From positions 1 through 64,000 of IMG/VR virus record IMGVR_UViG_3300042450_002433: a stretch of 64,000 nucleotides of DNA; one strand, 5' to 3'. Every line of letters starts with the position of its first letter. Positions within the stretch are counted from its first letter, which is position 1. Origin of the DNA: a virus. The translations under genes were made by a program, and so were the position numbers. Below the pieces are notes generated by a model. It was given only the letters and a program-made list of their open reading frames with translations, had not been told where the DNA came from and did no database searches. Of the stretch, positions 1 to 64,000 are shown piece by piece.

Positions 1-746
1 TCCTCAGCATCATCACTATCCTCACCGTCATCCCCATCAGTAGGGTCTGTTGGGACGGACTCGGCATCGGTATCATCTTCGGATTCGGCACCGTCAGGAG
101 AACCTTCATCCCCCTTCTCTTCTTCCTTATCCTTCTGATCCTTAGCCTGTTGCTTGGCGAGATCGTAAATCTCTTTGGACAGTTTGACCACATCGTCCCA
201 TGACGAAGTAGTCGCGACTCGCTGAACCAAACTCAATTCTTCAGCGGTGAAGGGGATGGTCTTGAGCCAACCGATTTTGTATTGTAGATTGATTCGATCA
301 ACGAGCGGAAGTTCAGCAAGATCGGAAATCTTCTTGAGACCAAACAGATCGCGCTCTAGCAGATCGCGGTAACCCGCAACGAATGACTTACGCAAGCCAG
401 GGAAGCGGGTCTTGATCATTCGTTCGATTCGTGCGTCTTCGACCACATTCAAGTAGTCTTTCGCATTCATCATATGCTTCTTGTCAATGTACTCACAGGC
501 AGACATAAGAGGTTCGCGCCCCGCAGGTGTATGCAAGGCATGACTTACTTCATGACCGATGAGAAGATCAAGAGTATCGCTGCTGAGATCTTTCCATACA
601 GGCAGGGTCAAGACTCGCTTCTCCATATCGAACATCGCGGTCTGAGCAGACGGACTATGCTCGACAGTAATGTCTTCGGTAGCCATCAGTTTGGCTAAGA
701 GGTTCTTGGCTTCGAGGTTCGTTGAGGTTGGTAAAGTCATTGTCAT
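1..746 (-). CDS. CobT-like/VWA-associated metallopeptidase of T4-like phages (N-terminal part, truncated by window edge)
   Basis: Not in the ORF track because it has no stop in the window. Manual translation from ATG 746 gives MTMTLPTSTNLEAKNLLAKLMATEDITVEH...AMFDMEKRVLTLPVWK...LLIGHEVSHALHT (HExxH), then LNVVEDARIER and an acidic linker. Divergent from the cobS-like AAA gene. Confidence 0.85.
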   Translation of the reverse strand, partial: MTMTLPTSTNLEAKNLLAKLMATEDITVEHSPSAQTAMFDMEKRVLTLPVWKDLSSDTLDLLIGHEVSHALHTPAGREPLMSACEYIDKKHMMNAKDYLNVVEDARIERMIKTRFPGLRKSFVAGYRDLLERDLFGLKKISDLAELPLVDRINLQYKIGWLKTIPFTAEELSLVQRVATTSSWDDVVKLSKEIYDLAKQQAKDQKDKEEEKGDEGSPDGAESEDDTDAESVPTDPTDGDDGEDSDDAE

Positions 747-770
747 GGGAAGTTCTCTCTTTCTCTTACA

Positions 771-803
771 CTTGAAGTATAGGGTATTCCAATAGAATTG
801 CAA
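771..803 (-). promoter_or_regulatory. sigma70-type promoter for the peptidase gene
   Basis: Reverse strand TTGCAA-ttctattggaataccc(16)-TATACT. Confidence 0.7.
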
Positions 804-981
804 GGCGTTTAGAGCATCTGGATGCCGTTTTCTCAAATATATTTGACTTTCCGTACCCATAACCTTCTCATAGAAATTCCTTAGGGAAAGGTCATGACCC
901 CCCTCTACTATAGGGGAATGCCGTACCCTGTCCGATAACAAATATCTGATACAACTTTCTTACTTTGTGACCCCCTAGGGG

Positions 982-1012
982 TTGAATTTCTATTGGAATA
1001 CCTTATACTTCA
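982..1012 (+). promoter_or_regulatory. sigma70-type promoter for the cobS-like gene
   Basis: TTGAAT-ttctattggaatacct(16)-TATACT, followed by an AAGGA SD and ATG 1036. Confidence 0.7.
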
Positions 1013-1035
1013 GATGTGAAAGAAAGGAACTTTAT

Positions 1036-2280
1036 ATGACGCATCTCACTTCAAAACAAAAAGCATTCGTCTCTGCCGCTCGTAAGGCATATCCGACTGC
1101 TACCGTCTTATCCCGTTCGCAAGTCGAGTCTGTTGCATCAATGGCAGGTTTAAACCTCCCACAATGGCTCACCAACGATCCTGCCTATCGGGCGGGTCGA
1201 GGGTTATATACTCTGCCCGATACGGATGGCGGTACCCCTGCTGCCAAGCCTGTGAAGGTATCAGCACCTGCTGCTGTTGCTCCTCCGACCGATGTTCCCG
1301 TATCGGTGGTCAAGACTGTTTCCGCTACTCCAACTGCCGATATGAGTTTGGCATTTATGGGTGGCGGTACTCTTGTTCCTGAGCGTATGGAAACATATGT
1401 TCCCTTCGGAGCACATAAGGATGTAACCGCAGTGGTGAAGAGTCGCAAGTTCTACCCCGTCTACATTACGGGTCTGAGTGGTAACGGTAAGACAACTACG
1501 ATTGAACAAGCCTGTGCGGAAAACAATCGGGAATTCTTCCGTGTGAACATTACACCCGAAACCTCTGAGGACGATCTGCTTGGTGGATTCCGACTCGTGG
1601 GTGGAGAGACCGTATGGGTTGACGGGCCTGTCATCGTTGCAATGAAGCGTGGCGGCATTCTTCTCCTTGACGAGGTCGATCTCGGTACAGTCAAGATCAT
1701 GTGCTTGCAGCCTGTCCTAGAAGGTAAGGCGATCTTTCTCAAGAAGACCAATACATGGGTCAAGCCTGAAAAGGGATTCAATGTCTTTCTGACGGGTAAC
1801 ACAAAGGGTCGCGGAGACGATACGGGTAAGTTTGTGGGTACGAATTCCATGAATGAAGCCTTTCTTGATCGTGTTCCTGAGACCGTTGAACAGGACTATC
1901 CATCCGAAGTGGTGGAGACAAAGATTGTAAAGGGTGTTCTGAACTACCTCGGTGTTACCGATCAGGATGACTTTGCCGTTGTCATCGTCAAGTGGGCACA
2001 AGCAATTCGTAAGTCTTATGCTGAAGGTGCCGTTGAAGATGTAGTGACTACTCGCCGACTTGTTCAGGCGGCTAATGCACTCGCCATCTACGGTGATCGG
2101 GCTAAGGCGATTGAGAAGGTGACTACTCGGTTCGATGTTGCGACTCGTGCTGCCTTCATCGACCTGTATCAGAAGATGGATGCATCGAATAGTCCGACTG
2201 AGGATATCGCTGCTGCTCCGACTGCTGCTACTCCAAAGAAGAGTGATACTTCTACTGTGAAGGGGAACTGCCCTTTCTAA
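1036..2280 (+). CDS. cobS: CobS/MoxR-like AAA+ ATPase
   Basis: Walker A GLSGNGKT, Walker B LLLDEVD, TGNTKGRG, NEAFLDR and TTRRLV motifs typical of T4-like phage CobS. Start moved to ATG 1036 after the SD. Confidence 0.9.
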   Translation: MTHLTSKQKAFVSAARKAYPTATVLSRSQVESVASMAGLNLPQWLTNDPAYRAGRGLYTLPDTDGGTPAAKPVKVSAPAAVAPPTDVPVSVVKTVSATPTADMSLAFMGGGTLVPERMETYVPFGAHKDVTAVVKSRKFYPVYITGLSGNGKTTTIEQACAENNREFFRVNITPETSEDDLLGGFRLVGGETVWVDGPVIVAMKRGGILLLDEVDLGTVKIMCLQPVLEGKAIFLKKTNTWVKPEKGFNVFLTGNTKGRGDDTGKFVGTNSMNEAFLDRVPETVEQDYPSEVVETKIVKGVLNYLGVTDQDDFAVVIVKWAQAIRKSYAEGAVEDVVTTRRLVQAANALAIYGDRAKAIEKVTTRFDVATRAAFIDLYQKMDASNSPTEDIAAAPTAATPKKSDTSTVKGNCPF

Positions 2281-2328
2281 GTATGGGATATGTGTTGTGA
2301 TGCTTCGTTAACAATCTTTCTTTCATGT

Positions 2329-2362
2329 AAGCCCCTGCCTCTCTATGAGTGGTGGGGGTTTT
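2329..2362 (+). terminator. intrinsic terminator
   Basis: GCCCCTGCC-loop-GGTGGGGGT hairpin followed by a T run. Confidence 0.6.
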
Positions 2363-2751
2363 CTTATATGAGAGTTGTAGAAAAATTATGGAAATAGTTT
2401 TGAAATATGTCGGCCCACTTTATAATTCTGCGGTACATGCCATGGAGCCTCGGTGTGGCGAAGACCCCCCCTACCCTTGTATGCCGAATCCAATTCCAAT
2501 TTCCCAATGCCCCATATCCCCCTTCTCTCCCAATACACTTACAGGTTCCCCAAAACACATACAGGAATACTTCTTTATCCCAAAACATATACAGAGAGGT
2601 TCTCCCATCAAAACAAAGTGGCCCCCCCCACCCCCTTTCCCTTTTCATATTTCGGTATTCCCCATTTTCAAAAAAATTTCCCGATGGCCACAGAGCCTTT
2701 TACAGGTCGAGGCCGATGTGCCCCTTGTGAATTGCATAGGACTATAGTATA

Positions 2752-2758
2752 CTAAATA
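2752..2758 (+). promoter_or_regulatory. T4-late-like promoter (CTAAATA)
   Basis: The TAAATA core recurs just before genes at ~2752, 6208, 11626, 13303, 17826, 18978, 21869, 23272, 26201, 27455, 29966, 31350, 33787, 34931, 41890, 57466, 61800 and 62127. The T4 gp55 consensus is TATAAATA. Confidence 0.7.
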
Positions 2759-2763
2759 CCATC

Positions 2764-3894
2764 ATGAAAAACTTCAACGAAAATTGGGACGGCAGACTTC
2801 CCCGCAAGAACAACAACACCAACGGCATCAATACTCTCTCCGAGGCATCTCAGCAAGTCATCGGTAAGTATCGCTTTACTCCCTTTATGGAGGACACGAA
2901 TAGTGAAGGTGTTGCAGGATGGACGATCAGCATTCAGAACAAGGGAGTGGTTGCATATATTGCAGAACCTAAGATTAAATCAGGCACCTCACCCTATCAG
3001 ATCTTTCGTACCAAAGGCTTATCCTTCAAGAATTTCTTTCCAGGGGAACTGAAGATGTCGGCATACCCTGGCAAAGAGAACCGAGTTGTCAGCGAGAAGG
3101 AGATTCGTTTTGTTCCCCGTCAGTTGCTCAAGGCTGTTGCCATGTGGATGGACAAGTATGGCACCAAGGCATTGACAGAGATGCTGACACCCGCACAACC
3201 TATCATCGAGGCACATGACGATCTGACGGGGTATTACGATGGTGCGCGTGGTGGTGGCGGTGCAGGAAATGCAAAGTACTTGGATAAGGCAATTGCAGAT
3301 TTTGCAAAAGATATGAAGGCTCTTGCAGCAAAAGGCGATCCTCGTAAAGATCTCAAAGCATTCAAGGCATATATTCCAATCATTCACAAGATTGAGTATG
3401 GAATGGATGCAGGTGGCGGGTTGACATGGCCATATGAAACATCAACGGGCAAGACCAAGGCATCGTTCCTTAAGGGATTCTCTCCTGAACAGAAGAAGGC
3501 AGATAAGGCTCTCCGTAGCATCTCGACATGGTGGTCGCAGTCGGGTCTTCAAAGAATCACTCCAAGATCAGAGAAGATTTGGAATGACGGATGGAATAGT
3601 TATAGAAAGTATATGGGTGAACGGGTCACAGAGGAGACAGCCGCAGCGGACGGGGCGCAGTCCCTTGACGAAGTGCAGTTCATCACCCCGAAGGTGCCAT
3701 TGACGGGCGGCAGCAACACCAAAGAGAAGACTGATTACAAACTATATGTCGAACTCAAAGATGTTGTAAATGATGTAATCAAGAAATTGGAACAGGCAGA
3801 ATCAATGATTCGAAGTCCAAGTAAGAATTCCAATCTGAGCATCTTGCAGACAGTTACTCAGGCAAAGCAGAAACTCAAGATCGCGGTCAAGTAA
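2764..3894 (+). CDS. hypothetical late protein, probable internal head protein (multi-module)
   Basis: Late promoter; N-terminus MKNFNENWDG shared with the next gene; internal LxE/IxE linkers. Confidence 0.7.
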   Translation: MKNFNENWDGRLPRKNNNTNGINTLSEASQQVIGKYRFTPFMEDTNSEGVAGWTISIQNKGVVAYIAEPKIKSGTSPYQIFRTKGLSFKNFFPGELKMSAYPGKENRVVSEKEIRFVPRQLLKAVAMWMDKYGTKALTEMLTPAQPIIEAHDDLTGYYDGARGGGGAGNAKYLDKAIADFAKDMKALAAKGDPRKDLKAFKAYIPIIHKIEYGMDAGGGLTWPYETSTGKTKASFLKGFSPEQKKADKALRSISTWWSQSGLQRITPRSEKIWNDGWNSYRKYMGERVTEETAAADGAQSLDEVQFITPKVPLTGGSNTKEKTDYKLYVELKDVVNDVIKKLEQAESMIRSPSKNSNLSILQTVTQAKQKLKIAVK

Positions 3895-3904
3895 AAGGAA
3901 CTAT

Positions 3905-4468
3905 ATGAAACAGTTCAATAAGAATTGGGATGGTGTTCATCACAACCACATCGCCGAGGCAATGGCACAGTATGAGGCGAATAAGGCAATGACACATTAT
4001 GAGGCGAATAGTCGTTTCCCCATGAGTAATATTGGTAATGTTGGAAATCTAGGTAGAGTCAGCATGGGGAGTCCTATGGGAACTCCTGCTAAGGAGGATA
4101 CTTCTAATTCGGAAGCCAATGCAAAGACCTTTGTTGAGATTCTCTGTCAGCGAACAGGCAAGACGGGTATGGTCTTTCGTCTGATGACCGCAGGACATCC
4201 GATGCATTTCCTTCAGATGGAAACCATCCCCACAAAGAACGGTGAGACAGAGCAGTCTTGGTATGTGTTCTTTGAGATGAAGAACTTTAATGGTGGACTT
4301 GCAGATAAGACGATGGCAGGGCGAGGAACCTTTGTACGGCGCAATGATAGTGCAAATTGGACGGATATGATGTTCGCCGTTCAGAGTGTTTCTATGGCAC
4401 GAACAAAGTGGGATACTCTAAGGAAGTCCGCAGTATGGGACAAGACCATGGCTACGGGTAGGGTTTAA
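3905..4468 (+). CDS. hypothetical late protein
   Basis: SD AAGGA; N-terminus MKQFNKNWDG. Confidence 0.7.
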   Translation: MKQFNKNWDGVHHNHIAEAMAQYEANKAMTHYEANSRFPMSNIGNVGNLGRVSMGSPMGTPAKEDTSNSEANAKTFVEILCQRTGKTGMVFRLMTAGHPMHFLQMETIPTKNGETEQSWYVFFEMKNFNGGLADKTMAGRGTFVRRNDSANWTDMMFAVQSVSMARTKWDTLRKSAVWDKTMATGRV

Positions 4469-4492
4469 ATTAACTTTAAGGAAACAGGAAAC

Positions 4493-4972
4493 ATGACAGA
4501 CTCAAATGCATCTCGTATTCGTTCTTTGACAGAAGCCGCTAACAGCATCACCAACCCTATCACGGAAGCACGAACAAGTCCCAAAGAGCATGAATGGCTT
4601 TCGGACATGAAGGCTAAGGATGTTGCTGCCATTGGTAAACTGCTCAAGAGCAAGGACACAAAGGGACTAGAACAGTATCTTATCTCCAACTATTTGATGC
4701 ATCGTGATGGTACGGCATATGGCAAGAACCTTGACCGAAGTGCAATCGAAATCATCAAGCGTTCATTTGCTGATGTTCATGAAGAGGTTCAAGTCGAAGA
4801 AGTCGAGACTGTTGAGGAAGCAGTTGCCATCGACAAGAACATGAACATCAAGGCAATGGTTGCTGTCTTGAAGGATATTTCCGATGCCCTCATGGGTAAG
4901 AATGTTGTGACCCAACGCGAACGCTTGAAGGCTATTACTCAGGTATTGGCATCGAAGCGCGGTTTCATGTAA
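4493..4972 (+). CDS. hypothetical late protein
   Basis: SD AGGA; Glu-rich linker EEVQVEEVETVEEA. Confidence 0.7.
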   Translation: MTDSNASRIRSLTEAANSITNPITEARTSPKEHEWLSDMKAKDVAAIGKLLKSKDTKGLEQYLISNYLMHRDGTAYGKNLDRSAIEIIKRSFADVHEEVQVEEVETVEEAVAIDKNMNIKAMVAVLKDISDALMGKNVVTQRERLKAITQVLASKRGFM

Positions 4973-4992
4973 TTTAACCTTTAAGGAAACAA

Positions 4993-5433
4993 GTGAAATC
5001 CTTTTCTTGCTATAGCATGGCAGAAGCCATCGGTAACACTCTCTACCTTGTTCGTGGTCTTCCAGGTTCAGGGAAGTCTACCTATGCAAAGACACTTGTA
5101 CCAACAGGGGCGCACTTTGAAGCCGATCAGTATTTCATGAAGGGTCAGAAGTATAACTTCGATCCCACAAAGTTAAAGGATGCCCATGCCGAGTGCCTTG
5201 CTCGTACACGCAAGGCAATGAATAGTGGCAATCATAAGATTGTTGCCGTATCCAATACCTTCACGATGAAGTGGGAGATGCAACCATACATCGACCTTGC
5301 AAAGTCTCTTGGATGGACGGTGCATGTTGTTCGCACAACGGGCAAATACCAATCCATTCATGGTGTTCCTCAGGATGCCATTGACCGAATGCAAAGTCGA
5401 TTCGAACCCTTTGCAGGAGAAGTGATCAAGTGA
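4993..5433 (+). CDS. P-loop kinase/ATPase (AAA_33, polynucleotide-kinase-like) with CTS-like leader
   Basis: LYLVRGLPGSGKST, EADQYF, VSNTF and HGVP motifs. Confidence 0.85.
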   Translation: MKSFSCYSMAEAIGNTLYLVRGLPGSGKSTYAKTLVPTGAHFEADQYFMKGQKYNFDPTKLKDAHAECLARTRKAMNSGNHKIVAVSNTFTMKWEMQPYIDLAKSLGWTVHVVRTTGKYQSIHGVPQDAIDRMQSRFEPFAGEVIK

Positions 5434-5726
5434 AATCATTCGCTGACTATCTCTCCGAAGGCTCACATAGTTTCAAGGACTTCAAGGATCCATGGGCTAT
5501 CATGTCTCCCGAGGATCGCAAGGAAGCGAACCGCCTGACCATACTGATCTTGAAGGTGATGCCGAGTTCACCGAGGCAGAAGGAACTCCAAGCCAAGCGG
5601 GATGTGATATTCAAGAAGTATAAGATCGGCGAGGATTGGACAAAGGAATACAAGGGTTCCATTAACTGTAACAATCCAAAGGGTTTCTCTCAACGAGCGC
5701 ATTGTCAAGGAAAGAAGAAGCGATGA
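5430..5726 (+). CDS. small late protein with CTS-like leader and C-terminal INCxNPKGFSQxAHC motif
   Basis: MKSFADYLSE; overlapping start/stop with both neighbours. Confidence 0.7.
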   Translation: MKSFADYLSEGSHSFKDFKDPWAIMSPEDRKEANRLTILILKVMPSSPRQKELQAKRDVIFKKYKIGEDWTKEYKGSINCNNPKGFSQRAHCQGKKKR

Positions 5727-6211
5727 AGACCTATGCCGAACTAATAGACTTGCTCGAACTCTTCAACGAGCCATTCACCTTTGCGAAAGAATGGTCTGAT
5801 GGATATTCAATCGGGTATGAGTACAAAGGAGCAAAGGGTGGATTACTTGAAGTGACCTTTGGACTACAACCTGATACGGCGATTGTTAATTTTACTGTTA
5901 ATGATAGTATTGCTATTCGCGGTGAAGGAGATGCACCGCGAGTGTTTGCTTCGGTGATGGATGCATTCAAAAGATTCCTTGCGAAAAGGCAACCCAAGTA
6001 TTTGGTATTCAGCGCAAACAAGGCAGACTATGATTTGAAGAATCAGACACGCCGATCCACATCAAGACCGCGTGTTTATGGTGCGATGATCAAGCGACTT
6101 GCCCCACAGTTTGGATATAAGTTAAAGCAAGAAAAAGATGTTACGGATCGTGATGCCTTTGGCGGTAACTATGACTCTAGCACCTTTATCCTGCAAAAAA
6201 CAAAGAGATAA
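5723..6211 (+). CDS. hypothetical protein, paralog family A (CTS-like leader)
   Basis: ATG 5723 overlaps the upstream stop; MKTYAELIDLLELF; shares motifs with 9050 and 12043. Confidence 0.75.
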   Translation: MKTYAELIDLLELFNEPFTFAKEWSDGYSIGYEYKGAKGGLLEVTFGLQPDTAIVNFTVNDSIAIRGEGDAPRVFASVMDAFKRFLAKRQPKYLVFSANKADYDLKNQTRRSTSRPRVYGAMIKRLAPQFGYKLKQEKDVTDRDAFGGNYDSSTFILQKTKR

Positions 6212-6220
6212 ATACTTGCC

Positions 6221-7126
6221 GTGAAGACCTACTTCCAACTCATTGAGGCAATTAAGCCCAAGCCTAGCAAGCCATTTACATTTCGTCTGCTCCCTGCCAA
6301 GCCGTGGACGATCTGTGATGTGTTGGCAAGCCCTACCCCCAAAGGTCTCATTACGATCTGCAAAGAAGGGGCTGAGGTATTCTATGACTCCGACCTGAAG
6401 ATGTTTGATGTCAATAAACTTCTAACCAATTATCCTGCATGGGTGAGACAGTTAGAAAAATACGGCTGGGCAATGGGTAATTTTTTCGATCTACAGGGAT
6501 CGCAGAAGATGTCTTATGTTTCCAAGATATTAGAAATGGCTGCGTGTAAAAATCGCGCCGAATGGACATACTGGACAGGTGGAAAAGTATATCGTGGACT
6601 TGGAAAAACCCCTGCCGATCTCAAGAACTATTCCTATACGGGGGAACACCTGAAAGCAGTTGGGGAAGATTGGCTCATCGGATCCACCACCTATAAGAGT
6701 AAATATGATATTCAGTCTTGGACTCCGAATATTAAAATTGGTGCTCGATTCGCAACATCTGCCGAAGACAACATCAACAAGAAAAACAGTATGTCCGCAA
6801 TGATAGAACTCGATATAGATCGATCAGATACATTTCTATCTCCACAGGTTATTCGTAAACTTTCAGAGTATCCTGGAGAAGACGAGGTATTGCGAGTAAA
6901 GAACAATGCTGTTCCTGTTGTGATTTATATCAGGCTAAAGGATATATTGTTCCATCTACAAACCAAGACTCCAAAGAATATACAGGGCAACGAGGATACC
7001 CATCTCCCATATATGATTAAACTTTTCGAAGGACTGATGGGATCTGCGAATGCCAAGAAGTTACTAGCCAATCCAACCGTATTTGCACAGATCAAAAAAC
7101 TAGTTAAATTTGATGTCAAACCCTAA
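6221..7126 (+). CDS. putative ADP-ribosyltransferase (R-S-E class) with CTS-like leader
   Basis: VYRG ... QSWT ... GEDEVL spacing matches the ART R-S-ExE triad; late promoter. Confidence 0.65.
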   Translation: MKTYFQLIEAIKPKPSKPFTFRLLPAKPWTICDVLASPTPKGLITICKEGAEVFYDSDLKMFDVNKLLTNYPAWVRQLEKYGWAMGNFFDLQGSQKMSYVSKILEMAACKNRAEWTYWTGGKVYRGLGKTPADLKNYSYTGEHLKAVGEDWLIGSTTYKSKYDIQSWTPNIKIGARFATSAEDNINKKNSMSAMIELDIDRSDTFLSPQVIRKLSEYPGEDEVLRVKNNAVPVVIYIRLKDILFHLQTKTPKNIQGNEDTHLPYMIKLFEGLMGSANAKKLLANPTVFAQIKKLVKFDVKP

Positions 7127-7677
7127 TGAAGACCTACTTCCAACTCCTCCTTAGTATTAAAGAAGCCACCGCTGCACCTGTAGAGGTATCAGTTGGCAAG
7201 CGTAGTTGGGAGCAGTTGAGACAGGAGTTGCAACAGTTACTTGGTAGCGGAAGAAAACCAACCTATGCCGACATTGGTCACATCCCAGTTGAGAAGAAGC
7301 ACTACTCCATCTATGGAATCAAGAAGAAACTTCCTGTTCCATTTGAACTGTGGTGGACGGACGATGGCTCGACCATCAACAGAAAAAAGTCGGCAGGAGG
7401 TGGTGATGAGTTCCTAATGCACGGTGTTGCAGGAAAGACAGGACTGAATGGTTTTCTCAAGACCGTTGGTGGAGATCAGTCTCGCTACAAGGGACGCATC
7501 GATCATGAGCGCAAGGCAGTAACTGTGGTATTTGGCGGGGCATATGATTACAACAGCATTCTGCGTATGCGGGCATTGGAGAAGGGTATCCCCAATATCA
7601 TTCGCAAAATGAAACAGTTGTATCCCAACTATGCTCTGCACTATTGGGATACTGATGGGAAGGTGCAGTCACTATGA
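7126..7677 (+). CDS. hypothetical protein with CTS-like leader
   Basis: MKTYFQLLLSIKEA; coupled to the upstream gene. Confidence 0.7.
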   Translation: MKTYFQLLLSIKEATAAPVEVSVGKRSWEQLRQELQQLLGSGRKPTYADIGHIPVEKKHYSIYGIKKKLPVPFELWWTDDGSTINRKKSAGGGDEFLMHGVAGKTGLNGFLKTVGGDQSRYKGRIDHERKAVTVVFGGAYDYNSILRMRALEKGIPNIIRKMKQLYPNYALHYWDTDGKVQSL

Positions 7678-9047
7678 AAACCTTCACAGAACTTATGGGA
7701 GAGATCCTACTCGAACGAGAACTCGACCGCCCAATGCGTGAGGCGGCGGGTCGTTCTTTTGATAAGTTCAAAAAGAACATCATGAGTGTTCTTCGTAAAT
7801 CGGTGAATGACTGTGCGAAAAATTTTCACAATACAGTTGATTTTAGACCATGGGGTGGAATAGGACGAGCATCAGCCACATCGTATCTGGTCAGTAGCAT
7901 ACAGAACAATCAACCATCATCTTATAAACTACGCCTGTACTTTGCGGATAAGTATGCAATCCTTACTTACTCTGTAGTGGACGAATCGCAGATTGTTCTT
8001 CCTTCGAATATTTCGATGAGTGCCTATAAACAAAATGTGCACAAGAGTAATATGCCATTATTGCTTAAGATTGAGTTGCTTGGTTCCTTTGGTGATTTTA
8101 AGGGATCGTATTTTTCAGGAAAGACATCTCAGGGAAACCCACTTGTTCAACTCGCGGGTATGAGTTCACTTCGACATGATGGAGGACATCCCTTTGAGGA
8201 AGCACTCATCGAATTCATCGATGGCAAGAAGGCAGGAAAATCAGCACAGGCACTCGTCCGTCCACTAAACAAGTGGCTTGATAAATTTGAGACAGAACTA
8301 TCTCATCTTCGTGATACCTATGTGCATGAGTTCATCCATCTGTTCGATGACTTTCGATATAAGTCAAAGACTAGTCATCCTGGAAACATCATGCGCGGAA
8401 TTAAATCTTCTCATGATAAGACAGACCTTTACAAGAAGGACTATTACATTAGTGATGCAGAGTGGAATGCATTCTTCCAAGGTGCTGCATCCTCAGTTGA
8501 GAATGCCATTGCTTCTTTCCTGATTGCAGCAACGAATGAACAGGCTGCGATAAAGGCATATAGATTCAACAAGAACTTTAACACGATGACTAATGGAGCG
8601 AAGTGCAAGGAAGTGGGCGACATCGTAATTCAAGATCTTTGGCGCAAGTTTGATGACAACCTTACAGAGCCATGGATATGGGAACACCTAAAGAATATGG
8701 GTATCGACAAACTTGGGCAAGGCAACATCCCTACCTTCTGCATGGCATTCGTATCATGGAAAGCATATAGCACAAGCAAATACTTCCTTGAAGATCCTGC
8801 GAAGAGGAAGAAGTTCTTGCTTCGCATCATGTCATTCACTCAAGACATTCGCAACATCATTGAGGAATACAGAGTTCGCATGAGTCAGGGAAAGATTCCT
8901 ACTGTTCAAGAGTTCAATCGCTCTAAGGCACAGTTTAGCCGCAAAGGGGATCCAACAAAAACGCATGACATATATTCACATCTCTATAGTGGACTGATGA
9001 TTGGCAAGAAGCCGTTTGATCCTACAGCAGTAGTAAAGGAATGGTAA
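7674..9047 (+). CDS. putative zincin metallopeptidase-domain protein with CTS-like leader
   Basis: YVHEFIHLFD (HExxH) with downstream YY..DAEWNAF (third ligand E). Confidence 0.6.
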   Translation: MKTFTELMGEILLERELDRPMREAAGRSFDKFKKNIMSVLRKSVNDCAKNFHNTVDFRPWGGIGRASATSYLVSSIQNNQPSSYKLRLYFADKYAILTYSVVDESQIVLPSNISMSAYKQNVHKSNMPLLLKIELLGSFGDFKGSYFSGKTSQGNPLVQLAGMSSLRHDGGHPFEEALIEFIDGKKAGKSAQALVRPLNKWLDKFETELSHLRDTYVHEFIHLFDDFRYKSKTSHPGNIMRGIKSSHDKTDLYKKDYYISDAEWNAFFQGAASSVENAIASFLIAATNEQAAIKAYRFNKNFNTMTNGAKCKEVGDIVIQDLWRKFDDNLTEPWIWEHLKNMGIDKLGQGNIPTFCMAFVSWKAYSTSKYFLEDPAKRKKFLLRIMSFTQDIRNIIEEYRVRMSQGKIPTVQEFNRSKAQFSRKGDPTKTHDIYSHLYSGLMIGKKPFDPTAVVKEW

Positions 9048-9049
9048 AG

Positions 9050-9535
9050 ATGAAATCATTCCGTCAACATCTTCACGAAATATTCAACTCCACTCCTATC
9101 CCATTAACAATGGTGAAGACACCGCTACACATGAACAGCGGTGGTGTAGTGTGGTACGGAAACTGGTCGGTGAATGGAAAGCCTCATTTGTTTGAAGCAT
9201 ATGGTCGCCCTATCAGATCCGATGATGAGGTTACGGGTTGGGTGTTTGGATTTACTGTTGATGACGAGGCTTCTGCACCACCTAATCAGGAAGCAGCGAT
9301 GAAATCTGAAACAGGACGAATATTCGCAACAGCCCTTGAGGCTCTTCGGCAACTTGTCAAAGAATATAGTCCAAAGATGATTCGTTTTACGGCAGCAAAA
9401 GAAAGAAAGAAAAATGATTCCCGTGTTCGCCTGTATAATTCTATGGTAAAGCGATTTGCAGGACAGCACGGATATAGATTAAAGGATCAGTCGGAGGATC
9501 AATTCGTCCAACTATATGTACTGGTAAAGCAATGA
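9050..9535 (+). CDS. hypothetical protein, paralog family A (CTS-like leader)
   Basis: MKSFRQHLHEIF; RIFAT...P..I.FTA.K...SRVRLY..MVKR. Confidence 0.75.
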   Translation: MKSFRQHLHEIFNSTPIPLTMVKTPLHMNSGGVVWYGNWSVNGKPHLFEAYGRPIRSDDEVTGWVFGFTVDDEASAPPNQEAAMKSETGRIFATALEALRQLVKEYSPKMIRFTAAKERKKNDSRVRLYNSMVKRFAGQHGYRLKDQSEDQFVQLYVLVKQ

Positions 9536-9813
9536 AATCATTCAAAGAATATCTCGAAGAAAAGCGTGACTGCAAAGCAGAATACTTAAAGATGTATGGC
9601 GGCAGTAATCCTACAGCCAAACAGAAACTCGCAAGAAAGAAGAAGACATCGCGCAAGCGTATTCTTCGTGAACTTGGGCGCGAAGGCAAAAGCAATGATG
9701 GCAAGGAGATAGACCACAAAGATGGTAATGCCTTGAACAATCATCCAAGTAATATTCGAGTCATTAGTCGAGCAGAGAACCGCTCTCGAAACAACAATAA
9801 GTGGCGTAAGTGA
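9532..9813 (+). CDS. small HNH endonuclease-like protein with CTS-like leader
   Basis: EIDHKDGNALNNHPSNIRVISRAENRSRN HNH signature. Confidence 0.8.
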   Translation: MKSFKEYLEEKRDCKAEYLKMYGGSNPTAKQKLARKKKTSRKRILRELGREGKSNDGKEIDHKDGNALNNHPSNIRVISRAENRSRNNNKWRK

Positions 9814-9927
9814 TTGCAATCGCCATGTGATTGGTTGTGGATTTTTGGATTTATACTATTTAATACATAGATGTAACAAATAATATAATGGGAATTTTCA
9901 AACAACCTCAACAAGGAGAATCCTCAC

Positions 9928-11514
9928 ATGGCAATACTACATTGGCAAGGCGCAATATCAGGAACGGGTCATACATCAGTCGCAGCATACGATTTTAATA
10001 TTGCATCAAACTGGAAAGTGCAGAGATATGGTCAGCCTGTAAGTACTTGGTCTACATCCCTAACAGCACCAGGAGCAAATGATTTTATCAGTATTGGTGA
10101 ATCTGTTATTGCAAGAACTCCTCTTCTTTTCGGAGGATATACAGGAACTATGGCATCGGGTAGATGGGATTCAAACGGCATTCCTGGTACTACAGGAACG
10201 ACTTTCACATCTTCGCTAGGTTTTGCAAATATACAACTTAAGCCCGCAGTCTATCCATTCCCATATCTTGGTGGTGGAGTAACAGGAGACATTTACAATT
10301 ACCTTTTCTCTGAGAAGGTAAAAAATGGTGCAGGACTAACAAATGAGGCTGCAATGGGCAGTGCTCTTGATATTGCCCGATCACAAGCAGGTCTTAAACT
10401 TAAAGTTTCATCAACTGTAAACATTATTCATACAGGACGAATTGATCCTACAATTGCTTCGGGAGGAACAGCCTCCGATGGATATCCTAACTATTCAGTT
10501 GTTAATATTAACTTTGTTCAATCAAGAGTGCAGCAAACAGGAGTTACGGCTGGTGTTTGCTATACTCATTTATACATGGCTGAGGCTGCAACAGGAGCCA
10601 ATAATGATGGTCTTGGAAATGTAATTATTAATGATGGAAGTTTTAATTCAATGATGAACGCTAGAACAGGTAACCCTTCTGGTACTTCTACAGGAAAAGC
10701 CTCTTCAGTTACATTGAATAATACTGTGGTTAAATCTATTGTTACTCCTAATTGTGATTTTAATGTTGCTGCGAATAGTACAGTTGGAACTCTTACTGTA
10801 GTTGAAGGGTATCTACCGTACTATGCAAAAAGCAAGAAAGACCTAGCAGTTGACAATCGTGAGATTACTTTCTTGGGAAAAGCCAATACAAATCTTGCCA
10901 ATTCCTCATTAGGTTTTATTAATACTGCATCCTCATCTGCTACGGGTTCATTTGTATCGGGAATCTATTTGAATAAGCAATATGCAGGTCTCAATACTGG
11001 TAATTTTGATTATATTCCAACTCTTGTTGTTGGATCTCCTGATGGGGCTACGGCTACTTCTACACCTGTAACAATCGAAAACATTCAGATTCTTGCAGCA
11101 GGAGCATCGGGTGCCCCTTCGAATCTTGATACTCTTCGTAGATGGAATGTATTGTTTAATGGCAATGCTACCGTTACTACTGTTGCCAATGATGGTGGAA
11201 TTGTATCGGCATATGAAGATATCAGGAACGATGCTACAGTGACAGTTGGAGAATTGCAGATGAGAAACAATGCTCTATTGGATCTCACACAAGCACCCAA
11301 CTTCAATGGTTGGTATTTTGGTACTTCTACAGGTAACTCTATTATCGGGGGAATTAATTTCCTTGATGACACAAGTATTGTTCTTGGTTCTGCGGGAGTT
11401 CGTCTGTATAACACCAAGGTTATTGCAGGATATGACTTCCGTGCTGCGACTGATGTTCCTACAACTTCTAAGTTTGCTGTGTTCGCATCAGATGCGATTA
11501 GTGGTAAGAAGTAA
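9928..11514 (+). CDS. Gly/Thr/Asn-rich beta-strand protein, probable virion fibre/adhesin
   Basis: Strong SD AAGGAG; W-x-G...NW...PG..D N-terminus; GxTG repeats; own terminator. Confidence 0.6.
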   Translation: MAILHWQGAISGTGHTSVAAYDFNIASNWKVQRYGQPVSTWSTSLTAPGANDFISIGESVIARTPLLFGGYTGTMASGRWDSNGIPGTTGTTFTSSLGFANIQLKPAVYPFPYLGGGVTGDIYNYLFSEKVKNGAGLTNEAAMGSALDIARSQAGLKLKVSSTVNIIHTGRIDPTIASGGTASDGYPNYSVVNINFVQSRVQQTGVTAGVCYTHLYMAEAATGANNDGLGNVIINDGSFNSMMNARTGNPSGTSTGKASSVTLNNTVVKSIVTPNCDFNVAANSTVGTLTVVEGYLPYYAKSKKDLAVDNREITFLGKANTNLANSSLGFINTASSSATGSFVSGIYLNKQYAGLNTGNFDYIPTLVVGSPDGATATSTPVTIENIQILAAGASGAPSNLDTLRRWNVLFNGNATVTTVANDGGIVSAYEDIRNDATVTVGELQMRNNALLDLTQAPNFNGWYFGTSTGNSIIGGINFLDDTSIVLGSAGVRLYNTKVIAGYDFRAATDVPTTSKFAVFASDAISGKK

Positions 11515-11543
11515 GTTTCAGTATTACAGTTACACATTCACAC

Positions 11544-11578
11544 AAAGGACGGCATCGAAAGGTGCCGTCCTTTCTTTT
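11544..11578 (+). terminator. intrinsic terminator
   Basis: AAAGGACGGCATC-GAAA-GGTGCCGTCCTTT followed by CTTTT. Confidence 0.9.
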
Positions 11579-11650
11579 ACTACCTTTAAGAAGTAAACAT
11601 CAAAACCTCACAGATGTACTTGGCATAAATACGAAGACCAAGGAATCCCC

Positions 11651-12040
11651 ATGTACGAGTACACCATAACTAAAGTTGAGAAGGTTGTTGATGGAGATAC
11701 ACTCGATGTTCTCTTTGATGTCGGCTTTAGTATGTTTCGAAAAGAACGAATTCGGTTGTTGGGAATTGACACCCCCGAAACTCATACCACCAACCTCGAA
11801 GAGAAGAAGATGGGAATGGCAGCAAAGGCATATGCCGAAGCATGGCTCATCAATCAAAAGACTCTTCGAGCAAAGACTACCAAGGATGACAAGTATGGTC
11901 GGATTCTTGCAGAGGTATATGGCGACAATTCTGAATGCCTGAACGAGAAGATGGTGGTTGCAGGTTATGCATGGAAATATGATGGCGGTACAAAGACCAA
12001 GGATTTGTCTGTTCTCATAGAACAGCAAAAGGCACAGTAA
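11651..12040 (+). CDS. thermonuclease (SNase) family nuclease
   Basis: VVDGDTLD, RIRLLGIDTPE, DKYGRILA, LNEKMVVAGYA. Confidence 0.93.
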   Translation: MYEYTITKVEKVVDGDTLDVLFDVGFSMFRKERIRLLGIDTPETHTTNLEEKKMGMAAKAYAEAWLINQKTLRAKTTKDDKYGRILAEVYGDNSECLNEKMVVAGYAWKYDGGTKTKDLSVLIEQQKAQ

Positions 12041-12042
12041 AT

Positions 12043-12804
12043 ATGAAATCTTTCAGTTCACATATCACCGAACTCTTTGATACCTCACACCCGTGGAGCG
12101 CAATGCAGACGGGCGGTGATCATGAGATCTATCGATTTGCTTTCGCAAAGATGCGAGGTGGAAAGATGATTCCATGTCCCATTGGTTCTGGTGGTCTTGA
12201 CATCGAAAAGTTTTATAGGGAAAACGGATTAGAGATCACAGGAAGAGATTCCAACAACATACCGCTTGTGAACGGAAAGCCAACACCTCTTCATGGAGTG
12301 GTATACGAAGTCGGACTTCATAGTCTTGCACACAACCCTACCCTCTATACCGACATGATGGAAAAATCAAACCTTGAGAAACCCGATATGTCGAAGGTGT
12401 GGGAACTGTACTTTCAACGAATGGATTCATTTGTAAAATGGAGTACGAATGCGCTTCCACATCGTTCGGGTTCACGATGGTATTGGTCTTATGACAATAC
12501 CGTAGGTGGTGGCGATGAAGATCTGAACATCATGAGCGGAGGAGAAGCAGCAAAGGTGTTTGGTACAGTTCTTGATATCACCAAGGCATTCGCGGCGAAA
12601 CACAATCCCAAGGGCATTCTTATCGGAACCAAAAGTACGGCAAAAGATGTACGGGGTCGGATATATTCGGGCATGGCAACTCGAAATGCAGGACAAGTCA
12701 TTCAAATTCCATACCCTCCACGCGATGGAATGAAGCAAGGAAACATGATTTGGTTCGACAAAATAAAGCAATTCAATCCGCTTGCAAATCAAGCAAAGGT
12801 GTGA
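12043..12804 (+). CDS. hypothetical protein, paralog family A (CTS-like leader)
   Basis: MKSFSSHITELF; KVFGTVLD..KAFAAKHNPKGI...RGRIY.GM. Confidence 0.7.
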   Translation: MKSFSSHITELFDTSHPWSAMQTGGDHEIYRFAFAKMRGGKMIPCPIGSGGLDIEKFYRENGLEITGRDSNNIPLVNGKPTPLHGVVYEVGLHSLAHNPTLYTDMMEKSNLEKPDMSKVWELYFQRMDSFVKWSTNALPHRSGSRWYWSYDNTVGGGDEDLNIMSGGEAAKVFGTVLDITKAFAAKHNPKGILIGTKSTAKDVRGRIYSGMATRNAGQVIQIPYPPRDGMKQGNMIWFDKIKQFNPLANQAKV

Positions 12805-12817
12805 TATAGTATCCCAC

Positions 12818-13306
12818 ATGCAAAACTTCTCGACCCATGCCATCCTTGCCGCTCTTTCTTATCATCCCGTATACAAGAAAAAGTTGTCCTACAAGTATGT
12901 CGATCTAAAAACGACAGACATCAAGAAGATGCCTCCCATTTCCTATGGAGTGAATGTGGAAAATGGAATGGCAGTAGTCACCGTTCTTCCCGATGGCAAG
13001 GAGACATCCAATACCGCCGAGTATGGCGATATTATCGTCTGTGGTGTGTCCCGAGAGAAGTATGTGATCAAGGCGGCGAAGTTTTCGAAGTTGTATATGG
13101 GCCCAATCGGCAGAACTGTGATTCCTGAACAGACCCCTCGCATGGTGGCTCGTTATACCAAACCCCAAACAATTACATTCGAAGCCCCATGGGGTGAACA
13201 GATGGTCTGCAAGGCAGGAGACTATGTCGTTCGTGAGGCAGATGGCAACGGGTACTACCGAATCGCCAAGGCAGAGTTTGAAAAGACTTACGAGCGTATT
13301 CCCTAA
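12818..13306 (+). CDS. PGDYG-like domain protein
   Basis: APWGEQMVCKAGDYVV...YYRIAKAEFEKTYE plus an internal half-repeat (GDIIV...KYVIK..KF.KLY); promoter TTGCAA-17-TATAGT at 12782-12810. Confidence 0.6.
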   Translation: MQNFSTHAILAALSYHPVYKKKLSYKYVDLKTTDIKKMPPISYGVNVENGMAVVTVLPDGKETSNTAEYGDIIVCGVSREKYVIKAAKFSKLYMGPIGRTVIPEQTPRMVARYTKPQTITFEAPWGEQMVCKAGDYVVREADGNGYYRIAKAEFEKTYERIP

Positions 13307-13329
13307 ATACATGGTAGGAGTATTACCAT

Positions 13330-13626
13330 ATGGGCAAATCGTTCGATCCTAATAATCCATTTGAAGACAATTTCTCGTTCGAGGTGGTAGACTCACCCGA
13401 GGAGAATGTTCGTGCTGCTGTCGGCAAGATGGAAACTCAGAAGGAAGTTGCCATACGGGTATATGGTGAAAAGATGAAAGAGGTGGAGGGCATGATCTTG
13501 CCACTCCTAAATAATCTTCTGAAGAACCCCGACAAAGAATATATCAAATGGGGAAATCGTACCGAAGCAATCAACAAGCAGATTGCTAAAATCACTTCAG
13601 TGACACGAACTCAACTCGAACTATAA
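13330..13626 (+). CDS. conserved T4-like phage hypothetical protein
   Basis: ILPLLNNLLKNPDKEYIKWGNR motif; late promoter and SD. Confidence 0.75.
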   Translation: MGKSFDPNNPFEDNFSFEVVDSPEENVRAAVGKMETQKEVAIRVYGEKMKEVEGMILPLLNNLLKNPDKEYIKWGNRTEAINKQIAKITSVTRTQLEL

Positions 13627-13638
13627 TTAGGAATTATC

Positions 13639-13866
13639 ATGAATCAAAAGAAAACTGTGTCAAGTAAGAATAATACCGACAACACCTTCAAGTGGGCGAC
13701 TCTTGTCCTTGCGGGATTGTCTCTTGTATTTTCCTTTACTGCTATTCGTAAAGTAAACCGAATGAAGGATACTGTATGTGTGGTAGTCGAATGTCCACAA
13801 CCAACGAGTGCTGCTCCCGATGCACCAATTGTTGACGGTGTTCCTACTATGCTTGTAGCCCCATAA
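13639..13866 (+). CDS. small membrane protein
   Basis: SD AGGA; one hydrophobic helix. Confidence 0.6.
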   Translation: MNQKKTVSSKNNTDNTFKWATLVLAGLSLVFSFTAIRKVNRMKDTVCVVVECPQPTSAAPDAPIVDGVPTMLVAP

Positions 13867-13876
13867 GAATCATCAG

Positions 13877-15337
13877 ATGAAATCTCTAACCTCATATATC
13901 AAATCATATACTGAAGAGATGGAAGTATGGGGTATTCCATTGATGGAAAAGAGTGACGGCACAGGCAAGCAGAGACATACTCTTACTGCATCGGGATGGA
14001 ACAAATCCTTTGTCGATGGATCATCCAATATATGGACACCCGTTGGCCCTCCTGAAGTTGTGTCGGCAGATGTAGCACCACCACCAAATGCTACGATCCT
14101 GAATTCGAAAAATAAGAGCAAGGTGTTTCTCATGAACCTGACTCTTCAAACAGATTCGGGCAATCGGATTGTTGTGTCCAAGTATCTGTCATCCGATGAG
14201 GGTGGTATCTCAAATACCGAATTCAAAATTAAAGTCGGGTTGAAGCGAACACGAGAGTCCTTCAAGATTAGCACCAAGCAACTGCTTGCGGGTGCACCAA
14301 CAATGGACATGGACATCGGTAGAGTCGGCGCACCCCAAGTAGAAAAGTTTTATGCATTCAGTGATGCGAATGTGTTGATTGATTTGGTTGTTAAAAATCT
14401 TGAGACACATCTTCAATCAAATACAAATCTTGTATCGGCAGTCGAGTCGTTTCTTAGTCGCGGATGCGATCATATGAATTGGCCCTCGGACACTCCCGAA
14501 TCTCTCAAGGTAGCAATAACACAGGTTCTATCCGAACTCATTGTTGGTGTGTGTCTTCTGAAGAATACCGCCTTCGTCCTATCAAGTAAAATTCCATTCA
14601 CAAGTTCGGTTGAATCGTTCTATCTTCCTGTAAAGGATTTTCTTTCGACCATTGACTTTGTGCTGAAGTTGCGCGATGGGAATATTGTTAAGTTCTCTTC
14701 GAAGGTCAAGGAGGGTGCTGCCGCAGCATTCGGCCCGCGACTCATATGGGCTGCTGTTACTTCGGCTCCAAATTCCCCCATTCACAGAGCAGCGAATCGA
14801 TTGTTGAAGGGAACAGAAATTGGTAAGTTCACCGACATTCTTAGATCACGAGAAAACAAATTGAAACAGGCTGCATATGAGTATGCCTTTTCCCTAATTG
14901 GAATGGGCAATGTGGATTCATGGGTAAAGAGTACCGCAAGTGCTAAATGTAATATTACAGGTATTTCTCAGAAAGAGCGAGAGGAACTGATTCAAAAAGT
15001 TTCTTCATATGCTGCAACTAAAAATCTAATGTCGAAGTCATACTTTAAAGCATTGCGAGATGGAGATGTTTGTGCTCTCTCGATTGTCGTTCGATATATC
15101 ATTGCCGATGCACTCAATAGCGATGCCAAAAGTCAAAAACCAATGTTGATGATTCTTAGAATGTATGAGTATTTCCAACTCCACATGGACAAGACGGCAT
15201 TCATGCGAACAGGATCCGTGAAGTTCTTCCTCAAGGGTCTGCGATCACACATCAGTAAAATTACGATTGACCCAGGTAAGGGTTCACTTGGGGACACATC
15301 AGGCTCGTATGGATTCCTCAACTTCAGACTTGAGTGA
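13877..15337 (+). CDS. hypothetical protein, possible PD-(D/E)xK nuclease fold, CTS-like leader
   Basis: MKSLTSYIKSYTEE; SEL...FYLP...IDFVL...KFSSK resembles a restriction-like core. Confidence 0.5.
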   Translation: MKSLTSYIKSYTEEMEVWGIPLMEKSDGTGKQRHTLTASGWNKSFVDGSSNIWTPVGPPEVVSADVAPPPNATILNSKNKSKVFLMNLTLQTDSGNRIVVSKYLSSDEGGISNTEFKIKVGLKRTRESFKISTKQLLAGAPTMDMDIGRVGAPQVEKFYAFSDANVLIDLVVKNLETHLQSNTNLVSAVESFLSRGCDHMNWPSDTPESLKVAITQVLSELIVGVCLLKNTAFVLSSKIPFTSSVESFYLPVKDFLSTIDFVLKLRDGNIVKFSSKVKEGAAAAFGPRLIWAAVTSAPNSPIHRAANRLLKGTEIGKFTDILRSRENKLKQAAYEYAFSLIGMGNVDSWVKSTASAKCNITGISQKEREELIQKVSSYAATKNLMSKSYFKALRDGDVCALSIVVRYIIADALNSDAKSQKPMLMILRMYEYFQLHMDKTAFMRTGSVKFFLKGLRSHISKITIDPGKGSLGDTSGSYGFLNFRLE

Positions 15338-15380
15338 TATGCCTGTTATTATCGGACTATAGAAAAATTGAACAGTGGGC

Positions 15381-15409
15381 TTGACAGGGTATTGCATTTG
15401 TGCTATACT
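15381..15409 (+). promoter_or_regulatory. sigma70 early promoter
   Basis: TTGACA-17-TATACT. Confidence 0.85.
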
Positions 15410-15443
15410 CTGTTTTATCAAAGTGAGAAACCGAACAGAACAC

Positions 15444-15653
15444 ATGACACCCGTCACAACCATCCTCAAGGGTCTTCTTCTTCTCTCACTCCTTATGAGC
15501 GGAGTGGTAATGCTCAACTCGGGGTCAGCGAACCTTTGCAGTGGATTCTTTGGATGGATCTTTTTGAGTGCCCTTGTATGGTTGGTTCTTGCTGTTGTGC
15601 TTTCCCCGATTCTTATTATTGTTGGTTTCGTTGGAAAGATGCTTGGGCTGTAA
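15444..15653 (+). CDS. small two-TM membrane protein
   Basis: MTPVTTILKGLLLLSLLM...; directly after the promoter. Confidence 0.6.
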   Translation: MTPVTTILKGLLLLSLLMSGVVMLNSGSANLCSGFFGWIFLSALVWLVLAVVLSPILIIVGFVGKMLGL

Positions 15654-15682
15654 AAAATCTTACAAACAATTGCGATTGGGTC

Positions 15683-15710
15683 TTGACAAACCCAAAACTT
15701 AGTGTATACT
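15683..15710 (+). promoter_or_regulatory. sigma70 early promoter
   Basis: TTGACA-16-TATACT. Confidence 0.8.
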
Positions 15711-15745
15711 TTAGAGATAACCTTAACACACAGGAGTCAGATCGA

Positions 15746-15997
15746 ATGCCTCGTCCACGAAAGAATATCGTCCTAAACTTTGACGCAATCTCAACCGCAC
15801 TGAACAGCGGAGACACCATCAAGTTGAAGGTTCTTGCTGCGGAGTATGGAACATGTCCTCCCGTAATCAAGCGATGTCTGATTGAGTTTTACGGAGACAA
15901 GATTGATTTTGTTCCAGGTCGTAACGGTGGTGTTCGCAATCTGAACACCACACAGTCACAAACGAATTGTTCACCCTCATTGGCGGCGGTTGCTTGA
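15746..15997 (+). CDS. small early protein, possible HTH/winged-helix DNA-binding protein
   Basis: SD AGGAG; MPRPRK...LKVLAAEYGTCPPVIKRCL...GRNGGVR. Confidence 0.6.
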   Translation: MPRPRKNIVLNFDAISTALNSGDTIKLKVLAAEYGTCPPVIKRCLIEFYGDKIDFVPGRNGGVRNLNTTQSQTNCSPSLAAVA

Positions 15998-16015
15998 TTC
16001 AAGGAGTATTACATT

Positions 16016-16360
16016 ATGTCTCTGCGACCCCGCCAATTTAATTTCCTCGCTGCCTTTGAGGCAGAGCATGGTCAGCCCGACTATGTTTCTCGACCAACAC
16101 TCCTTGAGTTTGTTGAGAAGCATAAGGGAAACAAAGGTCAGTTCGGCTATATGCTGAGATGGCCTGCGTGGTTGACCTACAACCAACCCGATGACCGTCC
16201 ATACAAGTCTCTCCGAAGGGGGCAGTTCTTGATGACAAAGGCATGGGTAGAGTATAACGAATGGAAGAGCCAGAGCAATTCTGCGACTCAACATTCGACA
16301 CATACTTCTGCCACGGGCAGCGAGGAAGCAAGCCACACCCCTGACCTATCGGAGATGTAA
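16016..16360 (+). CDS. hypothetical early protein (resembles the CobS N-terminal domain)
   Basis: SD AAGGAG; Q..F..A.......VSR......P.WLT......RGQF parallels CobS residues 1-60. Confidence 0.65.
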   Translation: MSLRPRQFNFLAAFEAEHGQPDYVSRPTLLEFVEKHKGNKGQFGYMLRWPAWLTYNQPDDRPYKSLRRGQFLMTKAWVEYNEWKSQSNSATQHSTHTSATGSEEASHTPDLSEM

Positions 16361-16452
16361 CTCCGAAGGAACGGGATATCTAAACCAACTGCTAGTGGAG
16401 CAGTTTTACCCAAGTGAGAGCGACTTATCGCTCAGAAAGAGATTGAGAAACT

Positions 16453-16782
16453 ATGGCTACGAGTACAATGAATCGCAAGGCTGTTAAGAACACGAAGAGC
16501 AACGGAACCCGCCGTTCATACATCTCCGCACAGAACCTTATGGAAGGTGATGAGTTTGTGATGCGCGGCGAGTCGAATGTCTTCGTTGAGAAGATCGTTC
16601 GTAATGAGGCGAAGAATTCCGTCACCGTTACCTTCTGCAATGACATGAAGCGTAAGTATGTGTGGAATGATCGTGCGCTCATCATTGAGACCGCAAGTCG
16701 GAATGCGTATCGCCGTAACTCCTTGCGCCGCAATGGTTATCAGAACTACTTCGATGTTCTCGAAGAGCAGTTCGGAGTCTGA
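16453..16782 (+). CDS. hypothetical early protein
   Basis: ORF followed by a terminator. Confidence 0.65.
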   Translation: MATSTMNRKAVKNTKSNGTRRSYISAQNLMEGDEFVMRGESNVFVEKIVRNEAKNSVTVTFCNDMKRKYVWNDRALIIETASRNAYRRNSLRRNGYQNYFDVLEEQFGV

Positions 16783-16814
16783 TAACTTACTCAGTCTGAA
16801 CATCTTAACTTAGA

Positions 16815-16848
16815 GCATCCCCTGCCGAAAGGTGGGGGATGTTTTTTT
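16815..16848 (+). terminator. intrinsic terminator
   Basis: CATCCCCTGCC-GAAA-GGTGGGGGATG followed by T7. Confidence 0.9.
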
Positions 16849-16879
16849 ATTATCGGACGCAATGTATCGGCCATACCTA

Positions 16880-16908
16880 TTGACAGGCGGCTAAGGATAG
16901 ACTATTCT
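16880..16908 (+). promoter_or_regulatory. sigma70 promoter
   Basis: TTGACA-17-TATTCT. Confidence 0.7.
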
Positions 16909-16959
16909 TTGGGTGTTGGAGGGGAGAACCCTTCCGAGACTCGATTAAAGGAGAACCAC

Positions 16960-17760
16960 ATGACTACGCTCAATTCAACATTTACGCCTCCTCCTGTGGA
17001 TCGTTACGCCGACATTCATGATGATGCGGCAGAGATGGTCATTACAGGCCCAGCCATAATCGATGTATATGTCAAAACCATTTACAACTCTCCAGTCCAT
17101 CGGGTATTAGATGTGAAGGTGGTTCCATTCGCAACTTATGTTACGGATCGGCACAATACGATTATTGATGTTTCGGCTGTTGTGCGAGTCGAAGCAACAG
17201 TTTGGAATAGTATTTCTCAGACTTTGTCGGTTGTCTCTCAGAATCTTGTACGAACCAAGGGTGGGCGATATGGTTATTTGGAACATGCAAAGCAATCAGA
17301 CTTGCATCAATACCTCGCGCACTCATTGAATCTAGTGAAGAGTTATTTTGAAAATGTCCCATTGGAGCGGAAAGATTATTGGGACAATGTTCCCAAACAA
17401 ATTTTGGTGGTAGATTCAAATGAGCGAGAAGAGATGCGTACAGTCTTCATCAACAGTTTGGTTGCTCGTGTTCGCGAAGAGTTGAAGACTAACGATCCGA
17501 TCAAGAAGGGCAGTACGATCAAGGTTGTGCGTGGAAGAAAAATCCCACATGGCACAACGGGTGTTGTGTTTTGGTCGGGAGTAAGTCAGTGGGGTTTGCG
17601 GTACGGATTTAAGGATTCGAGCGGAACTGTGTTTTGGGCTGCTGCGGGTAATGTTGAACTTGATGGGCAGATTGATGACGCAACTGTTATTGCTGAGGCA
17701 AAGAAGCGATATGAGCAGGATCATGTAGCAAAGAATGTCTTCGGTTCGTCTCGGGCATAA
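16960..17760 (+). CDS. hypothetical early protein with C-terminal SH3/KOW-like motif
   Basis: SD AAGGAG; KG..IKVVRGRKIPHGTTGVVFW motif. Confidence 0.7.
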   Translation: MTTLNSTFTPPPVDRYADIHDDAAEMVITGPAIIDVYVKTIYNSPVHRVLDVKVVPFATYVTDRHNTIIDVSAVVRVEATVWNSISQTLSVVSQNLVRTKGGRYGYLEHAKQSDLHQYLAHSLNLVKSYFENVPLERKDYWDNVPKQILVVDSNEREEMRTVFINSLVARVREELKTNDPIKKGSTIKVVRGRKIPHGTTGVVFWSGVSQWGLRYGFKDSSGTVFWAAAGNVELDGQIDDATVIAEAKKRYEQDHVAKNVFGSSRA

Positions 17761-17793
17761 GATTTTGCCTGATTGGTAAGTGTTTTTTATTTT

Positions 17794-17819
17794 AACCCCT
17801 GTCATGTACAGGGGTTTTT
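17794..17819. terminator. intrinsic terminator
   Basis: AACCCCTGT-cATGt-ACAGGGGTT followed by TTT. Confidence 0.7.
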
Positions 17820-17853
17820 CATATCTATAAATAACGGATCAGGAGGTCTTACT

Positions 17854-18000
17854 ATGGCAAGCAGTAGAGGCGGGTTCAACAATAGGAACCAACGAACAAA
17901 AAAACAAATGACTCTTATCAAAAAAACTAATCGTAAGCGGAATCTTGAGGGATGCGCTGCTAAAAAGATTGCGATCAAGGAGATGAAAAATGACCAATAA
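17854..18000 (+). CDS. small basic late protein
   Basis: TATAAATA promoter and AGGAGG SD; K/R-rich 48 aa. Confidence 0.6.
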   Translation: MASSRGGFNNRNQRTKKQMTLIKKTNRKRNLEGCAAKKIAIKEMKNDQ

Positions 18001-18367
18001 CAATGATATGATTTCTCAGGCAATGGGAATCTTGGGAGGTTCCAAGAAGGAGACAGCCCCGCAGAAGGCTCAGGTAGCCTCCGAGACAGGAAAGTCGCTA
18101 CCGAAGCCATGGCTTCTCAAGGAGACCCCACAGACACACACAGCGGCTCCCACCCACAGACAGACTGATACGGTTCAGCCCACACAGGAGATTACCTCCA
18201 AGGTTTCCCGTGCAGAGCGGATTGTTGTCAAGGAACTTGCACGATATGCGGCTCTCCATTCTTCTATTTTGGAGATGAAATATGAGATGGAACGGGGTGG
18301 CAATATTGCCCTGATCGAACAGCGACTTGACGAGACTCTTAAAAATGCAAAGGTTGTAATTAAGTAA
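17990..18367 (+). CDS. hypothetical protein
   Basis: SD AAGGAG. Confidence 0.65.
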   Translation: MTNNNDMISQAMGILGGSKKETAPQKAQVASETGKSLPKPWLLKETPQTHTAAPTHRQTDTVQPTQEITSKVSRAERIVVKELARYAALHSSILEMKYEMERGGNIALIEQRLDETLKNAKVVIK

Positions 18368-18375
18368 GGAATCGA

Positions 18376-18828
18376 ATGTATCATTATCAACGCCAAATTA
18401 TTGCTGAAGCCGCAAAGTACCAAAAAGACCCAACTCCAAAGGAAGATACTCCTATGAAGGATCCTGAGGGGGCTATGGCAATAACACAACTTCGAAGCAT
18501 TATCGAAAAGGCAAATGATATACTTCCTACCCTTAAGGCAGAGTCACAGTTAGAGGCATGGGTGCAAAGTAAGATATCTTTAGCAGACGATTATATTACT
18601 ACCGTAAGAGATCATATCAAGCAGAATGCTGATGTGGTGGACGAGTCGGCTCATGTGTCGGAGCAGATCATCAAGCCAACCCGTATGGAGGTGCAGAAGC
18701 ACTTCGATGCACAGACAGGTTCACCGCGAGATCGGGTGCTGTCTACCGAACGGGCACTAATGGTTTCGGAACTCATGGTTGGCGATGATGGGGTAGTGAG
18801 CACTTATAAATTCAATGATTCTCCTTGA
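18376..18828 (+). CDS. conserved T4-like late protein
   Basis: EGAMAITQL...QLEAWVQSKISLADDYI motif; leader QRQIIAEAAK shared with 19012. Confidence 0.7.
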   Translation: MYHYQRQIIAEAAKYQKDPTPKEDTPMKDPEGAMAITQLRSIIEKANDILPTLKAESQLEAWVQSKISLADDYITTVRDHIKQNADVVDESAHVSEQIIKPTRMEVQKHFDAQTGSPRDRVLSTERALMVSELMVGDDGVVSTYKFNDSP

Positions 18829-18859
18829 CACCTGCTGTGGGTGTGATATAGTACATCCC

Positions 18860-18962
18860 ATGTAAAGCCGACCTGCGCCTCCGTAGTTGGGGTAATAAGA
18901 CAGGTGAAAGACTCTCTCCTAACGGGAGTTGCGGGGTGGTTCAACAGGTTCCCACTCTTTCT
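18860..18962 (+). ncRNA. candidate structured ncRNA
   Basis: Own promoter TTGACA-16-TATAGT (18825-18852); no ORF; multiple helices and a terminal hairpin with T run. Confidence 0.5.
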
Positions 18963-19011
18963 TAAAAATTAAACAGACTAAATACTTTCCAATACAGGAG
19001 AGTATAAGTCC

Positions 19012-20643
19012 ATGATTAATGATATCCAAAGAAGAATTTTAGCAGAAGCCGCCAAGTTTGGTGGCTCTAATATTTCAAGTGCACAGATAATTGCCAATGA
19101 ACTGAATGAAACAAATCATCAGTCATTCATGAATGGTGGTGCAGGGGGTGTAGCCACTTTCGGATTTGGCAAAGCACAGTTCGAAGGAAAGATGCGTCAA
19201 TTGCTCATGAAAATGGGCTTTGAAAAGGGCATCAACAAGATGGATATCAATGGCAACAAGATGGTTCTTTACTTTGCCAATAGTGCAAAGGCAAATGATT
19301 TTGTCATTACCTTTAATGGTCTTGTTAAGAGAAGCAGCAAGGGATCACCCGCAACGCTCAGTACCTCGTTTGACAAGATTAAGTCTCCTGCGGGAACGAA
19401 CGCAGTCGTTACGGTTGACTTCAGTATGATGAAGACCGAGGACTTGGAGAACGGATCGGATGTGTTTGTCATGCTTGAGGCTCTATATGAAAACAGCATC
19501 GAGGAAGCCAAGACAAAAAATACTCATGTTACAAGTGTTCCCGCAGGTGCTTCTGAAAAAGAATTTGCCAAGGCTCGTGCCGCGAATCCGTATCGAGTTC
19601 GTCTTGGCAAAGGTAAACCTGCTGGTGCACCCGCCGATAAGGTGAAAGAAGATATTGAAGAGAGTGCTTCAAAGGCTGCACTCGAAGACTTCATGTATGC
19701 CCTACCCAAGGCTGCTATTGAGGAACTTCGACCTGTGATGAAGATGAAGCAGGGTGTTGGACGCATGGCAAAGATCACCGCTGTACTCAAGAAGCACGGA
19801 ATCACACAGAAGTTTATGGGTGCATTTCCCACATCAGTAGTGAATGATTACTTCGACACCTTCCACGGTGAGAGCGTTGAACTCGAATCTGACGGAATCA
19901 ATGAATCAATGAATAATTATCTTGCCTTCTACAACGGCAAGAAGATCACCGTTCAGGCAGAAACTTCATACAAGGCTCAACTCAAGGCTATTGAGATGTT
20001 CAAGGCTCCCGCAAGCAAGAAACACATGGTCAATGTAAAACTTGCAGGTGGAGGTGCATTAGCCAACAATGAGAGCGTTGAGGAAAATGAGGAAAAGATT
20101 GACGAGCAAAGTGTTGCAAGACGATTAGGACAAACTATTGGGGCACTTCGACACGGCAAGCCAACTCCTAAAGATCGGTTAGACGATTTAACCGTTGAAA
20201 GAAAACGAAGAGACTATCAGAAAAAACTTAAAAATGATCCAGTCTTTCAAGCGCAAAATGCTGCTGCCAAAAAGGAAGAGCAAGATTATATCAAAGCAGA
20301 AATTGCACGCTTGAAAACCTTTTTGACAAAGGAAGAAGTCGAGAGCGTTGAGGAATCACTTGCTCAACCTGACGAAAAGGTCATTGGTATTTTCTATGAG
20401 AAGACACAGAATAATGTATTTGAGTATCGCATGTCAACCGATCCATGGGGCAAGAGCCACGGTCTTCCACACGAAGTCTGTGTCGGCCCAAGGAACTTTG
20501 TAAGCGGAGCAAAAGTCAATTGGAGAGCAGCGAATGTCAAAGCCACCGTCTGCTATATTGCCGTTGATGAGTTGGAAGATGGCAAGCCCGACATCGACAA
20601 GTGGAACATCAAGAAGCACTTTAAGTATGTGAAGGCAAACTGA
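19012..20643 (+). CDS. multi-module late protein, probable protease-processed head protein
   Basis: Late promoter and SD; modules separated by (L/I/V)xE linkers. Confidence 0.7.
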   Translation: MINDIQRRILAEAAKFGGSNISSAQIIANELNETNHQSFMNGGAGGVATFGFGKAQFEGKMRQLLMKMGFEKGINKMDINGNKMVLYFANSAKANDFVITFNGLVKRSSKGSPATLSTSFDKIKSPAGTNAVVTVDFSMMKTEDLENGSDVFVMLEALYENSIEEAKTKNTHVTSVPAGASEKEFAKARAANPYRVRLGKGKPAGAPADKVKEDIEESASKAALEDFMYALPKAAIEELRPVMKMKQGVGRMAKITAVLKKHGITQKFMGAFPTSVVNDYFDTFHGESVELESDGINESMNNYLAFYNGKKITVQAETSYKAQLKAIEMFKAPASKKHMVNVKLAGGGALANNESVEENEEKIDEQSVARRLGQTIGALRHGKPTPKDRLDDLTVERKRRDYQKKLKNDPVFQAQNAAAKKEEQDYIKAEIARLKTFLTKEEVESVEESLAQPDEKVIGIFYEKTQNNVFEYRMSTDPWGKSHGLPHEVCVGPRNFVSGAKVNWRAANVKATVCYIAVDELEDGKPDIDKWNIKKHFKYVKAN

Positions 20644-20678
20644 GTAACAAAGATTCTGTTGAAGTTCAAAAAAATGAT

Positions 20679-20714
20679 AAGCCCCTGCCAACGAATGGCG
20701 GGGGTTTGTCTTTT
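20679..20714 (+). terminator. intrinsic terminator
   Basis: AAGCCCCTGCC-loop-GGCGGGGGTTT followed by GTCTTTT. Confidence 0.7.
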
Positions 20715-20810
20715 AATTTGATTGGAGTATGGTAAGAATGTGTTCAGACAGGCAGTCCACTGATATAGATACACGCACCTCCCGAATAATCGGTAGGTGT
20801 AAAAGGAGAA

Positions 20811-21608
20811 ATGATAGAAATGAGAAATACGAATACACTCGCATCAGGTTTGGCAATCGCAGTTTCAACAATTGCTTTTGCACAAACTGCCGATGTTGTT
20901 CCTGTTGCCGTCACACCTGCTAATACAACAGCAAGTGCTTCTGCATGGAATCTGAATTGGTCGTTCGATGAAACTGCGGAGATGCATACCTTCAAGTCAG
21001 GTGGAAGTACTCTTCTTGGTTTGAATCAGAATCTCGGAGTCGATATCACTAAGGACATTAGTATGAATCTCAATGTCCCTGTGTATACCCAAGACGATAA
21101 CACCACCATCGGTGATATCTCTCTCGGTGGATCGTGGACTTTAAAGGAGGGAAAGAATGATACTATTGGCACATGGGATTTGGCTTTTGGCGGCGGTATC
21201 TACATTCCTGTTGGTTCGGAGTATTTCCGTTCGGCAAATGTCAATCCGTTTATCAATGGAAAGTTTGACTGCAAGGCGTGGGTCTTCGACTTTACACAAA
21301 CCGCAGAGTATCGGTTTGATGGCGGCGAGGCATATATTACTTGGCTCGGCGCGATGACCAACTCCGATGTACTGACTCTTGAAAGTAATCTTTCATACGA
21401 GTGGAATGCATTTGACTTCGGTGTTCAGTTTGATCAAGTTTATTATGTTAACAGTGGAGAGTCGCAACTCTTCCTTGGCCCTGTTGCCAATTGGAAAGTT
21501 GCTTCGAGTGTTGATCTAAACATGGGAGTCTTAATTCCTGTGAGTCAGAATGTCGATACCCCCGAGGCGAATGCAATCGTCACGGCAGGTATCGGTATTA
21601 AGTTTTGA
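20811..21608 (+). CDS. outer-membrane beta-barrel protein with signal peptide
   Basis: Signal peptide ending AFA-Q; alternating amphipathic strands; C-terminal GIGIKF (BAM-type terminal Phe). Confidence 0.75.
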   Translation: MIEMRNTNTLASGLAIAVSTIAFAQTADVVPVAVTPANTTASASAWNLNWSFDETAEMHTFKSGGSTLLGLNQNLGVDITKDISMNLNVPVYTQDDNTTIGDISLGGSWTLKEGKNDTIGTWDLAFGGGIYIPVGSEYFRSANVNPFINGKFDCKAWVFDFTQTAEYRFDGGEAYITWLGAMTNSDVLTLESNLSYEWNAFDFGVQFDQVYYVNSGESQLFLGPVANWKVASSVDLNMGVLIPVSQNVDTPEANAIVTAGIGIKF

Positions 21609-21655
21609 GTTCGGTTACCCAATTCATTTAATTTTCAATAAAGGAGAAATAAAAA

Positions 21656-21808
21656 ATGAGCAATAAGTGCCCCGTTACTGACTGTGGTTTCTGCTGGAAG
21701 AACCCGAAGCATTTGGTTCTTGCCCTCGCTATCCTCCCATTCACCCTCAAGGGAGTGAATGTTCTGTGGGAAGCAGTTCATACAGCCGTTACTTCGCTAA
21801 CCAAGTAA
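21656..21808 (+). CDS. 50-aa small membrane protein (absent from ORF track)
   Basis: SD AAGGAG; MSNKCPVTDCGFCWKNPKHLVLALAILPFTLKGVNVLWEAVHTAVTSLTK*. Confidence 0.7.
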   Translation: MSNKCPVTDCGFCWKNPKHLVLALAILPFTLKGVNVLWEAVHTAVTSLTK

Positions 21809-21829
21809 GTCTAAACTTACATCTAATAG

Positions 21830-21859
21830 AGGGGGGGGGTCTTCGGATCCCCCCCTTTT
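21830..21859 (+). terminator. intrinsic terminator
   Basis: G-run-TC-TTCG-GA-C-run followed by TTTT. Confidence 0.85.
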
Positions 21860-21880
21860 CCATTCCGACTAAATAAAGGG

Positions 21881-22171
21881 ATGAAGAGTTTTCTCCAACA
21901 TGTCATGGAAAATACAACGGCAAACATGGTCTACTTTGGAACAAACGGTGCAGGGTTTGCCGTTGACACTGTATCGTCTAACTTCGATGTTGATCAGTGG
22001 GGAGAAAAACATGACAACATGAAACCATGGGAAGTTCGAAATGCAGAAGATGCTACCACCCGAAGAACTCATCTTTTACGATGGATGAAAGCCTCAAGCA
22101 AATTCCAAGCACGAGCAGTCAATGACAGCAGCGTACCACTAACTCCAGATTGGCAGTCAAGAAAACGATGA
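21881..22171 (+). CDS. small late protein with CTS-like leader
   Basis: MKSFLQHVME; late promoter at 21869. Confidence 0.7.
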   Translation: MKSFLQHVMENTTANMVYFGTNGAGFAVDTVSSNFDVDQWGEKHDNMKPWEVRNAEDATTRRTHLLRWMKASSKFQARAVNDSSVPLTPDWQSRKR

Positions 22172-23094
22172 AGACCTTTAACATATATCTCAATGAAAGA
22201 TACGATGGCGATGGCGATTGTATGGATGCCGCAGCAAACTATATGATGCGATGCCATTCTGCTTTCTTTGGGGAACAGGAAAAGAATATGAAAGGTGCGG
22301 TTCTCGTCCATGCACTTGTTTGGGGTCAGGGTACTTGTATGGGAATGCGATTCCCTCATGCGTGGGTTGAGAACGGAGATACGGTTATTGACAAATCAAA
22401 CGGACGAGATATCCGTATGGACAAAAGAGTATATTATGCGATGGGGCAGGTTAAGCCAAAGGAAACAGGTACATATAAAGTCTACACATATCAAGAGATG
22501 AAGAAGAAGTTAACTTCGACTCGTCATTATGGCCCATGGGATCTTGATGAACGCCTTGAAGAAACTACCATCTCAAGCAAAAGACAAATTGGTAAGCGAA
22601 ATAGACAAATCAGTTCAAGTCTTTTATCTGCACTCAAAGAAAATGTAGAAGAGGGAATCGTAACTGATCGTCCGACAACGGGACACTATCAAGGCAACCG
22701 ACAGTTATCGCGACAAAGTGTCGCAACAAATGTTCCTATGGTTTCGTGGAATGATCTCAAGCGACTAGAGAGTGTTCTTGATAATATGTTTGTTGCTGCT
22801 AAACTCGATATCAAGTTCACCAAACATTTTTTTGAACGAATGAATGGAAGTCGTGGATATGGCAGCAATGTCAGCATCGCAGAAATTCAAGATGCCTTTC
22901 GAAAAACTTATGCGAAGTATGCACAAAAGATTTACTCACATCCTGCCGATTGGAAGGCAATCATATTGGATGTCGGCAAAAGTCTTAATATGCCATTCAC
23001 TCTTGAGTGGGACGGTAAGATGAAAAAGATGGTAATGCTCACCGCGATGAAGAAGCAAAACTTTATGAGTCCCGATCCTAAGTTGCCCGTATGA
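22168..23094 (+). CDS. two-domain protein: Cys-His(-Asp) papain/transglutaminase-like domain plus FTKHF-x-ER domain; CTS-like leader
   Basis: MKTFNIYLNE; GDC..AA, LVH, PHAWVE, VID; second domain after ENVEE. Confidence 0.6.
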   Translation: MKTFNIYLNERYDGDGDCMDAAANYMMRCHSAFFGEQEKNMKGAVLVHALVWGQGTCMGMRFPHAWVENGDTVIDKSNGRDIRMDKRVYYAMGQVKPKETGTYKVYTYQEMKKKLTSTRHYGPWDLDERLEETTISSKRQIGKRNRQISSSLLSALKENVEEGIVTDRPTTGHYQGNRQLSRQSVATNVPMVSWNDLKRLESVLDNMFVAAKLDIKFTKHFFERMNGSRGYGSNVSIAEIQDAFRKTYAKYAQKIYSHPADWKAIILDVGKSLNMPFTLEWDGKMKKMVMLTAMKKQNFMSPDPKLPV

Positions 23095-23276
23095 AAGAAG
23101 ATATCATTCAAAAAGGTAAAGATTGGTTTCAATTCCAAAAGGGAATGGCAGACTATCTTCTTGCTGCAAACTCCAAGAAAAAGTATAGCAAGAGTAAGAC
23201 CAAGGCGATTCCCAATGATACTGTTATAGCCCCACACTCGGCGCAAAAATCAAACATCATAATGACAAGACTATAA
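23091..23276 (+). CDS. small hypothetical protein
   Basis: ATGA overlap with the upstream gene. Confidence 0.45.
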   Translation: MKEDIIQKGKDWFQFQKGMADYLLAANSKKKYSKSKTKAIPNDTVIAPHSAQKSNIIMTRL

Positions 23277-23287
23277 ATAGGAGACAT

Positions 23288-24349
23288 ATGAAAACCTTTT
23301 TCCAATTACGAAACGAATACGATCATGAGCAGAATATAACATTCTATGAGGAACTTAATAAGTACCTCGAAGAGAAGTTGCTTATTGTGGGTAAGGGTGC
23401 CAACTATGGTCAGGCTGTTATTCTTGCAGGTGGTGCTGGCTCAGGCAAATCATTTGCCGCAACGAATCTCATGCAGGGAGAGAAATTTAAAATTTTCAAT
23501 CCCGATGATATCAAAGACATGCTTCTAAAGATGAGAGACAATCTCATCAACAGTAAAACAGGATTGCCAAAATCACAAAGCCTCAAAGATATGGTTCCTG
23601 TTCTACAGGATCTCGATCTTTTAAATCCTGACGATACAGGGAGACTTCATATGTTAGTGAAGGGAATGAAAGCAGAACACAAAAAACTTGCTTACTTCTT
23701 CACCGATAAAACTCGAAGTGTACTTCCAAATGTTATGTTTGATGCTACTCTCAAAGACATGGGAGCACTTACGAGTACCTTGAAGGGTGATGAGGGAATG
23801 TTGCATTGGCTAAAATTGGCGGGATATAAACCAGAAAATATTCACATCGTATGGATTCTCACTGATTATAAGATTGCACTACAGCAAAACCTGACTCGCG
23901 AAAGAGTTGTTGCATCTGAGATTCTGTTTCAGACACATCGAGGCGCAGCAGGTACGATGAAAGATATTCTATTCTCGTCTTATCCTCAACTCGGAATCAA
24001 TGGTGATGTTGCTGTTATAATGGGTGGAAAGAACAATACGATTGAACTTCAAAAGGGTGGAGAATACACATACAAGTCAGGCCCGAATAGAGGAAAAACT
24101 ATCAGGCTTGACCGAACGATTGATGGCGTTGCTATCATGGATTTTAAATATTTCCGTGTGAAGAATGCAGGAAGCAGAGAGATCAATCGCGAGGCTCTTG
24201 TTTCAATTGTTGACTACATCAAGAGTTATGCACCAACCCCTACTGACACGGCTGAAAGAACATTACATGATGTTCTCAGGAACATAGCCAAAAGTGGAGG
24301 AAAACAGGTTCATCCAACAACTTTGAAGGCTATAGGAATTTCCACTTGA
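23288..24349 (+). CDS. P-loop NTPase/kinase (zeta-toxin/AAA_33-like) with CTS-like leader
   Basis: ILAGGAGSGKS, NPDD, VMFDAT, ALQQNLTRERVV; TATAAATA promoter. Confidence 0.75.
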   Translation: MKTFFQLRNEYDHEQNITFYEELNKYLEEKLLIVGKGANYGQAVILAGGAGSGKSFAATNLMQGEKFKIFNPDDIKDMLLKMRDNLINSKTGLPKSQSLKDMVPVLQDLDLLNPDDTGRLHMLVKGMKAEHKKLAYFFTDKTRSVLPNVMFDATLKDMGALTSTLKGDEGMLHWLKLAGYKPENIHIVWILTDYKIALQQNLTRERVVASEILFQTHRGAAGTMKDILFSSYPQLGINGDVAVIMGGKNNTIELQKGGEYTYKSGPNRGKTIRLDRTIDGVAIMDFKYFRVKNAGSREINREALVSIVDYIKSYAPTPTDTAERTLHDVLRNIAKSGGKQVHPTTLKAIGIST

Positions 24350-24380
24350 CAAGCACCCCTGTTTGAGGTAGTATTAAGAA

Positions 24381-24920
24381 ATGCTAAAGCCACGCCTACT
24401 CAAATCTCTTATCGCACAAAACGCAGCCCTTCTTCGTGAACAGCAAGGACTGATGGAATATTTCCGCATCTTGGAGATCTCTCTTCATGTGATTGAAAAG
24501 ACAGGAAAAGATTCGGGTGTTGTTCAACTACAAGAACTTGCAAACATTCGTAAGGACATGCGGAAAATTCTCATTGCTCATCGCAATATGATTTTCAATA
24601 CCACAGGTGCTATTCGACCACCGACCAAGAAAGAACTTGGGATGTTGGCTGATCCTACCAAAAATTCACAGCACAAGTTTGTGGAGATCAACGAAGATCT
24701 TCAAAATCTACTCAATCAGTTGATGAACGATATCAGTAACTATCATCACTCAAAGGATGGCTTTGTGGATTTTGGGGAAGACACTCATGCAAGAGATGTT
24801 GAGGAAGATGAATCTGAATCTCATATCGACCCCGTTAATTTTGGTGGCGATCTAGAGGGAGAGTGGCAAGATTTTCCACCTCCTCCTGATGGGGATCCCT
24901 TTCGTGAAACAGGAGACTGA
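24381..24920 (+). CDS. hypothetical protein (predicted leaderless)
   Basis: TTGACA-17-TAGTAT at 24346-24374, ATG 6 nt later. Confidence 0.65.
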   Translation: MLKPRLLKSLIAQNAALLREQQGLMEYFRILEISLHVIEKTGKDSGVVQLQELANIRKDMRKILIAHRNMIFNTTGAIRPPTKKELGMLADPTKNSQHKFVEINEDLQNLLNQLMNDISNYHHSKDGFVDFGEDTHARDVEEDESESHIDPVNFGGDLEGEWQDFPPPPDGDPFRETGD

Positions 24921-25507
24921 TGGATAATCACACCACATATGATCTGACTGAAGCATCGCTTTCTCGATTGTATCAGCATACCGAAGAGCGCAATGTCGGA
25001 ATCATTTCCGCGTTTCGTGGTCGATACTCTAAGAGTGAAAACATGTCCCGCAGTGGTCAGTTAGAATCACAAATTCGCACAGGCGGCTTTGGATTCTATC
25101 GTCTCGAAGGACATTACATTGAGGGCTTTGGTTCTGAAAAATCAAAGGATGTCAAGGAGCGATCATACCTTGTTATCGGTAACAAAGGTTCTGATGGTGG
25201 TAACCTCAAGGGATTCTTGAAGAAGATGGGTGCCAAATTTAATCAGGACTCCGTTCTATATAAACCATTCGATAATAAAAATGCGTCCCTTATTGGAACA
25301 CAGGCAAAGGACGAGGAAGGGAATGATGTAGAATTTCCTGGTCTTGGAAAAGAAATTTCAGTTGGCGAATTCAAGCCAATGAAAATCAATCAATTCTATT
25401 CGCGAATGAAAGGCAAGCCATTTGTCTTTGAGTCGTATGCCGTACAGAAGACATGGATCGAATCGTATTCGCAATATATTCTTTCGAGACTTTCAAATCC
25501 GACTTGA
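24920..25507 (+). CDS. conserved T4-like phage hypothetical protein
   Basis: LTEASLSR..H....GIISAFRG...G.Y.E...ERS...KFNQDSVL. Confidence 0.75.
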   Translation: MDNHTTYDLTEASLSRLYQHTEERNVGIISAFRGRYSKSENMSRSGQLESQIRTGGFGFYRLEGHYIEGFGSEKSKDVKERSYLVIGNKGSDGGNLKGFLKKMGAKFNQDSVLYKPFDNKNASLIGTQAKDEEGNDVEFPGLGKEISVGEFKPMKINQFYSRMKGKPFVFESYAVQKTWIESYSQYILSRLSNPT

Positions 25508-25538
25508 CTTTTAATTTTTAATTGGTAGAATATACACT

Positions 25539-25874
25539 ATGAGCAACGCAGCCCCTACTGTCCTTTCTTCGGAACTTCAACTCCTTCGCAACCAAATCCT
25601 TACAGCCTTGCGAGAGGGCATTTGTTCTGTGGTATTCACCAAGAGTGATAGCACAGAACGAACCATGCGATGCACCCTACAGGCACAGTACCTGCCTACT
25701 TTCCCCGAACCTGACCTAGTAGCAATTCCTAGGACTAACTCAACAGCCGCTCGTCCCCGTACCCCTCTGAATGTTTCTGTATGGGATCTCGAAAAGAATG
25801 CATTTCGTTCTTTCAACCTTTCTAATATTATTAGATGGGAACAGGAAGACCAACCAACAGAACAAAAACGATAA
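25539..25874 (+). CDS. WYL_2/DUF2693-like SH3/Sm-fold protein
   Basis: VVFTKSDSTERTMRCTL...VWDLEKNAFRSF signature; promoter TTGACT-16-TAGAAT. Confidence 0.8.
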   Translation: MSNAAPTVLSSELQLLRNQILTALREGICSVVFTKSDSTERTMRCTLQAQYLPTFPEPDLVAIPRTNSTAARPRTPLNVSVWDLEKNAFRSFNLSNIIRWEQEDQPTEQKR

Positions 25875-25882
25875 GGTCATCT

Positions 25883-26026
25883 GCACGGTATCGTAAGGCG
25901 TACTAGGTACATCGACTGATCAGCGATATCTGAAGAAGAAGTTAGTGGGGTTCCCAGTAATGGGGTAAGCCGAGAGTCGTAATCTCAACCTTGCTGTTTC
26001 GATGGGTTCAAGTCCCTCACCGTGCT
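25883..26026 (+). ncRNA. 144-nt tRNA-like RNA (acceptor stem and T arm, no canonical D/anticodon arms)
   Basis: GCACGGT/ACCGTGC 7-bp terminal stem; GGGTTCAAGTCCC T-loop; heads a tRNA cluster. Confidence 0.65.
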
Positions 26027-26031
26027 TTCTT

Positions 26032-26105
26032 GTCCTTGTAACTCAGTTGGATAGAGTAACAGATTTCTAATCTGTAGGTCGGTGGTTCGAGTCCACCCAA
26101 GGACG
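26032..26105 (+). tRNA. tRNA-Arg(TCT)
   Basis: Cloverleaf; ACAGA-tt-TCT-aa-TCTGT; GGTTCGAGTCC. Confidence 0.95.
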
Positions 26106-26110
26106 CTTTC

Positions 26111-26183
26111 GCTCTTGTAGCGCAGTTGGTAGCGCAGTTGACTTTTAATCAATTGGTCGTGGGTTCGAGTCCCACCGAGAGCA
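26111..26183 (+). tRNA. tRNA-Lys(TTT)
   Basis: GTTGA-ct-TTT-aa-TCAAT; GGTTCGAGTCC. Confidence 0.95.
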
Positions 26184-26215
26184 TTCGATACTGTAGGAGA
26201 CTAAATATGGATGAC

Positions 26216-26743
26216 ATGAAATCATTCACGCATCATATCAAAGAAGCATCCCTTGGACAGATTTACTGTGACATGGATGGTGTTCTTGTAGACATCATTG
26301 GTGGCATCTCAAAGTTGTATAAGATTTCGGGATTGTCGAATAGAAATTTTGACAGTATCGTAGATCCACTTAAGTCTAAAATTGATAAAGAACATCCACA
26401 CCTATTTGCAGAACTTCCATGGACAGCAGATGGGAAAGTGTTGTGGAGATATATCTCCAAGCACAATCCAAACATCTTATCTGCACATACGAATACATGG
26501 CAACCTGACTCGAAGCAAGATAAGATTCGTTGGATCGACAAGCACCTCGATCCCAAACCCGCAATGAATCATATTGTTATACGAAGAGACAAGGAAAAAT
26601 TTGCTGTTGCAAATGGTGTGCCCAATATACTGATTGATGATTGGAAACTTAATATTGCTGAATGGACGAAAGCAGGTGGTATTGGAATCTTACATAAGAA
26701 TACCGCCGACACAATTGCTACTCTGAAAAAACTTGGTTATTAA
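26216..26743 (+). CDS. HAD-family 5'(3')-deoxyribonucleotidase-like protein with CTS-like leader
   Basis: IYCDMDGVL, ILS, K, ILIDD motifs; MKSFTHHIKEA; late promoter 26201. Confidence 0.85.
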   Translation: MKSFTHHIKEASLGQIYCDMDGVLVDIIGGISKLYKISGLSNRNFDSIVDPLKSKIDKEHPHLFAELPWTADGKVLWRYISKHNPNILSAHTNTWQPDSKQDKIRWIDKHLDPKPAMNHIVIRRDKEKFAVANGVPNILIDDWKLNIAEWTKAGGIGILHKNTADTIATLKKLGY

Positions 26744-26749
26744 TATAAT

Positions 26750-26822
26750 GGCGAAGTAGTCCAAAGGCAGAGACAGTTGACTTAAAATCAACAAAGTGTG
26801 GGTTCGACTCCCACCTTCGTCA
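26750..26822 (+). tRNA. tRNA-Leu(TAA), short variable loop
   Basis: GTTGA-ct-TAA-aa-TCAAC; GGTTCGACTCC; 73 nt. Confidence 0.9.
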
Positions 26823-26826
26823 CTGA

Positions 26827-27219
26827 ATGAAAGGAATTATTATGCAAGGTAATAACGGTGCTGGTAAGGGAGATGTATATCGCCCAATCGATAAGACTCA
26901 GTTTGATAAGAACTTTGACGATATCTTTGGGAAGCAGCCTATCAAAAATATTGCGCCTCCTGATGTACAACCCAAGCAAAAAAGAAATGAAAAGCCTCCC
27001 ACTTCATGGATAGTTCCGATTGAAGAATCTATGTTCTTTGACTTGGATGAAACTACGGGAAAAGAAATAAGTGAGAAGAAGTGTTACATTCGCATTCCTC
27101 CTGAGGTATGTCGCAAGTTAAAACTTCGAGTAGGCACTCCTCTTGACATTCGAGTAAGGAACGGGTGTATTCAGGTTACCCGCCAAATTCGAAATAAAAA
27201 GAAAGGAAAGACCACATGA
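26827..27219 (+). CDS. hypothetical protein with C-terminal AbrB/MazE-like swapped-hairpin motif
   Basis: IRIPPEVCRKLKLRVGTPLDIRVRNGCIQV. Confidence 0.6.
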   Translation: MKGIIMQGNNGAGKGDVYRPIDKTQFDKNFDDIFGKQPIKNIAPPDVQPKQKRNEKPPTSWIVPIEESMFFDLDETTGKEISEKKCYIRIPPEVCRKLKLRVGTPLDIRVRNGCIQVTRQIRNKKKGKTT

Positions 27220-27458
27220 GTAACTATATTCCAGGCAAGGGATATCGCGATGGATGGGCTGATCGGTATGGGGGGAAGCCCAAGGCATGTCCTGAGGCAT
27301 GGGGCTGTGCTACTACCGATGACTCCGTCTATTGGAGCGAATACGGTGTTGGATATCGGGAAGCATCTGTAAAGATTCTCGAAGAAGCAAAGCAAGATAT
27401 TCAGAAGATGAAGCAGGATGTTGAGCAGTACCTGACAGAAGATGCTTCGGAAGACTAA
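27216..27458 (+). CDS. hypothetical protein
   Basis: ATGA-coupled; GYRDGW...YWSEY..GY motif. Confidence 0.65.
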   Translation: MSNYIPGKGYRDGWADRYGGKPKACPEAWGCATTDDSVYWSEYGVGYREASVKILEEAKQDIQKMKQDVEQYLTEDASED

Positions 27459-27466
27459 ATAAGGAC

Positions 27467-27832
27467 ATGAACATTATCACTACCCTACTCACCCTTCAGG
27501 CACAACTCAAAGTTCTCCATTGGCAGACCAAGTCATATGCCGAGCATAAGGCTTTGGGCAAGTTATATGAAAGTCTTGATGGTAGCATTGACACCTTTGT
27601 CGAGACCTTCTCAGGTCGCAATGGAGTTCCAACCGCCAAGGGTGATTACAAACTGACTGTGGCAAATTATAAAGATAACAATGGATGTGTTGCAATCATT
27701 GATAGTGCAATTGCATATATGATGAAGGATCTCCCAACAATCGTTAAGCCTGAGGATACTGATCTTTTGAATATTCGAGACGAGATGGTCGGTTCACTAA
27801 ACAGAACAAAGTATCTACTTCGTCTAAAATGA
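27467..27832 (+). CDS. ferritin/Dps-like four-helix protein (DUF5856-like)
   Basis: LHWQTKSYAEHKALGKLYE...DTFVE...LLNIRDEM...KYLL. Confidence 0.85.
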   Translation: MNIITTLLTLQAQLKVLHWQTKSYAEHKALGKLYESLDGSIDTFVETFSGRNGVPTAKGDYKLTVANYKDNNGCVAIIDSAIAYMMKDLPTIVKPEDTDLLNIRDEMVGSLNRTKYLLRLK

Positions 27833-27884
27833 TCTTGACAAATCGGGAGAACATGATACAATCATCAATGTAGTAAATTACTTC

Positions 27885-28237
27885 GGGGTCGAACAGGTAT
27901 CGAATGCATGAAGACTGATGTGTGATGCGCTAAGAGGAACCATGCTAGGCTCTTAAACTCGTATGGAAATAACAACTGCCAGATTTAATAAGAAGCAGTC
28001 ACGCCGTTTGGCTCTCGCAGCCTGACGCACTCGATCATCCGACTCCTTTAGGATGATTGGGTAAAACAAAGGATGGGTCTTTAGGAATGGGAGTGCCAAT
28101 AAAGACCGAGAATAAAGGCTCCAAATCTGATCCGCTAAGTCGCCATCAGCGGCGGGTCTGAATAAAGTGATGGATATTAGCGTAGTAGGCAGCACAGTAA
28201 GCATGACATCACGGGGGTTCGATTCCCCCCGACTCCA
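27885..28237 (+). ncRNA. ssrA: tmRNA (ssrA)
   Basis: 5' GGGGTCG pairs with 3' CGACTCC-A including the G3:U Ala determinant; T arm GGGGGTTCGATTCCCCC; tag ORF 27978-28025 ends LALAA*; promoter TTGACA-16-TACAAT at 27835. Confidence 0.92.
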
Positions 28238-28245
28238 TTAGGTAT

Positions 28246-28317
28246 GCGAATGTAACTCAGTGGTAGAGTCTCGGTTTTCCAAACCGATGGTCGTGGGTTC
28301 GAATCCCATCGTTCGCT
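28246..28317 (+). tRNA. tRNA-Gly(TCC)
   Basis: TCGGT-tt-TCC-aa-ACCGA. Confidence 0.95.
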
Positions 28318-28319
28318 TT

Positions 28320-28462
28320 GTCTCTTGTCTCTGCACTATAATTCCGAAGAACGGTTTTTGTGGAGTAAAGCAAATCCCCCGAATCGGCACGGGGTCATGA
28401 GAGACTTGCCGTTCGTAGCGTTTTGATGTGGTCGTATTATGGTAATTAGAAATCTGCATCAC
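28320..28462 (+). ncRNA. candidate structured RNA within the tRNA cluster
   Basis: Several helices and a possible pseudoknot between tRNA-Gly and tRNA-Asn; no ORF. Confidence 0.45.
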
Positions 28463-28466
28463 ATTT

Positions 28467-28538
28467 TGGTTCGTAGCACAATGGCAGTGCATCCCGCTGT
28501 TAACGGGACGGCTGAAGGTTCGAGTCCTTCCGAACCAG
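28467..28538 (+). tRNA. tRNA-Asn(GTT)
   Basis: TCCCG-ct-GTT-aa-CGGGA. Confidence 0.95.
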
Positions 28539-28542
28539 TTTT

Positions 28543-28624
28543 GGGAGAATACTCAAGCGGTCAACGAGGTTTGACTGTAAATCAAATGGCATTGCCTTCG
28601 GGGGTTCGAATCCCTCTTCTCCCA
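28543..28624 (+). tRNA. tRNA-Tyr(GTA)
   Basis: TTTGA-ct-GTA-aa-TCAAA; long variable arm. Confidence 0.95.
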
Positions 28625-28629
28625 TTCCC

Positions 28630-28701
28630 GCCATCTTAGCACAGAGGTAGTGCAGTTCACTTGTAATGAACAGGTCATCGGTTCAAATCCGATAGATGGC
28701 T
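28630..28701 (+). tRNA. tRNA-Thr(TGT)
   Basis: GTTCA-ct-TGT-aa-TGAAC. Confidence 0.95.
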
Positions 28702-28703
28702 TT

Positions 28704-28910
28704 ATGATGCTAGAGTTTAGAAACCCAATTCCCGTTCTTGTAATAGCGGACAAGAAAAAAGGATATGCACTTTATGTCACTAGTGGTGGAACTTTTGACA
28801 ATGACTTGTGGTGTGTTGTTCTATGTGAAGGTGGTATTATTCGACACTACACATCAACTCAAATTTTGATGCAGCATAACGGCACATTTGACATCACAAA
28901 ATTGACTTGA
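28704..28910 (+). CDS. small conserved phage hypothetical protein
   Basis: MLEFRNPIPV...GYALYV...NDLWCVVL. Confidence 0.65.
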   Translation: MMLEFRNPIPVLVIADKKKGYALYVTSGGTFDNDLWCVVLCEGGIIRHYTSTQILMQHNGTFDITKLT

Positions 28911-28942
28911 CACAATCTCTAACATGGAGTATACTGTATCAA

Positions 28943-29275
28943 ATGGAAGAATATTCATTCAAAATCAATAGTAGATACGGAGTTCCTCGTTCGGTAGTTT
29001 TGATCGATCCCGATAGGGGAGTTTTCAAGATAACGGGTGAGTCTTTATTTTCTCGTGGAGGAGAAGATATGTTCGACTTCGAAGGCGGCCCGTTCTATAT
29101 GGTAGGTGAACAGTTTTTCGATATTGGAGAAATTGTTTCTGTCGAACCATTCCCAACCCCAACTCCTATCAATGAGAGTGAACGCCCAACTGCAAGTGTT
29201 CTTGTTTCTGTAAACTATAGTAAGCGTGGGCTTAAGGAGACTAAGAAGTGGCGAAACCAAAACTCTGGGCAATAA
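28943..29275 (+). CDS. hypothetical protein (predicted leaderless)
   Basis: TTGACA-17-TATACT at 28907-28935; INSRYG...FDFEGGPF motif. Confidence 0.7.
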   Translation: MEEYSFKINSRYGVPRSVVLIDPDRGVFKITGESLFSRGGEDMFDFEGGPFYMVGEQFFDIGEIVSVEPFPTPTPINESERPTASVLVSVNYSKRGLKETKKWRNQNSGQ

Positions 29276-29649
29276 AACTTCTTCACGGTTCTGAGGACTG
29301 TGGATATCTAAATGATCATGGCAGAGTTGTTGCCGTGTATGATACTGAAAACAATGCAGAAAAGGATGCAAAATGGCTGAACGAATTACACAAGAAGACG
29401 GGATCGAAAACAATCTATCAAACAGTTCGCTTCAGGGAGGAGCAGGACTTCGAGACGGCTCTACAGACGGAGGAGTCGATGCCTCTGTCAAAAAACTATG
29501 CAGAGAAATCGCCGCCGCCCAAGAAAAGCGAAGAGAAGAAATTGAAGCGTCCTACCCCCGAGTGTTCGGAAGCGGCACCAAGACCGACAATCCTGAGCGA
29601 TCTGTCGGGACTGTTCACTGGGAGTTTGGATACGGATGGGACACTCTAG
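29248..29649 (+). CDS. hypothetical protein (3' half overlaps the next ORF)
   Basis: SD AAGGAG and GTG start; the C-terminal ~50 aa look like off-frame read-through. Confidence 0.5.
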   Translation: MAKPKLWAIKLLHGSEDCGYLNDHGRVVAVYDTENNAEKDAKWLNELHKKTGSKTIYQTVRFREEQDFETALQTEESMPLSKNYAEKSPPPKKSEEKKLKRPTPECSEAAPRPTILSDLSGLFTGSLDTDGTL

Positions 29650-29969
29650 TTGCCAATCTTGCTCGAATGATTGATAATGAGATTGCGCGAGATCCATCCC
29701 TTTTAGAAGGGGGTTCAAATTCTTTTCGGGTATTGCAAATGAAGGAAAAGTTTGGAACCCTGCGATTTTACTATGAGGGCGGGAATGATCGAATTCGGGG
29801 ATTGGTTGATATGACAGAGCAACTCTCAGGAACTGTCTGTGAGGTCTGTGGTTCGCTAGGAACGCTCTGTCGAAGTGGGAAGGGCGCAGGGGGGTGGTAT
29901 AAGACTCTCTGTGAGGATTGTGCCATTACGATGGAATACGATATTGTTCTGTTAGATGACGAAGTATAA
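29373..29969 (+). CDS. conserved phage protein with QxKEKFGxLRFY and CxxC...CxxC motifs
   Basis: GW..LV...QMKEKFGTLRFYY...CEVCG...WYKTLCEDC; start uncertain. Confidence 0.75.
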   Translation: MAERITQEDGIENNLSNSSLQGGAGLRDGSTDGGVDASVKKLCREIAAAQEKRREEIEASYPRVFGSGTKTDNPERSVGTVHWEFGYGWDTLVANLARMIDNEIARDPSLLEGGSNSFRVLQMKEKFGTLRFYYEGGNDRIRGLVDMTEQLSGTVCEVCGSLGTLCRSGKGAGGWYKTLCEDCAITMEYDIVLLDDEV

Positions 29970-29980
29970 ATACGATTACT

Positions 29981-30388
29981 ATGAAAGACACATTCAACAA
30001 TCCACTTGTTAATGATATCAAAAAGATGCTAACAGAGCAGCCCAAAGATATAACAATCATCCCTGCAATTTCGGGAATGGTTTCTTTGAACAGTATCGAT
30101 ATTACGGATCCCGATGAGCCGATTATAGTATTTCGGGGTGCAGGAACTCTTCCATATTCACATCGCTTCAAGTTCATGAAAACCGAATTGCAGCGATTGG
30201 CAGATCATGTAATGTCTGCATCCAATATGCTTAAAATTCTCACCGATGTAGATGGTAAAAATCGCTCGGGAAAACTGAGCGCATATTACATAAAGGGATT
30301 TGCAGAAGCAGAACAACTTATGGAAATGCCCGCAACAAAAACCAAGATTAGTAAGGCAAAAAAGGCGAAGGCAAGCAAGATTAACTAA
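29981..30388 (+). CDS. hypothetical late protein
   Basis: TATAAATA at 29966. Confidence 0.65.
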   Translation: MKDTFNNPLVNDIKKMLTEQPKDITIIPAISGMVSLNSIDITDPDEPIIVFRGAGTLPYSHRFKFMKTELQRLADHVMSASNMLKILTDVDGKNRSGKLSAYYIKGFAEAEQLMEMPATKTKISKAKKAKASKIN

Positions 30389-30792
30389 TGGCTACACCTC
30401 GCAACAATGCCCGTGTAGTTGCATGTCGCACTCGAACATGCGCTCCTGCTAGTGATGTAAAGGCTCTCCTTGCTGCTAAGTTAGGCAAGGACGGAAAGTC
30501 TGATAGCAGAGGGTATTCTGATATTATTACATTGGTTGGCAAGATGAAAGAGTCCAATGTATGGGGTGGGTCAATTAAGGGATATCTCTTCAAGGGGTCT
30601 GTTGATACTTCTATGAAGAGTGGAATTACTTCATTCGCCACAAGTAATGGATGGCAACGAACGAATGGAAATCGTATTATTAAATACGGCACAATCATTC
30701 GTGGTGGAAAATCGGGTCGCCGTCATCTCCTCATATTTGGATACTACAAGGGAACTCCCAATAGAGTGTATTGCTCGTTGACAATAATATGA
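30388..30792 (+). CDS. basic hypothetical protein
   Basis: TAATG coupling. Confidence 0.6.
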   Translation: MATPRNNARVVACRTRTCAPASDVKALLAAKLGKDGKSDSRGYSDIITLVGKMKESNVWGGSIKGYLFKGSVDTSMKSGITSFATSNGWQRTNGNRIIKYGTIIRGGKSGRRHLLIFGYYKGTPNRVYCSLTII

Positions 30793-30887
30793 AAAATTTG
30801 ATTGACTTAAGTAGGAGTTCGGGTAGACTAATTCCGTTAAGCACCGTTCTGGTGCCGTATACTCCATTCCATGAAAGGAACTTTGAT

Positions 30888-31193
30888 ATGATTAGAAAAG
30901 AAAAAGGACTGCTTGAGAACATTGATCTTGGCAACATTCTGATTGTCGTTGGGCTTGCCGCAACTGCAAGTGCAGTATGGTGTGTGTTTGATGGTAAGAT
31001 GCCTATGGCACTCTATCTGTTTGGTGTGGGAGCAATTGTTAACCTCGCAGGAAATGCTGTTGTCTCTGCCAAAGAACGCATGACAAACGCCATTGTTGAA
31101 TACAACGAACGCGAACGGCAGCAGGAAATTTGGAGACACATCGGAGACATGGAAGATCGAATGTCCGAACTAGAAACCAAGAAGAGTCGGTAA
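30888..31193 (+). CDS. two-TM membrane protein with coiled-coil tail
   Basis: SD AAAGGA before ATG 30888; two hydrophobic helices. Confidence 0.6.
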   Translation: MIRKEKGLLENIDLGNILIVVGLAATASAVWCVFDGKMPMALYLFGVGAIVNLAGNAVVSAKERMTNAIVEYNERERQQEIWRHIGDMEDRMSELETKKSR

Positions 31194-31249
31194 CCGCCAC
31201 CCACATGATGCAACTACTTTGGGGGGAGTTTTCTCCCCCCATTTCTTTT

Positions 31250-31324
31250 GGCCCCATCGTCTAGCCTGGTCTAGGACACCTCCCTTTCACGGAGGTAACA
31301 GGGGTTCAAATCCCCTTGGGGTCA
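31250..31324 (+). tRNA. tRNA-Glu(TTC)
   Basis: CCTCC-ct-TTC-ac-GGAGG. Confidence 0.95.
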
Positions 31325-31388
31325 CTTACTTATCAAAATGTAGCAAACGATAAATAATCTTTGGGCAATACCCCTCATGGAGGTGACC

Positions 31389-32093
31389 ATGGGAAACAAG
31401 ATTTTTAGTTTCGCACTTGCCGCAGCAATCATACTAGGTGCTGTTCATCGAGAGGATATCCCCTCGACACAGGCAAATATAAAAACCATCGCAGAGTCAG
31501 TCGTTAAACGCTCTGTCGAGATCACTGCTTTTGTTGATGGATCACAATCAATCGGATCGGGTGTCTTGTATGAGAAGGATGGGAATGTTTTTGTACTGAC
31601 CGCCGCGCATGTTATAGGTGAAGGAAAAGGATTGTATATTGTTGAACAAATTGATATAGATGATGAAACACAGACACAAACATGGACAGCAGATGTGGTC
31701 GCATATGAGACCGATTCAGATTGGGCAATACTTCGGCTTGTGGGGGATACGAGATGCATTTTTGGTGGAACAACCTTCGTGCACTCATCCCCACAGGTCG
31801 GAGACGAAGTCTATGCAGTCGGTTCTCCTCTCGGAGAGGAGAACACGATATCGGAAGGCATAGTTGCAAACCCAAACCGCACAGTAAGTTGGAATAAAGA
31901 TAAACATTTTGCGGTCACATGTGCGGGCACACATGGATCAAGTGGTGGTGGAATCTTTGATACCAAGACAGGAAATTGTATTGGCATCGTTGTTCGAATG
32001 AATCCATATGCAAAACTTTTATATATCGTCAAGATCAAAACAATACTAGATGATCTAGAGAAAATTGGACAGTTATCTCTTTTCCCCACTTGA
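31389..32093 (+). CDS. trypsin-like (S1C/HtrA-like, no PDZ) serine protease with signal/anchor
   Basis: GSGV, LTAAHV, DWAIL, GSSGGG; SD GGAGGTGA. Confidence 0.88.
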   Translation: MGNKIFSFALAAAIILGAVHREDIPSTQANIKTIAESVVKRSVEITAFVDGSQSIGSGVLYEKDGNVFVLTAAHVIGEGKGLYIVEQIDIDDETQTQTWTADVVAYETDSDWAILRLVGDTRCIFGGTTFVHSSPQVGDEVYAVGSPLGEENTISEGIVANPNRTVSWNKDKHFAVTCAGTHGSSGGGIFDTKTGNCIGIVVRMNPYAKLLYIVKIKTILDDLEKIGQLSLFPT

Positions 32094-32153
32094 CATTCAG
32101 CATCTGCACTGTATGATTAACCAAACAACCAAAGCCAAGGAGGCTTATACAAT

Positions 32154-32855
32154 ATGAGTACAACCGTGAATACCATCAGTCTTTCCGCAGATACAATCAA
32201 CATCCTCAAGAATTTTGCATCAATCAATAGCAATCTTCATGTGAAGCAAGGCAATGCGCTTTCTACTGTATCTCCATCAATGACAATTCTTGCAGAGGCA
32301 ACCATTGCAGAAGAGTTTGATGTTGAGTTTGGTATTTGGGACATGGCAAAGTTTTTGTCAACGATCAGTCTCTTCAAGGATCCGACCTTCGAGTTTGATA
32401 CTAACTATGTGACTATTAGTTCTGCGGGTTCGAAGGCATCGGTCAAGTACTATTACAGCGATCCAAGTCTACTGACAAAGGCAGACAAGAAGATCAATAT
32501 GCCAAAGGAGTTTGTATCTTTCAATCTGAATGCAAACGATCTTGGAGCAATTCTTAAGGCAGCATCAGTACTTCAAGCACCTGATATGTGTGTTCAGTCA
32601 TGTGATGATGGTATCTGTGTTCGCATCTGTGACAAGAAGGATCCGACTGCACACAGTTGGAGTCTTGTAGTGGGAGAAAATTCACAGGGCGTTGATTTCA
32701 AGTTTTGGTTTAAGGTCGAGAATCTCAAGATGATTCATGGAGACTACAAGGTTCAACTTGCCGAAAAGCGAGTTGCTAAGTTTAGTAGTTCTTCTAGTTC
32801 AGTAGTATATTGGGTTGCAATGGAATCCGACAGTACCACTTCTTCCAAGGCTTAA
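32154..32855 (+). CDS. 45: sliding clamp
   Basis: LSADTINILKNFASINSN...FGIWD...FL; promoter TTGACA-16-TATGAT at 32090. Confidence 0.93.
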   Translation: MSTTVNTISLSADTINILKNFASINSNLHVKQGNALSTVSPSMTILAEATIAEEFDVEFGIWDMAKFLSTISLFKDPTFEFDTNYVTISSAGSKASVKYYYSDPSLLTKADKKINMPKEFVSFNLNANDLGAILKAASVLQAPDMCVQSCDDGICVRICDKKDPTAHSWSLVVGENSQGVDFKFWFKVENLKMIHGDYKVQLAEKRVAKFSSSSSSVVYWVAMESDSTTSSKA

Positions 32856-32857
32856 TT

Positions 32858-33790
32858 ATGAATGATCTTCTCGTAGAGAAATACAGACCCCGCAAGGTGT
32901 CGGACTGTGTACTTCCTGAGTCTCTGTCCGATACATTTCAAGACATTGTAAAGTCGGGTGATATTCCGAACATGATTCTTTCAGGGGGTGCGGGATGCGG
33001 AAAGACAACCGTAGCCCGTGCCCTCTGTGATGAATTGGGTCGCGATATGATGTTTATCAATGCATCTGAAGATGGAGGTATTGATACACTTCGTACTAGA
33101 ATTCGTCAATTTGCATCAGCAGTTTCATTGAGTGGTAGTGCTAAAGTTGTTATTCTCGATGAAGCAGATTATCTCAATCCTCAATCTACACAACCAGCAC
33201 TGCGAGGATTCATTGAAGAGTTTTCTTCAAATTGTCGTTTCATACTGACTTGTAATTTCAAGCATCGCATCATTGAGCCACTTCATTCAAGATGTACGAC
33301 TATTGATTTCAAGATTCCTGCAAAAGAAAAACCAAAGATGGCGAAACAGTTTTTGTCGAGGACAAAAGATATCCTCGACAAGGAGTCTGTGCAATATGAT
33401 GAACGGGTTCTTGCAGAACTCATCATTCGCTATTTCCCCGATTTCCGCAGAGTCCTCAATGAGATTCAGAGATACTCTGTATCAGGTTCTATCGATACAG
33501 GAATTCTTGTTACTGCTGATATTGGTGCAGAGACACTGATCAAAGCATTAAAGGCAAAGAACTTTCCTGATATTCGTAGGTGGGTTGTTGACAATAGTGA
33601 TCGGGATACTGCTCATATATTTCGTAAGATATATGAAACACTCCTCGATTCCTTGCAGCCAACGGCAATCCCACAGGCAGTTCTCGTTCTTTCGGACTAT
33701 CAGCACAAAGCAGCATTTGCCGCCGATCAGGAGATCAATCTTGCCGCCTGTTGCATTATGTTGGCATCGGAGTGTACATTTAAAACCTAA
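32858..33790 (+). CDS. 44: clamp loader large subunit
   Basis: LVEKYRP, GCGKTT, ILDEADYL, PLHSRC, FPDFRR. Confidence 0.96.
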   Translation: MNDLLVEKYRPRKVSDCVLPESLSDTFQDIVKSGDIPNMILSGGAGCGKTTVARALCDELGRDMMFINASEDGGIDTLRTRIRQFASAVSLSGSAKVVILDEADYLNPQSTQPALRGFIEEFSSNCRFILTCNFKHRIIEPLHSRCTTIDFKIPAKEKPKMAKQFLSRTKDILDKESVQYDERVLAELIIRYFPDFRRVLNEIQRYSVSGSIDTGILVTADIGAETLIKALKAKNFPDIRRWVVDNSDRDTAHIFRKIYETLLDSLQPTAIPQAVLVLSDYQHKAAFAADQEINLAACCIMLASECTFKT

Positions 33791-33817
33791 ATAGAGATGT
33801 CGAAAGGAGGCGGTCTT

Positions 33818-34546
33818 ATGGTAGTTAGTAGCCTCAATGATCTCTCTATTACGATTCATGAAATCGGAAAGAGATATAACATCGAAAACTATATTGCAGA
33901 ATTCAAGACTTCAATGACAACTGAAGTCAATCCAAAGTTTTGGGATGAATTCAATGCTCTTAGATCTGCTTCTTTGGGTGAACTCATAAACCCATTGGAA
34001 AAAATTGTAATGATGTCCAGTGTTATTTCGGATTCTGAATTGGACAAGGTTTCCAAAATCAATAAGCGACTTGAGCAAAAATATGGATATCGCGATTTCA
34101 TAAAGGAATGTGAAAGTGCAAGACAGACATTTCTTCGCGAACGAAATTCCTATTTTGCAATGAAAGTTGCAAAAAAGCACAGCGAAGATACGGGCAATGG
34201 TGGTCTTGGTACTTACTTCGACATCACAGGGATGACAGATTCCGTGCTTGCTGAATGGCTCGATTTGGTATTGGAAAAGATATATCCTAGTCATCTTGAC
34301 ATTGAGTATGAGGATATGAATGGCAAAAGAATTAAAACAAAGATCAACCACAGAATCTGTGTAATCGGGCAGGAATATATTGAAGCACCTCTGATTGATC
34401 GGTATCATGGCACGAATGCATATGATCAGTTTCTATTGCACTCCGTATATGACATGAAAAAAAGAATGTGGATCTACCTCCCAATGCGCCTCATCATAAG
34501 CATAAAGTCTGACGATATTAACATCGATGAATTGGATCTATCATGA
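33818..34546 (+). CDS. hypothetical protein inserted between gp44 and gp62
   Basis: Late promoter 33787; SD GGAGG before ATG 33818. Confidence 0.65.
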   Translation: MVVSSLNDLSITIHEIGKRYNIENYIAEFKTSMTTEVNPKFWDEFNALRSASLGELINPLEKIVMMSSVISDSELDKVSKINKRLEQKYGYRDFIKECESARQTFLRERNSYFAMKVAKKHSEDTGNGGLGTYFDITGMTDSVLAEWLDLVLEKIYPSHLDIEYEDMNGKRIKTKINHRICVIGQEYIEAPLIDRYHGTNAYDQFLLHSVYDMKKRMWIYLPMRLIISIKSDDINIDELDLS

Positions 34547-34938
34547 GCAAACTGAATCCGTTTGACTATATCAAGAGCATCAACGAGAAGTCGGGAAATA
34601 TGATGGCGATGAGTCCTGATGCAGAGAAGGACTATATTCCATTCATGATCAATCGAGGTCTTTCTTTTTCCCCCGATACAATCCTGTATGCCAATGAAAT
34701 GAACTGTATGCCAATGTCAGACAAGCGCATGCAGTATGACTACCTGTATCATTCCATACGCAAGCGAAAAAGATTTGATAAGTGGATCAAGCCTGAAGAA
34801 TCTGACGAGACTGCTATTGAGGCAATCATGTTGGTCTATATGGTTGGTCGAAAACGAGCCATGGAATATCTTCGACTGCTGCCAAAGGAAAAGTTGGAAA
34901 GTATCATGAAAAGCAAGGGCGGTTCAAATGCTAAATAA
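34543..34938 (+). CDS. 62: clamp loader small subunit
   Basis: PFDYIKSIN...YIPFMINRGLS...YANEMN...QYDYL..SIRKRKRF. Confidence 0.95.
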   Translation: MSKLNPFDYIKSINEKSGNMMAMSPDAEKDYIPFMINRGLSFSPDTILYANEMNCMPMSDKRMQYDYLYHSIRKRKRFDKWIKPEESDETAIEAIMLVYMVGRKRAMEYLRLLPKEKLESIMKSKGGSNAK

Positions 34939-34970
34939 CAGCAGTCTTGTTTTATGGAAAGCATTGAATC

Positions 34971-35405
34971 GTGGACATAGAAACCATCGTAAGCACCCTT
35001 GTTGAGATCACCCTCCCCTCTGCCGATAACTTCTTAAAGGTTAAGGAGACGCTGACTCGCATTGGAATCTCTTCAAAGACAGAAAAGAAATTATATCAGT
35101 CTTGTCATATTCTCCACAAGAGAGGCAAGTACTATGTCATTCATTTCAAGGAATTGTTCCTGCTTGATGGATTGGAGGCAGACTTCAGTGACTCCGACAA
35201 AAGCCGCCGTAATACGATTGCAAACTTATTGGAGCAATGGGGATTAGTAAAGATCGTAAATCCCGAGGTCACCAAGGATCCTGTGTGTTCCATTTCACAT
35301 TTCAAGATACTTCCATTTGGTCAGAAAAAAGAATGGGAACTGATTCCCAAGTACCGCATAGGGATTCGAAAGAAGCCCCTTGACAGCGACCCTGATCTAG
35401 AGTAA
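34971..35405 (+). CDS. regA: translational repressor RegA
   Basis: FLKVKETLTRIGI...LYQSCHILHKRGKYYVIHFKELF.LDG. Confidence 0.97.
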   Translation: MDIETIVSTLVEITLPSADNFLKVKETLTRIGISSKTEKKLYQSCHILHKRGKYYVIHFKELFLLDGLEADFSDSDKSRRNTIANLLEQWGLVKIVNPEVTKDPVCSISHFKILPFGQKKEWELIPKYRIGIRKKPLDSDPDLE

Positions 35406-35434
35406 GATAGACGGATACAATCGAGGTTTATATT

Positions 35435-35983
35435 ATGAGTAACTCCAGCACTGTCACTCTAGGCTGTTACAAACTTCATCCACAGGCATTCCTCCCTGCA
35501 TATGCAACGGAGGATTCTGCATGCTTTGATGTTCAGGTCTGTCTTCCACCAGGCAAACGAGAAGTTGATACTTGGTCGGAATACAATGTTTCATGCAAGA
35601 GCATGGCATTTACTGAGGATCTAGATGGCGTTGGAAATGCTTCAATCCTTCTATATCCAGGTGATCGTGCATTACTTCCAACCCAACTTGTACTTGACAT
35701 TCCTAAGGGATTCTCTGTTCGATTGCATATGCGTTCAGGACTAGCCCTCAAGGGCGGTCTTATGCTTTCTAATTGCGAAGGGGTTATCGACTCAGACTAT
35801 ACCCTACAACTCATGGTTCCCGTAACCAACACAAGTAAAACAAATGTCCGCATAACTCATGGTGATCGCATTTGCCAAGGAGAAATTGTGGAAAAAAAAT
35901 CAACACATATCGTCCAATTAGCCGATGAAGTTAATAGGAAGACAGATCGCATTGGTGGTTTTGGCTCAACAGGAAAGGATTAA
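35435..35983 (+). CDS. dut: dUTPase (trimeric)
   Basis: SACFD, RSGL, GVIDSDY, GDRICQ, R.GGFGSTG. Confidence 0.95.
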   Translation: MSNSSTVTLGCYKLHPQAFLPAYATEDSACFDVQVCLPPGKREVDTWSEYNVSCKSMAFTEDLDGVGNASILLYPGDRALLPTQLVLDIPKGFSVRLHMRSGLALKGGLMLSNCEGVIDSDYTLQLMVPVTNTSKTNVRITHGDRICQGEIVEKKSTHIVQLADEVNRKTDRIGGFGSTGKD

Positions 35984-35985
35984 TT

Positions 35986-36375
35986 ATGGATCGTAATGAA
36001 TTGCTTGCTTCTCACAAATCACTATGCGAGAAATCATATAGTTTGATGCAACGAAAAAACAACGACTATGCGGGGAAGGGAGGAGATGAACCATTTGCAA
36101 ACTTCACCCGTTGTGAATCGATGGGCATTTGTCAAACAGAATCGGGAATGCTTGTTCGAATGACAGATAAGATGTCGAGACTATCCTCCTTTGTGGAGTC
36201 GGGAACGCTCGAAGTGAAAGACGAGTCTGTAGAAGACACCTGTCTTGATCTGATTAACTATTCCGTTCTTTTCTATTCATATCTTCAATCCAAGAAGGAA
36301 AAGCACAATGCTCTGCCAAGCAGCAATCTCAACGGTCATCCTCTCTATGACCCTCCTGTTCCCCCTGCCCAATAG
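35986..36375 (+). CDS. nucleotide-modification-associated MazG-like protein (DUF1599/Nmad1-like)
   Basis: RKNNDYA...PFANF...VRMTDKMSRL...ESVEDT..DLINY. Confidence 0.8.
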   Translation: MDRNELLASHKSLCEKSYSLMQRKNNDYAGKGGDEPFANFTRCESMGICQTESGMLVRMTDKMSRLSSFVESGTLEVKDESVEDTCLDLINYSVLFYSYLQSKKEKHNALPSSNLNGHPLYDPPVPPAQ

Positions 36376-36766
36376 TAAGTCCAATGGAGTCCTTGACGCA
36401 AACATCAAGCAACTGCTCCCTGCCATGGCTAGGGTGGAGTCGAGGGGTGACCCAAAGGCTATTGGGGACAGGGGCGATGCAATTGGACTATATCAGATTC
36501 ACCGCTCGTATTGGACAGATGCCGTTAACTATGACAAAACCCTCGGCGGGACATACAAAGACTGCTTCGATCCTGACTATGCCCGAAGAGTTGTCTGTGC
36601 CTACCTCCACCGATACGGAAGTAATAATTCAGATATTGAGCAACTTGCACGAATTCACAACGGCGGGTGTAACATCTTGAAGAAACAGAATAGCAAATTG
36701 AAATCTGAAATCAAGGCATGGAATAATACTACAAAGTATTGGAACAAAATCAAAAAGGAATTGTGA
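36308..36766 (+). CDS. lysozyme-like (i-type/destabilase/SLT) muramidase with N-terminal signal
   Basis: VESRG...AIGLYQIH..YW.DA...ARIHNGG. Confidence 0.8.
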   Translation: MLCQAAISTVILSMTLLFPLPNSKSNGVLDANIKQLLPAMARVESRGDPKAIGDRGDAIGLYQIHRSYWTDAVNYDKTLGGTYKDCFDPDYARRVVCAYLHRYGSNNSDIEQLARIHNGGCNILKKQNSKLKSEIKAWNNTTKYWNKIKKEL

Positions 36767-37041
36767 TGAAACAATTGCGGACTATTGGTAAATGGGTATC
36801 TGTTCAGACTAAAGGTCTTGGACAGCAAAAGAAAACTTCGGCAGGAATCATCTATACTGAAAAACTTAACAACCCAAACATTTGGAGTGTTGTTATTTGT
36901 GTCGGAGACAAAGTAACCGAAGACATCAAAGTCGGTGATAGAGTTCTGTGGGATCTTACAAAAAATGGTGGACGGGGATATGCTGCATGTGATATAGTGC
37001 ACCAAGACAACATTCTAGCCATAGAAAGAGATGAAACATGA
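36766..37041 (+). CDS. GroES/Cpn10-like co-chaperonin
   Basis: L..IGKWV.V...KKTSAGIIY...VVICVGD...IKVGDRVL...DNILA. Confidence 0.75.
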   Translation: MKQLRTIGKWVSVQTKGLGQQKKTSAGIIYTEKLNNPNIWSVVICVGDKVTEDIKVGDRVLWDLTKNGGRGYAACDIVHQDNILAIERDET

Positions 37042-37433
37042 GCAAGCCATTCGGATATTCGTATTACCTTGATATGTACAACTGTCGCATCGGTGCAGCC
37101 GATGACTTAGAACTTCACTACCGCTTTCTTGAGCGAGTAGTAGACAAGATCGGCATGACTCGTATGTCGCAACCCGTTGTCATGCACGGCCCAACTAAAA
37201 ATGGATCGGAGATTTATCCCGACAAGGCAGGGGTAAGTGGTTGGGTTCCACTCATTGAGAGTGGCATTCAGATTCACTCAATGGAACCTAAGCGATTCAT
37301 TACGCTTGATGTATACTCATGCAACAAGTTTGATAAGAACATCATTCTCGACTACGCACGAGAATGCTTTGGGTTCGAGCAACATGAAGAGAATTTCTTT
37401 ATTCGTGGAGTGGGATACGGGGATATTACATGA
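37038..37433 (+). CDS. speD: S-adenosylmethionine decarboxylase proenzyme
   Basis: GVSGWVPLIES (E-S pyruvoyl cleavage site), IHS, ITLDVYSC. Confidence 0.88.
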   Translation: MSKPFGYSYYLDMYNCRIGAADDLELHYRFLERVVDKIGMTRMSQPVVMHGPTKNGSEIYPDKAGVSGWVPLIESGIQIHSMEPKRFITLDVYSCNKFDKNIILDYARECFGFEQHEENFFIRGVGYGDIT

Positions 37434-38431
37434 GTGACTTTTCTCCCTTTGGGCGTAATATGTTTGGTGAGAACATTGAAGAGGAAACTCAATCAAAGGT
37501 TGCTCGTAAGTTTATTGTGCCCCCATTCACCATCCTGTCTGCACGGGATGGTTCTTGGCAGAAGAGGAAGAAGGCATGGCTCAAGCGAGGAATCAAAGGG
37601 GAACTTGGCAGGGGCGATAAACTTCTCTATGGTGACAAAGTAGACTCTATTGACTACTATCGTCAGAAGGAAGGGGAGGTGGTTGACTCCATCGAAAGCA
37701 ACACATCGGTATTTGATCCCGTGTTGTGTGAGTTGGCGTATCGGTGGTTCACCAAAGAAGGCGATCAGGTTGTCGATCCCTTTGCGGGTGGAATGGTTCG
37801 TGGTGTTGTTGCCTCTTATCTCAATCGAAGATATTGGGGTTGTGACTTAAGTCAACCACAAATTAAATCTAATCAGGAACAGGCTTCGCTACTAGAAGAA
37901 CTCAGTGCTCCGATTGTTTGGGTGAACGGAGATTCCGAGAGGGAATTGAAATTAAGCCCCGATTCTGATTTCATTTTTAGTTGTCCTCCCTATGGAGATC
38001 TCGAACAGTATTCAGAAGATCCACGCGATTTGTCTGCAATGAACAATGATTCATTCCTGACTGCATATAAGAATATCATTCGTCTTGCATGTGATCGTTT
38101 ACGAATGAATCGGTTTGCCTGTTTCGTGGTAGGAGATTACCGTTGCCCCAAGGGATTTTATCGAAACTTTGTTGGACAAACAGTAAGTGCATTCGAGGAT
38201 GCAGGAGTACGCTTCTACAATGAGGCTATCCTTGCTACTCCTGTTGCCTCTGCTGCGATGCGAGTAACACAACAGTTTGAAGCATCAAGAAAGTTTGCAA
38301 AAACTCATCAGAATGTTCTTGTGTTTTGCAAGGGTGATCCTAAACTAGCAACTCAAAGAATCTCACAGAAACACATTGAAGAATCGGTTGCTGAACATGC
38401 ACAATCAAGCCTGACGGATATTATGAAATGA
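37430..38431 (+). CDS. DNA amino-methyltransferase-like protein
   Basis: SVFDPVLCE; VDPFAGG (SAM-binding motif I); FSCPPY (motif IV variant). Confidence 0.85.
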   Translation: MSDFSPFGRNMFGENIEEETQSKVARKFIVPPFTILSARDGSWQKRKKAWLKRGIKGELGRGDKLLYGDKVDSIDYYRQKEGEVVDSIESNTSVFDPVLCELAYRWFTKEGDQVVDPFAGGMVRGVVASYLNRRYWGCDLSQPQIKSNQEQASLLEELSAPIVWVNGDSERELKLSPDSDFIFSCPPYGDLEQYSEDPRDLSAMNNDSFLTAYKNIIRLACDRLRMNRFACFVVGDYRCPKGFYRNFVGQTVSAFEDAGVRFYNEAILATPVASAAMRVTQQFEASRKFAKTHQNVLVFCKGDPKLATQRISQKHIEESVAEHAQSSLTDIMK

Positions 38432-39354
38432 GTAAGCGATCTGCCATCGATATCATTGAACGCGCTAAGAACTATGACAAAGATCATTGTTGGCAGTATG
38501 ACATTCGGGTCAACAACCTCCAAGAGGATATTGTCGAGAGTGGGATCGACCCTGAGCAGATCAACTCTATTAAAGTAACTGATATCTATTTTAAGCCTTT
38601 GACAGGATACCTAGAGCGGCAAGACGCTACGGAATTCATTCAGCGACATGAATGGCTAGGAAATCTGTCTCAGTACACAACACATTGGTTTGGTGCATTC
38701 TATCATGATCCCAATCAGGGGCTGATGGGCAGAGAAATCATGGTGGGAGTTATCCTTATGAATATGCCTAATGCATTTTCAAAATTGCTAGGAGATGATA
38801 CCCAAACCATTGAGCGACTTATCAGTCGCGGTGCTTGTATTTCATGGAGTCCAAAGAATCTTGCGAGTTCTTTTCTCATGTGGACAATCCAATGGATGGT
38901 AAAGAACACCCCATATAGATTGTTTACTGCCTACTCCGATCCAACTGCGAAGGAAATCGGTACCATCTATCAGGCTTGCAACTTCTATTACTTGGGCAAG
39001 AAGTCGGGAACAACTACTCGATATATCAATCCATACACGGGCAGAATTGTGTCTGACCGCTTCTTTAGAGTTCGCAGTGCATATAAGAAGTATGCCAAGG
39101 AACTTGGAATTGCATGGGACAAGAGTTGGAGTAATGATCAAAAAATGCTATGGGAAAATATGTCTCCTGTCATCGAACAGATGCTTCGAGACTTTAGCAA
39201 GAAAAAACAATCTCAATCAGTTCCAGTTGACTTTCCATCAAAACACAAGTATGCTTATGTACTTGGTGCTACCAAAGCAGAAACCAAAAAACTTCGGAAG
39301 AAGTTTGTAGAGAGAAACAAAACGCCCGAATATCCAAAGCAAAGAGGCACATGA
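38428..39354 (+). CDS. Mom-like GNAT DNA-modification protein
   Basis: LISRGAC...KNLASSFL...AYSDP...GTIYQACNFYYLG...KHKY. Confidence 0.75.
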   Translation: MSKRSAIDIIERAKNYDKDHCWQYDIRVNNLQEDIVESGIDPEQINSIKVTDIYFKPLTGYLERQDATEFIQRHEWLGNLSQYTTHWFGAFYHDPNQGLMGREIMVGVILMNMPNAFSKLLGDDTQTIERLISRGACISWSPKNLASSFLMWTIQWMVKNTPYRLFTAYSDPTAKEIGTIYQACNFYYLGKKSGTTTRYINPYTGRIVSDRFFRVRSAYKKYAKELGIAWDKSWSNDQKMLWENMSPVIEQMLRDFSKKKQSQSVPVDFPSKHKYAYVLGATKAETKKLRKKFVERNKTPEYPKQRGT

Positions 39355-41888
39355 CGCAGTTCTATACCAATGTGGTCACTAAGGGCGGGAGACTCATGCA
39401 CAGAGGCTATGACAAACATGGCAAACGAGTGCATGAGTCTCTTACCTTTCGCCCTACTCTTTTTGTTCCAACGAAAAAGGAAAAGACAACCTCTTGGTCT
39501 ACGATTGATGGGAAGAGAGTTGAGCCTATTGACTTTGAGAATATGTTTGAGGCGAGGGAATTCGTCAAGAAGTATTCCGATGTCGAAGGGTTTACTGTAT
39601 ATGGCGATATCGATGCACAGTATCAGTTCATTGCAGACACTTATGGAAGTGAAGGCGAACTTGAATACGACTCCTCGACTATTCGAGTCTTGTATATCGA
39701 CATTGAAGTAGAGACCGAGAATGGGTTTTCCACTCCTGATGATCCATGTGAGCGGGTCAATGCCATTACACTTTATCAGAACGGCAAGACACACACCTTT
39801 GGTCTTGGTCAGTTTAGTATTGAAGGTGTGCATTGCTATTGCCATACTGATGAGAAATCCATGCTCAGAGAATTCCTTGATGTATGGGAGATTCTCGATC
39901 CCGATATCATTACGGGGTGGAACATCAATATGTTTGATATGCCATACCTGTATCGCCGAATGGAAAGACTGATTGGAAGCAAAGCAGCAAAGCGACTATC
40001 TCCATGGGCAGAAGTGCGAGAGCGCAAGGTAGTTGTTATGAATCGCGAGAATTGGGTCTATGACTTCAGTGGAATTACTGTTCTTGACTACATCGATATG
40101 TACAAGAAATTCACCTTTGTCACTCGTGAGTCCTATGGCTTGCAGCATATTGCCATGGTAGAGTTGGGCGAGGGCAAGGCAAATTATGCCGATGTCGGAA
40201 CACTAAACGACTTGTACCACAAAGACTTTCAGAGGTTCATCGAATACAATATCAAAGATACGCTGTTGGTGTCGCAGTTGGAAGACAAGTTGCGACTGAT
40301 CGAACTCTCTCAGGCTCTTGCCTATAGCGCACGGGGTAATTTTGCTGATGTGTTTTCACAGGTACGAATGTGGGACAGCATCATATACAACTATCTTCGA
40401 ACCAAGCAAATTGCAATTCCCTCAAAAATCAATTCTAGTAAGTCGGATAAGTTCGAAGGGGCATATGTAAAAGATCCACAGGTTGGTGTGCATGAATGGG
40501 TAGTTTCTTTGGACTTGGATAGTCTATATCCCCATCTGATCATGCAGTACAACATCAGTCCCGAAACGCTTGTGTCTGAAAGAATTCCGAATATCTCTGT
40601 CGATAGCCTACTTCAGGTGGGAAGCGATCCTGCATTGGAAGGATTCCTGTCGATGGTCAAGAGTAAAAACCTTGCCGTTGCTGCCAATGGCACGATGTAT
40701 CGAAAAGACATTCGAGGGTTTCTTCCCGAACTGATGGATACCATGTATGCACAGCGGAAAGAGTACAAGAAGCGAATGCTTGATGCCAAGGGGTGGTTGA
40801 AGGTAAATATAAATGCAGATGCTGATATGGTCGAATTGAAGAAGAAGGAAGTATCAAAGTACCACAACTTCCAATTGGTTCGTAAGGTGCAATTGAATTC
40901 TGCCTTCGGTGCATTGGGCAATGAGTACTGTCGTTACTACAACCTGAGCATGGCAGAAGCAATTACGGTATCAGGACAGTTGTCCATTCGGTGGGCAGAA
41001 AACAATCTGAATCTCTTCTTGAACAAGGCATGTGGAACTGTCGGTGAAGACTGTGTGATTGCTTCGGATACCGATTCCGTATATCTTCGACTCAGTGGTC
41101 TAGTCACAAAGACCCTCGGCAAGAAGGGAACTAAGGAGACGATTGAATTCCTAGACAAAGCATGTAATGAAGTATTGCTGCCAAAGATCAACAAGTGGTA
41201 TTCTCAACTTGCATTGCGAATGAATGCATATGCAGACAAGATGTCGATGAAGCGAGAAGGAATTGCGGCAAAGGGAATATGGACTGCGAAGAAGCGGTAT
41301 ATGCTTTCGGTTCATCTTGGGGAAGAGAATGTCTACATGACCGATCCCGATCTTAAGATCATGGGAATCGAAACTGCTCGATCCTCAACCCCACAGATTG
41401 TTCGGATTCGCCTGAAGGAATCTATTCGACTGATCATGACCGAAGACGAAGGTGCAATGCGATCTTTCGTAGAGAAATTCTATGAGGAGTTTATGACATT
41501 GCCTGTGGCACAGATCGCATTCCCCCGTGGCTGCAATGGGATGGACAACTATACCGATGCCGCAAGGATCTATAAGAAGGCAACCCCAATTGCAGTTAAG
41601 GGTGCACTGATCTATAACCATGCAATCAAACAGAAGTCACTGACAAAGAAGTACCCAAAGATTCGCGATGGTGAAAAGGTAAAGTATGTATATCTTAAGG
41701 AACCAAATCCAATTCGCGACAGAGTTGTCTCGTTTGTTCTTGTCTTGCCTGAAGAATTCGGGTTGGATTCCTTCATCGACAGAGAGACACAATTCGATAA
41801 GGCATTCATCGAGCCACTCACCACCATTCTGAATTCTATCGGATGGAAAGTAAAAGAGCAAAGTTCGTTGGAGAGTTTGTTTTCATAA
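39351..41888 (+). CDS. 43: family B DNA polymerase
   Basis: Exonuclease DIEV and GWN..FD; DLDSLYP, K..LNS.FG.LG, SDTDS, KKRY. Confidence 0.98.
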   Translation: MTQFYTNVVTKGGRLMHRGYDKHGKRVHESLTFRPTLFVPTKKEKTTSWSTIDGKRVEPIDFENMFEAREFVKKYSDVEGFTVYGDIDAQYQFIADTYGSEGELEYDSSTIRVLYIDIEVETENGFSTPDDPCERVNAITLYQNGKTHTFGLGQFSIEGVHCYCHTDEKSMLREFLDVWEILDPDIITGWNINMFDMPYLYRRMERLIGSKAAKRLSPWAEVRERKVVVMNRENWVYDFSGITVLDYIDMYKKFTFVTRESYGLQHIAMVELGEGKANYADVGTLNDLYHKDFQRFIEYNIKDTLLVSQLEDKLRLIELSQALAYSARGNFADVFSQVRMWDSIIYNYLRTKQIAIPSKINSSKSDKFEGAYVKDPQVGVHEWVVSLDLDSLYPHLIMQYNISPETLVSERIPNISVDSLLQVGSDPALEGFLSMVKSKNLAVAANGTMYRKDIRGFLPELMDTMYAQRKEYKKRMLDAKGWLKVNINADADMVELKKKEVSKYHNFQLVRKVQLNSAFGALGNEYCRYYNLSMAEAITVSGQLSIRWAENNLNLFLNKACGTVGEDCVIASDTDSVYLRLSGLVTKTLGKKGTKETIEFLDKACNEVLLPKINKWYSQLALRMNAYADKMSMKREGIAAKGIWTAKKRYMLSVHLGEENVYMTDPDLKIMGIETARSSTPQIVRIRLKESIRLIMTEDEGAMRSFVEKFYEEFMTLPVAQIAFPRGCNGMDNYTDAARIYKKATPIAVKGALIYNHAIKQKSLTKKYPKIRDGEKVKYVYLKEPNPIRDRVVSFVLVLPEEFGLDSFIDRETQFDKAFIEPLTTILNSIGWKVKEQSSLESLFS

Positions 41889-41903
41889 CCTAAATATCGC
41901 AGT

Positions 41904-42677
41904 ATGACACAAGCATTCAAATCTTTCGAACCCAAAGAAACAGTGAAGTATCCACATGCACATCTTTGCTTCGATGATCACTCAATTTCTGCATGGTATT
42001 CTCTTCGCGATCTCTTTAAAAAGTATGGTGCAAAAGTTGTATTCTATGTTGACTCATTTCATTTACTATCAAATGATGAGTTGCAGATGCTGCGAGATCT
42101 TCGTTCAGACGGGCATGTAATCGGATGTCACGGCAAAAATCACAGAGATGCGATTGTATATTCTAGAAGATATAACATTGAAAAATATATCGATGACGAG
42201 GTTCTTCCTGCAATGGAAGACATGGCAGGAGCAGGGTTTAAACCAACTCATTTTGCATTTCCATATTCGCACTTTGATGACACTCTTTACTCTGCAATAA
42301 TCCCGATGTTTTGCTATGTGCGACCTGGGAATGAAAGCCATTTCTACCTAGGCAATCGAATGTACTTTAGTCCGAGCAGATTGGATAAGGATGAGAATCC
42401 ACGAGAACACCTAATTCGTGCAGGACAACTCAATAGAGTCCTACAAGGATTGCGAGAAACTGCTAAAGCACTTAAGGGCATCAGTATTATATTTCACGAT
42501 ATTCGACCAATAGATACTGCTGCACATACAGGCACACATGCTCATGGGCACATCACGCATGAAGAACTTGAACAGGTACTAAAGACTCTAAACGAAGCAG
42601 GATACACATACGAAACCTTTGAAACACTCTGCAAATATGGAGCAGATATATTTGACAAGCCTGATGGATTAGTGTAA
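41904..42677 (+). CDS. polysaccharide deacetylase (NodB/CE4)
   Basis: LCFDD, IGCHGKNH, FAFPY, IIFHD; late promoter 41890. Confidence 0.85.
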   Translation: MTQAFKSFEPKETVKYPHAHLCFDDHSISAWYSLRDLFKKYGAKVVFYVDSFHLLSNDELQMLRDLRSDGHVIGCHGKNHRDAIVYSRRYNIEKYIDDEVLPAMEDMAGAGFKPTHFAFPYSHFDDTLYSAIIPMFCYVRPGNESHFYLGNRMYFSPSRLDKDENPREHLIRAGQLNRVLQGLRETAKALKGISIIFHDIRPIDTAAHTGTHAHGHITHEELEQVLKTLNEAGYTYETFETLCKYGADIFDKPDGLV

Positions 42678-42710
42678 GATAAGCCAAATCAACCAAGTGA
42701 GGTATACATA

Positions 42711-43766
42711 ATGAATCTGAAAGATATTCTTAAAGCGTCTGGTAACATCTATGGTGGCATCGCATCCGATGGAATTGAAGGGAGCGACACCGAGTCTTAT
42801 ATCTCCACGGGAGCATATGCATTCAATGCTCTGTTGAGTGGATCGCTTTATGGCGGCATCCCAAACAACAAGATCGTGGCACTTGCAGGAGAACAAGCCA
42901 CAGGCAAGACATACTTTGCCATGAACATTGTGCGAGAGTTTCTTGCAAGCAATCCTAAAGCAATGGTGCTGTATTTCGATTCAGAGCAAGCAGTTACGAG
43001 TGATTTGCTCGAAAGTCGTGGCGTGGATGGTACGCGAGTGGCAGTACTGCCCGTTGCTACGGTAGAAGAGTTTCGCCAACAGTGCATCTCATCCGTAGAT
43101 AAGTATCTCGAAACTAATAAGGATGATCGTCCTCCTATGCTTGTTGTATTGGACTCATTGGGAATGTTAAGCACAACCAAAGAGATGACCGATACGGCGG
43201 CAGGGAAAGACACGCGAGACATGACACGGGCACAGGCAGTCAAGGCTACCTTCCGTGTGCTTACCATCAAGTTGGGACATGCCTGTGTTCCTCTCGTAAT
43301 GACCAACCACACTTATGATGTTGTGGGTTCGTATTTCCCAACAAAGGAAATGGGCGGTGGTGGTGGCTTGAAGTATGCCGCTTCCACAATCATCTACCTG
43401 AGCAAGAAGAAGGATAAGGTAGACAATGAAGTTGTAGGAAGTATTATTCACTGCAAGACATACAAGAGCCGTAAAACCAAGCAGGACAAGACCGTGGATG
43501 TACAGTTGAACTATGACACGGGATTGAATGAGTATTATGGGCTGCTCGACATTGCTATCAAGCACGGTATCTTTACCAAGGTCAGTACAAAGATTGATGT
43601 TGGAAGTGGGAAGACTGTGTTTGAGAATCAGATTCTTAAGAATCCTGAAAAGTTCTTTACCGCCGATGTTATGGTAAAACTTGAGGAGGCTGTGAAGAAG
43701 GAATTCTGTTATGGAAACGATATTGAAGAAGAGGCTTCAGAAGTAACTCCAACTGCGAAGGTATAA
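42711..43766 (+). CDS. uvsX: RecA-like recombinase
   Basis: AGEQATGKT, YFDSE, VLDSLG, DMTRAQ, TNHTY, MGGG.GLKYAAS. Confidence 0.96.
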   Translation: MNLKDILKASGNIYGGIASDGIEGSDTESYISTGAYAFNALLSGSLYGGIPNNKIVALAGEQATGKTYFAMNIVREFLASNPKAMVLYFDSEQAVTSDLLESRGVDGTRVAVLPVATVEEFRQQCISSVDKYLETNKDDRPPMLVVLDSLGMLSTTKEMTDTAAGKDTRDMTRAQAVKATFRVLTIKLGHACVPLVMTNHTYDVVGSYFPTKEMGGGGGLKYAASTIIYLSKKKDKVDNEVVGSIIHCKTYKSRKTKQDKTVDVQLNYDTGLNEYYGLLDIAIKHGIFTKVSTKIDVGSGKTVFENQILKNPEKFFTADVMVKLEEAVKKEFCYGNDIEEEASEVTPTAKV

Positions 43767-43767
43767 C

Positions 43768-44292
43768 ATGAGCGAAGAAGACAAGACAATGCTTTTTGAT
43801 GGATTTGAAAAGGCTTTCCTCGGCATCCTCCGTAGATGCGGTCAATCGATTCCTATTGCAATCTATGACTATGGTCGTTGCATGGACATTCTCATGGAGA
43901 GAGACGGCATGGAAGAGGACGAAGCAGTCGAGTGGATCGAACACAATTCTATTGGTGCATGGGTTGGCGATGGAACTCCTGCCATGCTCTTTCGATGTGG
44001 TCTGTCTGAATTGGCAGAGGAATGTGATTTGCCACTTTCGGAGAGTAATGAACGAGACTATGGAGACGAGGATCCCAATATCGACAATGATGACGATATG
44101 ACAGAGGAAGAGCAGGAACTCGTTGACGAAGCAATTCAAAATTTTGCACTCAACTTCATGAGATATGTTAAAGAAGTAGACACTTCCCTGTATAATCGTG
44201 CCAAACAATATGCCTCCGACTACTCGGGGAATGCAGTTGTTGAATTTGTGGATCTCGATGAAGGCGATTCCAAGAAGGAGACCGAAGAATGA
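43768..44292 (+). CDS. acidic conserved phage hypothetical protein
   Basis: DGFE.A.LG...IYDY..C...LM.RDGM..DEA.EW...N..GAWVG..TP. Confidence 0.7.
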   Translation: MSEEDKTMLFDGFEKAFLGILRRCGQSIPIAIYDYGRCMDILMERDGMEEDEAVEWIEHNSIGAWVGDGTPAMLFRCGLSELAEECDLPLSESNERDYGDEDPNIDNDDDMTEEEQELVDEAIQNFALNFMRYVKEVDTSLYNRAKQYASDYSGNAVVEFVDLDEGDSKKETEE

Positions 44293-45020
44293 GAATGGTT
44301 ATTAAATTCCCAACAAGAGGTAGACCACAAAAGTTTGTGGGAGTTCTTGACAAGTACATTAATTTTCTATCGGGAATGCATGATGTTCAATTCGTCATCT
44401 CATATGACTATGATGATCCGACAATGAACAATGAGAATATGTTTTCTCTCTTCAATCGATTGAACTCGCAACTAGATGGTCGAATTCATCCCATCTGTGG
44501 TAAGTCCACAGGAAAGATTTCAGCAATCAATGCCAATATGGACAAGGTTCGTGCATTGAACCCTGATGTCATTCTGCTTGCATCTGACGATATGATCCCC
44601 GTGTTGGGTGGCTATGATGAGATCATTGCCAACAATATGGCAAAGCATTTTCCCGACACAGACGGAGTTCTTCACTTCAATGACGGGTTTTCGGGACAAG
44701 ACAGACTCATTACCCTGTCTATCTTGGGACGAAGATACTTTGAACGATTTGGATACTTGTACTATCCAGGATACAAGTCTGTGTTCTGTGATAACGAATT
44801 CACCGATGTAGCAAGACTCCTAGGCAGAGTCACCTACATCGATCAAGTAATCATTCAGCACCAATGGGTAGGAGCAACCGCTCCCGATGCAGTCCATGCT
44901 CGGAATGAATCCCCCGAGATGTATGCATATGATCAGCCCATCTATAACGAGCGAAAAGCCCGTAACTTTGACCTGAAACACGAGGAGATTGTTAACCATG
45001 CCTTGGCGACCAACCCATAA
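44289..45020 (+). CDS. GT2/GT-A glycosyltransferase
   Basis: KFPTRGRP, GKI.AIN, LASDDM, FCDNEFT. Confidence 0.8.
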   Translation: MRMVIKFPTRGRPQKFVGVLDKYINFLSGMHDVQFVISYDYDDPTMNNENMFSLFNRLNSQLDGRIHPICGKSTGKISAINANMDKVRALNPDVILLASDDMIPVLGGYDEIIANNMAKHFPDTDGVLHFNDGFSGQDRLITLSILGRRYFERFGYLYYPGYKSVFCDNEFTDVARLLGRVTYIDQVIIQHQWVGATAPDAVHARNESPEMYAYDQPIYNERKARNFDLKHEEIVNHALATNP

Positions 45021-45594
45021 ACTATCCATTCTTATTCCAAGTCTGAATGAACGAAAGAACTCATTGGATGTTCTGAAAGCAGACATTGCAAAACAGGTCG
45101 GTAATCGTCAAGTAGAGATTCTATCTCTTTGCGATGATCGGCAGATGAGCATTGGACAGAAGCGAAATATGCTACTGCTACAGAGCATGGGCGAGTATGT
45201 TTCCTTTGTGGATGATGATGATACTGTGAGTCCTGACTATGTGGAAAAGATTATCAAAGCAGTATCGCGCAATCCCGACTGTGCCTCACTCACGGGCAGG
45301 ATTGTCTTCTCAGACGGCTACAGTCGCCCGTTCATCCATTCCTTGCGCTATGACCGTTGGATAGATGATCATGAAGGGAAGGTCTATTACCGCCCTCCCA
45401 ACCACCTGAATGCCGTCCGAAGAAGCATTGCCATGCAGGTGAAGTTCCCTGCTTTAAACAGTGGAGAGGATAGAGTCTTCTCCATGGGCATTCGTCCATT
45501 TCTGAAAACAGAAGAATGGATTGAGGGAGTGATATACAACTATGTTTGCCGCAAGACTTTTGAAGAAACCCACAACAACCAAGTAGTGAGATAA
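44998..45594 (+). CDS. GT2 glycosyltransferase
   Basis: LSILIPS, IGQKRN, FVDDDD, GED. Confidence 0.88.
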   Translation: MPWRPTHKLSILIPSLNERKNSLDVLKADIAKQVGNRQVEILSLCDDRQMSIGQKRNMLLLQSMGEYVSFVDDDDTVSPDYVEKIIKAVSRNPDCASLTGRIVFSDGYSRPFIHSLRYDRWIDDHEGKVYYRPPNHLNAVRRSIAMQVKFPALNSGEDRVFSMGIRPFLKTEEWIEGVIYNYVCRKTFEETHNNQVVR

Positions 45595-45600
45595 TCGACA

Positions 45601-46482
45601 ATGAAGAAGACAATACTGTTTTATAATGAATTGCACAATGGCGACATTCACATGTCAAGACCATATGTTATGGATATGATGCAGATTCTTGGGGACAATG
45701 ATTATTACTATTATCATAGAAACAATCCAAAAATTCTATCAGATATTGAGAACTTAAAAACCATTTCCGATTTAAATGTACTTCCAACATCTCCAGATCT
45801 AAAAATCAACGCATGGATAGGACAATTTTCATGGGATGACAAAGGAAACCATTGCTCCCCATTTTATGGATGTAATTTTCCATCTTACTATGAGGTAATG
45901 AAAAAGGTATATCGTGGTCTTGGTATTGCAGATAAAATCAAACCAATAACACACTATATTCCCACGATAAACTACAGCAAATATTCAATAGAAAATATTC
46001 AAAAATATTTCTCAAACAACACACAGAGACATGTCCTACTATGCAACAATAAAGTTGCTTCTTCACAAGCACCAAATGATCCTATGAATTCTATGATTGA
46101 GCAATTGGCATGTCGTTTTGCCGATATCACTTTCATAATTTCAAACAAAAACAATCTCGAAGAAATACTAAAAAAAGACAACATCGTTTATGCTCAAGAT
46201 ATCATTAAAGATCCAACCATAGACTTTGATATGAATGAGATATCGTATATTGGAACCAAATGCGATGTAATCGTTGGTAGGTCTTCAGGGCCTTATGTTT
46301 TTTCAATCACAAAAAATACGGCACACTCTAAACAATTTATTTGCTTTTGTAACAATGTTAATGATGCTTGGTGGTTTGAAAACAGTACAAACATATTACA
46401 CAGTAATGATCATTCCCACATGCTGGATATTATTACATCTGCCATTCAGAATCATCAGTTCTCTAAACCTGTGGAATATTGA
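45601..46482 (+). CDS. hypothetical protein, GT-B/GT9-like
   Basis: HNGDIH..R N-terminus and CDVIVGRSSGP C-terminal motif. Confidence 0.55.
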   Translation: MKKTILFYNELHNGDIHMSRPYVMDMMQILGDNDYYYYHRNNPKILSDIENLKTISDLNVLPTSPDLKINAWIGQFSWDDKGNHCSPFYGCNFPSYYEVMKKVYRGLGIADKIKPITHYIPTINYSKYSIENIQKYFSNNTQRHVLLCNNKVASSQAPNDPMNSMIEQLACRFADITFIISNKNNLEEILKKDNIVYAQDIIKDPTIDFDMNEISYIGTKCDVIVGRSSGPYVFSITKNTAHSKQFICFCNNVNDAWWFENSTNILHSNDHSHMLDIITSAIQNHQFSKPVEY

Positions 46483-46483
46483 T

Positions 46484-47299
46484 ATGAGTTTACCTTCATT
46501 AGTCATTGGTAAAACCTCTCAATTATCACAGTATTTTCCCAATGAATTTGTAAAAATTTCATCTAGAAACTTAAACCTAGATGAACTATCAAAACAAAGA
46601 TGGGGAACTGTGTTTCTATGTTTTGCAGAACAGCGAACATATCTTGCCAATTCAAAAGAAGATTCTGTTGAAAATTTATTTTGGAATATTAACAAGAATT
46701 TGGTTGAAGAAGTTATTCAATGCCTCACTAATGTTAGTGATAAAATCATATATTATTCAACTGCGGAATTGTGGAATAAATGTAACGGGGAAATATGTTT
46801 AGATTTGCCTTTCGATTTCCACAGCAACCACTACACCAATTCAAAGTGTGTAATCACCCGAGAGTTGCAGAACAAAGAGAAGTATCCAAAGGTTTCGATT
46901 GCATACCCATTCAACTTCAACAGCATCCACAGAGGTGATCAGTATCTCTTCGGCAAAGTGTTCAAGTCGATCCTCACTGGCGAGAAGATCACCGTTGGGG
47001 ACATCGACTACTACAGGGAACTCCTGCACCCTGAGATGGTCGTGCATGCAAGTATGTACTACACGGAGCAGGGTAAGGATCTGATCATTGGTTCGGGACG
47101 CTTGGTTCACATTGGTGACTTCATCAGAAGACTGTACGAATTCTTTGGGATGAGGTTTGACAGCATGGTGAAACAAGAGTACAATTCGCTATCGATCTAT
47201 CGCTCTAACATCTTCTACTCCTCTACTCATGTTCCCGAGTACGATGAGAGGAAACTTTTCAACATCATCACAAGGGAACTTGCCGAAATCAAAGGATGA
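46484..47299 (+). CDS. NAD-dependent epimerase/reductase-like (atypical SDR)
   Basis: LVIGKTSQL, YYST.E, Y..SK, PFNFNS, RELLH, IGSG. Confidence 0.7.
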   Translation: MSLPSLVIGKTSQLSQYFPNEFVKISSRNLNLDELSKQRWGTVFLCFAEQRTYLANSKEDSVENLFWNINKNLVEEVIQCLTNVSDKIIYYSTAELWNKCNGEICLDLPFDFHSNHYTNSKCVITRELQNKEKYPKVSIAYPFNFNSIHRGDQYLFGKVFKSILTGEKITVGDIDYYRELLHPEMVVHASMYYTEQGKDLIIGSGRLVHIGDFIRRLYEFFGMRFDSMVKQEYNSLSIYRSNIFYSSTHVPEYDERKLFNIITRELAEIKG

Positions 47300-47658
47300 A
47301 CACTATGAACACCCAATCAATCGCAAACGAAATCGAAAACAAAATCATCGAGAAGGTTCGTGAGACCCTTTCCAAAAGAACTCTCCCCGATCTCCCCGAC
47401 AACTTGGTCGCCACAGACAACATGGGTGAGGTGATCGAGAAACTGTGCATCCTCCATATCCGCACATGGCTGCTAGAGGACATGGTTGGTGTCGCCAAGA
47501 CCGATGAAGAGGTTGCCGCCCTCAAGCGCAAGATCGACATCTGTTTCAAGCAGAAGCGTCCTCAGTACATTCAGGCAATCAACCGCATGATCGATGAGTC
47601 AATCGTGAAGGGCAAGAGCCTCGTTGAGGATTCCGTCAAGATCTACAGGGGGAACTGA
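47296..47658 (+). CDS. small helical protein (DUF4254-like)
   Basis: GEVIEKL.ILHIR.W.LED. Confidence 0.55.
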   Translation: MNTMNTQSIANEIENKIIEKVRETLSKRTLPDLPDNLVATDNMGEVIEKLCILHIRTWLLEDMVGVAKTDEEVAALKRKIDICFKQKRPQYIQAINRMIDESIVKGKSLVEDSVKIYRGN

Positions 47659-47662
47659 ATCG

Positions 47663-48838
47663 ATGAAGCAGCCAATCACCTTGGTTGGGGACACGATTGG
47701 TCAGGACGATATCTCGTCTCTGATTGCATGGCTACACACCAATCCCCGCCTGACTAAAGGGATCAACACAGTCGAGTTTGAACAGGAATGGAGTCATTGG
47801 CTTGGCTGCAAGTATTCCGTCTTCGTCAACTCAGGCTCTTCGGCTAACCTAGCGATCTTCTACGGTCTCATTCTTTCGAACAGGCTGAAGAACAAGAAGG
47901 TTGTGTTCCCATGCCTGTCTTGGGTCACTACCGTTGCACCAGCCATTCAATTAGGTCTTGAGCCAATCCTCTGCGATTCGGATAGCAATCTAGGAATCGA
48001 CACCGAGAAGTTCGAGGAGATCTGCAAGCGAGACAACCCTGCCGCCCTGATGGTTGTGCATGCATTAGGCTTTCCCAACGACATGAAGCGGCTACAGGAG
48101 ATCTGCACCAAGTACGGTGTCATCCTGTTGGAGGACTCGTGCGAGAGCGTGGGTACGACCGTGTGTGGGAAGAAGACTGGTGCCATCGGTTTGGCTTCAT
48201 CGTTCAGCACCTATTATGGTCACCACTTCTCCACGATTGAGGGTGGCTTCATCTGCACGGATGACTATGAGTTGTACAGCATCTTTAAGAGCATTCGCTC
48301 TCATGGTTGGTCTAGAGATTTAGATGAGGTATCCCGAAAAAATCTACAACTAAAATATGGCATAGATGACTTTAGAAACTTATACACATTCTATTATCCT
48401 GGATTCAATCTGCGATCCACAGATCTACAAGCATATATCGGAAGATTGCAACTTAAAAAACTTGACAGATTTTGCAATACTCGTTGGGAGAATCTAAAGT
48501 TATATGATAGTCTAATTGTGAATGATGAGTGGAAAATAGATATTAGCAAATTTGAATTTGTTTCCAATTTTGCATATCCAATCATCCATTCTCATTCATC
48601 CGAGATTGTCAATCTATTGACAAGTAATCTTGTGGAATGTAGACCTCTTATTGCAGGAAATATATACCGTCAACCATTCTTTTATGAAAAATTTGGAAAT
48701 CCTCTTTTTGAATATCCATTTGCAGACAGAATCCATGATCACGGGATATACCTTCCAAATAACGCAGATATTACCAAGGAAGATATTCATTTAACATGTT
48801 CTATCATAAACTCTATCACAACAAATCACAAGCAATAA
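47663..48838 (+). CDS. DegT/DnrJ family PLP enzyme, ColD-type sugar 3-dehydratase
   Basis: VNSGSSAN, LEDSCES, SFSTYYGHHFSTIEGG (His in place of the Schiff-base Lys). Confidence 0.88.
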   Translation: MKQPITLVGDTIGQDDISSLIAWLHTNPRLTKGINTVEFEQEWSHWLGCKYSVFVNSGSSANLAIFYGLILSNRLKNKKVVFPCLSWVTTVAPAIQLGLEPILCDSDSNLGIDTEKFEEICKRDNPAALMVVHALGFPNDMKRLQEICTKYGVILLEDSCESVGTTVCGKKTGAIGLASSFSTYYGHHFSTIEGGFICTDDYELYSIFKSIRSHGWSRDLDEVSRKNLQLKYGIDDFRNLYTFYYPGFNLRSTDLQAYIGRLQLKKLDRFCNTRWENLKLYDSLIVNDEWKIDISKFEFVSNFAYPIIHSHSSEIVNLLTSNLVECRPLIAGNIYRQPFFYEKFGNPLFEYPFADRIHDHGIYLPNNADITKEDIHLTCSIINSITTNHKQ

Positions 48839-48860
48839 CAAAAAGAAATGGATTAAATAA

Positions 48861-49487
48861 ATGAGTGACATTATACTGACAATTGCAATCCCATCTATCC
48901 CTTCTCGTATTCGTATGAATCTAGAGCCATTATTTTCTCGCCTAATGACGCAGATTGGTTCTCGTAAAGATGTAGAGGTAATTTCACTTCTTGATAATAG
49001 GAGCATGAGTATTGCAAGCAAAAGAAAGAAACTCTTAGATATATCGAGAGGAAAGTTTTGTACTTTCCTGGATGACGATGATGATTTTGCCCCAAGTTAT
49101 ATTGACGATGTGACATCTGCGATTGTAGCAAACAGTAATGTTGATGTTATTTGCTACAATCAACAAGCATTTATTGAGAATGTGGAGTATCTTGTTACCA
49201 CAGATATTGATGCACCGATTAATCCTTTTGACCAATTACCAACAACACCAAGAGACAAAAGTGGGAATTTTATCCCATGCCGCCGTCCACCGTGGATATG
49301 GTGCGCTTGGAATGTTAATCTATTAAGATCTATTGATTTTGGAGATTCATCGTTTGGTGAGGATGCAAACTTTATTGCTTCTGTTATGCCAAAAGTAAAA
49401 ACACAGTTTACAATCCCAAAGCCTCTGCACATATACAGATGGTCAAGTACTACCACATCAGTAACTGCTCCTTGGAGTAACCATTGA
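48861..49487 (+). CDS. GT2 glycosyltransferase
   Basis: LTIAIPS, FLDDDD, FGED; paralog of 44998. Confidence 0.85.
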   Translation: MSDIILTIAIPSIPSRIRMNLEPLFSRLMTQIGSRKDVEVISLLDNRSMSIASKRKKLLDISRGKFCTFLDDDDDFAPSYIDDVTSAIVANSNVDVICYNQQAFIENVEYLVTTDIDAPINPFDQLPTTPRDKSGNFIPCRRPPWIWCAWNVNLLRSIDFGDSSFGEDANFIASVMPKVKTQFTIPKPLHIYRWSSTTTSVTAPWSNH

Positions 49488-49611
49488 TTAATAAAGTAGA
49501 AAAGCCATGGGGATCGTATGAAACCATCTATTGTGATAAATGATAGCAAGCCTGATATGACTGATACTGCTGAAGCAATTGTTGTAATACGAAATAAAGG
49601 AATTAAAAACA

Positions 49612-50388
49612 TTGAACTCTGAAAATAATAAAAACTGCTCCCTCTTTGTCGTATTTCATTCTCGCCTACACGAAGAGCAATATCTAGGGAACGAGGTAGC
49701 ATATACCTTTGTCAAAGTTGGCGATATGCCCACACAAATAACATCACCAAAGATTCGTGAAGGAGTTATTGAGTGTTGTAATATGTCTGGGTTTGTGAAT
49801 AAGGGGAAGCATTGGGCAGAGTCTGAATTTTTGATCTCTCTATACCATACCCTTAAGAAAAATCCAAACTATCTAAACGGTAGTCGTTGGGTTGGATTTT
49901 TACAATATGACCATACATGCACTTCTAGAAAGGGAGAGAATCTCCTTGCCCACCTACAAGAAAATCTAGAACAAATAGGAGACGAAAAGGTTGTATGTTT
50001 TGCCCCAATTGATTTGGCTACTGAAATTAATTCAAATCACATTGCAATGGATTTTTCAAATCCACAAAAACTTCGAGGAGATCCCCTCTGTTATTTCCCA
50101 ATGATTGCAGACTATAATAAGTTCTATGGAACGAACCATAAATATATAGACTTCACTAGGAACAAATCTATTGCACTGTGTTCGGCTTTTGTTATCAGTA
50201 CCGTAAATTTCATGAAGATGATGGAATTTGTAATATGGGCTGCTGACAAAAACAACTTAGATCAATTTGATCCTGAACGAAAGCATCGTCTTGCAGGAGG
50301 TCTCATGGAACGATACTACGGCACATGGATTGCATTGTCGGGTATTGAACTTGTTGAATTTCCTTTAGGGGAATTGACACATCTATGA
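49612..50388 (+). CDS. hypothetical protein, possible glycosyltransferase
   Basis: WVGFLQYDH and MERY motifs; start uncertain. Confidence 0.55.
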   Translation: MNSENNKNCSLFVVFHSRLHEEQYLGNEVAYTFVKVGDMPTQITSPKIREGVIECCNMSGFVNKGKHWAESEFLISLYHTLKKNPNYLNGSRWVGFLQYDHTCTSRKGENLLAHLQENLEQIGDEKVVCFAPIDLATEINSNHIAMDFSNPQKLRGDPLCYFPMIADYNKFYGTNHKYIDFTRNKSIALCSAFVISTVNFMKMMEFVIWAADKNNLDQFDPERKHRLAGGLMERYYGTWIALSGIELVEFPLGELTHL

Positions 50389-50453
50389 TATCATATCACA
50401 AACTTAACCCCATAAAGATTTAATCTCAGCCCGACATCATAGAACCCAAAACC

Positions 50454-51383
50454 ATGACAAATTCTACCTTTAAAACTTCCTATATCACCCCCCATTCAAT
50501 ACAGTCAATCGTTTTTCAGAACTCTCCAATTGGCTTTGGATCTACATTAATCCACCTTATCGGATTGGTAGAGTATTGTGTTCGACATGAAATTGATTTT
50601 CAATTTGATCGGCGTGGAATATTGTCATTGTATCTAGATGGATCTGAAGATCCATGGCAAAGAGTTTTTGGTGATGATTCTTTCAAAGATGTTAAATTTA
50701 ATCATTCTCGCAAGCACTCAGTTTTTGTTAGTTTGCCCCATTCTTTTCCTTTTTTTACATATATGCAAGTGTGTGATGACAAGACTCTGTTTATTTCAGA
50801 CAAATGGGCAAGAAAATTCAATCCAATTATCAAAGACTTTTTGCCTTTGTCTGCTGAAATGAAAGAGCAAATACAAAAGGACAAAGAATATGTTATGGTT
50901 GGAAATGTTCTTGGCGTTCATCTGAGAGGAACAGATTCAACGAATCATGGAAAAGCAGTATCACTGGAAGATCGTATAGAACAAATCAAAACCTATATGA
51001 TTGATAAAAATTATGACCGAATTTTTCTAATGACTGATGAATCAAGTTACTTAACCAAAGCAATCCAAGTTTTTGGAGATAAATTGGTTTTCCTTCGGGA
51101 TGTTAAAAGAAGTGAAAGCAATTTGTCGCTACATCATCACAGAAATCTTCCAATTGGATTAAAACTTCTATATGATATTGTTAGGGAAATGAATATCCTT
51201 TCAATGTGTAATGGTCAAGTGCTTGGAAGAAGTGGAGTTTCTGCGGTCATTCGATGCATGAATCCCGATGTTCCTTATAAAGTATTTGATGATCCAAATC
51301 TACCCAAACACGATCTTGCTGCTTGGAAAAATAAATTGTCTGAAGAACAAAATGTTTCATATACAACTTTGGAGTATCAATAA
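50454..51383 (+). CDS. NodZ/GT23-like fucosyl (or colitosyl) transferase
   Basis: GFGS, LGVHLRGTD, IFLMTD, E..ILS.C...S.VS. Confidence 0.8.
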   Translation: MTNSTFKTSYITPHSIQSIVFQNSPIGFGSTLIHLIGLVEYCVRHEIDFQFDRRGILSLYLDGSEDPWQRVFGDDSFKDVKFNHSRKHSVFVSLPHSFPFFTYMQVCDDKTLFISDKWARKFNPIIKDFLPLSAEMKEQIQKDKEYVMVGNVLGVHLRGTDSTNHGKAVSLEDRIEQIKTYMIDKNYDRIFLMTDESSYLTKAIQVFGDKLVFLRDVKRSESNLSLHHHRNLPIGLKLLYDIVREMNILSMCNGQVLGRSGVSAVIRCMNPDVPYKVFDDPNLPKHDLAAWKNKLSEEQNVSYTTLEYQ

Positions 51384-52108
51384 TGCTTAAACTACCTACC
51401 GTAACTGCTGTCTGCTTTGATGGAACTCTTGAGGGTAATCGTAGAGATAACCATATCAAAATTTTTGAAACCTTCAAAGATAAAATTGAATTTGGTGGAG
51501 GGATTAAGTATTTTTCTCATATAGATCCTAAATGTGAAGGGTTTGCCGATTACATCCACACAGACCCAATTCTGAATTTAGCAGAATATAGTGGAGTTGT
51601 AATTGATATTATGCCAAATCATGTGACTACAGATTTTGCAATGATTATTCATGACGATGGATTTCCTATCAACTTGCATCTTTGGAAACCTGAATTTCTA
51701 AATTTTGATTATATTGGTGCACCATGGGGATTAGAAGCAAACACATATCCACACCAATACTACAACAATCAAGTAGAGGGGGGAAATGGAGGGTTCTGTA
51801 TTAGATCTGCAAAACTAATGAAATTGGCACAATTTATCATGGACAAAATTGAACATCCTGCTAAAATTCGTGATAGAATTTCAAAAAATGCTTCATTCCA
51901 TGAAGATGGGTATATTTGTTATGAGATTCGCCACTTTTTAAAGCAACATGGATGTACCTTTGCACCATATAATCTTGCAAAACAATTTTCACTGGAAACT
52001 GTCCTTGAAGACGGGCCAAACGATATAACAAAAGTATTTGGCTTTCACGGAAAACGACACATCAATTTAGATCAGGCTATTGAAATTCTCAGTCAAACAA
52101 AAATTTAA
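51383..52108 (+). CDS. DUF5672-like GT-A protein
   Basis: HDDGF, FDYIGAPW, GNGGF.IRS, EDGY, FS.E, FGFHG. Confidence 0.8.
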   Translation: MLKLPTVTAVCFDGTLEGNRRDNHIKIFETFKDKIEFGGGIKYFSHIDPKCEGFADYIHTDPILNLAEYSGVVIDIMPNHVTTDFAMIIHDDGFPINLHLWKPEFLNFDYIGAPWGLEANTYPHQYYNNQVEGGNGGFCIRSAKLMKLAQFIMDKIEHPAKIRDRISKNASFHEDGYICYEIRHFLKQHGCTFAPYNLAKQFSLETVLEDGPNDITKVFGFHGKRHINLDQAIEILSQTKI

Positions 52109-52118
52109 GGTATAAACA

Positions 52119-52910
52119 ATGATTCCATCATACAGTATCACAATTCAAACATATCAATATCGTTTTGATTCATACTTCAAGGCTCTTCTTGCAAATGCTC
52201 ATCGCCAAAGACCAAATATTGAAAAAGTTATCTTTGTCAATGGGCAGCACAATCAGCAATTTGATGAAAATTATCGAAAGGGAATGACGCAGTATGTCTC
52301 AAATTTCCCCAACACTTTTTTAGTGATGTCCCCTTTCATGCGTGGATGTTCGTTCATGTGGAACACATCAATCAATTATACAAGTAACGACTATACCTTG
52401 GTATTGAGTGATGATATATCGTTTACGGATGGGTTCTTTGATGACTTTGAAAAGATATTAGAACACAATCATAATTTGGGGGATGAATCATTTCGAATTA
52501 ATACGCATTGGGGTCACTTCTGCATCTATCGTAAGGATGTGACAGACAAGAATCGTGTTGGATATTTTGACGAGAGACTTATTGGATTTGGAGAAGAGGA
52601 TGGGGATTGGATGTGGAGATTTCAGAGAAAATTCAATCGCCATATGAGAAACTTTGGTACTCCGAAGTTATTGAGTAACACCGACAACGATTGTCAACCT
52701 GGAAAGAATACAAGAACTCATAGTGGAACCAAATATAGTGCATACAATAAAGAGTTTCAATTTGGTCAAAAGATGGATATTGATCCTAATGGAACCAATA
52801 ATGCATGCGGAGTATATGGAAATTCTCCTCAAAAAATGAGAGAAGGAATGGATACTCCCGACATGTATCCAGGCGAAACTTGGTTCAGAAACAACATCGA
52901 TAAGTTATAA
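52119..52910 (+). CDS. GT2 glycosyltransferase
   Basis: WN, LSDDI, VGYFDER..GFGEED.D. Confidence 0.8.
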   Translation: MIPSYSITIQTYQYRFDSYFKALLANAHRQRPNIEKVIFVNGQHNQQFDENYRKGMTQYVSNFPNTFLVMSPFMRGCSFMWNTSINYTSNDYTLVLSDDISFTDGFFDDFEKILEHNHNLGDESFRINTHWGHFCIYRKDVTDKNRVGYFDERLIGFGEEDGDWMWRFQRKFNRHMRNFGTPKLLSNTDNDCQPGKNTRTHSGTKYSAYNKEFQFGQKMDIDPNGTNNACGVYGNSPQKMREGMDTPDMYPGETWFRNNIDKL

Positions 52911-52923
52911 GAGGAAGGCAATC

Positions 52924-53754
52924 ATGTTTTCAGTATATGGATCATCGGGCTTTATCGGAAGTAGATTCGTGGATATGTATCCAACAGAATCAATTGCAAT
53001 TGATCGGGAACAGAACAATCCCATGAGTGCTGATGTTTTGTACTTCATCAGCACAGCACACAACTACTATATTTTTGAAAAACCACATCTAGACATCGAT
53101 ACAAACCTCAACAAATTGATCGATGTATTAGAAGCGTTTCGATTAAACAATCCCAATGGAGTTTTTAATTTTATCAGTTCTTGGTTTGTATATGGTATGA
53201 ACTCCACAATGGACACCAAGGAATCTGATTATCCCGATCCAAGAGGATTTTATTCAATCACCAAACGAGCAGCAGAACAAATGCTCATGTGTTACTGTGA
53301 TACATATAACCTCAAATACAGAATCCTTCGAATGACAAACATCATTGGAGAAGGCGATAGGGGCGTATCCACAAAGAAAAACGCACTGCAACACATGATG
53401 GGATTGCTCAAGAAGAATGAGCCTGTCAGGTTATATGATGAAGGATCAAACATCAGAGACTATATGCATGTGGATGATGCCTGTAGGGCTATTCACTTAT
53501 GCATCAACAACTCACCAACAAACACAATAGTCAACATCAGCAATAGACAACCTGTAACTATAGGGGAACTTGTCAAATACAGTAAAGAAAAGATGGGATC
53601 TACTTCTGAAATTCAGTCGGTTGAAACCCCTGCTTCCCACAAAGTAGTGCAGTATGTTGCTGTATGTTTGAATAATGACAAATTGCTTTCATATGGATAT
53701 ACTCCATCCATAAATACACTGCAAGCAGTTGATCGTATTTTGAATTCCCTTTGA
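52924..53754 (+). CDS. NAD-dependent nucleotide-sugar epimerase/reductase
   Basis: GSSGFIG, ISS..VYG, YSITK, RDYMHVDD. Confidence 0.9.
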   Translation: MFSVYGSSGFIGSRFVDMYPTESIAIDREQNNPMSADVLYFISTAHNYYIFEKPHLDIDTNLNKLIDVLEAFRLNNPNGVFNFISSWFVYGMNSTMDTKESDYPDPRGFYSITKRAAEQMLMCYCDTYNLKYRILRMTNIIGEGDRGVSTKKNALQHMMGLLKKNEPVRLYDEGSNIRDYMHVDDACRAIHLCINNSPTNTIVNISNRQPVTIGELVKYSKEKMGSTSEIQSVETPASHKVVQYVAVCLNNDKLLSYGYTPSINTLQAVDRILNSL

Positions 53755-53764
53755 AAGGTATATT

Positions 53765-54658
53765 ATGAAACTCATTGTGACGGGTGGAAGAGGATTTATT
53801 GGCAGTCATTTTGTCGAGTTGGCACTTAAAAATGGTGACTCTATTATCGACTATGACTGCATGACATATTGTGCAAATGAAGTTTTGCCATTTGATGACA
53901 ATCCAAACTACAAGCATGTATCGGAAAACATCTGCGATATCACACATCTCCCATCATGTGATGTGTTGATCAATTTTGCTGCTGAGACTCATGTAGACAA
54001 CTCCATCAATGACACAACACCATTCTTGAAAAGTAATGTTGTTGGTGTTCACAATCTACTTGAGATTCTTCGTGGCAAGCCGAGCCATGAGAGACCGCTG
54101 TTTGTTCAGATCAGCACCGATGAGGTTTACGGAGACCGATCTGAGGGCGCATTCCAAGAGTCTGATAAACTGACTCCAAGTAATCCTTACTCTGCATCGA
54201 AGGCTGCTGCTGAGATGTTTGTCTTGGGCTATCATCGAACATATGGTATGAATTATTTAATCACTCGTAGTTCAAATAATTATGGAGAACGACAGTATTC
54301 TGAAAAACTGATTCCCAAGAGCCTCGAATGCATTCATACCAACAAGAAGATTCCGCTTCATGGAGATGGCTCTTATGTGCGAGATTGGATCTATGTAAAG
54401 GACAATGTGTCTGCAATTTACACACTCATTCAGGGTGGCGCAAAGAACGATGTCTTCAACATTGGCGCAAACAACCACATGACCAATTTAGAAGTTGCCC
54501 TTGACCTACTAGAGTCTTTCGGAAAGGGGAAAGAAGGAATACAGTTTGTTGACAATAGATGGGGACAGGATCTTAGATATTCTCTCAGCACAGACAAGAT
54601 TAATAAGTTTGGGTGGACTGCAAAGCAAACAAAAGGACTATTCAAATGGTGGAATTAA
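53765..54658 (+). CDS. rmlB: dTDP-glucose 4,6-dehydratase
   Basis: TGGRGFIG, AAETHVDNSI, STDEVYG, PYSASK, SNNYG, RDWIYV. Confidence 0.95.
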   Translation: MKLIVTGGRGFIGSHFVELALKNGDSIIDYDCMTYCANEVLPFDDNPNYKHVSENICDITHLPSCDVLINFAAETHVDNSINDTTPFLKSNVVGVHNLLEILRGKPSHERPLFVQISTDEVYGDRSEGAFQESDKLTPSNPYSASKAAAEMFVLGYHRTYGMNYLITRSSNNYGERQYSEKLIPKSLECIHTNKKIPLHGDGSYVRDWIYVKDNVSAIYTLIQGGAKNDVFNIGANNHMTNLEVALDLLESFGKGKEGIQFVDNRWGQDLRYSLSTDKINKFGWTAKQTKGLFKWWN

Positions 54659-54662
54659 TATA

Positions 54663-55211
54663 ATGCAAGTACAAAAATTGACAATTCCAGATGTGATTTG
54701 CTTCACGCCCAAGGTATTTGAAGATTCTCGGGGATTCTTCTACGAAAGTTTCAACGAGCGTGTATTTGAACAAGCACTTGGTCAATCCGCACCTCAATTT
54801 GTACAGGACAATCATTCACGCTCTGCAAAGGGCGTGTTGCGCGGACTGCACTACCAAACTAAGCAACAACCACAAGGAAAGTTAGTGCGTGTGTCGCAAG
54901 GAGAGGTGTTTGATGTTGCGGTGGATATCCGTAAGTCATCTCCCACATTTGGCAAGTGGGTAGGCGAAATTCTTTCCGCGCAGAACAAAAAGCAACTGTG
55001 GATCCCACCAGGATTTGCACATGGATTTTTAGTTCTCAGTGAAACCGCAGAATTCCTTTACAAGACCACAAATTTCTTTGCACCACAATTTGAGCGTTGC
55101 ATCGCATGGAACGATCCTCTTATTGGTATTGATTGGAAACTTGAAGGCATCGATCCCTTGTTGTCTGTCAAAGACATGCAAGGCAAACCATTAACAGACG
55201 CAGACTATTGA
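54663..55211 (+). CDS. rmlC: dTDP-4-dehydrorhamnose 3,5-epimerase
   Basis: DSRGFFYE, QDNHSRS..GVLRGLHYQ, QGKLVR, GFAHGF. Confidence 0.97.
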   Translation: MQVQKLTIPDVICFTPKVFEDSRGFFYESFNERVFEQALGQSAPQFVQDNHSRSAKGVLRGLHYQTKQQPQGKLVRVSQGEVFDVAVDIRKSSPTFGKWVGEILSAQNKKQLWIPPGFAHGFLVLSETAEFLYKTTNFFAPQFERCIAWNDPLIGIDWKLEGIDPLLSVKDMQGKPLTDADY

Positions 55212-55239
55212 CAAAAATTTTATAGAAAGACCATAACAA

Positions 55240-55869
55240 ATGAATCACATGACACCTATTAATCAAGGAACAAAAATGCAAAGCACACTCGATCAGATCT
55301 ATAGAACTCTTTACTATCAAAGTATTTGCCATCCAAACCATCACGATCTTCAGAACTCAGACAAGGGAACCCTTCACTCGTACATAGACTACTACGAATC
55401 CCTGTTTTCTTCTATCAGAGATAAACCAATTCGTTTATTGGAGATTGGGGTGCAGGGCGGTATCTCCCTTCTTATGTGGCGAGAGTACTTTCCAAATGCG
55501 GAGATTACGGGCATCGACATTGACCTAAGTACCTTGCAGGTGAAAGTCAAACAGGCGGCTTCGGCTGATAATCAAATTCGAATACTACAATTGGATGCTA
55601 CCTTACCAAGGGTAACTGATCATCTTTTGGGAAAGTACGATATCATTATTGATGATGGGTCTCATCAATTTGCCCATCAGATAGCAAGTTTCTTGATCTT
55701 AGAGGACTTTCTGAACAAAGATGGGCTGTATGTCATTGAAGATGTCCAAACAGAATCTGAGGCACAATATCTGAATAAGTTGATTCCCTCGTCAGAGATA
55801 GTTGATCTTCGCAAGGTCAAGAATCGATATGATGACCTGTTGGTTGTTCACAAGAAACAAAGCAAATGA
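55240..55869 (+). CDS. class I SAM-dependent (sugar O-)methyltransferase
   Basis: SDKG..HSY..YY, LLEIGV, IIIDDGSH, YVIED. Confidence 0.88.
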   Translation: MNHMTPINQGTKMQSTLDQIYRTLYYQSICHPNHHDLQNSDKGTLHSYIDYYESLFSSIRDKPIRLLEIGVQGGISLLMWREYFPNAEITGIDIDLSTLQVKVKQAASADNQIRILQLDATLPRVTDHLLGKYDIIIDDGSHQFAHQIASFLILEDFLNKDGLYVIEDVQTESEAQYLNKLIPSSEIVDLRKVKNRYDDLLVVHKKQSK

Positions 55870-55935
55870 TTTATTTGTTTTCATCTCTATAATGCCTTGC
55901 AAAACCTCGGCATTTGTGCTATACTATGAGAACCT

Positions 55936-57372
55936 ATGACAGATAAGATCGAACTCATTATCCTGCGAAGCCTGTTGCACCGTGCAGATTTCACCCGTAG
56001 AGTGCAACCCTTCCTGCGAGAAGAGTACTTTCATGACACCTGTGAGAAGAGATTGTTCAAGACAGTCTCTGAGTTTATCGGCAAGTATAACATTGCCCCT
56101 ACCCGCGAAGCACTGAATATCATCCTCAATCAGCAGGATGGGCTGTCACAGGGAGAATTTGACGAGTGTGTTAAACTCGTGGATTCTCTCGAAAAGACTA
56201 TCGATGAACCTGATGAGGCATGGCTCATCGATCAGACCGAGAAGTTCTGTAAGGACAAGGCAGTCTACAATGCACTCATGGAGTCTATTGAACTTCTTGA
56301 TGAGAAGAAAGCCAATGGAAGATCAAAGAATGCCATTCCCGAAATCCTAACATCGGCACTGAGCGTTTCTTTTGATGAACATATCGGACACGATTTCATT
56401 GATGATGCCGAGCAGCGTTATGAGTTCTATCATCGAGTAGAACAGAAGACTCCTTTCGATCTCGACTTCTTCAATCGAATCACGGCAGGAGGTGTTCCCG
56501 ACAAGACTCTCAATGTGATCCTCGCGGGCACAGGAGTGGGCAAGAGCCTGTTCATGTGTCATCATGCTGCCAACTGCCTAACACAGAGCAAGAATGTCCT
56601 ATACATCACCTGCGAGATGGCAGAGGAAAGAATCGCAGAGCGAATCGATGCCAATCTTATGGATATTTCAATGGATGAACTAAAGAAGTTGCCCATCGAT
56701 ATCTATGCCAAGCGTCTGTCCAAGGTGACTATGGGAATCACGGGGAAACTCCTGATCAAGGAATATCCCACTGCCGCAGCGAATGCCAACCATTTTCGGC
56801 ATCTGCTTGATGAACTGCGCCTGAAGAAGAACTTTAAGCCCGACATCATCTTCATTGACTATCTCAATATCTGTGCTTCGACTCGGTTTAAGCCAGGAGC
56901 AAATGTCAATTCGTATACCTATATCAAGGCAATTGCAGAGGAACTTCGTGGTCTTGCAGTTGAGATGAAGGTGCCAATCTTTACTGCAACACAGACGAAC
57001 CGTTCAGGCTTTGGCAATACGGATGTCGAATTGACCGATACCTCGGAATCATTCGGGCTACCTGCCACTGCGGACTTTATGTTTGCTCTGATTGCAACCG
57101 AACAATTGGATGCAGTCGGTCAGGTCATGGTCAAGCAATTGAAGAACCGTTACAATGATGTTGCTGCCAATCGTAAGTTTGTGATTGGGATAGATCGTTC
57201 GAAGATGAAGTTGTTTGATGTTGATGAATCACAGCAACAGTTGATTCAGGGGAATCATTCTGCTGATGCAGAGGATGAGAACACAGACAATGGCTTTGAC
57301 TCTCCAAACAAGGGTGGCGGGGGGTATGGCTACAAGAAGGGAAAGAAGCCCTCTATGGGTGATTGGTCTTAA
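55936..57372 (+). CDS. 41: replicative DNA helicase
   Basis: AGTGVGKS, ITCEMAEERIAERIDAN, IDYLNIC, IAEELRG, SESFGLPATAD. Confidence 0.97.
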   Translation: MTDKIELIILRSLLHRADFTRRVQPFLREEYFHDTCEKRLFKTVSEFIGKYNIAPTREALNIILNQQDGLSQGEFDECVKLVDSLEKTIDEPDEAWLIDQTEKFCKDKAVYNALMESIELLDEKKANGRSKNAIPEILTSALSVSFDEHIGHDFIDDAEQRYEFYHRVEQKTPFDLDFFNRITAGGVPDKTLNVILAGTGVGKSLFMCHHAANCLTQSKNVLYITCEMAEERIAERIDANLMDISMDELKKLPIDIYAKRLSKVTMGITGKLLIKEYPTAAANANHFRHLLDELRLKKNFKPDIIFIDYLNICASTRFKPGANVNSYTYIKAIAEELRGLAVEMKVPIFTATQTNRSGFGNTDVELTDTSESFGLPATADFMFALIATEQLDAVGQVMVKQLKNRYNDVAANRKFVIGIDRSKMKLFDVDESQQQLIQGNHSADAEDENTDNGFDSPNKGGGGYGYKKGKKPSMGDWS

Positions 57373-57377
57373 TTCAC

Positions 57378-57452
57378 GGGCGGGTGCCTGATAGTGGTAA
57401 AAGGTCGCACCTTATAAGTGCGCTCATGTGGGTTCGACTCCCATCCCGCCCA
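57378..57452 (+). tRNA. tRNA-Ile(TAT)
   Basis: GGGCGGG/CCCGCCC acceptor; CGCAC-ct-TAT-aa-GTGCG; GGTTCGACTCC. Confidence 0.9.
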
Positions 57453-57489
57453 TTACAAATATGCCTAAATAACTTCGCACGGAGCAAAT

Positions 57490-58689
57490 ATGCTGTCATT
57501 CAAACAAGCAAACAGAGTTCTTTCCGAAGAAGTAGTTCGAAATAAGCATCTAGACCATATAGAAGATCTGATGCTTCTTGAGGGTGAAAAAGGCTTAAAG
57601 TTGGCTATTGCATTCCTCAAAGATATTACAGAAAGCCTGAAAACAGGCTCGACTTCTTTAGGACTCTCCACCAAATGGGATGGGAAACCTGCTATTGTGT
57701 GTGGGATTAATCCCGAAAACAATAAGTTTTTTGTTGCTACCAAGGGAGCATTTAGCAAAACTGTCTCTGCATATCACACCGAAGCAGAAATACGGAAAGG
57801 TGTGTCGATTTCCGATCTTGCCGCAAAATTGATCGAGTGCTTAAAGTATCTGCCAGGACTTGGCATCAAGGGAGTATTGCAGGGCGACTTGATGTTTACG
57901 ATGGATTCCAAAAAATCACAGACGATTGATGGAAAAGAATATATTACTTTTGCTCCCAATACGATCATGTATGCAATTGAAAAGGACAGTGCCATTGGGA
58001 AATCGGTTTCCTCTGCAAAACTTGGAATTGCTTTTCATACCGTCTATAGTGGAAAAACGATGCAGGAGTTATCTGCTGTCTCCTTCAACTTTGATGCTAG
58101 TACCCTGAAAAAGAATGCAAATGTGTGGTTCACTGACCCCAACATATATGACATCACGGCTGCACTTCTCAAGCCTGATGAATATGGCAAACTTATGGGC
58201 ATGATCAAAGACTGTGAAGGAAAATCAAAAAAGGTATCGCCGTTCCTGAAGGTTCTTCTTTCCAATGCACAGTTAGTTGAATACATCCTTCCATATATAA
58301 ATGCCACCATTAATGGCGGTCTTTCACAATTTTCTGCCCGTGGTCTTAAGTTGAATTTGGAAACCAAGTTAAACAAGGACATTGAAAAACTAAAGACAGA
58401 AAAAGGCAAGCAGGGCAAAAGAGATATACTGAACAAGTTGCTTGCCTTTGTTGATGCATACGAATCACAGTTCAATTCTATGTTTGAACTACATAATCTT
58501 ATCGCCAAAGCAAAAGAAATTTTGCTCGGTAAGTTCTATATGCTGTCTAGTTTCGGGCATTTCTTCGTGGATGACAACGGGATTTCTCCAACAGATCCTG
58601 AGGGTATTGTGGTTTCTCGTTCAGGAAGAGTCACTAAATTGGTAAATCGACTACGATTTAGTAGACAAAACAGGAAGGTAAACTCGTGA
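57490..58689 (+). CDS. RNA-ligase-like nucleotidyltransferase (DUF6267-like) with CTS-like leader
   Basis: HLDHIED, TKWDG (KxDG), QGD, PEGIVV, KLVNR. Confidence 0.7.
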   Translation: MLSFKQANRVLSEEVVRNKHLDHIEDLMLLEGEKGLKLAIAFLKDITESLKTGSTSLGLSTKWDGKPAIVCGINPENNKFFVATKGAFSKTVSAYHTEAEIRKGVSISDLAAKLIECLKYLPGLGIKGVLQGDLMFTMDSKKSQTIDGKEYITFAPNTIMYAIEKDSAIGKSVSSAKLGIAFHTVYSGKTMQELSAVSFNFDASTLKKNANVWFTDPNIYDITAALLKPDEYGKLMGMIKDCEGKSKKVSPFLKVLLSNAQLVEYILPYINATINGGLSQFSARGLKLNLETKLNKDIEKLKTEKGKQGKRDILNKLLAFVDAYESQFNSMFELHNLIAKAKEILLGKFYMLSSFGHFFVDDNGISPTDPEGIVVSRSGRVTKLVNRLRFSRQNRKVNS

Positions 58690-61600
58690 TAGAGCGTTTC
58701 TTACATCGAATTGACGAAGCAAAAAAAGACACAGCAGTTATTGCTTTCGGCAGAATGAACCCCCCGACCATCGGTCACGGTGTCTTGGTAGACAAGATTG
58801 TTTCCGAAGCGCAGAAGCACAATGCAGATCATTTCATATTTGCATCTGAAACACAAGACTCAAAGAAGAACCCCCTATCACATAAGCAAAAGGTTGCATA
58901 CCTTAAGAAGTTTTTTCCTAAGGGCAACTTTCCTGTAGGAATGGCAAAGGATCCGTATACTGCCGTTCTATATGTGTGCTCATTGGGATATAAGAACATC
59001 ATCATGGTTGCGGGAAGTGACCAAGTCGAAAACTTTAAAAACATTGCCAAGTATAAGGGCAAGGTTGCAGATCGTGATCCTAAGAAGCGTGTATATTCAT
59101 TTGAAAAATTCGAAGTAGTTCAGGCGGGTGAGGCACGGGATGATGACTCTCAAGGTGTTGAGGGAATGTCTGCTTCCAAGATGAGATCTGCTGCTTTCGA
59201 TGGAGACTTTAAAAAGTTTGCCACGGGCGTTCCAGGTAAGGATAATGCCACCAAGAAGAAGATGTACAGCGATGTTCGTAAGGGATTGAGTCTTGGGGAG
59301 TCATATATCTCAGAGGCTGTAAACCCAAGTGACAAGGTAACAATCCTTGCACTAACTTCTTCGGAAAAAGATCTATCCGATACAATCGAAAAGATGCAGG
59401 AAATCTGCAAGAAGCGCAAAATTGAATTCTATGCAGTGAAGACTTCTAAAGCACAAGTAGAAATTTCAAATGTTACTTCGAAGAAAATCACTATCAAGAA
59501 TTATGACGGTGAAGGTAAAGATATCACTGTTATCCCAAGCGACACAGTAGCAGTTGTTCGTGGTGGTGTGATGAATAGTGATATCGGTGTTGCTATCATG
59601 ACCATCTTGCAGAACAATGGAGTGTTCATGATCAATGAGCGTGGAGGAATGGAACTCTGTGCAAACAAACTAGAAACTGCAATTGCTCTCAAGAAACACA
59701 ATCTCCCACACCCACGCACAACATTTGTTGCAGACGAAAGCAATATTGAAACTGCCGTTAAGGAAATTGGTGGTAAGTTCCCCGTCATCGTAAAGACTCT
59801 TACGGGGGCTGAAGGCATCGGCGTGTCCAAGATTGAAAGCATGGAAAGCCTGAAGTCTGTTCTACAAACTCTATGGAAATACAATGCCGAAATCATTATG
59901 CAGGAATTCCTGCCTGATTTCAAGAATGATGTTCGCAGCATCTGCCTGAATGGTAAAATTTTTGCCTGTGCAAAGCGGGATAAGGCTCCTAAGGATTTCC
60001 GCACAAACATTGCCCGAGGTTCAAAGGGTGGTGCATTCCAACTCTCTGATGAAGAAATCAAGTTGGTGGAGGAAGCCGCTCGGGTTAGCAAGTGCTACTA
60101 TGTCGGAGTTGATCATGTAATCAATGATGGTAAGCCATACATCATTGAAATGAATGCAAGCCCAGGCAGTGGTAATATCTACTACCGCTATTATGAAGAC
60201 GGCAAGGGCAAGAACAATGTCGAGGGCAAAGAGTTGGTCGAAGATTTTGTTGAATATATTCTCAACAAATCCAATTGGAAACTGTTCTCCAACCTCACTG
60301 TTCGTGAAACAGTTAAGATTGATGGAGTCGAATATGAAGCCAAGGTCGATACAGGCAACAGTGGCTACAATATGATTCATGGCGAAGACATCAAAGACAA
60401 TGGAAACCACACGGTTACCTTCAAACTGTCGAATGGTAAAAAGATTACCAAGAAAATCGTCAGTCGAATTATTGTCAAGAGTGGTATTGGGGAGAAGAAG
60501 CGACTTGTTATCTTCATGGACATTGAATTCCATGGAAAGAAATACCCAAACATCAAATTCTCAATTGGTGATCGCAACCATATGTCCACCAAAGTCCTTC
60601 TCGGTCTGCAATTCCTGAGCAAGACAGGAATGTTGGTTGATCCTGCGGAGGCAATATACCCACAGAATCAAACGAAAAAAGAAGAACATGTCAATCTTAA
60701 TAGCAATACACTTTATGAAAAACTCACAAAAAACGGACAGTTAAAAGAGTTAAACAATCGATACGAACAGGACGATGCATTCGAACGCCTTGCGAAGATC
60801 GATCAGAGCGATACAACAAACAACAATAAGATTCGCCTTTCTATTGCATATGAAGAACGCTGCCTGACCCGCAATATGCAGGATGGGGCATATCTAGCAC
60901 GAACCTATATTGAATTCCTCAAAGAGATTCGCAATTCTGAGTTGGGTTCGAATCAGCCTAAGACTGATATCAACGAAGACTTCGAATTCTTTTTACTTGA
61001 AGTTAGCCCACCCAAAGGTGCTGCACGAAGTTTCTCAAAGGATGAAAAAACCAAAGCATCATTCCGAAAACAATATGGTAAGCGGTGGAAGGAAGTGTTC
61101 TATGCGACTGCATGGAAGATGCATGGAGAAGATGTAGAGCCGTCTGAGACATGGCTTGATGAGGCTAAGAAAATCAACAATGTGTTGAAATGGACTTCTA
61201 TGAGTAAGAGAGGCCCGTTACTCATCGGCACCGATAAGATTGTAAAAACCTACAAGCATGACACCCCTGGCGAGCGGAAAGAAATTGAAGAAGATAAGCC
61301 TTGTTGGGTAGGGTTTAAACAATTGGGAATGAAGATGAAGAATGGGAAAAAAGTTCCTAATTGTGTGTCCGTAAAGGAAGATACTTCTGAAGAGGAGATG
61401 TCGGATCTCTATAAGGAATGGCAAAAACTTGTAAATATGTCGGGCAAGGAGATTGATACATTCCTTGATTCTGATGACGGAACTGAGGCAGGACTGTCCC
61501 GCAAGGAGGCAGGTAAGGCAGGTGCAGACGGTGGTAAAATTAGTACAGGTCGAGATTCTGCCCGTGCAATCATTCGAATGCTAGATACCCCCATGGAAAA

Positions 61601-61757
61601 ATGGTCTGATAATGATTGGAAATGGGCAGGGAAGCAAGTCAATTTCATCAATCGAATGAAAGGCGCAAAAGGGCCTTTGAGAGACGAAGACAAAAAACCT
61701 ACTCGTAAATTGTTAGCACTTAAGGTATGGGGACACAACCCCGAAAAGGGATCATAA
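58686..61757 (+). CDS. multidomain protein: cytidylyltransferase-like, RimK ATP-grasp, RimB-like aspartyl protease, DUF3140-like
   Basis: FGRMNPPTIGH/GMSASKMR; NKL...P.IVK...G.GV...QEFL..DVR...FRTNIARG...GVD...IEMNASPG; AKVDTG...R..M...VLLG; VNMS...GRDSAR...WGHNP. Confidence 0.85.
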   Translation: MIERFLHRIDEAKKDTAVIAFGRMNPPTIGHGVLVDKIVSEAQKHNADHFIFASETQDSKKNPLSHKQKVAYLKKFFPKGNFPVGMAKDPYTAVLYVCSLGYKNIIMVAGSDQVENFKNIAKYKGKVADRDPKKRVYSFEKFEVVQAGEARDDDSQGVEGMSASKMRSAAFDGDFKKFATGVPGKDNATKKKMYSDVRKGLSLGESYISEAVNPSDKVTILALTSSEKDLSDTIEKMQEICKKRKIEFYAVKTSKAQVEISNVTSKKITIKNYDGEGKDITVIPSDTVAVVRGGVMNSDIGVAIMTILQNNGVFMINERGGMELCANKLETAIALKKHNLPHPRTTFVADESNIETAVKEIGGKFPVIVKTLTGAEGIGVSKIESMESLKSVLQTLWKYNAEIIMQEFLPDFKNDVRSICLNGKIFACAKRDKAPKDFRTNIARGSKGGAFQLSDEEIKLVEEAARVSKCYYVGVDHVINDGKPYIIEMNASPGSGNIYYRYYEDGKGKNNVEGKELVEDFVEYILNKSNWKLFSNLTVRETVKIDGVEYEAKVDTGNSGYNMIHGEDIKDNGNHTVTFKLSNGKKITKKIVSRIIVKSGIGEKKRLVIFMDIEFHGKKYPNIKFSIGDRNHMSTKVLLGLQFLSKTGMLVDPAEAIYPQNQTKKEEHVNLNSNTLYEKLTKNGQLKELNNRYEQDDAFERLAKIDQSDTTNNNKIRLSIAYEERCLTRNMQDGAYLARTYIEFLKEIRNSELGSNQPKTDINEDFEFFLLEVSPPKGAARSFSKDEKTKASFRKQYGKRWKEVFYATAWKMHGEDVEPSETWLDEAKKINNVLKWTSMSKRGPLLIGTDKIVKTYKHDTPGERKEIEEDKPCWVGFKQLGMKMKNGKKVPNCVSVKEDTSEEEMSDLYKEWQKLVNMSGKEIDTFLDSDDGTEAGLSRKEAGKAGADGGKISTGRDSARAIIRMLDTPMEKWSDNDWKWAGKQVNFINRMKGAKGPLRDEDKKPTRKLLALKVWGHNPEKGS

Positions 61758-61830
61758 TGCAACATATCAAAGAAAGCATATGAAGCGGATGATCGTGATC
61801 TATAAATAACAAGTATCCACAGGAGAGACC

Positions 61831-62130
61831 ATGTTTAACAATCCATTCAATTCCAAAATCGTTGCCGATATTACAAAATTCTTAGAAGAGCATCGTAACG
61901 ATGTTGAAATCAATCCTTGTCTCAATGACAAGGCAAAAGAGGCAGCAATTAAAGTTGTCGAACAAACGGTTCTTGAAGAACAACGAAATGTTCTTGTTAA
62001 GCACTTCAATGAAGCAATTCGCGAGTGCAACTGCCGTGGAACGACTGAGGAAGCCAACAATTTTGCCAAGGCTGTACAGACTCATATTGACACAAATGGC
62101 AAAAAAACTATCGATCCCGCAAAGAACTAA
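61831..62130 (+). CDS. small late protein (possible prohead core-like)
   Basis: TATAAATA and AGGAG SD. Confidence 0.65.
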   Translation: MFNNPFNSKIVADITKFLEEHRNDVEINPCLNDKAKEAAIKVVEQTVLEEQRNVLVKHFNEAIRECNCRGTTEEANNFAKAVQTHIDTNGKKTIDPAKN

Positions 62131-62157
62131 ATAGAAACACAGAGGAGATATACCGAA

Positions 62158-63099
62158 ATGGCAACTTGGAAAAATAACGACAGAGAAGAATCAAAGCCAA
62201 CATGGCTGAATAAGATTCAGAAGAGACTTTGCACCCGTACCGTCCGTGGATGGGAAATGCCTCTTATGGGTTCGTTTTTTGCATATGGTGCGACAGGAGT
62301 ATCTTCTTCCTCGTCAACAATCACTGCATATACCAACGGTACTGTAATTACTGAACTTTTGGTAGCAATGCCTGTTGATGATAAAACATCGGCAATTTTT
62401 ACTCCAAGAACAGGCCCAACAGGGTTTTCATGGGGTCAAGGCGCGACATCGGGAAGCGATCTTCCAAACTATGCACCTTACTTTTCATGCCCATTCAACG
62501 GTGATAGTGCAACAGGTGGAGCCAATCTAGGTGATGCAGGAGTTTCCCATTCATTCTTCAACTATATTGCTACCATGGCAGGTGGAGCATTTGGTGGTGC
62601 AGGACTGACTCCAGGTCGTGCGGGTGGAATTGGATTCCAATATGGTGTTAACAAGTATGGTGTATCTTCGCTTGGTGGTCTGACAGGAGTCACTGCATAT
62701 ATCAAGGTTGCTGTCAATGATGCAAACTTCACAAATACCCTTACAATTGGGTTGTCGGGCACAAACGCAGGATGTCAGTTGTATACAGGTGCAACAGATA
62801 TTAACGATACCACCAAAGTCCCAACCGCCGTTGTAACAACATTCTTCGGAGCAACAAGCACCGATGATGATCTTGTTCCTTATCGATATGACAATATTGC
62901 AGTTCTTGTGGTTGCAGGATCTACTGCATCGGGCATTAAGACCATCAATCTCAAGGCACAGGATTCTCTCGGAGGTGCAGTTGGTGCAAGTGCATTCACC
63001 TCCTTTAGAGTTTACTTCGACCAAAATCCTGGTCTTACCACGAGTGCAGTAAATGCGATGAGCAGTTATTACTATCTCAACTATAACAAGAGTAACTAA
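62158..63099 (+). CDS. Gly/Thr-rich late (virion structural?) protein
   Basis: Late promoter; W...KP.WL...GW...ELLVA N-terminus; GxTG repeats. Confidence 0.65.
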   Translation: MATWKNNDREESKPTWLNKIQKRLCTRTVRGWEMPLMGSFFAYGATGVSSSSSTITAYTNGTVITELLVAMPVDDKTSAIFTPRTGPTGFSWGQGATSGSDLPNYAPYFSCPFNGDSATGGANLGDAGVSHSFFNYIATMAGGAFGGAGLTPGRAGGIGFQYGVNKYGVSSLGGLTGVTAYIKVAVNDANFTNTLTIGLSGTNAGCQLYTGATDINDTTKVPTAVVTTFFGATSTDDDLVPYRYDNIAVLVVAGSTASGIKTINLKAQDSLGGAVGASAFTSFRVYFDQNPGLTTSAVNAMSSYYYLNYNKSN

Positions 63100-63111
63100 T
63101 AGGAACTCAAC

Positions 63112-63603
63112 ATGAAGTCTTATAAGCAACTGAGAAAAACAATTAATGAAAATGCACCCCACCAAAGTGCATATGATGCATCTGGAAGTGTTGGGCGTGT
63201 TGGCCCACAGGATGGTGACAATTCTCTCGATGGCAATTATAATCTGTCTTCATTGAGTCCTGTTGCAATCACTCGCATCAATACCTACTTGGGTGCACTT
63301 TCTGCAAAGCCATACATCGACCCTGTGTCTGCCTTGAAACAGGCACAGGGTAGACTTCAAATGATCGGTCTTGATTTCACAATGACCAAAGACTGTGCTA
63401 TGAGATTGTCAACACAGACCGAAGAAATTATTCCACTCGTTCGTTTTGGTGGAACTCTTCGTGCTGATGGATCTGTATATGGATATACAAAGGATGATGG
63501 AATTACTCATCTCCTTGGTCATGGTCTTGCTCTTCGTGTCGAAACACATAAACTTCCAAGTGGTCTTACCCAAGTACATGCAATGATTGTTCCTAACGGC
63601 TAA
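63112..63603 (+). CDS. late protein with CTS-like leader
   Basis: MKSYKQLRKTINE. Confidence 0.7.
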   Translation: MKSYKQLRKTINENAPHQSAYDASGSVGRVGPQDGDNSLDGNYNLSSLSPVAITRINTYLGALSAKPYIDPVSALKQAQGRLQMIGLDFTMTKDCAMRLSTQTEEIIPLVRFGGTLRADGSVYGYTKDDGITHLLGHGLALRVETHKLPSGLTQVHAMIVPNG

Positions 63604-63618
63604 TCGCCATGGCTCTTT

Positions 63619-64000
63619 ATGATGAAAGGCGACAGCCTGACCAATGAGAATTATGTCCGATATGCAATGCGAAATTATGACAATCCGCACTGCATGGGGA
63701 TTAAAGAGTTTGAAGAAGACCTTGCGCGTATCGTATATCTAAAGAGACTTTTTCGCAGATACAAGAAGGACACTGTCCTTCGAGAACGCTTAATTCTCAA
63801 TCATCTCATCACCTTCTGTAATGTCTTCGGCATTGAAGCAGGGACGCGACTCCTATTCTTCAAGATCGACATGGATCTTCACTACATACTTAAAACATTC
63901 CTAGTATTTCTAGGGTATCTTTCGGACACTCAACCAAAATTTTCACTTGAAGTTGACATAGTCAAGATTGTAATGGACACTGAAATCATAACTCGTCTTC
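63619..64000 (+). CDS. conserved T4-like hypothetical protein (truncated)
   Basis: Manual translation MMKGDSLTNENYVRYAMRNYDNPHC..EFEEDL.R..YLKRLFRRY...LRERLILNHLI..NVFG. Confidence 0.8.
   Translation, partial: MMKGDSLTNENYVRYAMRNYDNPHCMGIKEFEEDLARIVYLKRLFRRYKKDTVLRERLILNHLITFCNVFGIEAGTRLLFFKIDMDLHYILKTFLVFLGYLSDTQPKFSLEVDIVKIVMDTEIITRL

Follow-up and report, generated by a model that had tools for sequence, protein, structure and literature searches.

Seventeen genes in the window, the 64,000-nucleotide stretch of phage DNA analyzed here, encode proteins that open with a common short peptide. Judged from sequence, this peptide is probably the lineage's own version of the T4 capsid-targeting sequence (CTS), through which many cargo proteins would be loaded, cleaved, and delivered. 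In T4 the CTS is carried by IPI, IPII, IPIII, and the Alt propeptide and is removed by the prohead protease gp21 (Mullaney & Black 1996; reviewed in PMC9026906 and PMC3012670), and the internal proteins of T-even phages form a diverse set with the CTS as the sole common part (PMC9026906, PMC3012670). The mechanism is already known from T4; the novelty lies in how large the set is, in its enzyme cargo, and in how distant the lineage is. The contig, 147.6 kb long and ∼65% complete, comes from an uncultivated phage that is T4-like, with gp55 late sigma factor, gp32, gp43, gp45, and gp5.

All 17 starts and N-terminal peptides listed by the initial annotation were recovered. Fifteen of them fit M-K-[S/T]-[F/Y/L]-x-x-[L/Y/H], with M-K-[S/T]-[F/Y/L] as the opening, mostly followed by an aliphatic residue, any residue, and Glu. 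These 15 strict leaders invariably have L, Y, or H at position 7, and 12 have L, I, V, or M at position 8; the Glu is at position 10 in nine, the others having it at 9, at 11-14, or further along. From composition, 0.24 such starts would be expected in 165 crudely called genes, and one additional leader-like start, on the ribonucleotide reductase gene, is coincidental. K-[S/T]-[F/Y/L] follows 2 of 978 internal Met residues, while fuller leader rules matched none of ∼700 internal ATG windows. L/I-X-E ends at positions 9-13 in 12 of the 17 leaders, P3 of the cleavage-like site is M or V in three, and in two the site lies at 24 or 29. Across the whole contig strict leaders are confined to 4993-26216 and 63112; the two looser ones (57490 and 58686) were accepted because their orthologues or homologues carry the leader. 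Together the tagged proteins comprise 4,857 aa, ∼10% of the contig coding capacity.

All 17 genes lie on the plus strand. Four have GTG starts (4993, 5430, 6221, and 58686), and comparison with orthologues or family members shows that their leaders are translated. The first (4993..5433; M-A-E at 9-11) encodes a 146-aa P-loop kinase-like protein (Pfam AAA_33 from residue 17, E 8e-12; PHROG ATPase/polynucleotide kinase) whose mature part is 76% identical to its orthologue in G001, a relative that is 93% complete, the leader differing in letters and keeping its pattern. The 98-aa product of 5430..5726 (L-S-E at 8-10) had no match in Pfam or PHROG, and its G001 orthologue has an identical head after an ATG start. 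Genes 5723..6211 (162 aa; L-L-E at 10-12), 9050..9535 (161 aa; L-H-E at 8-10), and 12043..12804 (253 aa; I-T-E at 8-10) form a paralogue group sharing one domain, C-terminal in 12043 (5723 versus 9050, E 2e-11; phrog_6387/16075 for the former, phrog_16075/6387 for the latter). The G001 orthologue of 12043 has a different head that keeps F4, Y7, and L-A-E, followed by identical residues. Apart from this domain, BLASTP found the 17 mature parts to be mutually unrelated, so that the earlier description of unrelated proteins stands except for these three.

Gene 7126..7677 (183 aa; I-K-E at 11-13) shares its first 21 nt with gene 6221; tblastn of the whole protein found no homologue in G001, where the N-terminus of an ORF at 165493 resembles its own. 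The 457-aa product of 7674..9047 (M-G-E at 8-10, L-L-E at 12-14) had no match in Pfam, PHROG, or PDB; its proposed identity as a metallopeptidase is consistent with an HExxH motif at 218, the one feature pointing that way, which the G001 orthologue keeps. Gene 9532..9813 encodes a 93-aa HNH endonuclease (L-E-E at 8-10; Pfam HNH_3, residues 52-84, E 3e-9). The 486-aa product of 13877..15337, whose sole known relative is 97% identical, has a probable leader, the weakest of the strict set: position 4 is Leu, the Glu at 13-14 has no aliphatic P3, and the next L-M-E is at 22-24. Genes 21881..22171 (96 aa; V-M-E at 8-10) and 22168..23094 (308 aa, phrog_23027; L-N-E at 8-10) both keep the leader pattern in G001, the former sharing 5 of its 10 leader letters and the latter at 70% protein identity. 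The 353-aa P-loop NTPase of 23288..24349 (phrog_5268; predicted fold unreliable, pLDDT 54), headed M-K-T-F, belongs to a family with an invariant L-E-E at 27-29 just ahead of the conserved domain, and its distant homologues have leader-like N-termini of 12-14 aa ending in [L/I]-[D/E]-E; beyond the P-loop, nothing was found for the label zeta-like.

Gene 26216..26743 encodes a 175-aa NT5C/HAD 5'(3')-deoxyribonucleotidase (I-K-E at 8-10; Pfam NT5C from residue 17, E 9e-7). The 399-aa DUF6267 protein of 57490..58689 (Pfam from residue 18, E 5e-90) follows a variant leader, M-L-S-F...L-S-E, and its earlier label, ligase-like, finds agreement in conserved KxDG...EG...K motifs and nothing further. 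Gene 58686..61757 encodes a 1023-aa cytidylyltransferase/RimK ATP-grasp/Zn_protease/DUF3140 fusion (RimK E 2e-29; CTP_transf_like from residue 19) with a degenerate leader (I-D-E at 9-11), paired in G001 with a canonical M-K-N-F...L-T-E leader ahead of the equivalent conserved start. The last gene, 63112..63603 (163 aa; I-N-E at 11-13), is 77% identical to its G001 orthologue, leader included in the conservation. Pfam thus bears out the assignments of kinase, HNH, HAD nucleotidase, and RimK fusion, while no support was found for a nuclease-like protein or a Cys-His enzyme. The Pfam domains start at residues 17-19, directly after the leader, and the bodies behind it (AAA_33, HNH_3, NT5C, ATP-grasp, DUF6267, and ADP-ribosyltransferase [ART]) are unrelated folds. 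Two possible extra cargo genes at 2764..4468 on the plus strand (2764-3894 and 3905-4468) were left out of the 17; they carry a longer module, M-K-x-F-N-x-N-W-D-G...[L/I]-x-E-A, ending in L-S-E-A at 25-28 and I-A-E-A at 16-19, respectively, and N-W-D-G also occurs on one G001 ORF and two ART-family homologues.

The 301-aa product of 6221..7126 (L-I-E at 7-9) has 68 family representatives, at least 40 with the leader at the start, and R125-G126, S166-W167, and E220-x-E222 are invariant in the family. Its AF2 model (pLDDT 88) has residues 1-22 disordered, and ARTs rank first among its structural matches (Vis 4xzj, Z 6.7; Tre1; Certhrax; C3). The conserved R, S, and ExE together with the modeled fold confirm the earlier label and point to a new ADP-ribosyltransferase-like family.

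Homologues of three cargo families in public metagenomes are mostly tagged (about two thirds or more). The leader head is found in 85 of 112 DUF6267 homologues, M-L-S-F or M-K-[S/T]-[F/Y] being almost universal; conservation of M1 and F4 is 90% or higher among 30 diverse ones, in which K62-W-D-G65, E371-G372, and K383 are invariant. In cyanophage P-HM1 the orthologue, in the equivalent gp41-linked position, is leaderless. Among the best 120 NT5C homologues, 66-78 carry the leader, and six start no more than 8 residues from the DxD motif. Since most homologues are tagged and a few are leaderless across the DUF6267, NT5C, and ART families, the tag behaves as a portable add-on. An equivalent tag is common in uncultivated T4-like phages and does not set the present phage apart.

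The T4 determinants are residues 4 and 7 for targeting and 8 and 10 for processing, with gp21 cutting L/I-X-E (PMC9026906, sections 2.5-2.6). A rule derived from them returned ipI, ipII, ipIII, and gp61.1 in T4, as a positive control, and 15-18 genes on the present contig. On the ∼65%-complete contig gp21, gp22, and gp23 of the head module were looked for and not found, so we infer the processing protease from relatives: G001 has gp20, gp21 (Peptidase_S77, E 1e-33), gp22, gp23, and ∼17 tagged genes. The proposal of a T4-CTS-like load-and-cleave tag on a larger set than that of T4 agrees with every computational test (T4 determinants, T4 control, orthologue pattern, gp21 in G001, and add-on behavior in three families), whereas packaging, cleavage, and injection are steps that we infer. 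The tagged proteins would be made late in infection, and the aromatic residue at 4 and the hydrophobic residue or His at 7 would dock them onto the prohead's scaffolding core during assembly. A gp21-type protease would then cut after the Glu of [L/I/V/M]-x-E at about residue 10, deeper in a few proteins, and the mature proteins would be retained with the DNA in the filled head and would accompany it into the next host cell. Since the leader closely matches the T4 head-loading tag, a large enzyme kit is probably injected with the DNA, at least 17 proteins including the P-loop kinase, the HNH nuclease, an Alt-like ADP-ribosyltransferase, the deoxyribonucleotidase, the ligase-like DUF6267 protein, and the 1023-aa fusion. 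As a portable module, the tag would have been both gained and lost by enzyme genes already present in many uncultivated T4-like phages. A counter-defence role of the cargo is speculation.

Several observations count against this interpretation. The leaders of 4993, 13877, 21881, and 23288 deviate from L/I-X-E at position 10, and 57490 and 58686 occupy a position in the replication module, where their cyanophage orthologues carry no tag. Why a metabolic enzyme like NT5C would have to be delivered is not obvious; NT5C, cytidylyltransferase, and kinase are enzymes usually active in the infected cell, which, together with the missing head module, would suit a genuine protein signal of another purpose, whether an address for another virion part or an assembly factory, an inhibitory propeptide holding toxic enzymes inactive, or a mark for timed degradation, with neither head packaging nor injection. 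We consider this unlikely given the position-by-position likeness to the T4 CTS, protease site included (PMC9026906), and the recovery of three internal proteins in T4 by the same rule. Moreover, the peptide lacks a hydrophobic core for export, and an inhibitory propeptide cleaved by gp21 would act inside proheads only.

A functionless peptide hitchhiking on a recombination cassette of promoter, ribosome site, and first codons in a hyperplastic region is more doubtful still. T4-like phages do shuffle genes via conserved promoter-terminator motifs (PMC4122927), variable regions hold clusters of the leader genes, and the 21 identical nucleotides of 6221 and 7126 would fit; however, no conserved upstream DNA was found among the leader genes, and the amino acid pattern survives 50-65% protein divergence and is seen again, for three families, in thousands of distant homologues from metagenomes. 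Across the 11 orthologue pairs formed with G001, the pattern is retained at 51% leader identity versus 65% for the mature part. Ser is encoded by both TCN and AGT, synonyms for K, F, and Y vary, and Phe/Tyr and Leu/Ile/Val exchanges preserve the chemistry and not the bases; because synonyms vary and replacements are conservative, selection appears to act on protein and not on DNA.

The placement of nearly all tagged genes in TAAATA-driven late units is consistent with our data: the closest signal upstream is the late-type [C/A]TAAATA in 16 of 17 leader genes versus 37 of 66 others (Fisher p 0.004, crude). The split is soft, since the motif spans just 7 nt, often shares bases with the TAA stop codon of the gene before it, and is found ahead of some replication genes too. 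It occurs at 6209 ahead of 6221, at 57466 ahead of 57490, and just 6-9 nt ahead of several start codons (6 nt for 21881 and for the extra gene at 2764; TATAAATA 9 nt upstream of 23288). No leader gene was found inside units with strong sigma70-like promoters, one of which lies at 13600, two genes upstream of 13877. The replication genes gp45, gp44, gp62, RegA, gp43, UvsX, and gp41 are leaderless, as initially reported. Such short 5' ends, and an AAA or AAG second codon, a frequent expression-enhancing feature, might suggest an RNA-level downstream element for translation initiation on late mRNAs, but this is very improbable given the codon variation described above, the leaderless tail-fibre and baseplate genes behind the identical motif, and the many operon-internal leader genes with overlapping stop and start codons.

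The leader resembles the T4 CTS in its ∼10-residue M-K-T-[Y/F] form with an aromatic residue at 4, a hydrophobic one at 7, and L/I-X-E at 8-10, in heading proteins that have nothing else in common and are encoded in variable regions adjoining tRNA genes, and, as with Alt, in having an ADP-ribosyltransferase among the cargo. It differs in that position 7 is often His and in that, against the three internal proteins and Alt of T4, at least 17 tagged genes, known from genes alone, lie on 65% of the genome. The T4 internal proteins are small and basic, whereas the family-assignable cargoes here are mostly enzymes, one of 1023 residues, and the lineage is distant from Tevenvirinae, gp43 being 49% identical to its closest matches, in cyanomyoviruses. 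The giant phages phiKZ, 201phi2-1, and SPN3US also load into the head proteins that a relative of gp21 cleaves behind a Glu, host-entering enzymes among them, and many of their head or ejection proteins are propeptide-processed, 19 in 201phi2-1 (PMC9026906, section 3.2; PMC5694885; PMC7411985). Their cleavage motif, however, is S/A-X-E, a common 10-residue N-terminal address has not been described for them, and they have an inner body, a virion RNA polymerase, and genomes of >200 kb that are not T4-like. BFVD structural neighbors of the ART include ART domains fused to phage head-morphogenesis or minor capsid proteins, likewise capsid-borne ADP-ribosyltransferases for delivery at infection; in those phages the enzyme is covalently part of a structural head protein, whereas here it would be free and addressed by a cleavable leader.

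All 17 N-termini that the initial annotation had likened to the capsid targeting sequence (CTS) of T4 were found where it had placed them, and 15 of them start with M-K-[S/T]-[F/Y/L] (genes and their products are named here by start coordinate). Position 4 of these 15 leaders is Phe or Tyr in 14 and Leu in 1, position 7 is always Leu, Tyr, or His, position 8 is aliphatic in 12, and Glu occupies position 10 in 9, the others having a Glu a few residues away; positions 5, 6, and 9 are free. From composition, 0.24 such starts would be expected among 165 crude genes, compared to the 15 observed. As a control, the same three residues follow Met at 2 of 978 internal Met residues, and fuller leader rules applied to ∼700 internal ATG windows gave zero fits. 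A scan of the whole contig confined the strict leaders to 4993-26216 and 63112. At 95556 the ribonucleotide reductase begins with M-K-S-L, but this was discarded as coincidental, the family match beginning at residue 7 of a core metabolic gene, and 30789 and 115186 were rejected as tagged genes because they matched by the head of the leader only.

What follows the leaders is heterogeneous. With the first 16 residues cut off, an all-against-all BLASTP of the mature parts showed no relationship among the proteins except for 5723, 9050, and 12043, which have one domain in common. The 17 proteins total 4,857 residues, ∼10% of the contig.

In T4, the first ten residues of IPIII are enough for encapsidation, CTS residues 4 and 7 chiefly direct targeting while residues 8 and 10 serve processing, and the prohead protease gp21 cleaves after the Glu of L/I-X-E (PMC9026906 sections 2.5-2.6). 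The functional positions of T4 are the constrained positions of the leaders described here, which also match the gp21 cleavage site in sequence. The predicted sites take the form of L/I-X-E ending at residues 9 to 13 in 12 of the 17 proteins, with Met or Val at P3 in 3 and a site at residue 24 or 29 in 2; the latter of these, L-E-E at residues 27 to 29 of 23288, is invariant across its family and immediately precedes the conserved domain. As a positive control, rules derived solely from the T4 description were run on whole genomes. They returned four genes in T4, namely, ipI, ipII, ipIII, and the hypothetical gp61.1, and 15 to 18 genes on the present contig. KVP40, Aeh1, and cyanophage P-HM1 gave ∼1 to 2 matches by full-motif rules and 2 to 5 by any rule, near the level of the internal-ATG control. 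The T4 gp61.1 product (NC_000866 18966-19130, locus L093), a hypothetical protein of 54 residues with a CTS-like decapeptide at its start, is the sole generic-rule match in T4 outside the annotated internal proteins.

The leader codons vary synonymously, with Ser encoded by TCN and AGT and both codons used for Lys, Phe, and Tyr, and the DNA upstream of the leader genes is not common to them. A 93%-complete relative of 168 kb and 51% G+C (G001), found via 23288, has orthologues for 12 of the 17 tagged proteins and ∼17 tagged genes in total. Across 11 orthologue pairs, identity is 51% in the leader and 65% in the mature part, with the leader pattern kept. The leader of the kinase 4993 has only 3 of 10 letters in common with its counterpart, yet Phe4, an aromatic residue at position 7, and M-x-E are retained. 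The degenerate leader of 58686 pairs with a canonical one in this relative, which supports its inclusion in the original set. G001 also carries a complete head module of the T4 type, with portal (gp20), gp21 protease (E value of 1e-33), an acidic gp22-like scaffold, and gp23. On the present contig, the first 21 nucleotides of 6221 and 7126 (6221-6241 and 7126-7146) are identical in genes whose proteins are otherwise unrelated, suggesting a recent exchange or duplication of the leader.

The same type of leader recurs in public homologues of the tagged proteins. Nearly all of the 120 closest homologues of the DUF6267 protein 57490 start with it (85 of 112 by the strict head rule), and Met1 and Phe4 are at least 90% conserved. 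The P-HM1 orthologue, found in the same arrangement of gp41, DUF6267, and cytidylyltransferase genes, is untagged and begins directly at the conserved domain. Among 120 homologues of the NT5C protein, 66 to 78 are tagged, and six start no more than 8 residues from the catalytic DxD motif. For the ADP-ribosyltransferase (ART)-like protein 6221, the tag is present in no fewer than 40 of 68 representatives, with several others bearing it behind miscalled starts. In distant homologues of 23288, the N-termini are short and leader-like and end in [L/I]-[D/E]-E, and two further T4-like genomes, an IMG/VR contig (G003) and a member of the Kyanoviridae (C48C1), contain ∼9 to 11 tagged genes each and encode gp21. 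Judged from these sequences, the tag is widespread and behaves as a portable add-on.

These observations are probably best explained by a T4-type load-and-cleave address carried by a cargo set that is unusually large and consists mostly of enzymes, and whose members would be packaged into the head, cleaved, and injected. That the leader serves some other destination, or has a pure pro-enzyme role, we consider unlikely, since the match to T4 holds position by position, the codons indicate that the peptide is what is kept, and the leader recurs family-wide. A recombination cassette that hitchhikes in front of unrelated genes is more improbable still on the same three counts. They also leave very little room for a feature of RNA-level initiation.

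The initial annotation placed nearly all of the leader genes in late units driven by TAAATA. The motif [C/A]TAAATA occurs 63 times on the coding strand and 24 times on the other. It stands at the head of the units that begin at 2764, 6221, 21881, 23288, 26216, 57490, and 62158. It is also found before tail-fibre and baseplate genes, which probably makes it the gp55 late promoter. When genes were assigned crudely by their nearest upstream signal, that signal was this motif in 16 of 17 leader genes and in 37 of 66 others (P = 0.004), and the strongest sigma70-like promoter stretches (15.4 to 18.9 kb and 24.3 to 25.9 kb) contain no leader genes. The motif is short, often takes in the TAA stop codon of the preceding gene, and is found before some replication genes as well; the evidence on timing is consistent with late expression but not decisive. 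The late-type motif often lies just 6 to 9 nucleotides before the start codon (at 2753, 6209, 21870, 23274, 26202, 27456, 29967, and others), and late transcripts of these genes would have a 5' leader that is very short or absent.

Using the Pfam gathering threshold as the cutoff, several enzymatic labels proposed for the cargo were confirmed. The 4993 product is a P-loop AAA_33 kinase-like protein by Pfam and PHROG (AAA_33, 46 bits; cutoff, 27), 9532 is an HNH_3 nuclease (36.7 bits; cutoff, 24.8), 26216 is an NT5C/HAD deoxyribonucleotidase (NT5C, 29.4 bits; cutoff, 24.8), and 58686, annotated as a RimK fusion, is a protein of 1023 residues combining cytidylyltransferase, RimK ATP-grasp, Zn_protease, and DUF3140 domains (RimK, 103 bits; cutoff, 21). 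In the confirmed cargo, domain models begin at residues 17 to 19, directly after the leader; the HNH_3 domain of 9532 spans residues 52 to 84.

The ART assignment of 6221 is supported by its conserved residues and predicted fold. An exhaustive search yielded 68 representative homologues, and in an alignment of 50 members Arg125-Gly126 is invariant, Ser166-Trp167 is invariant or at least 90% conserved, and Glu220-x-Glu222 is conserved, the three motifs standing in the order of R-S-E ARTs. The AF2 model has a pLDDT of 88.4, with ∼22 disordered residues at the N terminus. ARTs dominate the top of its VIA-align list, led by Vis (Z of 6.7, a moderate score; root mean square deviation of 3.8 Å over 146 residues) and followed by a Listeria ART toxin, Tre1, Certhrax, C3, and an iota-like toxin, and they are also the best Foldseek matches (probability of 0.75 to 0.82, E value of about 0.1); the viral structural neighbors include ART-bearing head proteins. 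By sequence, 6221 matched nothing in Pfam or the PDB, and a Pfam scan of all 50 aligned family members returned nothing relevant, no Pfam model covering the family. The family profile did not detect Alt, ModA, or ModB in T4, where its sole match was ipII, via the leader.

The DUF6267 protein 57490 (Pfam, 303 bits; cutoff, 27) had been called ligase-like. Lys62-Trp-Asp-Gly65, Gly132-Asp133, Glu371-Gly372, and Lys383 are invariant in 30 homologues, and the KxDG, EG, and K motifs would fit a ligase-like nucleotidyltransferase, but no solved structure, ligases included, was matched by either the sequence or the family profile. The proposed metallopeptidase 7674 has an HExxH motif that is kept in its orthologue, but a sequence search of solved structures gave no significant match, and a related-locus search with it found none. 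The 23288 product, described as a zeta-like NTPase, is a P-loop protein, but its AAA_33 score (17.9 bits) falls under the Pfam cutoff; its AF2 model, built from a 9-sequence alignment, has a pLDDT of 53.7, too poor for a structure search. Support was not found for the "nuclease-like" and "Cys-His enzyme" labels, and the remaining tagged proteins belong to no recognizable family. Searches of solved structures by sequence with 6221, 22168, 7674, 13877, 12043, and 57490 and with three profiles (A1, A2, and A3) gave nothing significant.

The source contig (linear, from IMG/VR, 147,569 bases; 65% complete by CheckV) is from a T4-like myovirus. The window, its first 64 kb, holds the replication genes gp45, gp44/62, RegA, gp43, UvsX, and gp41, and beyond it the contig encodes the gp55 late sigma factor, gp32, gp46, a UvsW-type helicase, a class I ribonucleotide reductase, the gp5 hub, and tail fibres. 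The closest DNA polymerases among cultured phages, those of cyanomyoviruses, are no more than 49% identical to the one encoded here, and at the DNA level a megablast search of cultured phages with two stretches of the window gave no similarity other than a tRNA match. The contig stops short of the neck and head module, and searches across it for gp21 (Peptidase_S77) and Gp23 gave no match; the gp22 scaffold is also absent. Because this gp21 search does detect the protease in T4, KVP40, Aeh1, P-HM1, and C48C1, the negative result reflects a fragmentary contig and not a missing gene. A protein identical to 57490-58689 (P0001) is recorded on 17 contigs, of which the longest has 160,247 bases; public data therefore probably include a longer assembly of the same phage. 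A homologue of the ART-like protein with 87% identity is found on a contig of 174 kb. Nine tRNA genes and a tmRNA (27885-28237) are interspersed with leader genes at 26032-28701, 31250-31325, and 57378-57452; T4 ipI likewise adjoins a tRNA region.

The gene order gp41, DUF6267, and cytidylyltransferase at 55936-61757 is common to cyanomyoviruses (P-HM1, locus L028), and PHROG holds DUF6267 and the cytidylyltransferase as one fused profile (phrog_455); the second gene here, 58686, has gained the RimK, protease, and DUF3140 domains. A longer N-terminal module with N-W-D-G, ending in [L/I]-x-E, is found on unrelated bodies (2764-4468, 166291 of G001, P0137, and P0142), including two ART-family homologues, and may be an alternative address label. 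A second leader-like N-terminus is present on the products of the adjacent genes 18376-18828 and 19012-20643, the latter preceded by a late-type motif at 18979. It ends in I-[I/L]-A-E, with A-A-K next, and resembles the F-I-A-E / A terminus of the T4 CTS; the two products may be additional cargo or proteins of the head core.

Should the tag function as it does in T4, a motif of ten residues would predict the proteins that a T4-like phage injects together with its DNA. Such proteins are active ahead of any phage transcription, which makes them prime candidates for a part in counter-defence and host takeover; among those of T4, IPI* blocks GmrSD, IPIII counters a host barrier in ECOR17, and RNA polymerase is modified by Alt. 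The three cargo families examined are mostly tagged in public metagenomes, so that hundreds of candidate effectors could be found from sequence, giving a natural catalogue of cargo tolerated by the T4 packaging platform and a concrete list for virion proteomics. More tentatively, and with slightly less than even confidence, we suggest that the T4 CTS is a general portable address label across uncultivated and marine T4-like phages, beyond the internal proteins of T-even phages. The undescribed ART family, NT5C nucleotidases, DUF6267 ligase-like proteins, and P-loop kinases would then be mainly tagged, injected forms, and some 20 enzymes (∼10% of genes) would be delivered here before phage gene expression. 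Were this so, sequence would be enough to read the injected proteomes of thousands of phages from their genomes.

For T-even phages, the mechanism, and the fact that diverse proteins have only the CTS in common, are already established (PMC3012670, PMC9026906, PMC4122927). Our literature search found nothing linking the CTS to cyanophage-like phages and no mention of DUF6267, and CTS leaders are not discussed in the T4-like comparative-genomics literature searched. New here are the size of the set, an enzyme cargo that includes an undescribed ART family, and a lineage far from the Tevenvirinae, as are whole enzyme families mostly tagged in metagenomes. Large processed head cargoes are known from phiKZ-like phages; compared to T4, the tagged set of the present phage would be several times larger and would consist mostly of enzymes.

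Follow-up and report, generated by a model that had tools for sequence, protein, structure and literature searches.

A RimK–RimB fusion protein of an uncultured T4-like phage as a putative head-packaged cargo polyprotein

A two-gene locus behind a late-promoter-like motif

The window analyzed here comprises the first 64,000 nucleotides of the IMG/VR record IMGVR_UViG_3300042450_002433, from an uncultured freshwater phage whose T4-like setting had been judged rightly in a first-pass annotation of the sequence. On the plus strand, positions 58686–61757 form one uninterrupted open reading frame (ORF) of 1023 aa. This fusion ORF, proposed in the same annotation, proved to be real: it begins with a GTG codon, a Shine–Dalgarno sequence (GGAAGG) lies approximately 9 nt 5′ of the start, and the GTG and the stop codon of the preceding gene share the overlap GTGA. 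The preceding gene encodes a DUF6267 protein, the N-terminus of which likewise ends in LSE. In the phages Melnitz, HTVC008M and Syn9, DUF6267 is a conserved neighbor of a nucleotidyltransferase gene downstream of a gp41-type helicase, and phrog_455 spans both the DUF6267 gene and the fusion. The features are as follows (a slash marks a candidate cleavage point).

57465–57471 (+): putative promoter, a late-promoter-like CTAAATA motif heading the two-gene operon (from motif distribution)
57490–58689 (+): DUF6267 gene, 399 aa (PF19782, 4.6e-90); its stop overlaps the GTG of the fusion
58686–58718 (+): N-terminal leader, aa 1–11, ending RIDE/A, similar to the T4 capsid-targeting sequence (CTS); pLDDT <50 for residues 1–12
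58719–59291 (+): HIGH-motif (TIGH, MSASKMR) nucleotidyltransferase, aa 12–202 (phrog_3041, 2e-52)
59292–59330 (+): linker 1, aa 203–215, candidate cut sites LGE/S and ISE/A; pLDDT <50 for 205–215
59331–60284 (+): RimK-family ATP-grasp ligase, aa 216–533 (TIGR00768, 146.8 bits; cut-off 143.4)
60285–60653 (+): RimB-like retropepsin, aa 534–656, DTG at 555–557 (PF05618, 32.4 bits; cut-off 27)
60654–61001 (+): linker 2, aa 657–772, remnant of a DUF5824-like module plus a helical module, ending FLLE/V (from disorder and homologue comparison)
61002–61163 (+): VSPP..YATAWK basic module, aa 773–826, ending WLDE/A (conserved module)
61164–61292 (+): AKKIN.. / GTDxIVKTYxxDTPGE module, aa 827–869, ending IEE/D (conserved module)
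61293–61379 (+): CW..KNGKKVPNCV mini-module, aa 870–898, an insertion shared, among the aligned homologues, by the query and P0017 alone
61380–61757 (+): DUF3140 C-terminal domain, aa 899–1023, and stop codon (PF11338, 31.5 bits; cut-off 25)

The 147.5-kb record holds 25 copies of CTAAATA on the plus strand and 4 on the minus strand, and approximately 19 copies lie at most 80 nt upstream of ORF starts, those of tail and baseplate genes among them. The fusion would thus probably be made late, together with the DUF6267 protein. A few genes separate the fusion from upstream nucleotide-sugar genes.

Domains of the fusion protein

The domain order is nucleotidyltransferase, RimK-type ligase, RimB-type protease, small basic modules and DUF3140. 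All four domains named in the first-pass annotation were confirmed by Pfam, TIGR or PHROG profile matches and, for the first three, by structure comparison, and a survey for the same architecture elsewhere, which it had suggested, recovered more than 200 clusters of proteins from phage metagenomes of aquatic origin. Across the family, the N-terminal 665 aa (two thirds) are conserved and the tail consists of shuffled small basic modules, with up to ten modules strung together in one ORF.

The match of the nucleotidyltransferase to a PHROG “cytidyltransferase” profile spans aa 11–210 (2e-52), and Pfam CTP_transf_like reached only 18.6 bits, under its cut-off of 21. G30, H31 and R167 are invariant. 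The top structural matches of the AF2 model (pLDDT 87.5) were NadM, NMNAT, NadD and PPAT (Z 12.0–12.5), as against Z of approximately 9 for cytidylyltransferases; the domain is a nucleotidyltransferase, but “cytidylyltransferase” is a loose label for a fold nearer to the NMN/PPAT adenylyltransferases. It is homologous to the product of the Kyanoviridae “cytidylyltransferase” core gene (Syn9 gp184, S-SSM7_194, S-CREM2 gp154, Melnitz gene 18 and HTVC008M AGE60464), which occupies the same genomic place, following the genes for the gp41 helicase and DUF6267. The core-gene proteins carry a leader of the same kind; in them, an SH3-like module or DUF5824 follows the domain, whereas the fusion continues with the RimK–RimB unit and DUF3140.

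The ligase domain (PF08443, 1.9e-29) groups with RimK rather than with LysX/ArgX, both by sequence and by fold: a PDB sequence search gave RimK 7QYR at 4.7e-24 versus LysX/ArgX at 5e-10, the best Foldseek matches were RimK, and comparison with 4IWX gave Z 23.4 (VIA). No variation was seen at K370, D476 and E488-x-N490 of the ATP/Mg motifs, or at D555, T556 and G557 of the RimB-like domain, which aligned with Pseudomonas aeruginosa RloA2 (9G59; Z 13.9, rmsd 2.4, 113 aligned; VIA) and Lpg0085 (2PMA; Z 13.0; VIA). The earlier remark that ligase and protease are joined without a linker holds in the sense of a long disordered linker: model confidence dips over only 4 residues (535–538), and the hydrophobic-x-Glu triplets at this junction lie within helices and strands. 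RimB is a retropepsin-like poly-Glu endopeptidase that also stimulates RimK, in agreement with the background given in the first-pass annotation (PMC11957791). Pseudomonas RimK/RimB and the bacterial RimBK hybrid likewise combine a RimK-family ATP-grasp ligase with a DTG PF05618 retropepsin-like domain, and RimBK, for which protease activity was proven, is a precedent for both in one polypeptide (PMC11957791). The order is RimB then RimK in RimBK but RimK then RimB in the phage protein, where, unlike in either bacterial system, the unit sits inside a larger polyprotein. In other phages, the two domains also occur together on their own. Among approximately 185,000 species genomes, the K-then-B unit occurred at 5 loci, all on MAG contigs and four of these shorter than 12 kb; the single contig checked (47.5 kb) was phage-like.

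Against the S6-ligase equivalog the ligase scored 70 (cut-off 331), with the MptN, CofF and LysX models matching too, and the RimB-like domain scored 23.5 against the RimB equivalog (cut-off 200). The ligase might therefore act on a target other than S6, such as phage head proteins, a small molecule or cofactor, or a DNA base modification. If head proteins were the target, the glutamylated C-termini would be the new Glu ends left by the prohead protease; gp21 products all end in Glu (PMC5694885). Phage YerA41, which has a RimK–RimB unit, carries a thymidine modification of approximately 1 kDa, which the YerA41 authors read as an oligosaccharide. Considering that true RimK enzymes are the nearest solved relatives, both by sequence and by fold, and that a RimB-type poly-Glu protease as partner is the hallmark of the S6/poly-α-glutamate system (PMC11957791), we regard a non-S6 target as highly improbable.

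Compared with its homologues, the query has lost as many as three modules from linker 2 (pLDDT <50 at 650–674 and 754–771), along with the poly-Glu tract that most relatives have after the protease; in its place the query has KKEEH only. The two small motifs noted earlier are both present (VSPP..YATAWK at aa 773–812 and CW..PNCV at aa 872–893) and recur in other phage proteins. The VSPP..YATAWK module forms the C-terminus of shorter nucleotidyltransferase–RimK–RimB proteins. In the following module, Y856, T860 and P861 are nearly invariant, and its TPG[EQ] motif recurs C-terminally in nucleotidyltransferase proteins of cyanophages and pelagiphages. The CW..KNGKKVPNCV motif occurs in gene 18 of the Methylophilales phage Melnitz as well, and the mini-module matches several PHROGs that have no assigned function. 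DUF3140 is highly conserved across the family and also stands alone as viral proteins of 116–132 aa.

Leader and module boundaries

The T4 CTS has 10 residues, of which positions 8 and 10 determine processing, and is cleaved after Glu (PMC9026906, PMC5694885; positional rules taken from the former). Homologue leaders, such as VKNFAQHLTE/A, share with it an aromatic fourth residue, Leu8 and Glu10; hydrophobic-x-Glu is kept in 59/90 and Ala comes next in 70/90. The query leader, with 11 residues, matches the T4 CTS less closely than the leaders of related proteins do. Leaders of this type recur in 15 other ORFs of the same genome, in Syn9 gp184, S-SSM7_194 and Melnitz_18, and in stand-alone RimK–RimB proteins (MENFKSFIAE, MIKFEQYLKE; also Mosig_00005), some of which begin without a leader.

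The triplet [LIVMF]xE directly precedes 119/119 anchored module starts against a background of 2.3% per position, many of these boundaries being inherited rather than independent, the motif being short and Glu being frequent in linkers. It precedes every occurrence of the VSPP..YATAWK module (53/53, in 37 distinct contexts) and of the AKKIN.. module (27/27). P1 and P3 are invariant while P2 and P4–P6 vary freely, a pattern that speaks for the motif itself being under selection. In the query, 7 of the 15 [LI]xE sites fall in linker, which makes up 16.5% of the residues (binomial P = 0.006). All of 24 diverse homologues retain E205 and E210, which lie inside disordered linker 1. The linker 1 consensus of longer homologues, LKEEYIxE/A (LKEEYIFE/A in P0020), and the query ESYISE/A look like the remains of a CTS; the stand-alone RimK–RimB protein of phage Mosig has a leader with the same ending (..FKNYLEE/A). 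Among the Glu-ending linkers listed in the first-pass annotation, RIDE/A, YISE/A, FLLE/V, WLDE/A and IEE/D are conserved and lie in or beside predicted disorder, but two had to be dropped: the Glu of LYE/K is found in only 4/100 homologues, within a module remnant, and VKE/D belongs to the insertion that, in the alignment examined, is confined to the query and its close homologue P0017.

Acidic hydrophobic-x-Glu linkers could also be flexible spacers, or relics of what were once gene starts, in a cytoplasmic, non-packaged multi-enzyme protein of auxiliary or host-takeover type, whose domains stay joined and which acts late in infection on host translation or metabolism. The PHROG class of phage RimK-like proteins (“moron, auxiliary metabolic gene and host takeover”), the location of the Mosig RimK–RimB gene amid replication genes, the leaderless stand-alone units and the nearby nucleotide-sugar genes would agree with this. 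However, P3 and P1 are fixed at every module boundary as their neighbors drift, the leader family is common to the fusion and a virion-detected homologue, and the late-promoter-like motif is common to its operon and structural genes; we therefore consider a cytoplasmic role unlikely.

Alternatively, the embedded RimB-like retropepsin might cut the fusion in the style of retroviral Gag-Pol, mainly at the downstream poly-Glu tract. RimB cuts internal runs of at least six Glu, an internal E8 linker being enough, and also runs of five that begin with the final Glu encoded by the gene (PMC11957791). Within 60 residues after the RimB domain, 65/102 homologues have a run of at least four Glu (at least five in 45), the sole such run in the protein. 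The query has lost this tract, however, the remaining junctions have a single Glu, which characterized RimB leaves uncut (PMC11957791), and nucleotidyltransferase proteins without a RimB domain bear the same leader and sites. Self-processing is thus very unlikely to explain the fusion; in relatives, it could work beside gp21 cutting, not instead of it.

Proposed packaging into the phage head

On this phage's contig, which is 65% complete, gp20, gp21 and gp23 were not found, and a prohead protease can therefore only be presumed for this phage. A 93%-complete relative with the fusion encodes a gp21-type prohead protease (PF03420, 1.3e-33) together with a gp23, which has YLRE/S at the position corresponding to the T4 gp23 cleavage site. 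Cyanophage S-CREM2 gp154, which shares 31% identity with the N-terminal domain of the fusion (E 9e-21) and has the leader MKNFSSFLTE/A, was detected by mass spectrometry in purified virions (3 peptides; PMC10665884). The YerA41 RimK-like protein was flagged as particle-associated, in a proteome that is noisy because polymerases and ribonucleotide reductase are listed too (PMC7354516). Because of the boundary motif, the leader, the disordered linkers, the relative's protease, the CTAAATA motif and the S-CREM2 detection, the best explanation is that the fusion is a putative capsid-targeted, head-packaged cargo polyprotein, to which we assign a probability of roughly 0.6. The earlier proposal that the prohead protease cuts a polyprotein is thereby supported by several independent but indirect lines, while remaining a candidate reading.

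T4 IPI–III and Alt, like the fusion, have a short leader ending in hydrophobic-x-Glu/Ala; they are processed by gp21, a protease type present in the lineage of the fusion, and ejected with the DNA. The presumed cargo here similarly comprises enzymes and small basic proteins. T4 cargo is encoded by separate genes with one leader each, whereas here the modules share one ORF with internal linkers resembling cut sites, and nucleotidyltransferase, RimK and RimB are not known among T4 head proteins. Polyvalent proteins of phages and conjugative elements, for which delivery with DNA and processing by peptidases were proposed, likewise unite many unrelated catalytic and small domains in one polypeptide (Iyer et al. 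2017, PMC5512222). That survey makes no mention of RimK, retropepsin, HIGH-type nucleotidyltransferase or DUF3140, and typical polyvalent anchor domains (MuF and others) are absent from the fusion.

As a head-packaged polyprotein, the fusion would be directed by its approximately 11-residue leader into the prohead scaffolding core, as the T4 CTS does for IPI–III and Alt. A gp21-type prohead protease would then remove the leader and cut after Glu at hydrophobic-x-Glu in the flexible linkers, releasing the HIGH-motif nucleotidyltransferase, an unsplit RimK–RimB unit and, with DUF3140 among them, several small basic peptides or domains. We infer that these pieces would be retained in the head and then pass with the DNA into the cell, where the RimK–RimB unit would add and trim α-linked glutamates, possibly on host ribosomal protein bS6, for which there is precedent, or as free poly-α-glutamate.

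The fusion gene, its family and its neighborhood

A single open reading frame (ORF) on the plus strand (58686–61757) encodes a 1023-aa fusion protein, in which a nucleotidyltransferase, a RimK-RimB unit, small modules and a DUF3140 domain are joined. The ORF starts with GTG, which overlaps the stop codon of the preceding gene (GTGA), and a Shine–Dalgarno sequence, GGAAGG, is located approximately 9 nt 5′ of the start. Six contigs record an identical 1023-aa protein, and the architecture is common to more than 200 clusters (90% identity; lengths, ~950–1330 aa), thereby indicating that the ORF is not an assembly artefact. The 147.5-kb record, of which the window is the first 64 kb, was estimated to be 65% complete. 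Its content is T4-like, as genes for a gp41-type helicase, a gp5-like baseplate hub, tail fibres and an SbcC-like nuclease show. Comparison of 14 kb of the window with isolated phages by Megablast returned no match, and a ribosomal protein S21 gene was not found in the record.

The local gene order is helicase, tRNA-Ile(TAT), DUF6267 gene and fusion gene. The gene directly upstream of the fusion is as follows:

57490–58689, plus strand: DUF6267 gene (PF19782, 4.6e-90)

In the Kyanoviridae isolates Melnitz, HTVC008M, Syn9 and S-SSM7, a homologous nucleotidyltransferase domain is likewise located downstream of gp41, and the DUF6267 gene precedes it in Melnitz, HTVC008M and Syn9; the domain is joined in these phages to other modules. 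Throughout Kyanoviridae, the nucleotidyltransferase gene has the DUF6267 gene as its conserved neighbor, and phrog_455 covers both genes. DUF6267 homologues contain VKWDG, EGFV and KLVDR-type motifs, ordered as in the motifs of covalent nucleotidyltransferases (ligases and capping enzymes), and a sequence search with DUF6267 gave no solved relative. The N-terminus of the DUF6267 protein is leader-like and ends in LSE. The tRNA-Ile gene (57378–57452; anticodon TAT, AUA codon) lies directly before the operon, between the helicase and DUF6267 genes.

The heptamer CTAAATA resembles the reported late promoter of cyanomyoviruses. The record has 25 copies on the plus strand and 4 on the minus strand (e.g. 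2752, 18978, 21869, 57465 and 62127), with a strong bias of strand and position. Roughly 19 copies fall in the 80 nt before an ORF start, those of tail and baseplate genes among them, and one lies 25 nt before the operon of the DUF6267 and fusion genes. CTAAATA probably serves this phage as its late promoter, and from the likeness to the cyanomyovirus promoter we infer late expression of the operon. CTAAATA is the enriched form, and the T4-type late promoter TATAAATA was not enriched in the record (4 found versus 2 expected).

Leader, junctions and signs of possible head packaging

The fusion protein begins with a leader that ends in RIDE↓A at residues 8–12 (the arrow marks a putative cut), in line with the N-terminal leader of 10–20 residues terminating in L/I-x-E that marks T4-type capsid-targeted head proteins. 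Its homologues begin with VKNFAQHLTE↓A, MKRITQTISE↓A and similar sequences. Leaders of the same kind were found on stand-alone RimK-RimB proteins (MENFKSFIAE↓E and MIKFEQYLKE↓K; ..FKNYLEE↓A in Mosig_00005) and on nucleotidyltransferase proteins of cyanophages and pelagiphages, such as Syn9 gp184 (MKKFSAFLSE↓A). Fifteen other plus-strand ORFs, 14 of them within 4993–41457 and one at 63112, all inside the window, start with MK/R-S/T-F/Y/L...[LIVMF]-x-E, resembling the capsid-targeting sequence (CTS) of T4, MKTYQEFIAE. These N-termini suggest that the phage has many head-cargo proteins. An internal linker of the fusion protein, ESYISE↓A, looks like the remnant of a retained leader, as does LKEEYIFE↓A in the longer homologue P0020. 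Capsid targeting in T4 needs no more of IPIII than its first 10 residues (PMC9026906); positions 4 and 7 of the CTS serve mainly for targeting and positions 8 and 10 for processing (PMC9026906), and the prohead protease gp21 cleaves after Glu (PMC9026906; PMC5694885). An Asp in place of this Glu blocks processing in T4. In the fusion protein, the predicted cuts would follow E11, E205 or E210, E772, E826 and E869.

Internal junctions of the fusion protein have a similar form. The full-length AlphaFold2 model, built with 41 homologues, had a mean pLDDT of 71, with segments below 50 between confident domains (1–12, 205–215, 650–674, 754–771, 815–824 and 830–900); because its pTM was 0.40, the relative placement of the domains was left uninterpreted. 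The disordered linker that joins the nucleotidyltransferase to RimK contains two invariant Glu residues, E205 and E210. Seven of the 15 [LI]xE triplets of the protein fell in linker, which makes up 16.5% of the residues (P = 0.006). An alignment of 105 homologues showed that the N-terminal 665 residues are conserved and that the tail consists of small modules that are gained, lost and reordered, namely IRHxGKW, a hydrophobic module of ~120 aa, ADLAFKGK, the DUF5824-like ADVTKGK, VSPP..YATAWK, AKKIN../GTDxIVKTYxxDTPGE and DUF3140. Five modules have a sharply anchored sequence start, and in all 119 of their occurrences (86 distinct contexts) [LIVMF]-x-E stood immediately before it, against a background of 2.3% per position; at these boundaries P3 and P1 (the Glu) are fixed, and P2 and P4–P6 vary. 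The first-pass annotation had read Glu-ending linkers as cut sites of a polyprotein, and this proposal is firmer for the family than for the single sequence. Two of its seven sites failed. At LYE↓K, located inside a module remnant, Glu is present in only 4 of 100 homologues, and VKE↓D belongs to a CW..NCV insertion carried, in the alignment examined, only by the fusion protein and its close homologue P0017.

The tail modules had no second copy among all ORFs of the genome by BLAST. DUF3140 (PF11338) scored 31.5 against a cut-off of 25, and 33.5 when the tail was scanned alone. One motif is conserved in every fusion tail and lies in a region that AlphaFold models as disordered:

61239–61274 (aa 852–863), plus strand: GT[DN]x5Yx3TPG[EQ] motif

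It also occurs at the C-termini of nucleotidyltransferase proteins of cyanophages and pelagiphages (contig loci L029:3983–5935, L031:3755–4903 and L032:3629–5011) and may be a short linear binding motif. When the tail was searched against the PDB with phmmer, the only match was a weak one, to the tape-measure protein 8V3W (E, 4e-4), which was set aside as probably compositional. In two distant members, P0112 and P0120, an extra tail insert of ~250 aa with a ParB-like DGHHR motif was spotted by eye; a ParB-like domain is typical of polyvalent phage proteins. Polyvalent proteins combine 2–15 unrelated domains, conflict-related ones among them, in one phage polypeptide (Iyer et al. 2017); the fusion protein is likewise multi-domain, but that paper does not list its particular set of domains.

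A candidate protease for such junctions is encoded by relatives. One 93%-complete relative (168 kb) has a 1201-aa form of the fusion, ~85% identical over the first two thirds. Its genes include one for a Peptidase_S77 (gp21-type) protease (1.3e-33) and one for a homologue of gp23. The latter contains YLRE↓S at the position where T4 gp23 is cut. Genes for gp21-type proteases were present in two relatives with the fusion; none of the gp20, gp21 and gp23 families was found in the window's own 65%-complete record, which lacks the whole head module, and we attribute this to the incomplete contig rather than to true absence.

Evidence from virions comes from other phages. The "cytidylyltransferase" ORF154 of the T4-like cyanophage S-CREM2 was detected by mass spectrometry in purified virions (3 peptides), and its encapsidation was proposed by the authors (PMC10665884). 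This protein is homologous to the first domain of the fusion (31% identity; E, 9e-21) and starts with MKNFSSFLTE↓A. A RimK-like protein of phage YerA41 is listed as particle-associated, in a proteome that also lists polymerases and ribonucleotide reductase (PMC7354516). In the literature searched, no paper was found that deals specifically with RimK in phage virions or with cyanophage capsid-targeting sequences.

The most economical reading of these data, to which we give a probability of roughly 0.6, is that the fusion is a capsid-targeted cargo polyprotein, which the prohead protease would cut into the nucleotidyltransferase, the RimK-RimB unit and small basic pieces, all to be injected together with the DNA. 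The leader, the junctions and the S-CREM2 peptides are consistent with it. That the fusion is instead a cytoplasmic multi-enzyme that is not packaged is rather unlikely, but is the alternative we take most seriously; the leader and the S-CREM2 virion peptides speak for packaging.

The putative enzymatic domains

All four domains named in the first-pass annotation were recovered by profile searches (PHROG nucleotidyltransferase, TIGR00768, PF05618 and DUF3140), although the label of the first, "cytidylyltransferase", proved loose. The PHROG "cytidyltransferase" profile covers aa 11–210 (2e-52). Pfam CTP_transf_like (PF01467) scored 18.6, below its cut-off of 21, in the fusion protein and 27.4 and 24.8, above it, in homologues. 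The motifs TIGH (28–31) and MSASKMR (161–167) are present, with G30, H31 and R167 invariant in homologues; both the (T/H)xGH and ISxSxxR-type motifs of the HIGH-motif superfamily and its Rossmann-like fold were found. Because phmmer of this domain against the PDB found nothing, a fold search was used. Modelled alone (pLDDT, 87.5), the domain adopts a HIGH-motif nucleotidyltransferase fold, and the nearest structures were NMN/NaMN adenylyltransferases and PPAT (Z, 12.0–12.5; NadM 2QJT, 12.5; PPAT, 12.1). Across the adenylyltransferases NMNAT, NadD and PPAT, Z was 10–12.5, versus 8.9–9.4 for the GCT/CCT cytidylyltransferases, fold scores that do not give nucleotide specificity. "Cytidylyltransferase" is thus a loose label for this putative nucleotidyltransferase, as the best fold matches are adenylyltransferases and true cytidylyltransferases score about 9.

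The ligase domain scored barely above the cut-off of the RimK family TIGR00768 (146.8 versus 143.4 bits) and well above that of PF08443 (103 versus 21), and did not reach that of the S6-ligase equivalog NF007764 (70.4 versus 331 bits), a level that would indicate the substrate of E. coli RimK. Its best Foldseek matches were the solved RimK structures 7QYS, 5ZK6 and 5ZCT (1e-16; TM to target, 0.83). By VIA, RimK 4IWX (Z, 23.4) was level with ArgX (Z, 23.1); by phmmer, RimK scored 4.7e-24 versus 5e-10 for LysX/ArgX. K370, D476, E488 and N490, candidate ATP/Mg2+ residues by analogy, are invariant in 41 homologues. The protease domain scored 32.4 with PF05618 (RimB-like retropepsin; gathering cut-off, 27), and its homologues 28–40 bits; the RimB equivalog NF052261 was not reached (23.5 versus 200 bits). 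Its fold matched Pseudomonas aeruginosa RloA2 9G59 (VIA; Z, 13.9; rmsd, 2.4; 113 residues aligned) and Lpg0085 2PMA (Z, 13.0). D555, T556 and G557 are invariant in the homologues and form the DTG motif, which contains the catalytic Asp of RimB (PMC11957791).

RimK polyglutamylates ribosomal protein S6 (RpsF) and also makes poly-alpha-glutamate (PMC11957791), and RimB is a retropepsin-like endopeptidase that stimulates RimK (PMC11957791). In the fusion, RimK (216–533) precedes the RimB-like domain (534–656), whereas the order is reversed in the bacterial RimBK hybrid, where RimB is N-terminal (PMC11957791). Pelagibacter phage Mosig and Yersinia phage YerA41 each encode the RimK-RimB unit as a separate protein (~460 aa), and metagenomes contain RimK-RimB alone, nucleotidyltransferase-RimK-RimB (~685–780 aa) and the full fusion. 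A glutamyl or peptide nature of the YerA41 thymidine modification was considered and is unsupported by the YerA41 paper. A scan of ~185,000 species genomes with two peptide patterns only, and therefore not exhaustive, found the unit with RimK first in five loci, all on contigs of metagenome-assembled genomes (MAGs) and four of them shorter than 12 kb. On the one contig checked (L063; 47.5 kb), from a MAG labelled Saprospirales, the unit adjoins genes for a phage DNA polymerase, a Dda-like helicase and a head maturation protease; this contig is most likely phage DNA mis-binned in a bacterial MAG, or a prophage.

The retropepsin raises the alternative that the polyprotein processes itself. RimB requires at least 6 contiguous Glu, or 5 when the genetically encoded sequence ends with the first of them, and also cuts an internal E8 linker (PMC11957791). 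Of 102 homologues, 65 carry a run of at least 4 Glu (4 to 9; at least 5 in 45) within 60 residues after the RimB-like domain, as the sole such run per protein, and it is followed by [LIMQ]xE↓ (e.g. homologues P0020–P0062; contig locus L036:2001–5603). The protease might cut this tract in cis, or the ligase might use it as a primer. However, only KKEEH is left of it in the fusion protein, in which up to three modules were lost along with the tract, so that self-processing at a poly-Glu site is impossible there. We regard self-processing as very unlikely, and favor cutting by the prohead protease.

The first-pass annotation had also proposed RimK and RimB as a writer/eraser pair. In T4-like aquatic phages, a RimK-RimB unit carried in the capsid, freed from the polyprotein by the prohead protease and injected with the DNA, could rewrite the poly-Glu tail of bS6 or of some other protein ending in Glu; this would happen seconds after infection, ahead of any phage gene expression, but we hold such a scenario to be unlikely. 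S6 is no more than the precedent for the target of the putative ligase. Action on a target other than S6, an alternative that concerns the target and not packaging, was given very little weight, with the missed S6-ligase equivalog on its side and the match to the RimK family on the other.

Significance of the fusion

The ingredients of the fusion are already known: the T4 CTS and gp21-cut cargo, polyvalent phage proteins, the RimK/RimB pair and the bacterial hybrid. The literature searched does not describe these ingredients in combination, nor the reversed order of the domains, a tail of shuffled modules whose junctions resemble cut sites, or the phage setting.

If the cargo reading is true, myophages that are abundant in fresh and marine waters and form a large group use the T4 CTS/gp21 system to deliver a string of enzymes as one polyprotein, beyond small anti-restriction proteins. 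Modules flanked by hydrophobic-x-Glu triplets would show how recombination at the sequence encoding the linkers can bring in new head cargo or exchange it. The reading would further provide a role for the "cytidylyltransferase" gene, which is widely conserved in cyanomyoviruses, and for DUF6267, DUF5824 and DUF3140. The cargo would include a pair of protein-glutamylation enzymes that has so far been known from the regulation of bacterial ribosomes only, and would offer a concrete, testable case in which an injected phage enzyme alters the host translation machinery; a capsid-borne RimK-RimB, if real, would amount to virion-delivered reprogramming of the host ribosome.
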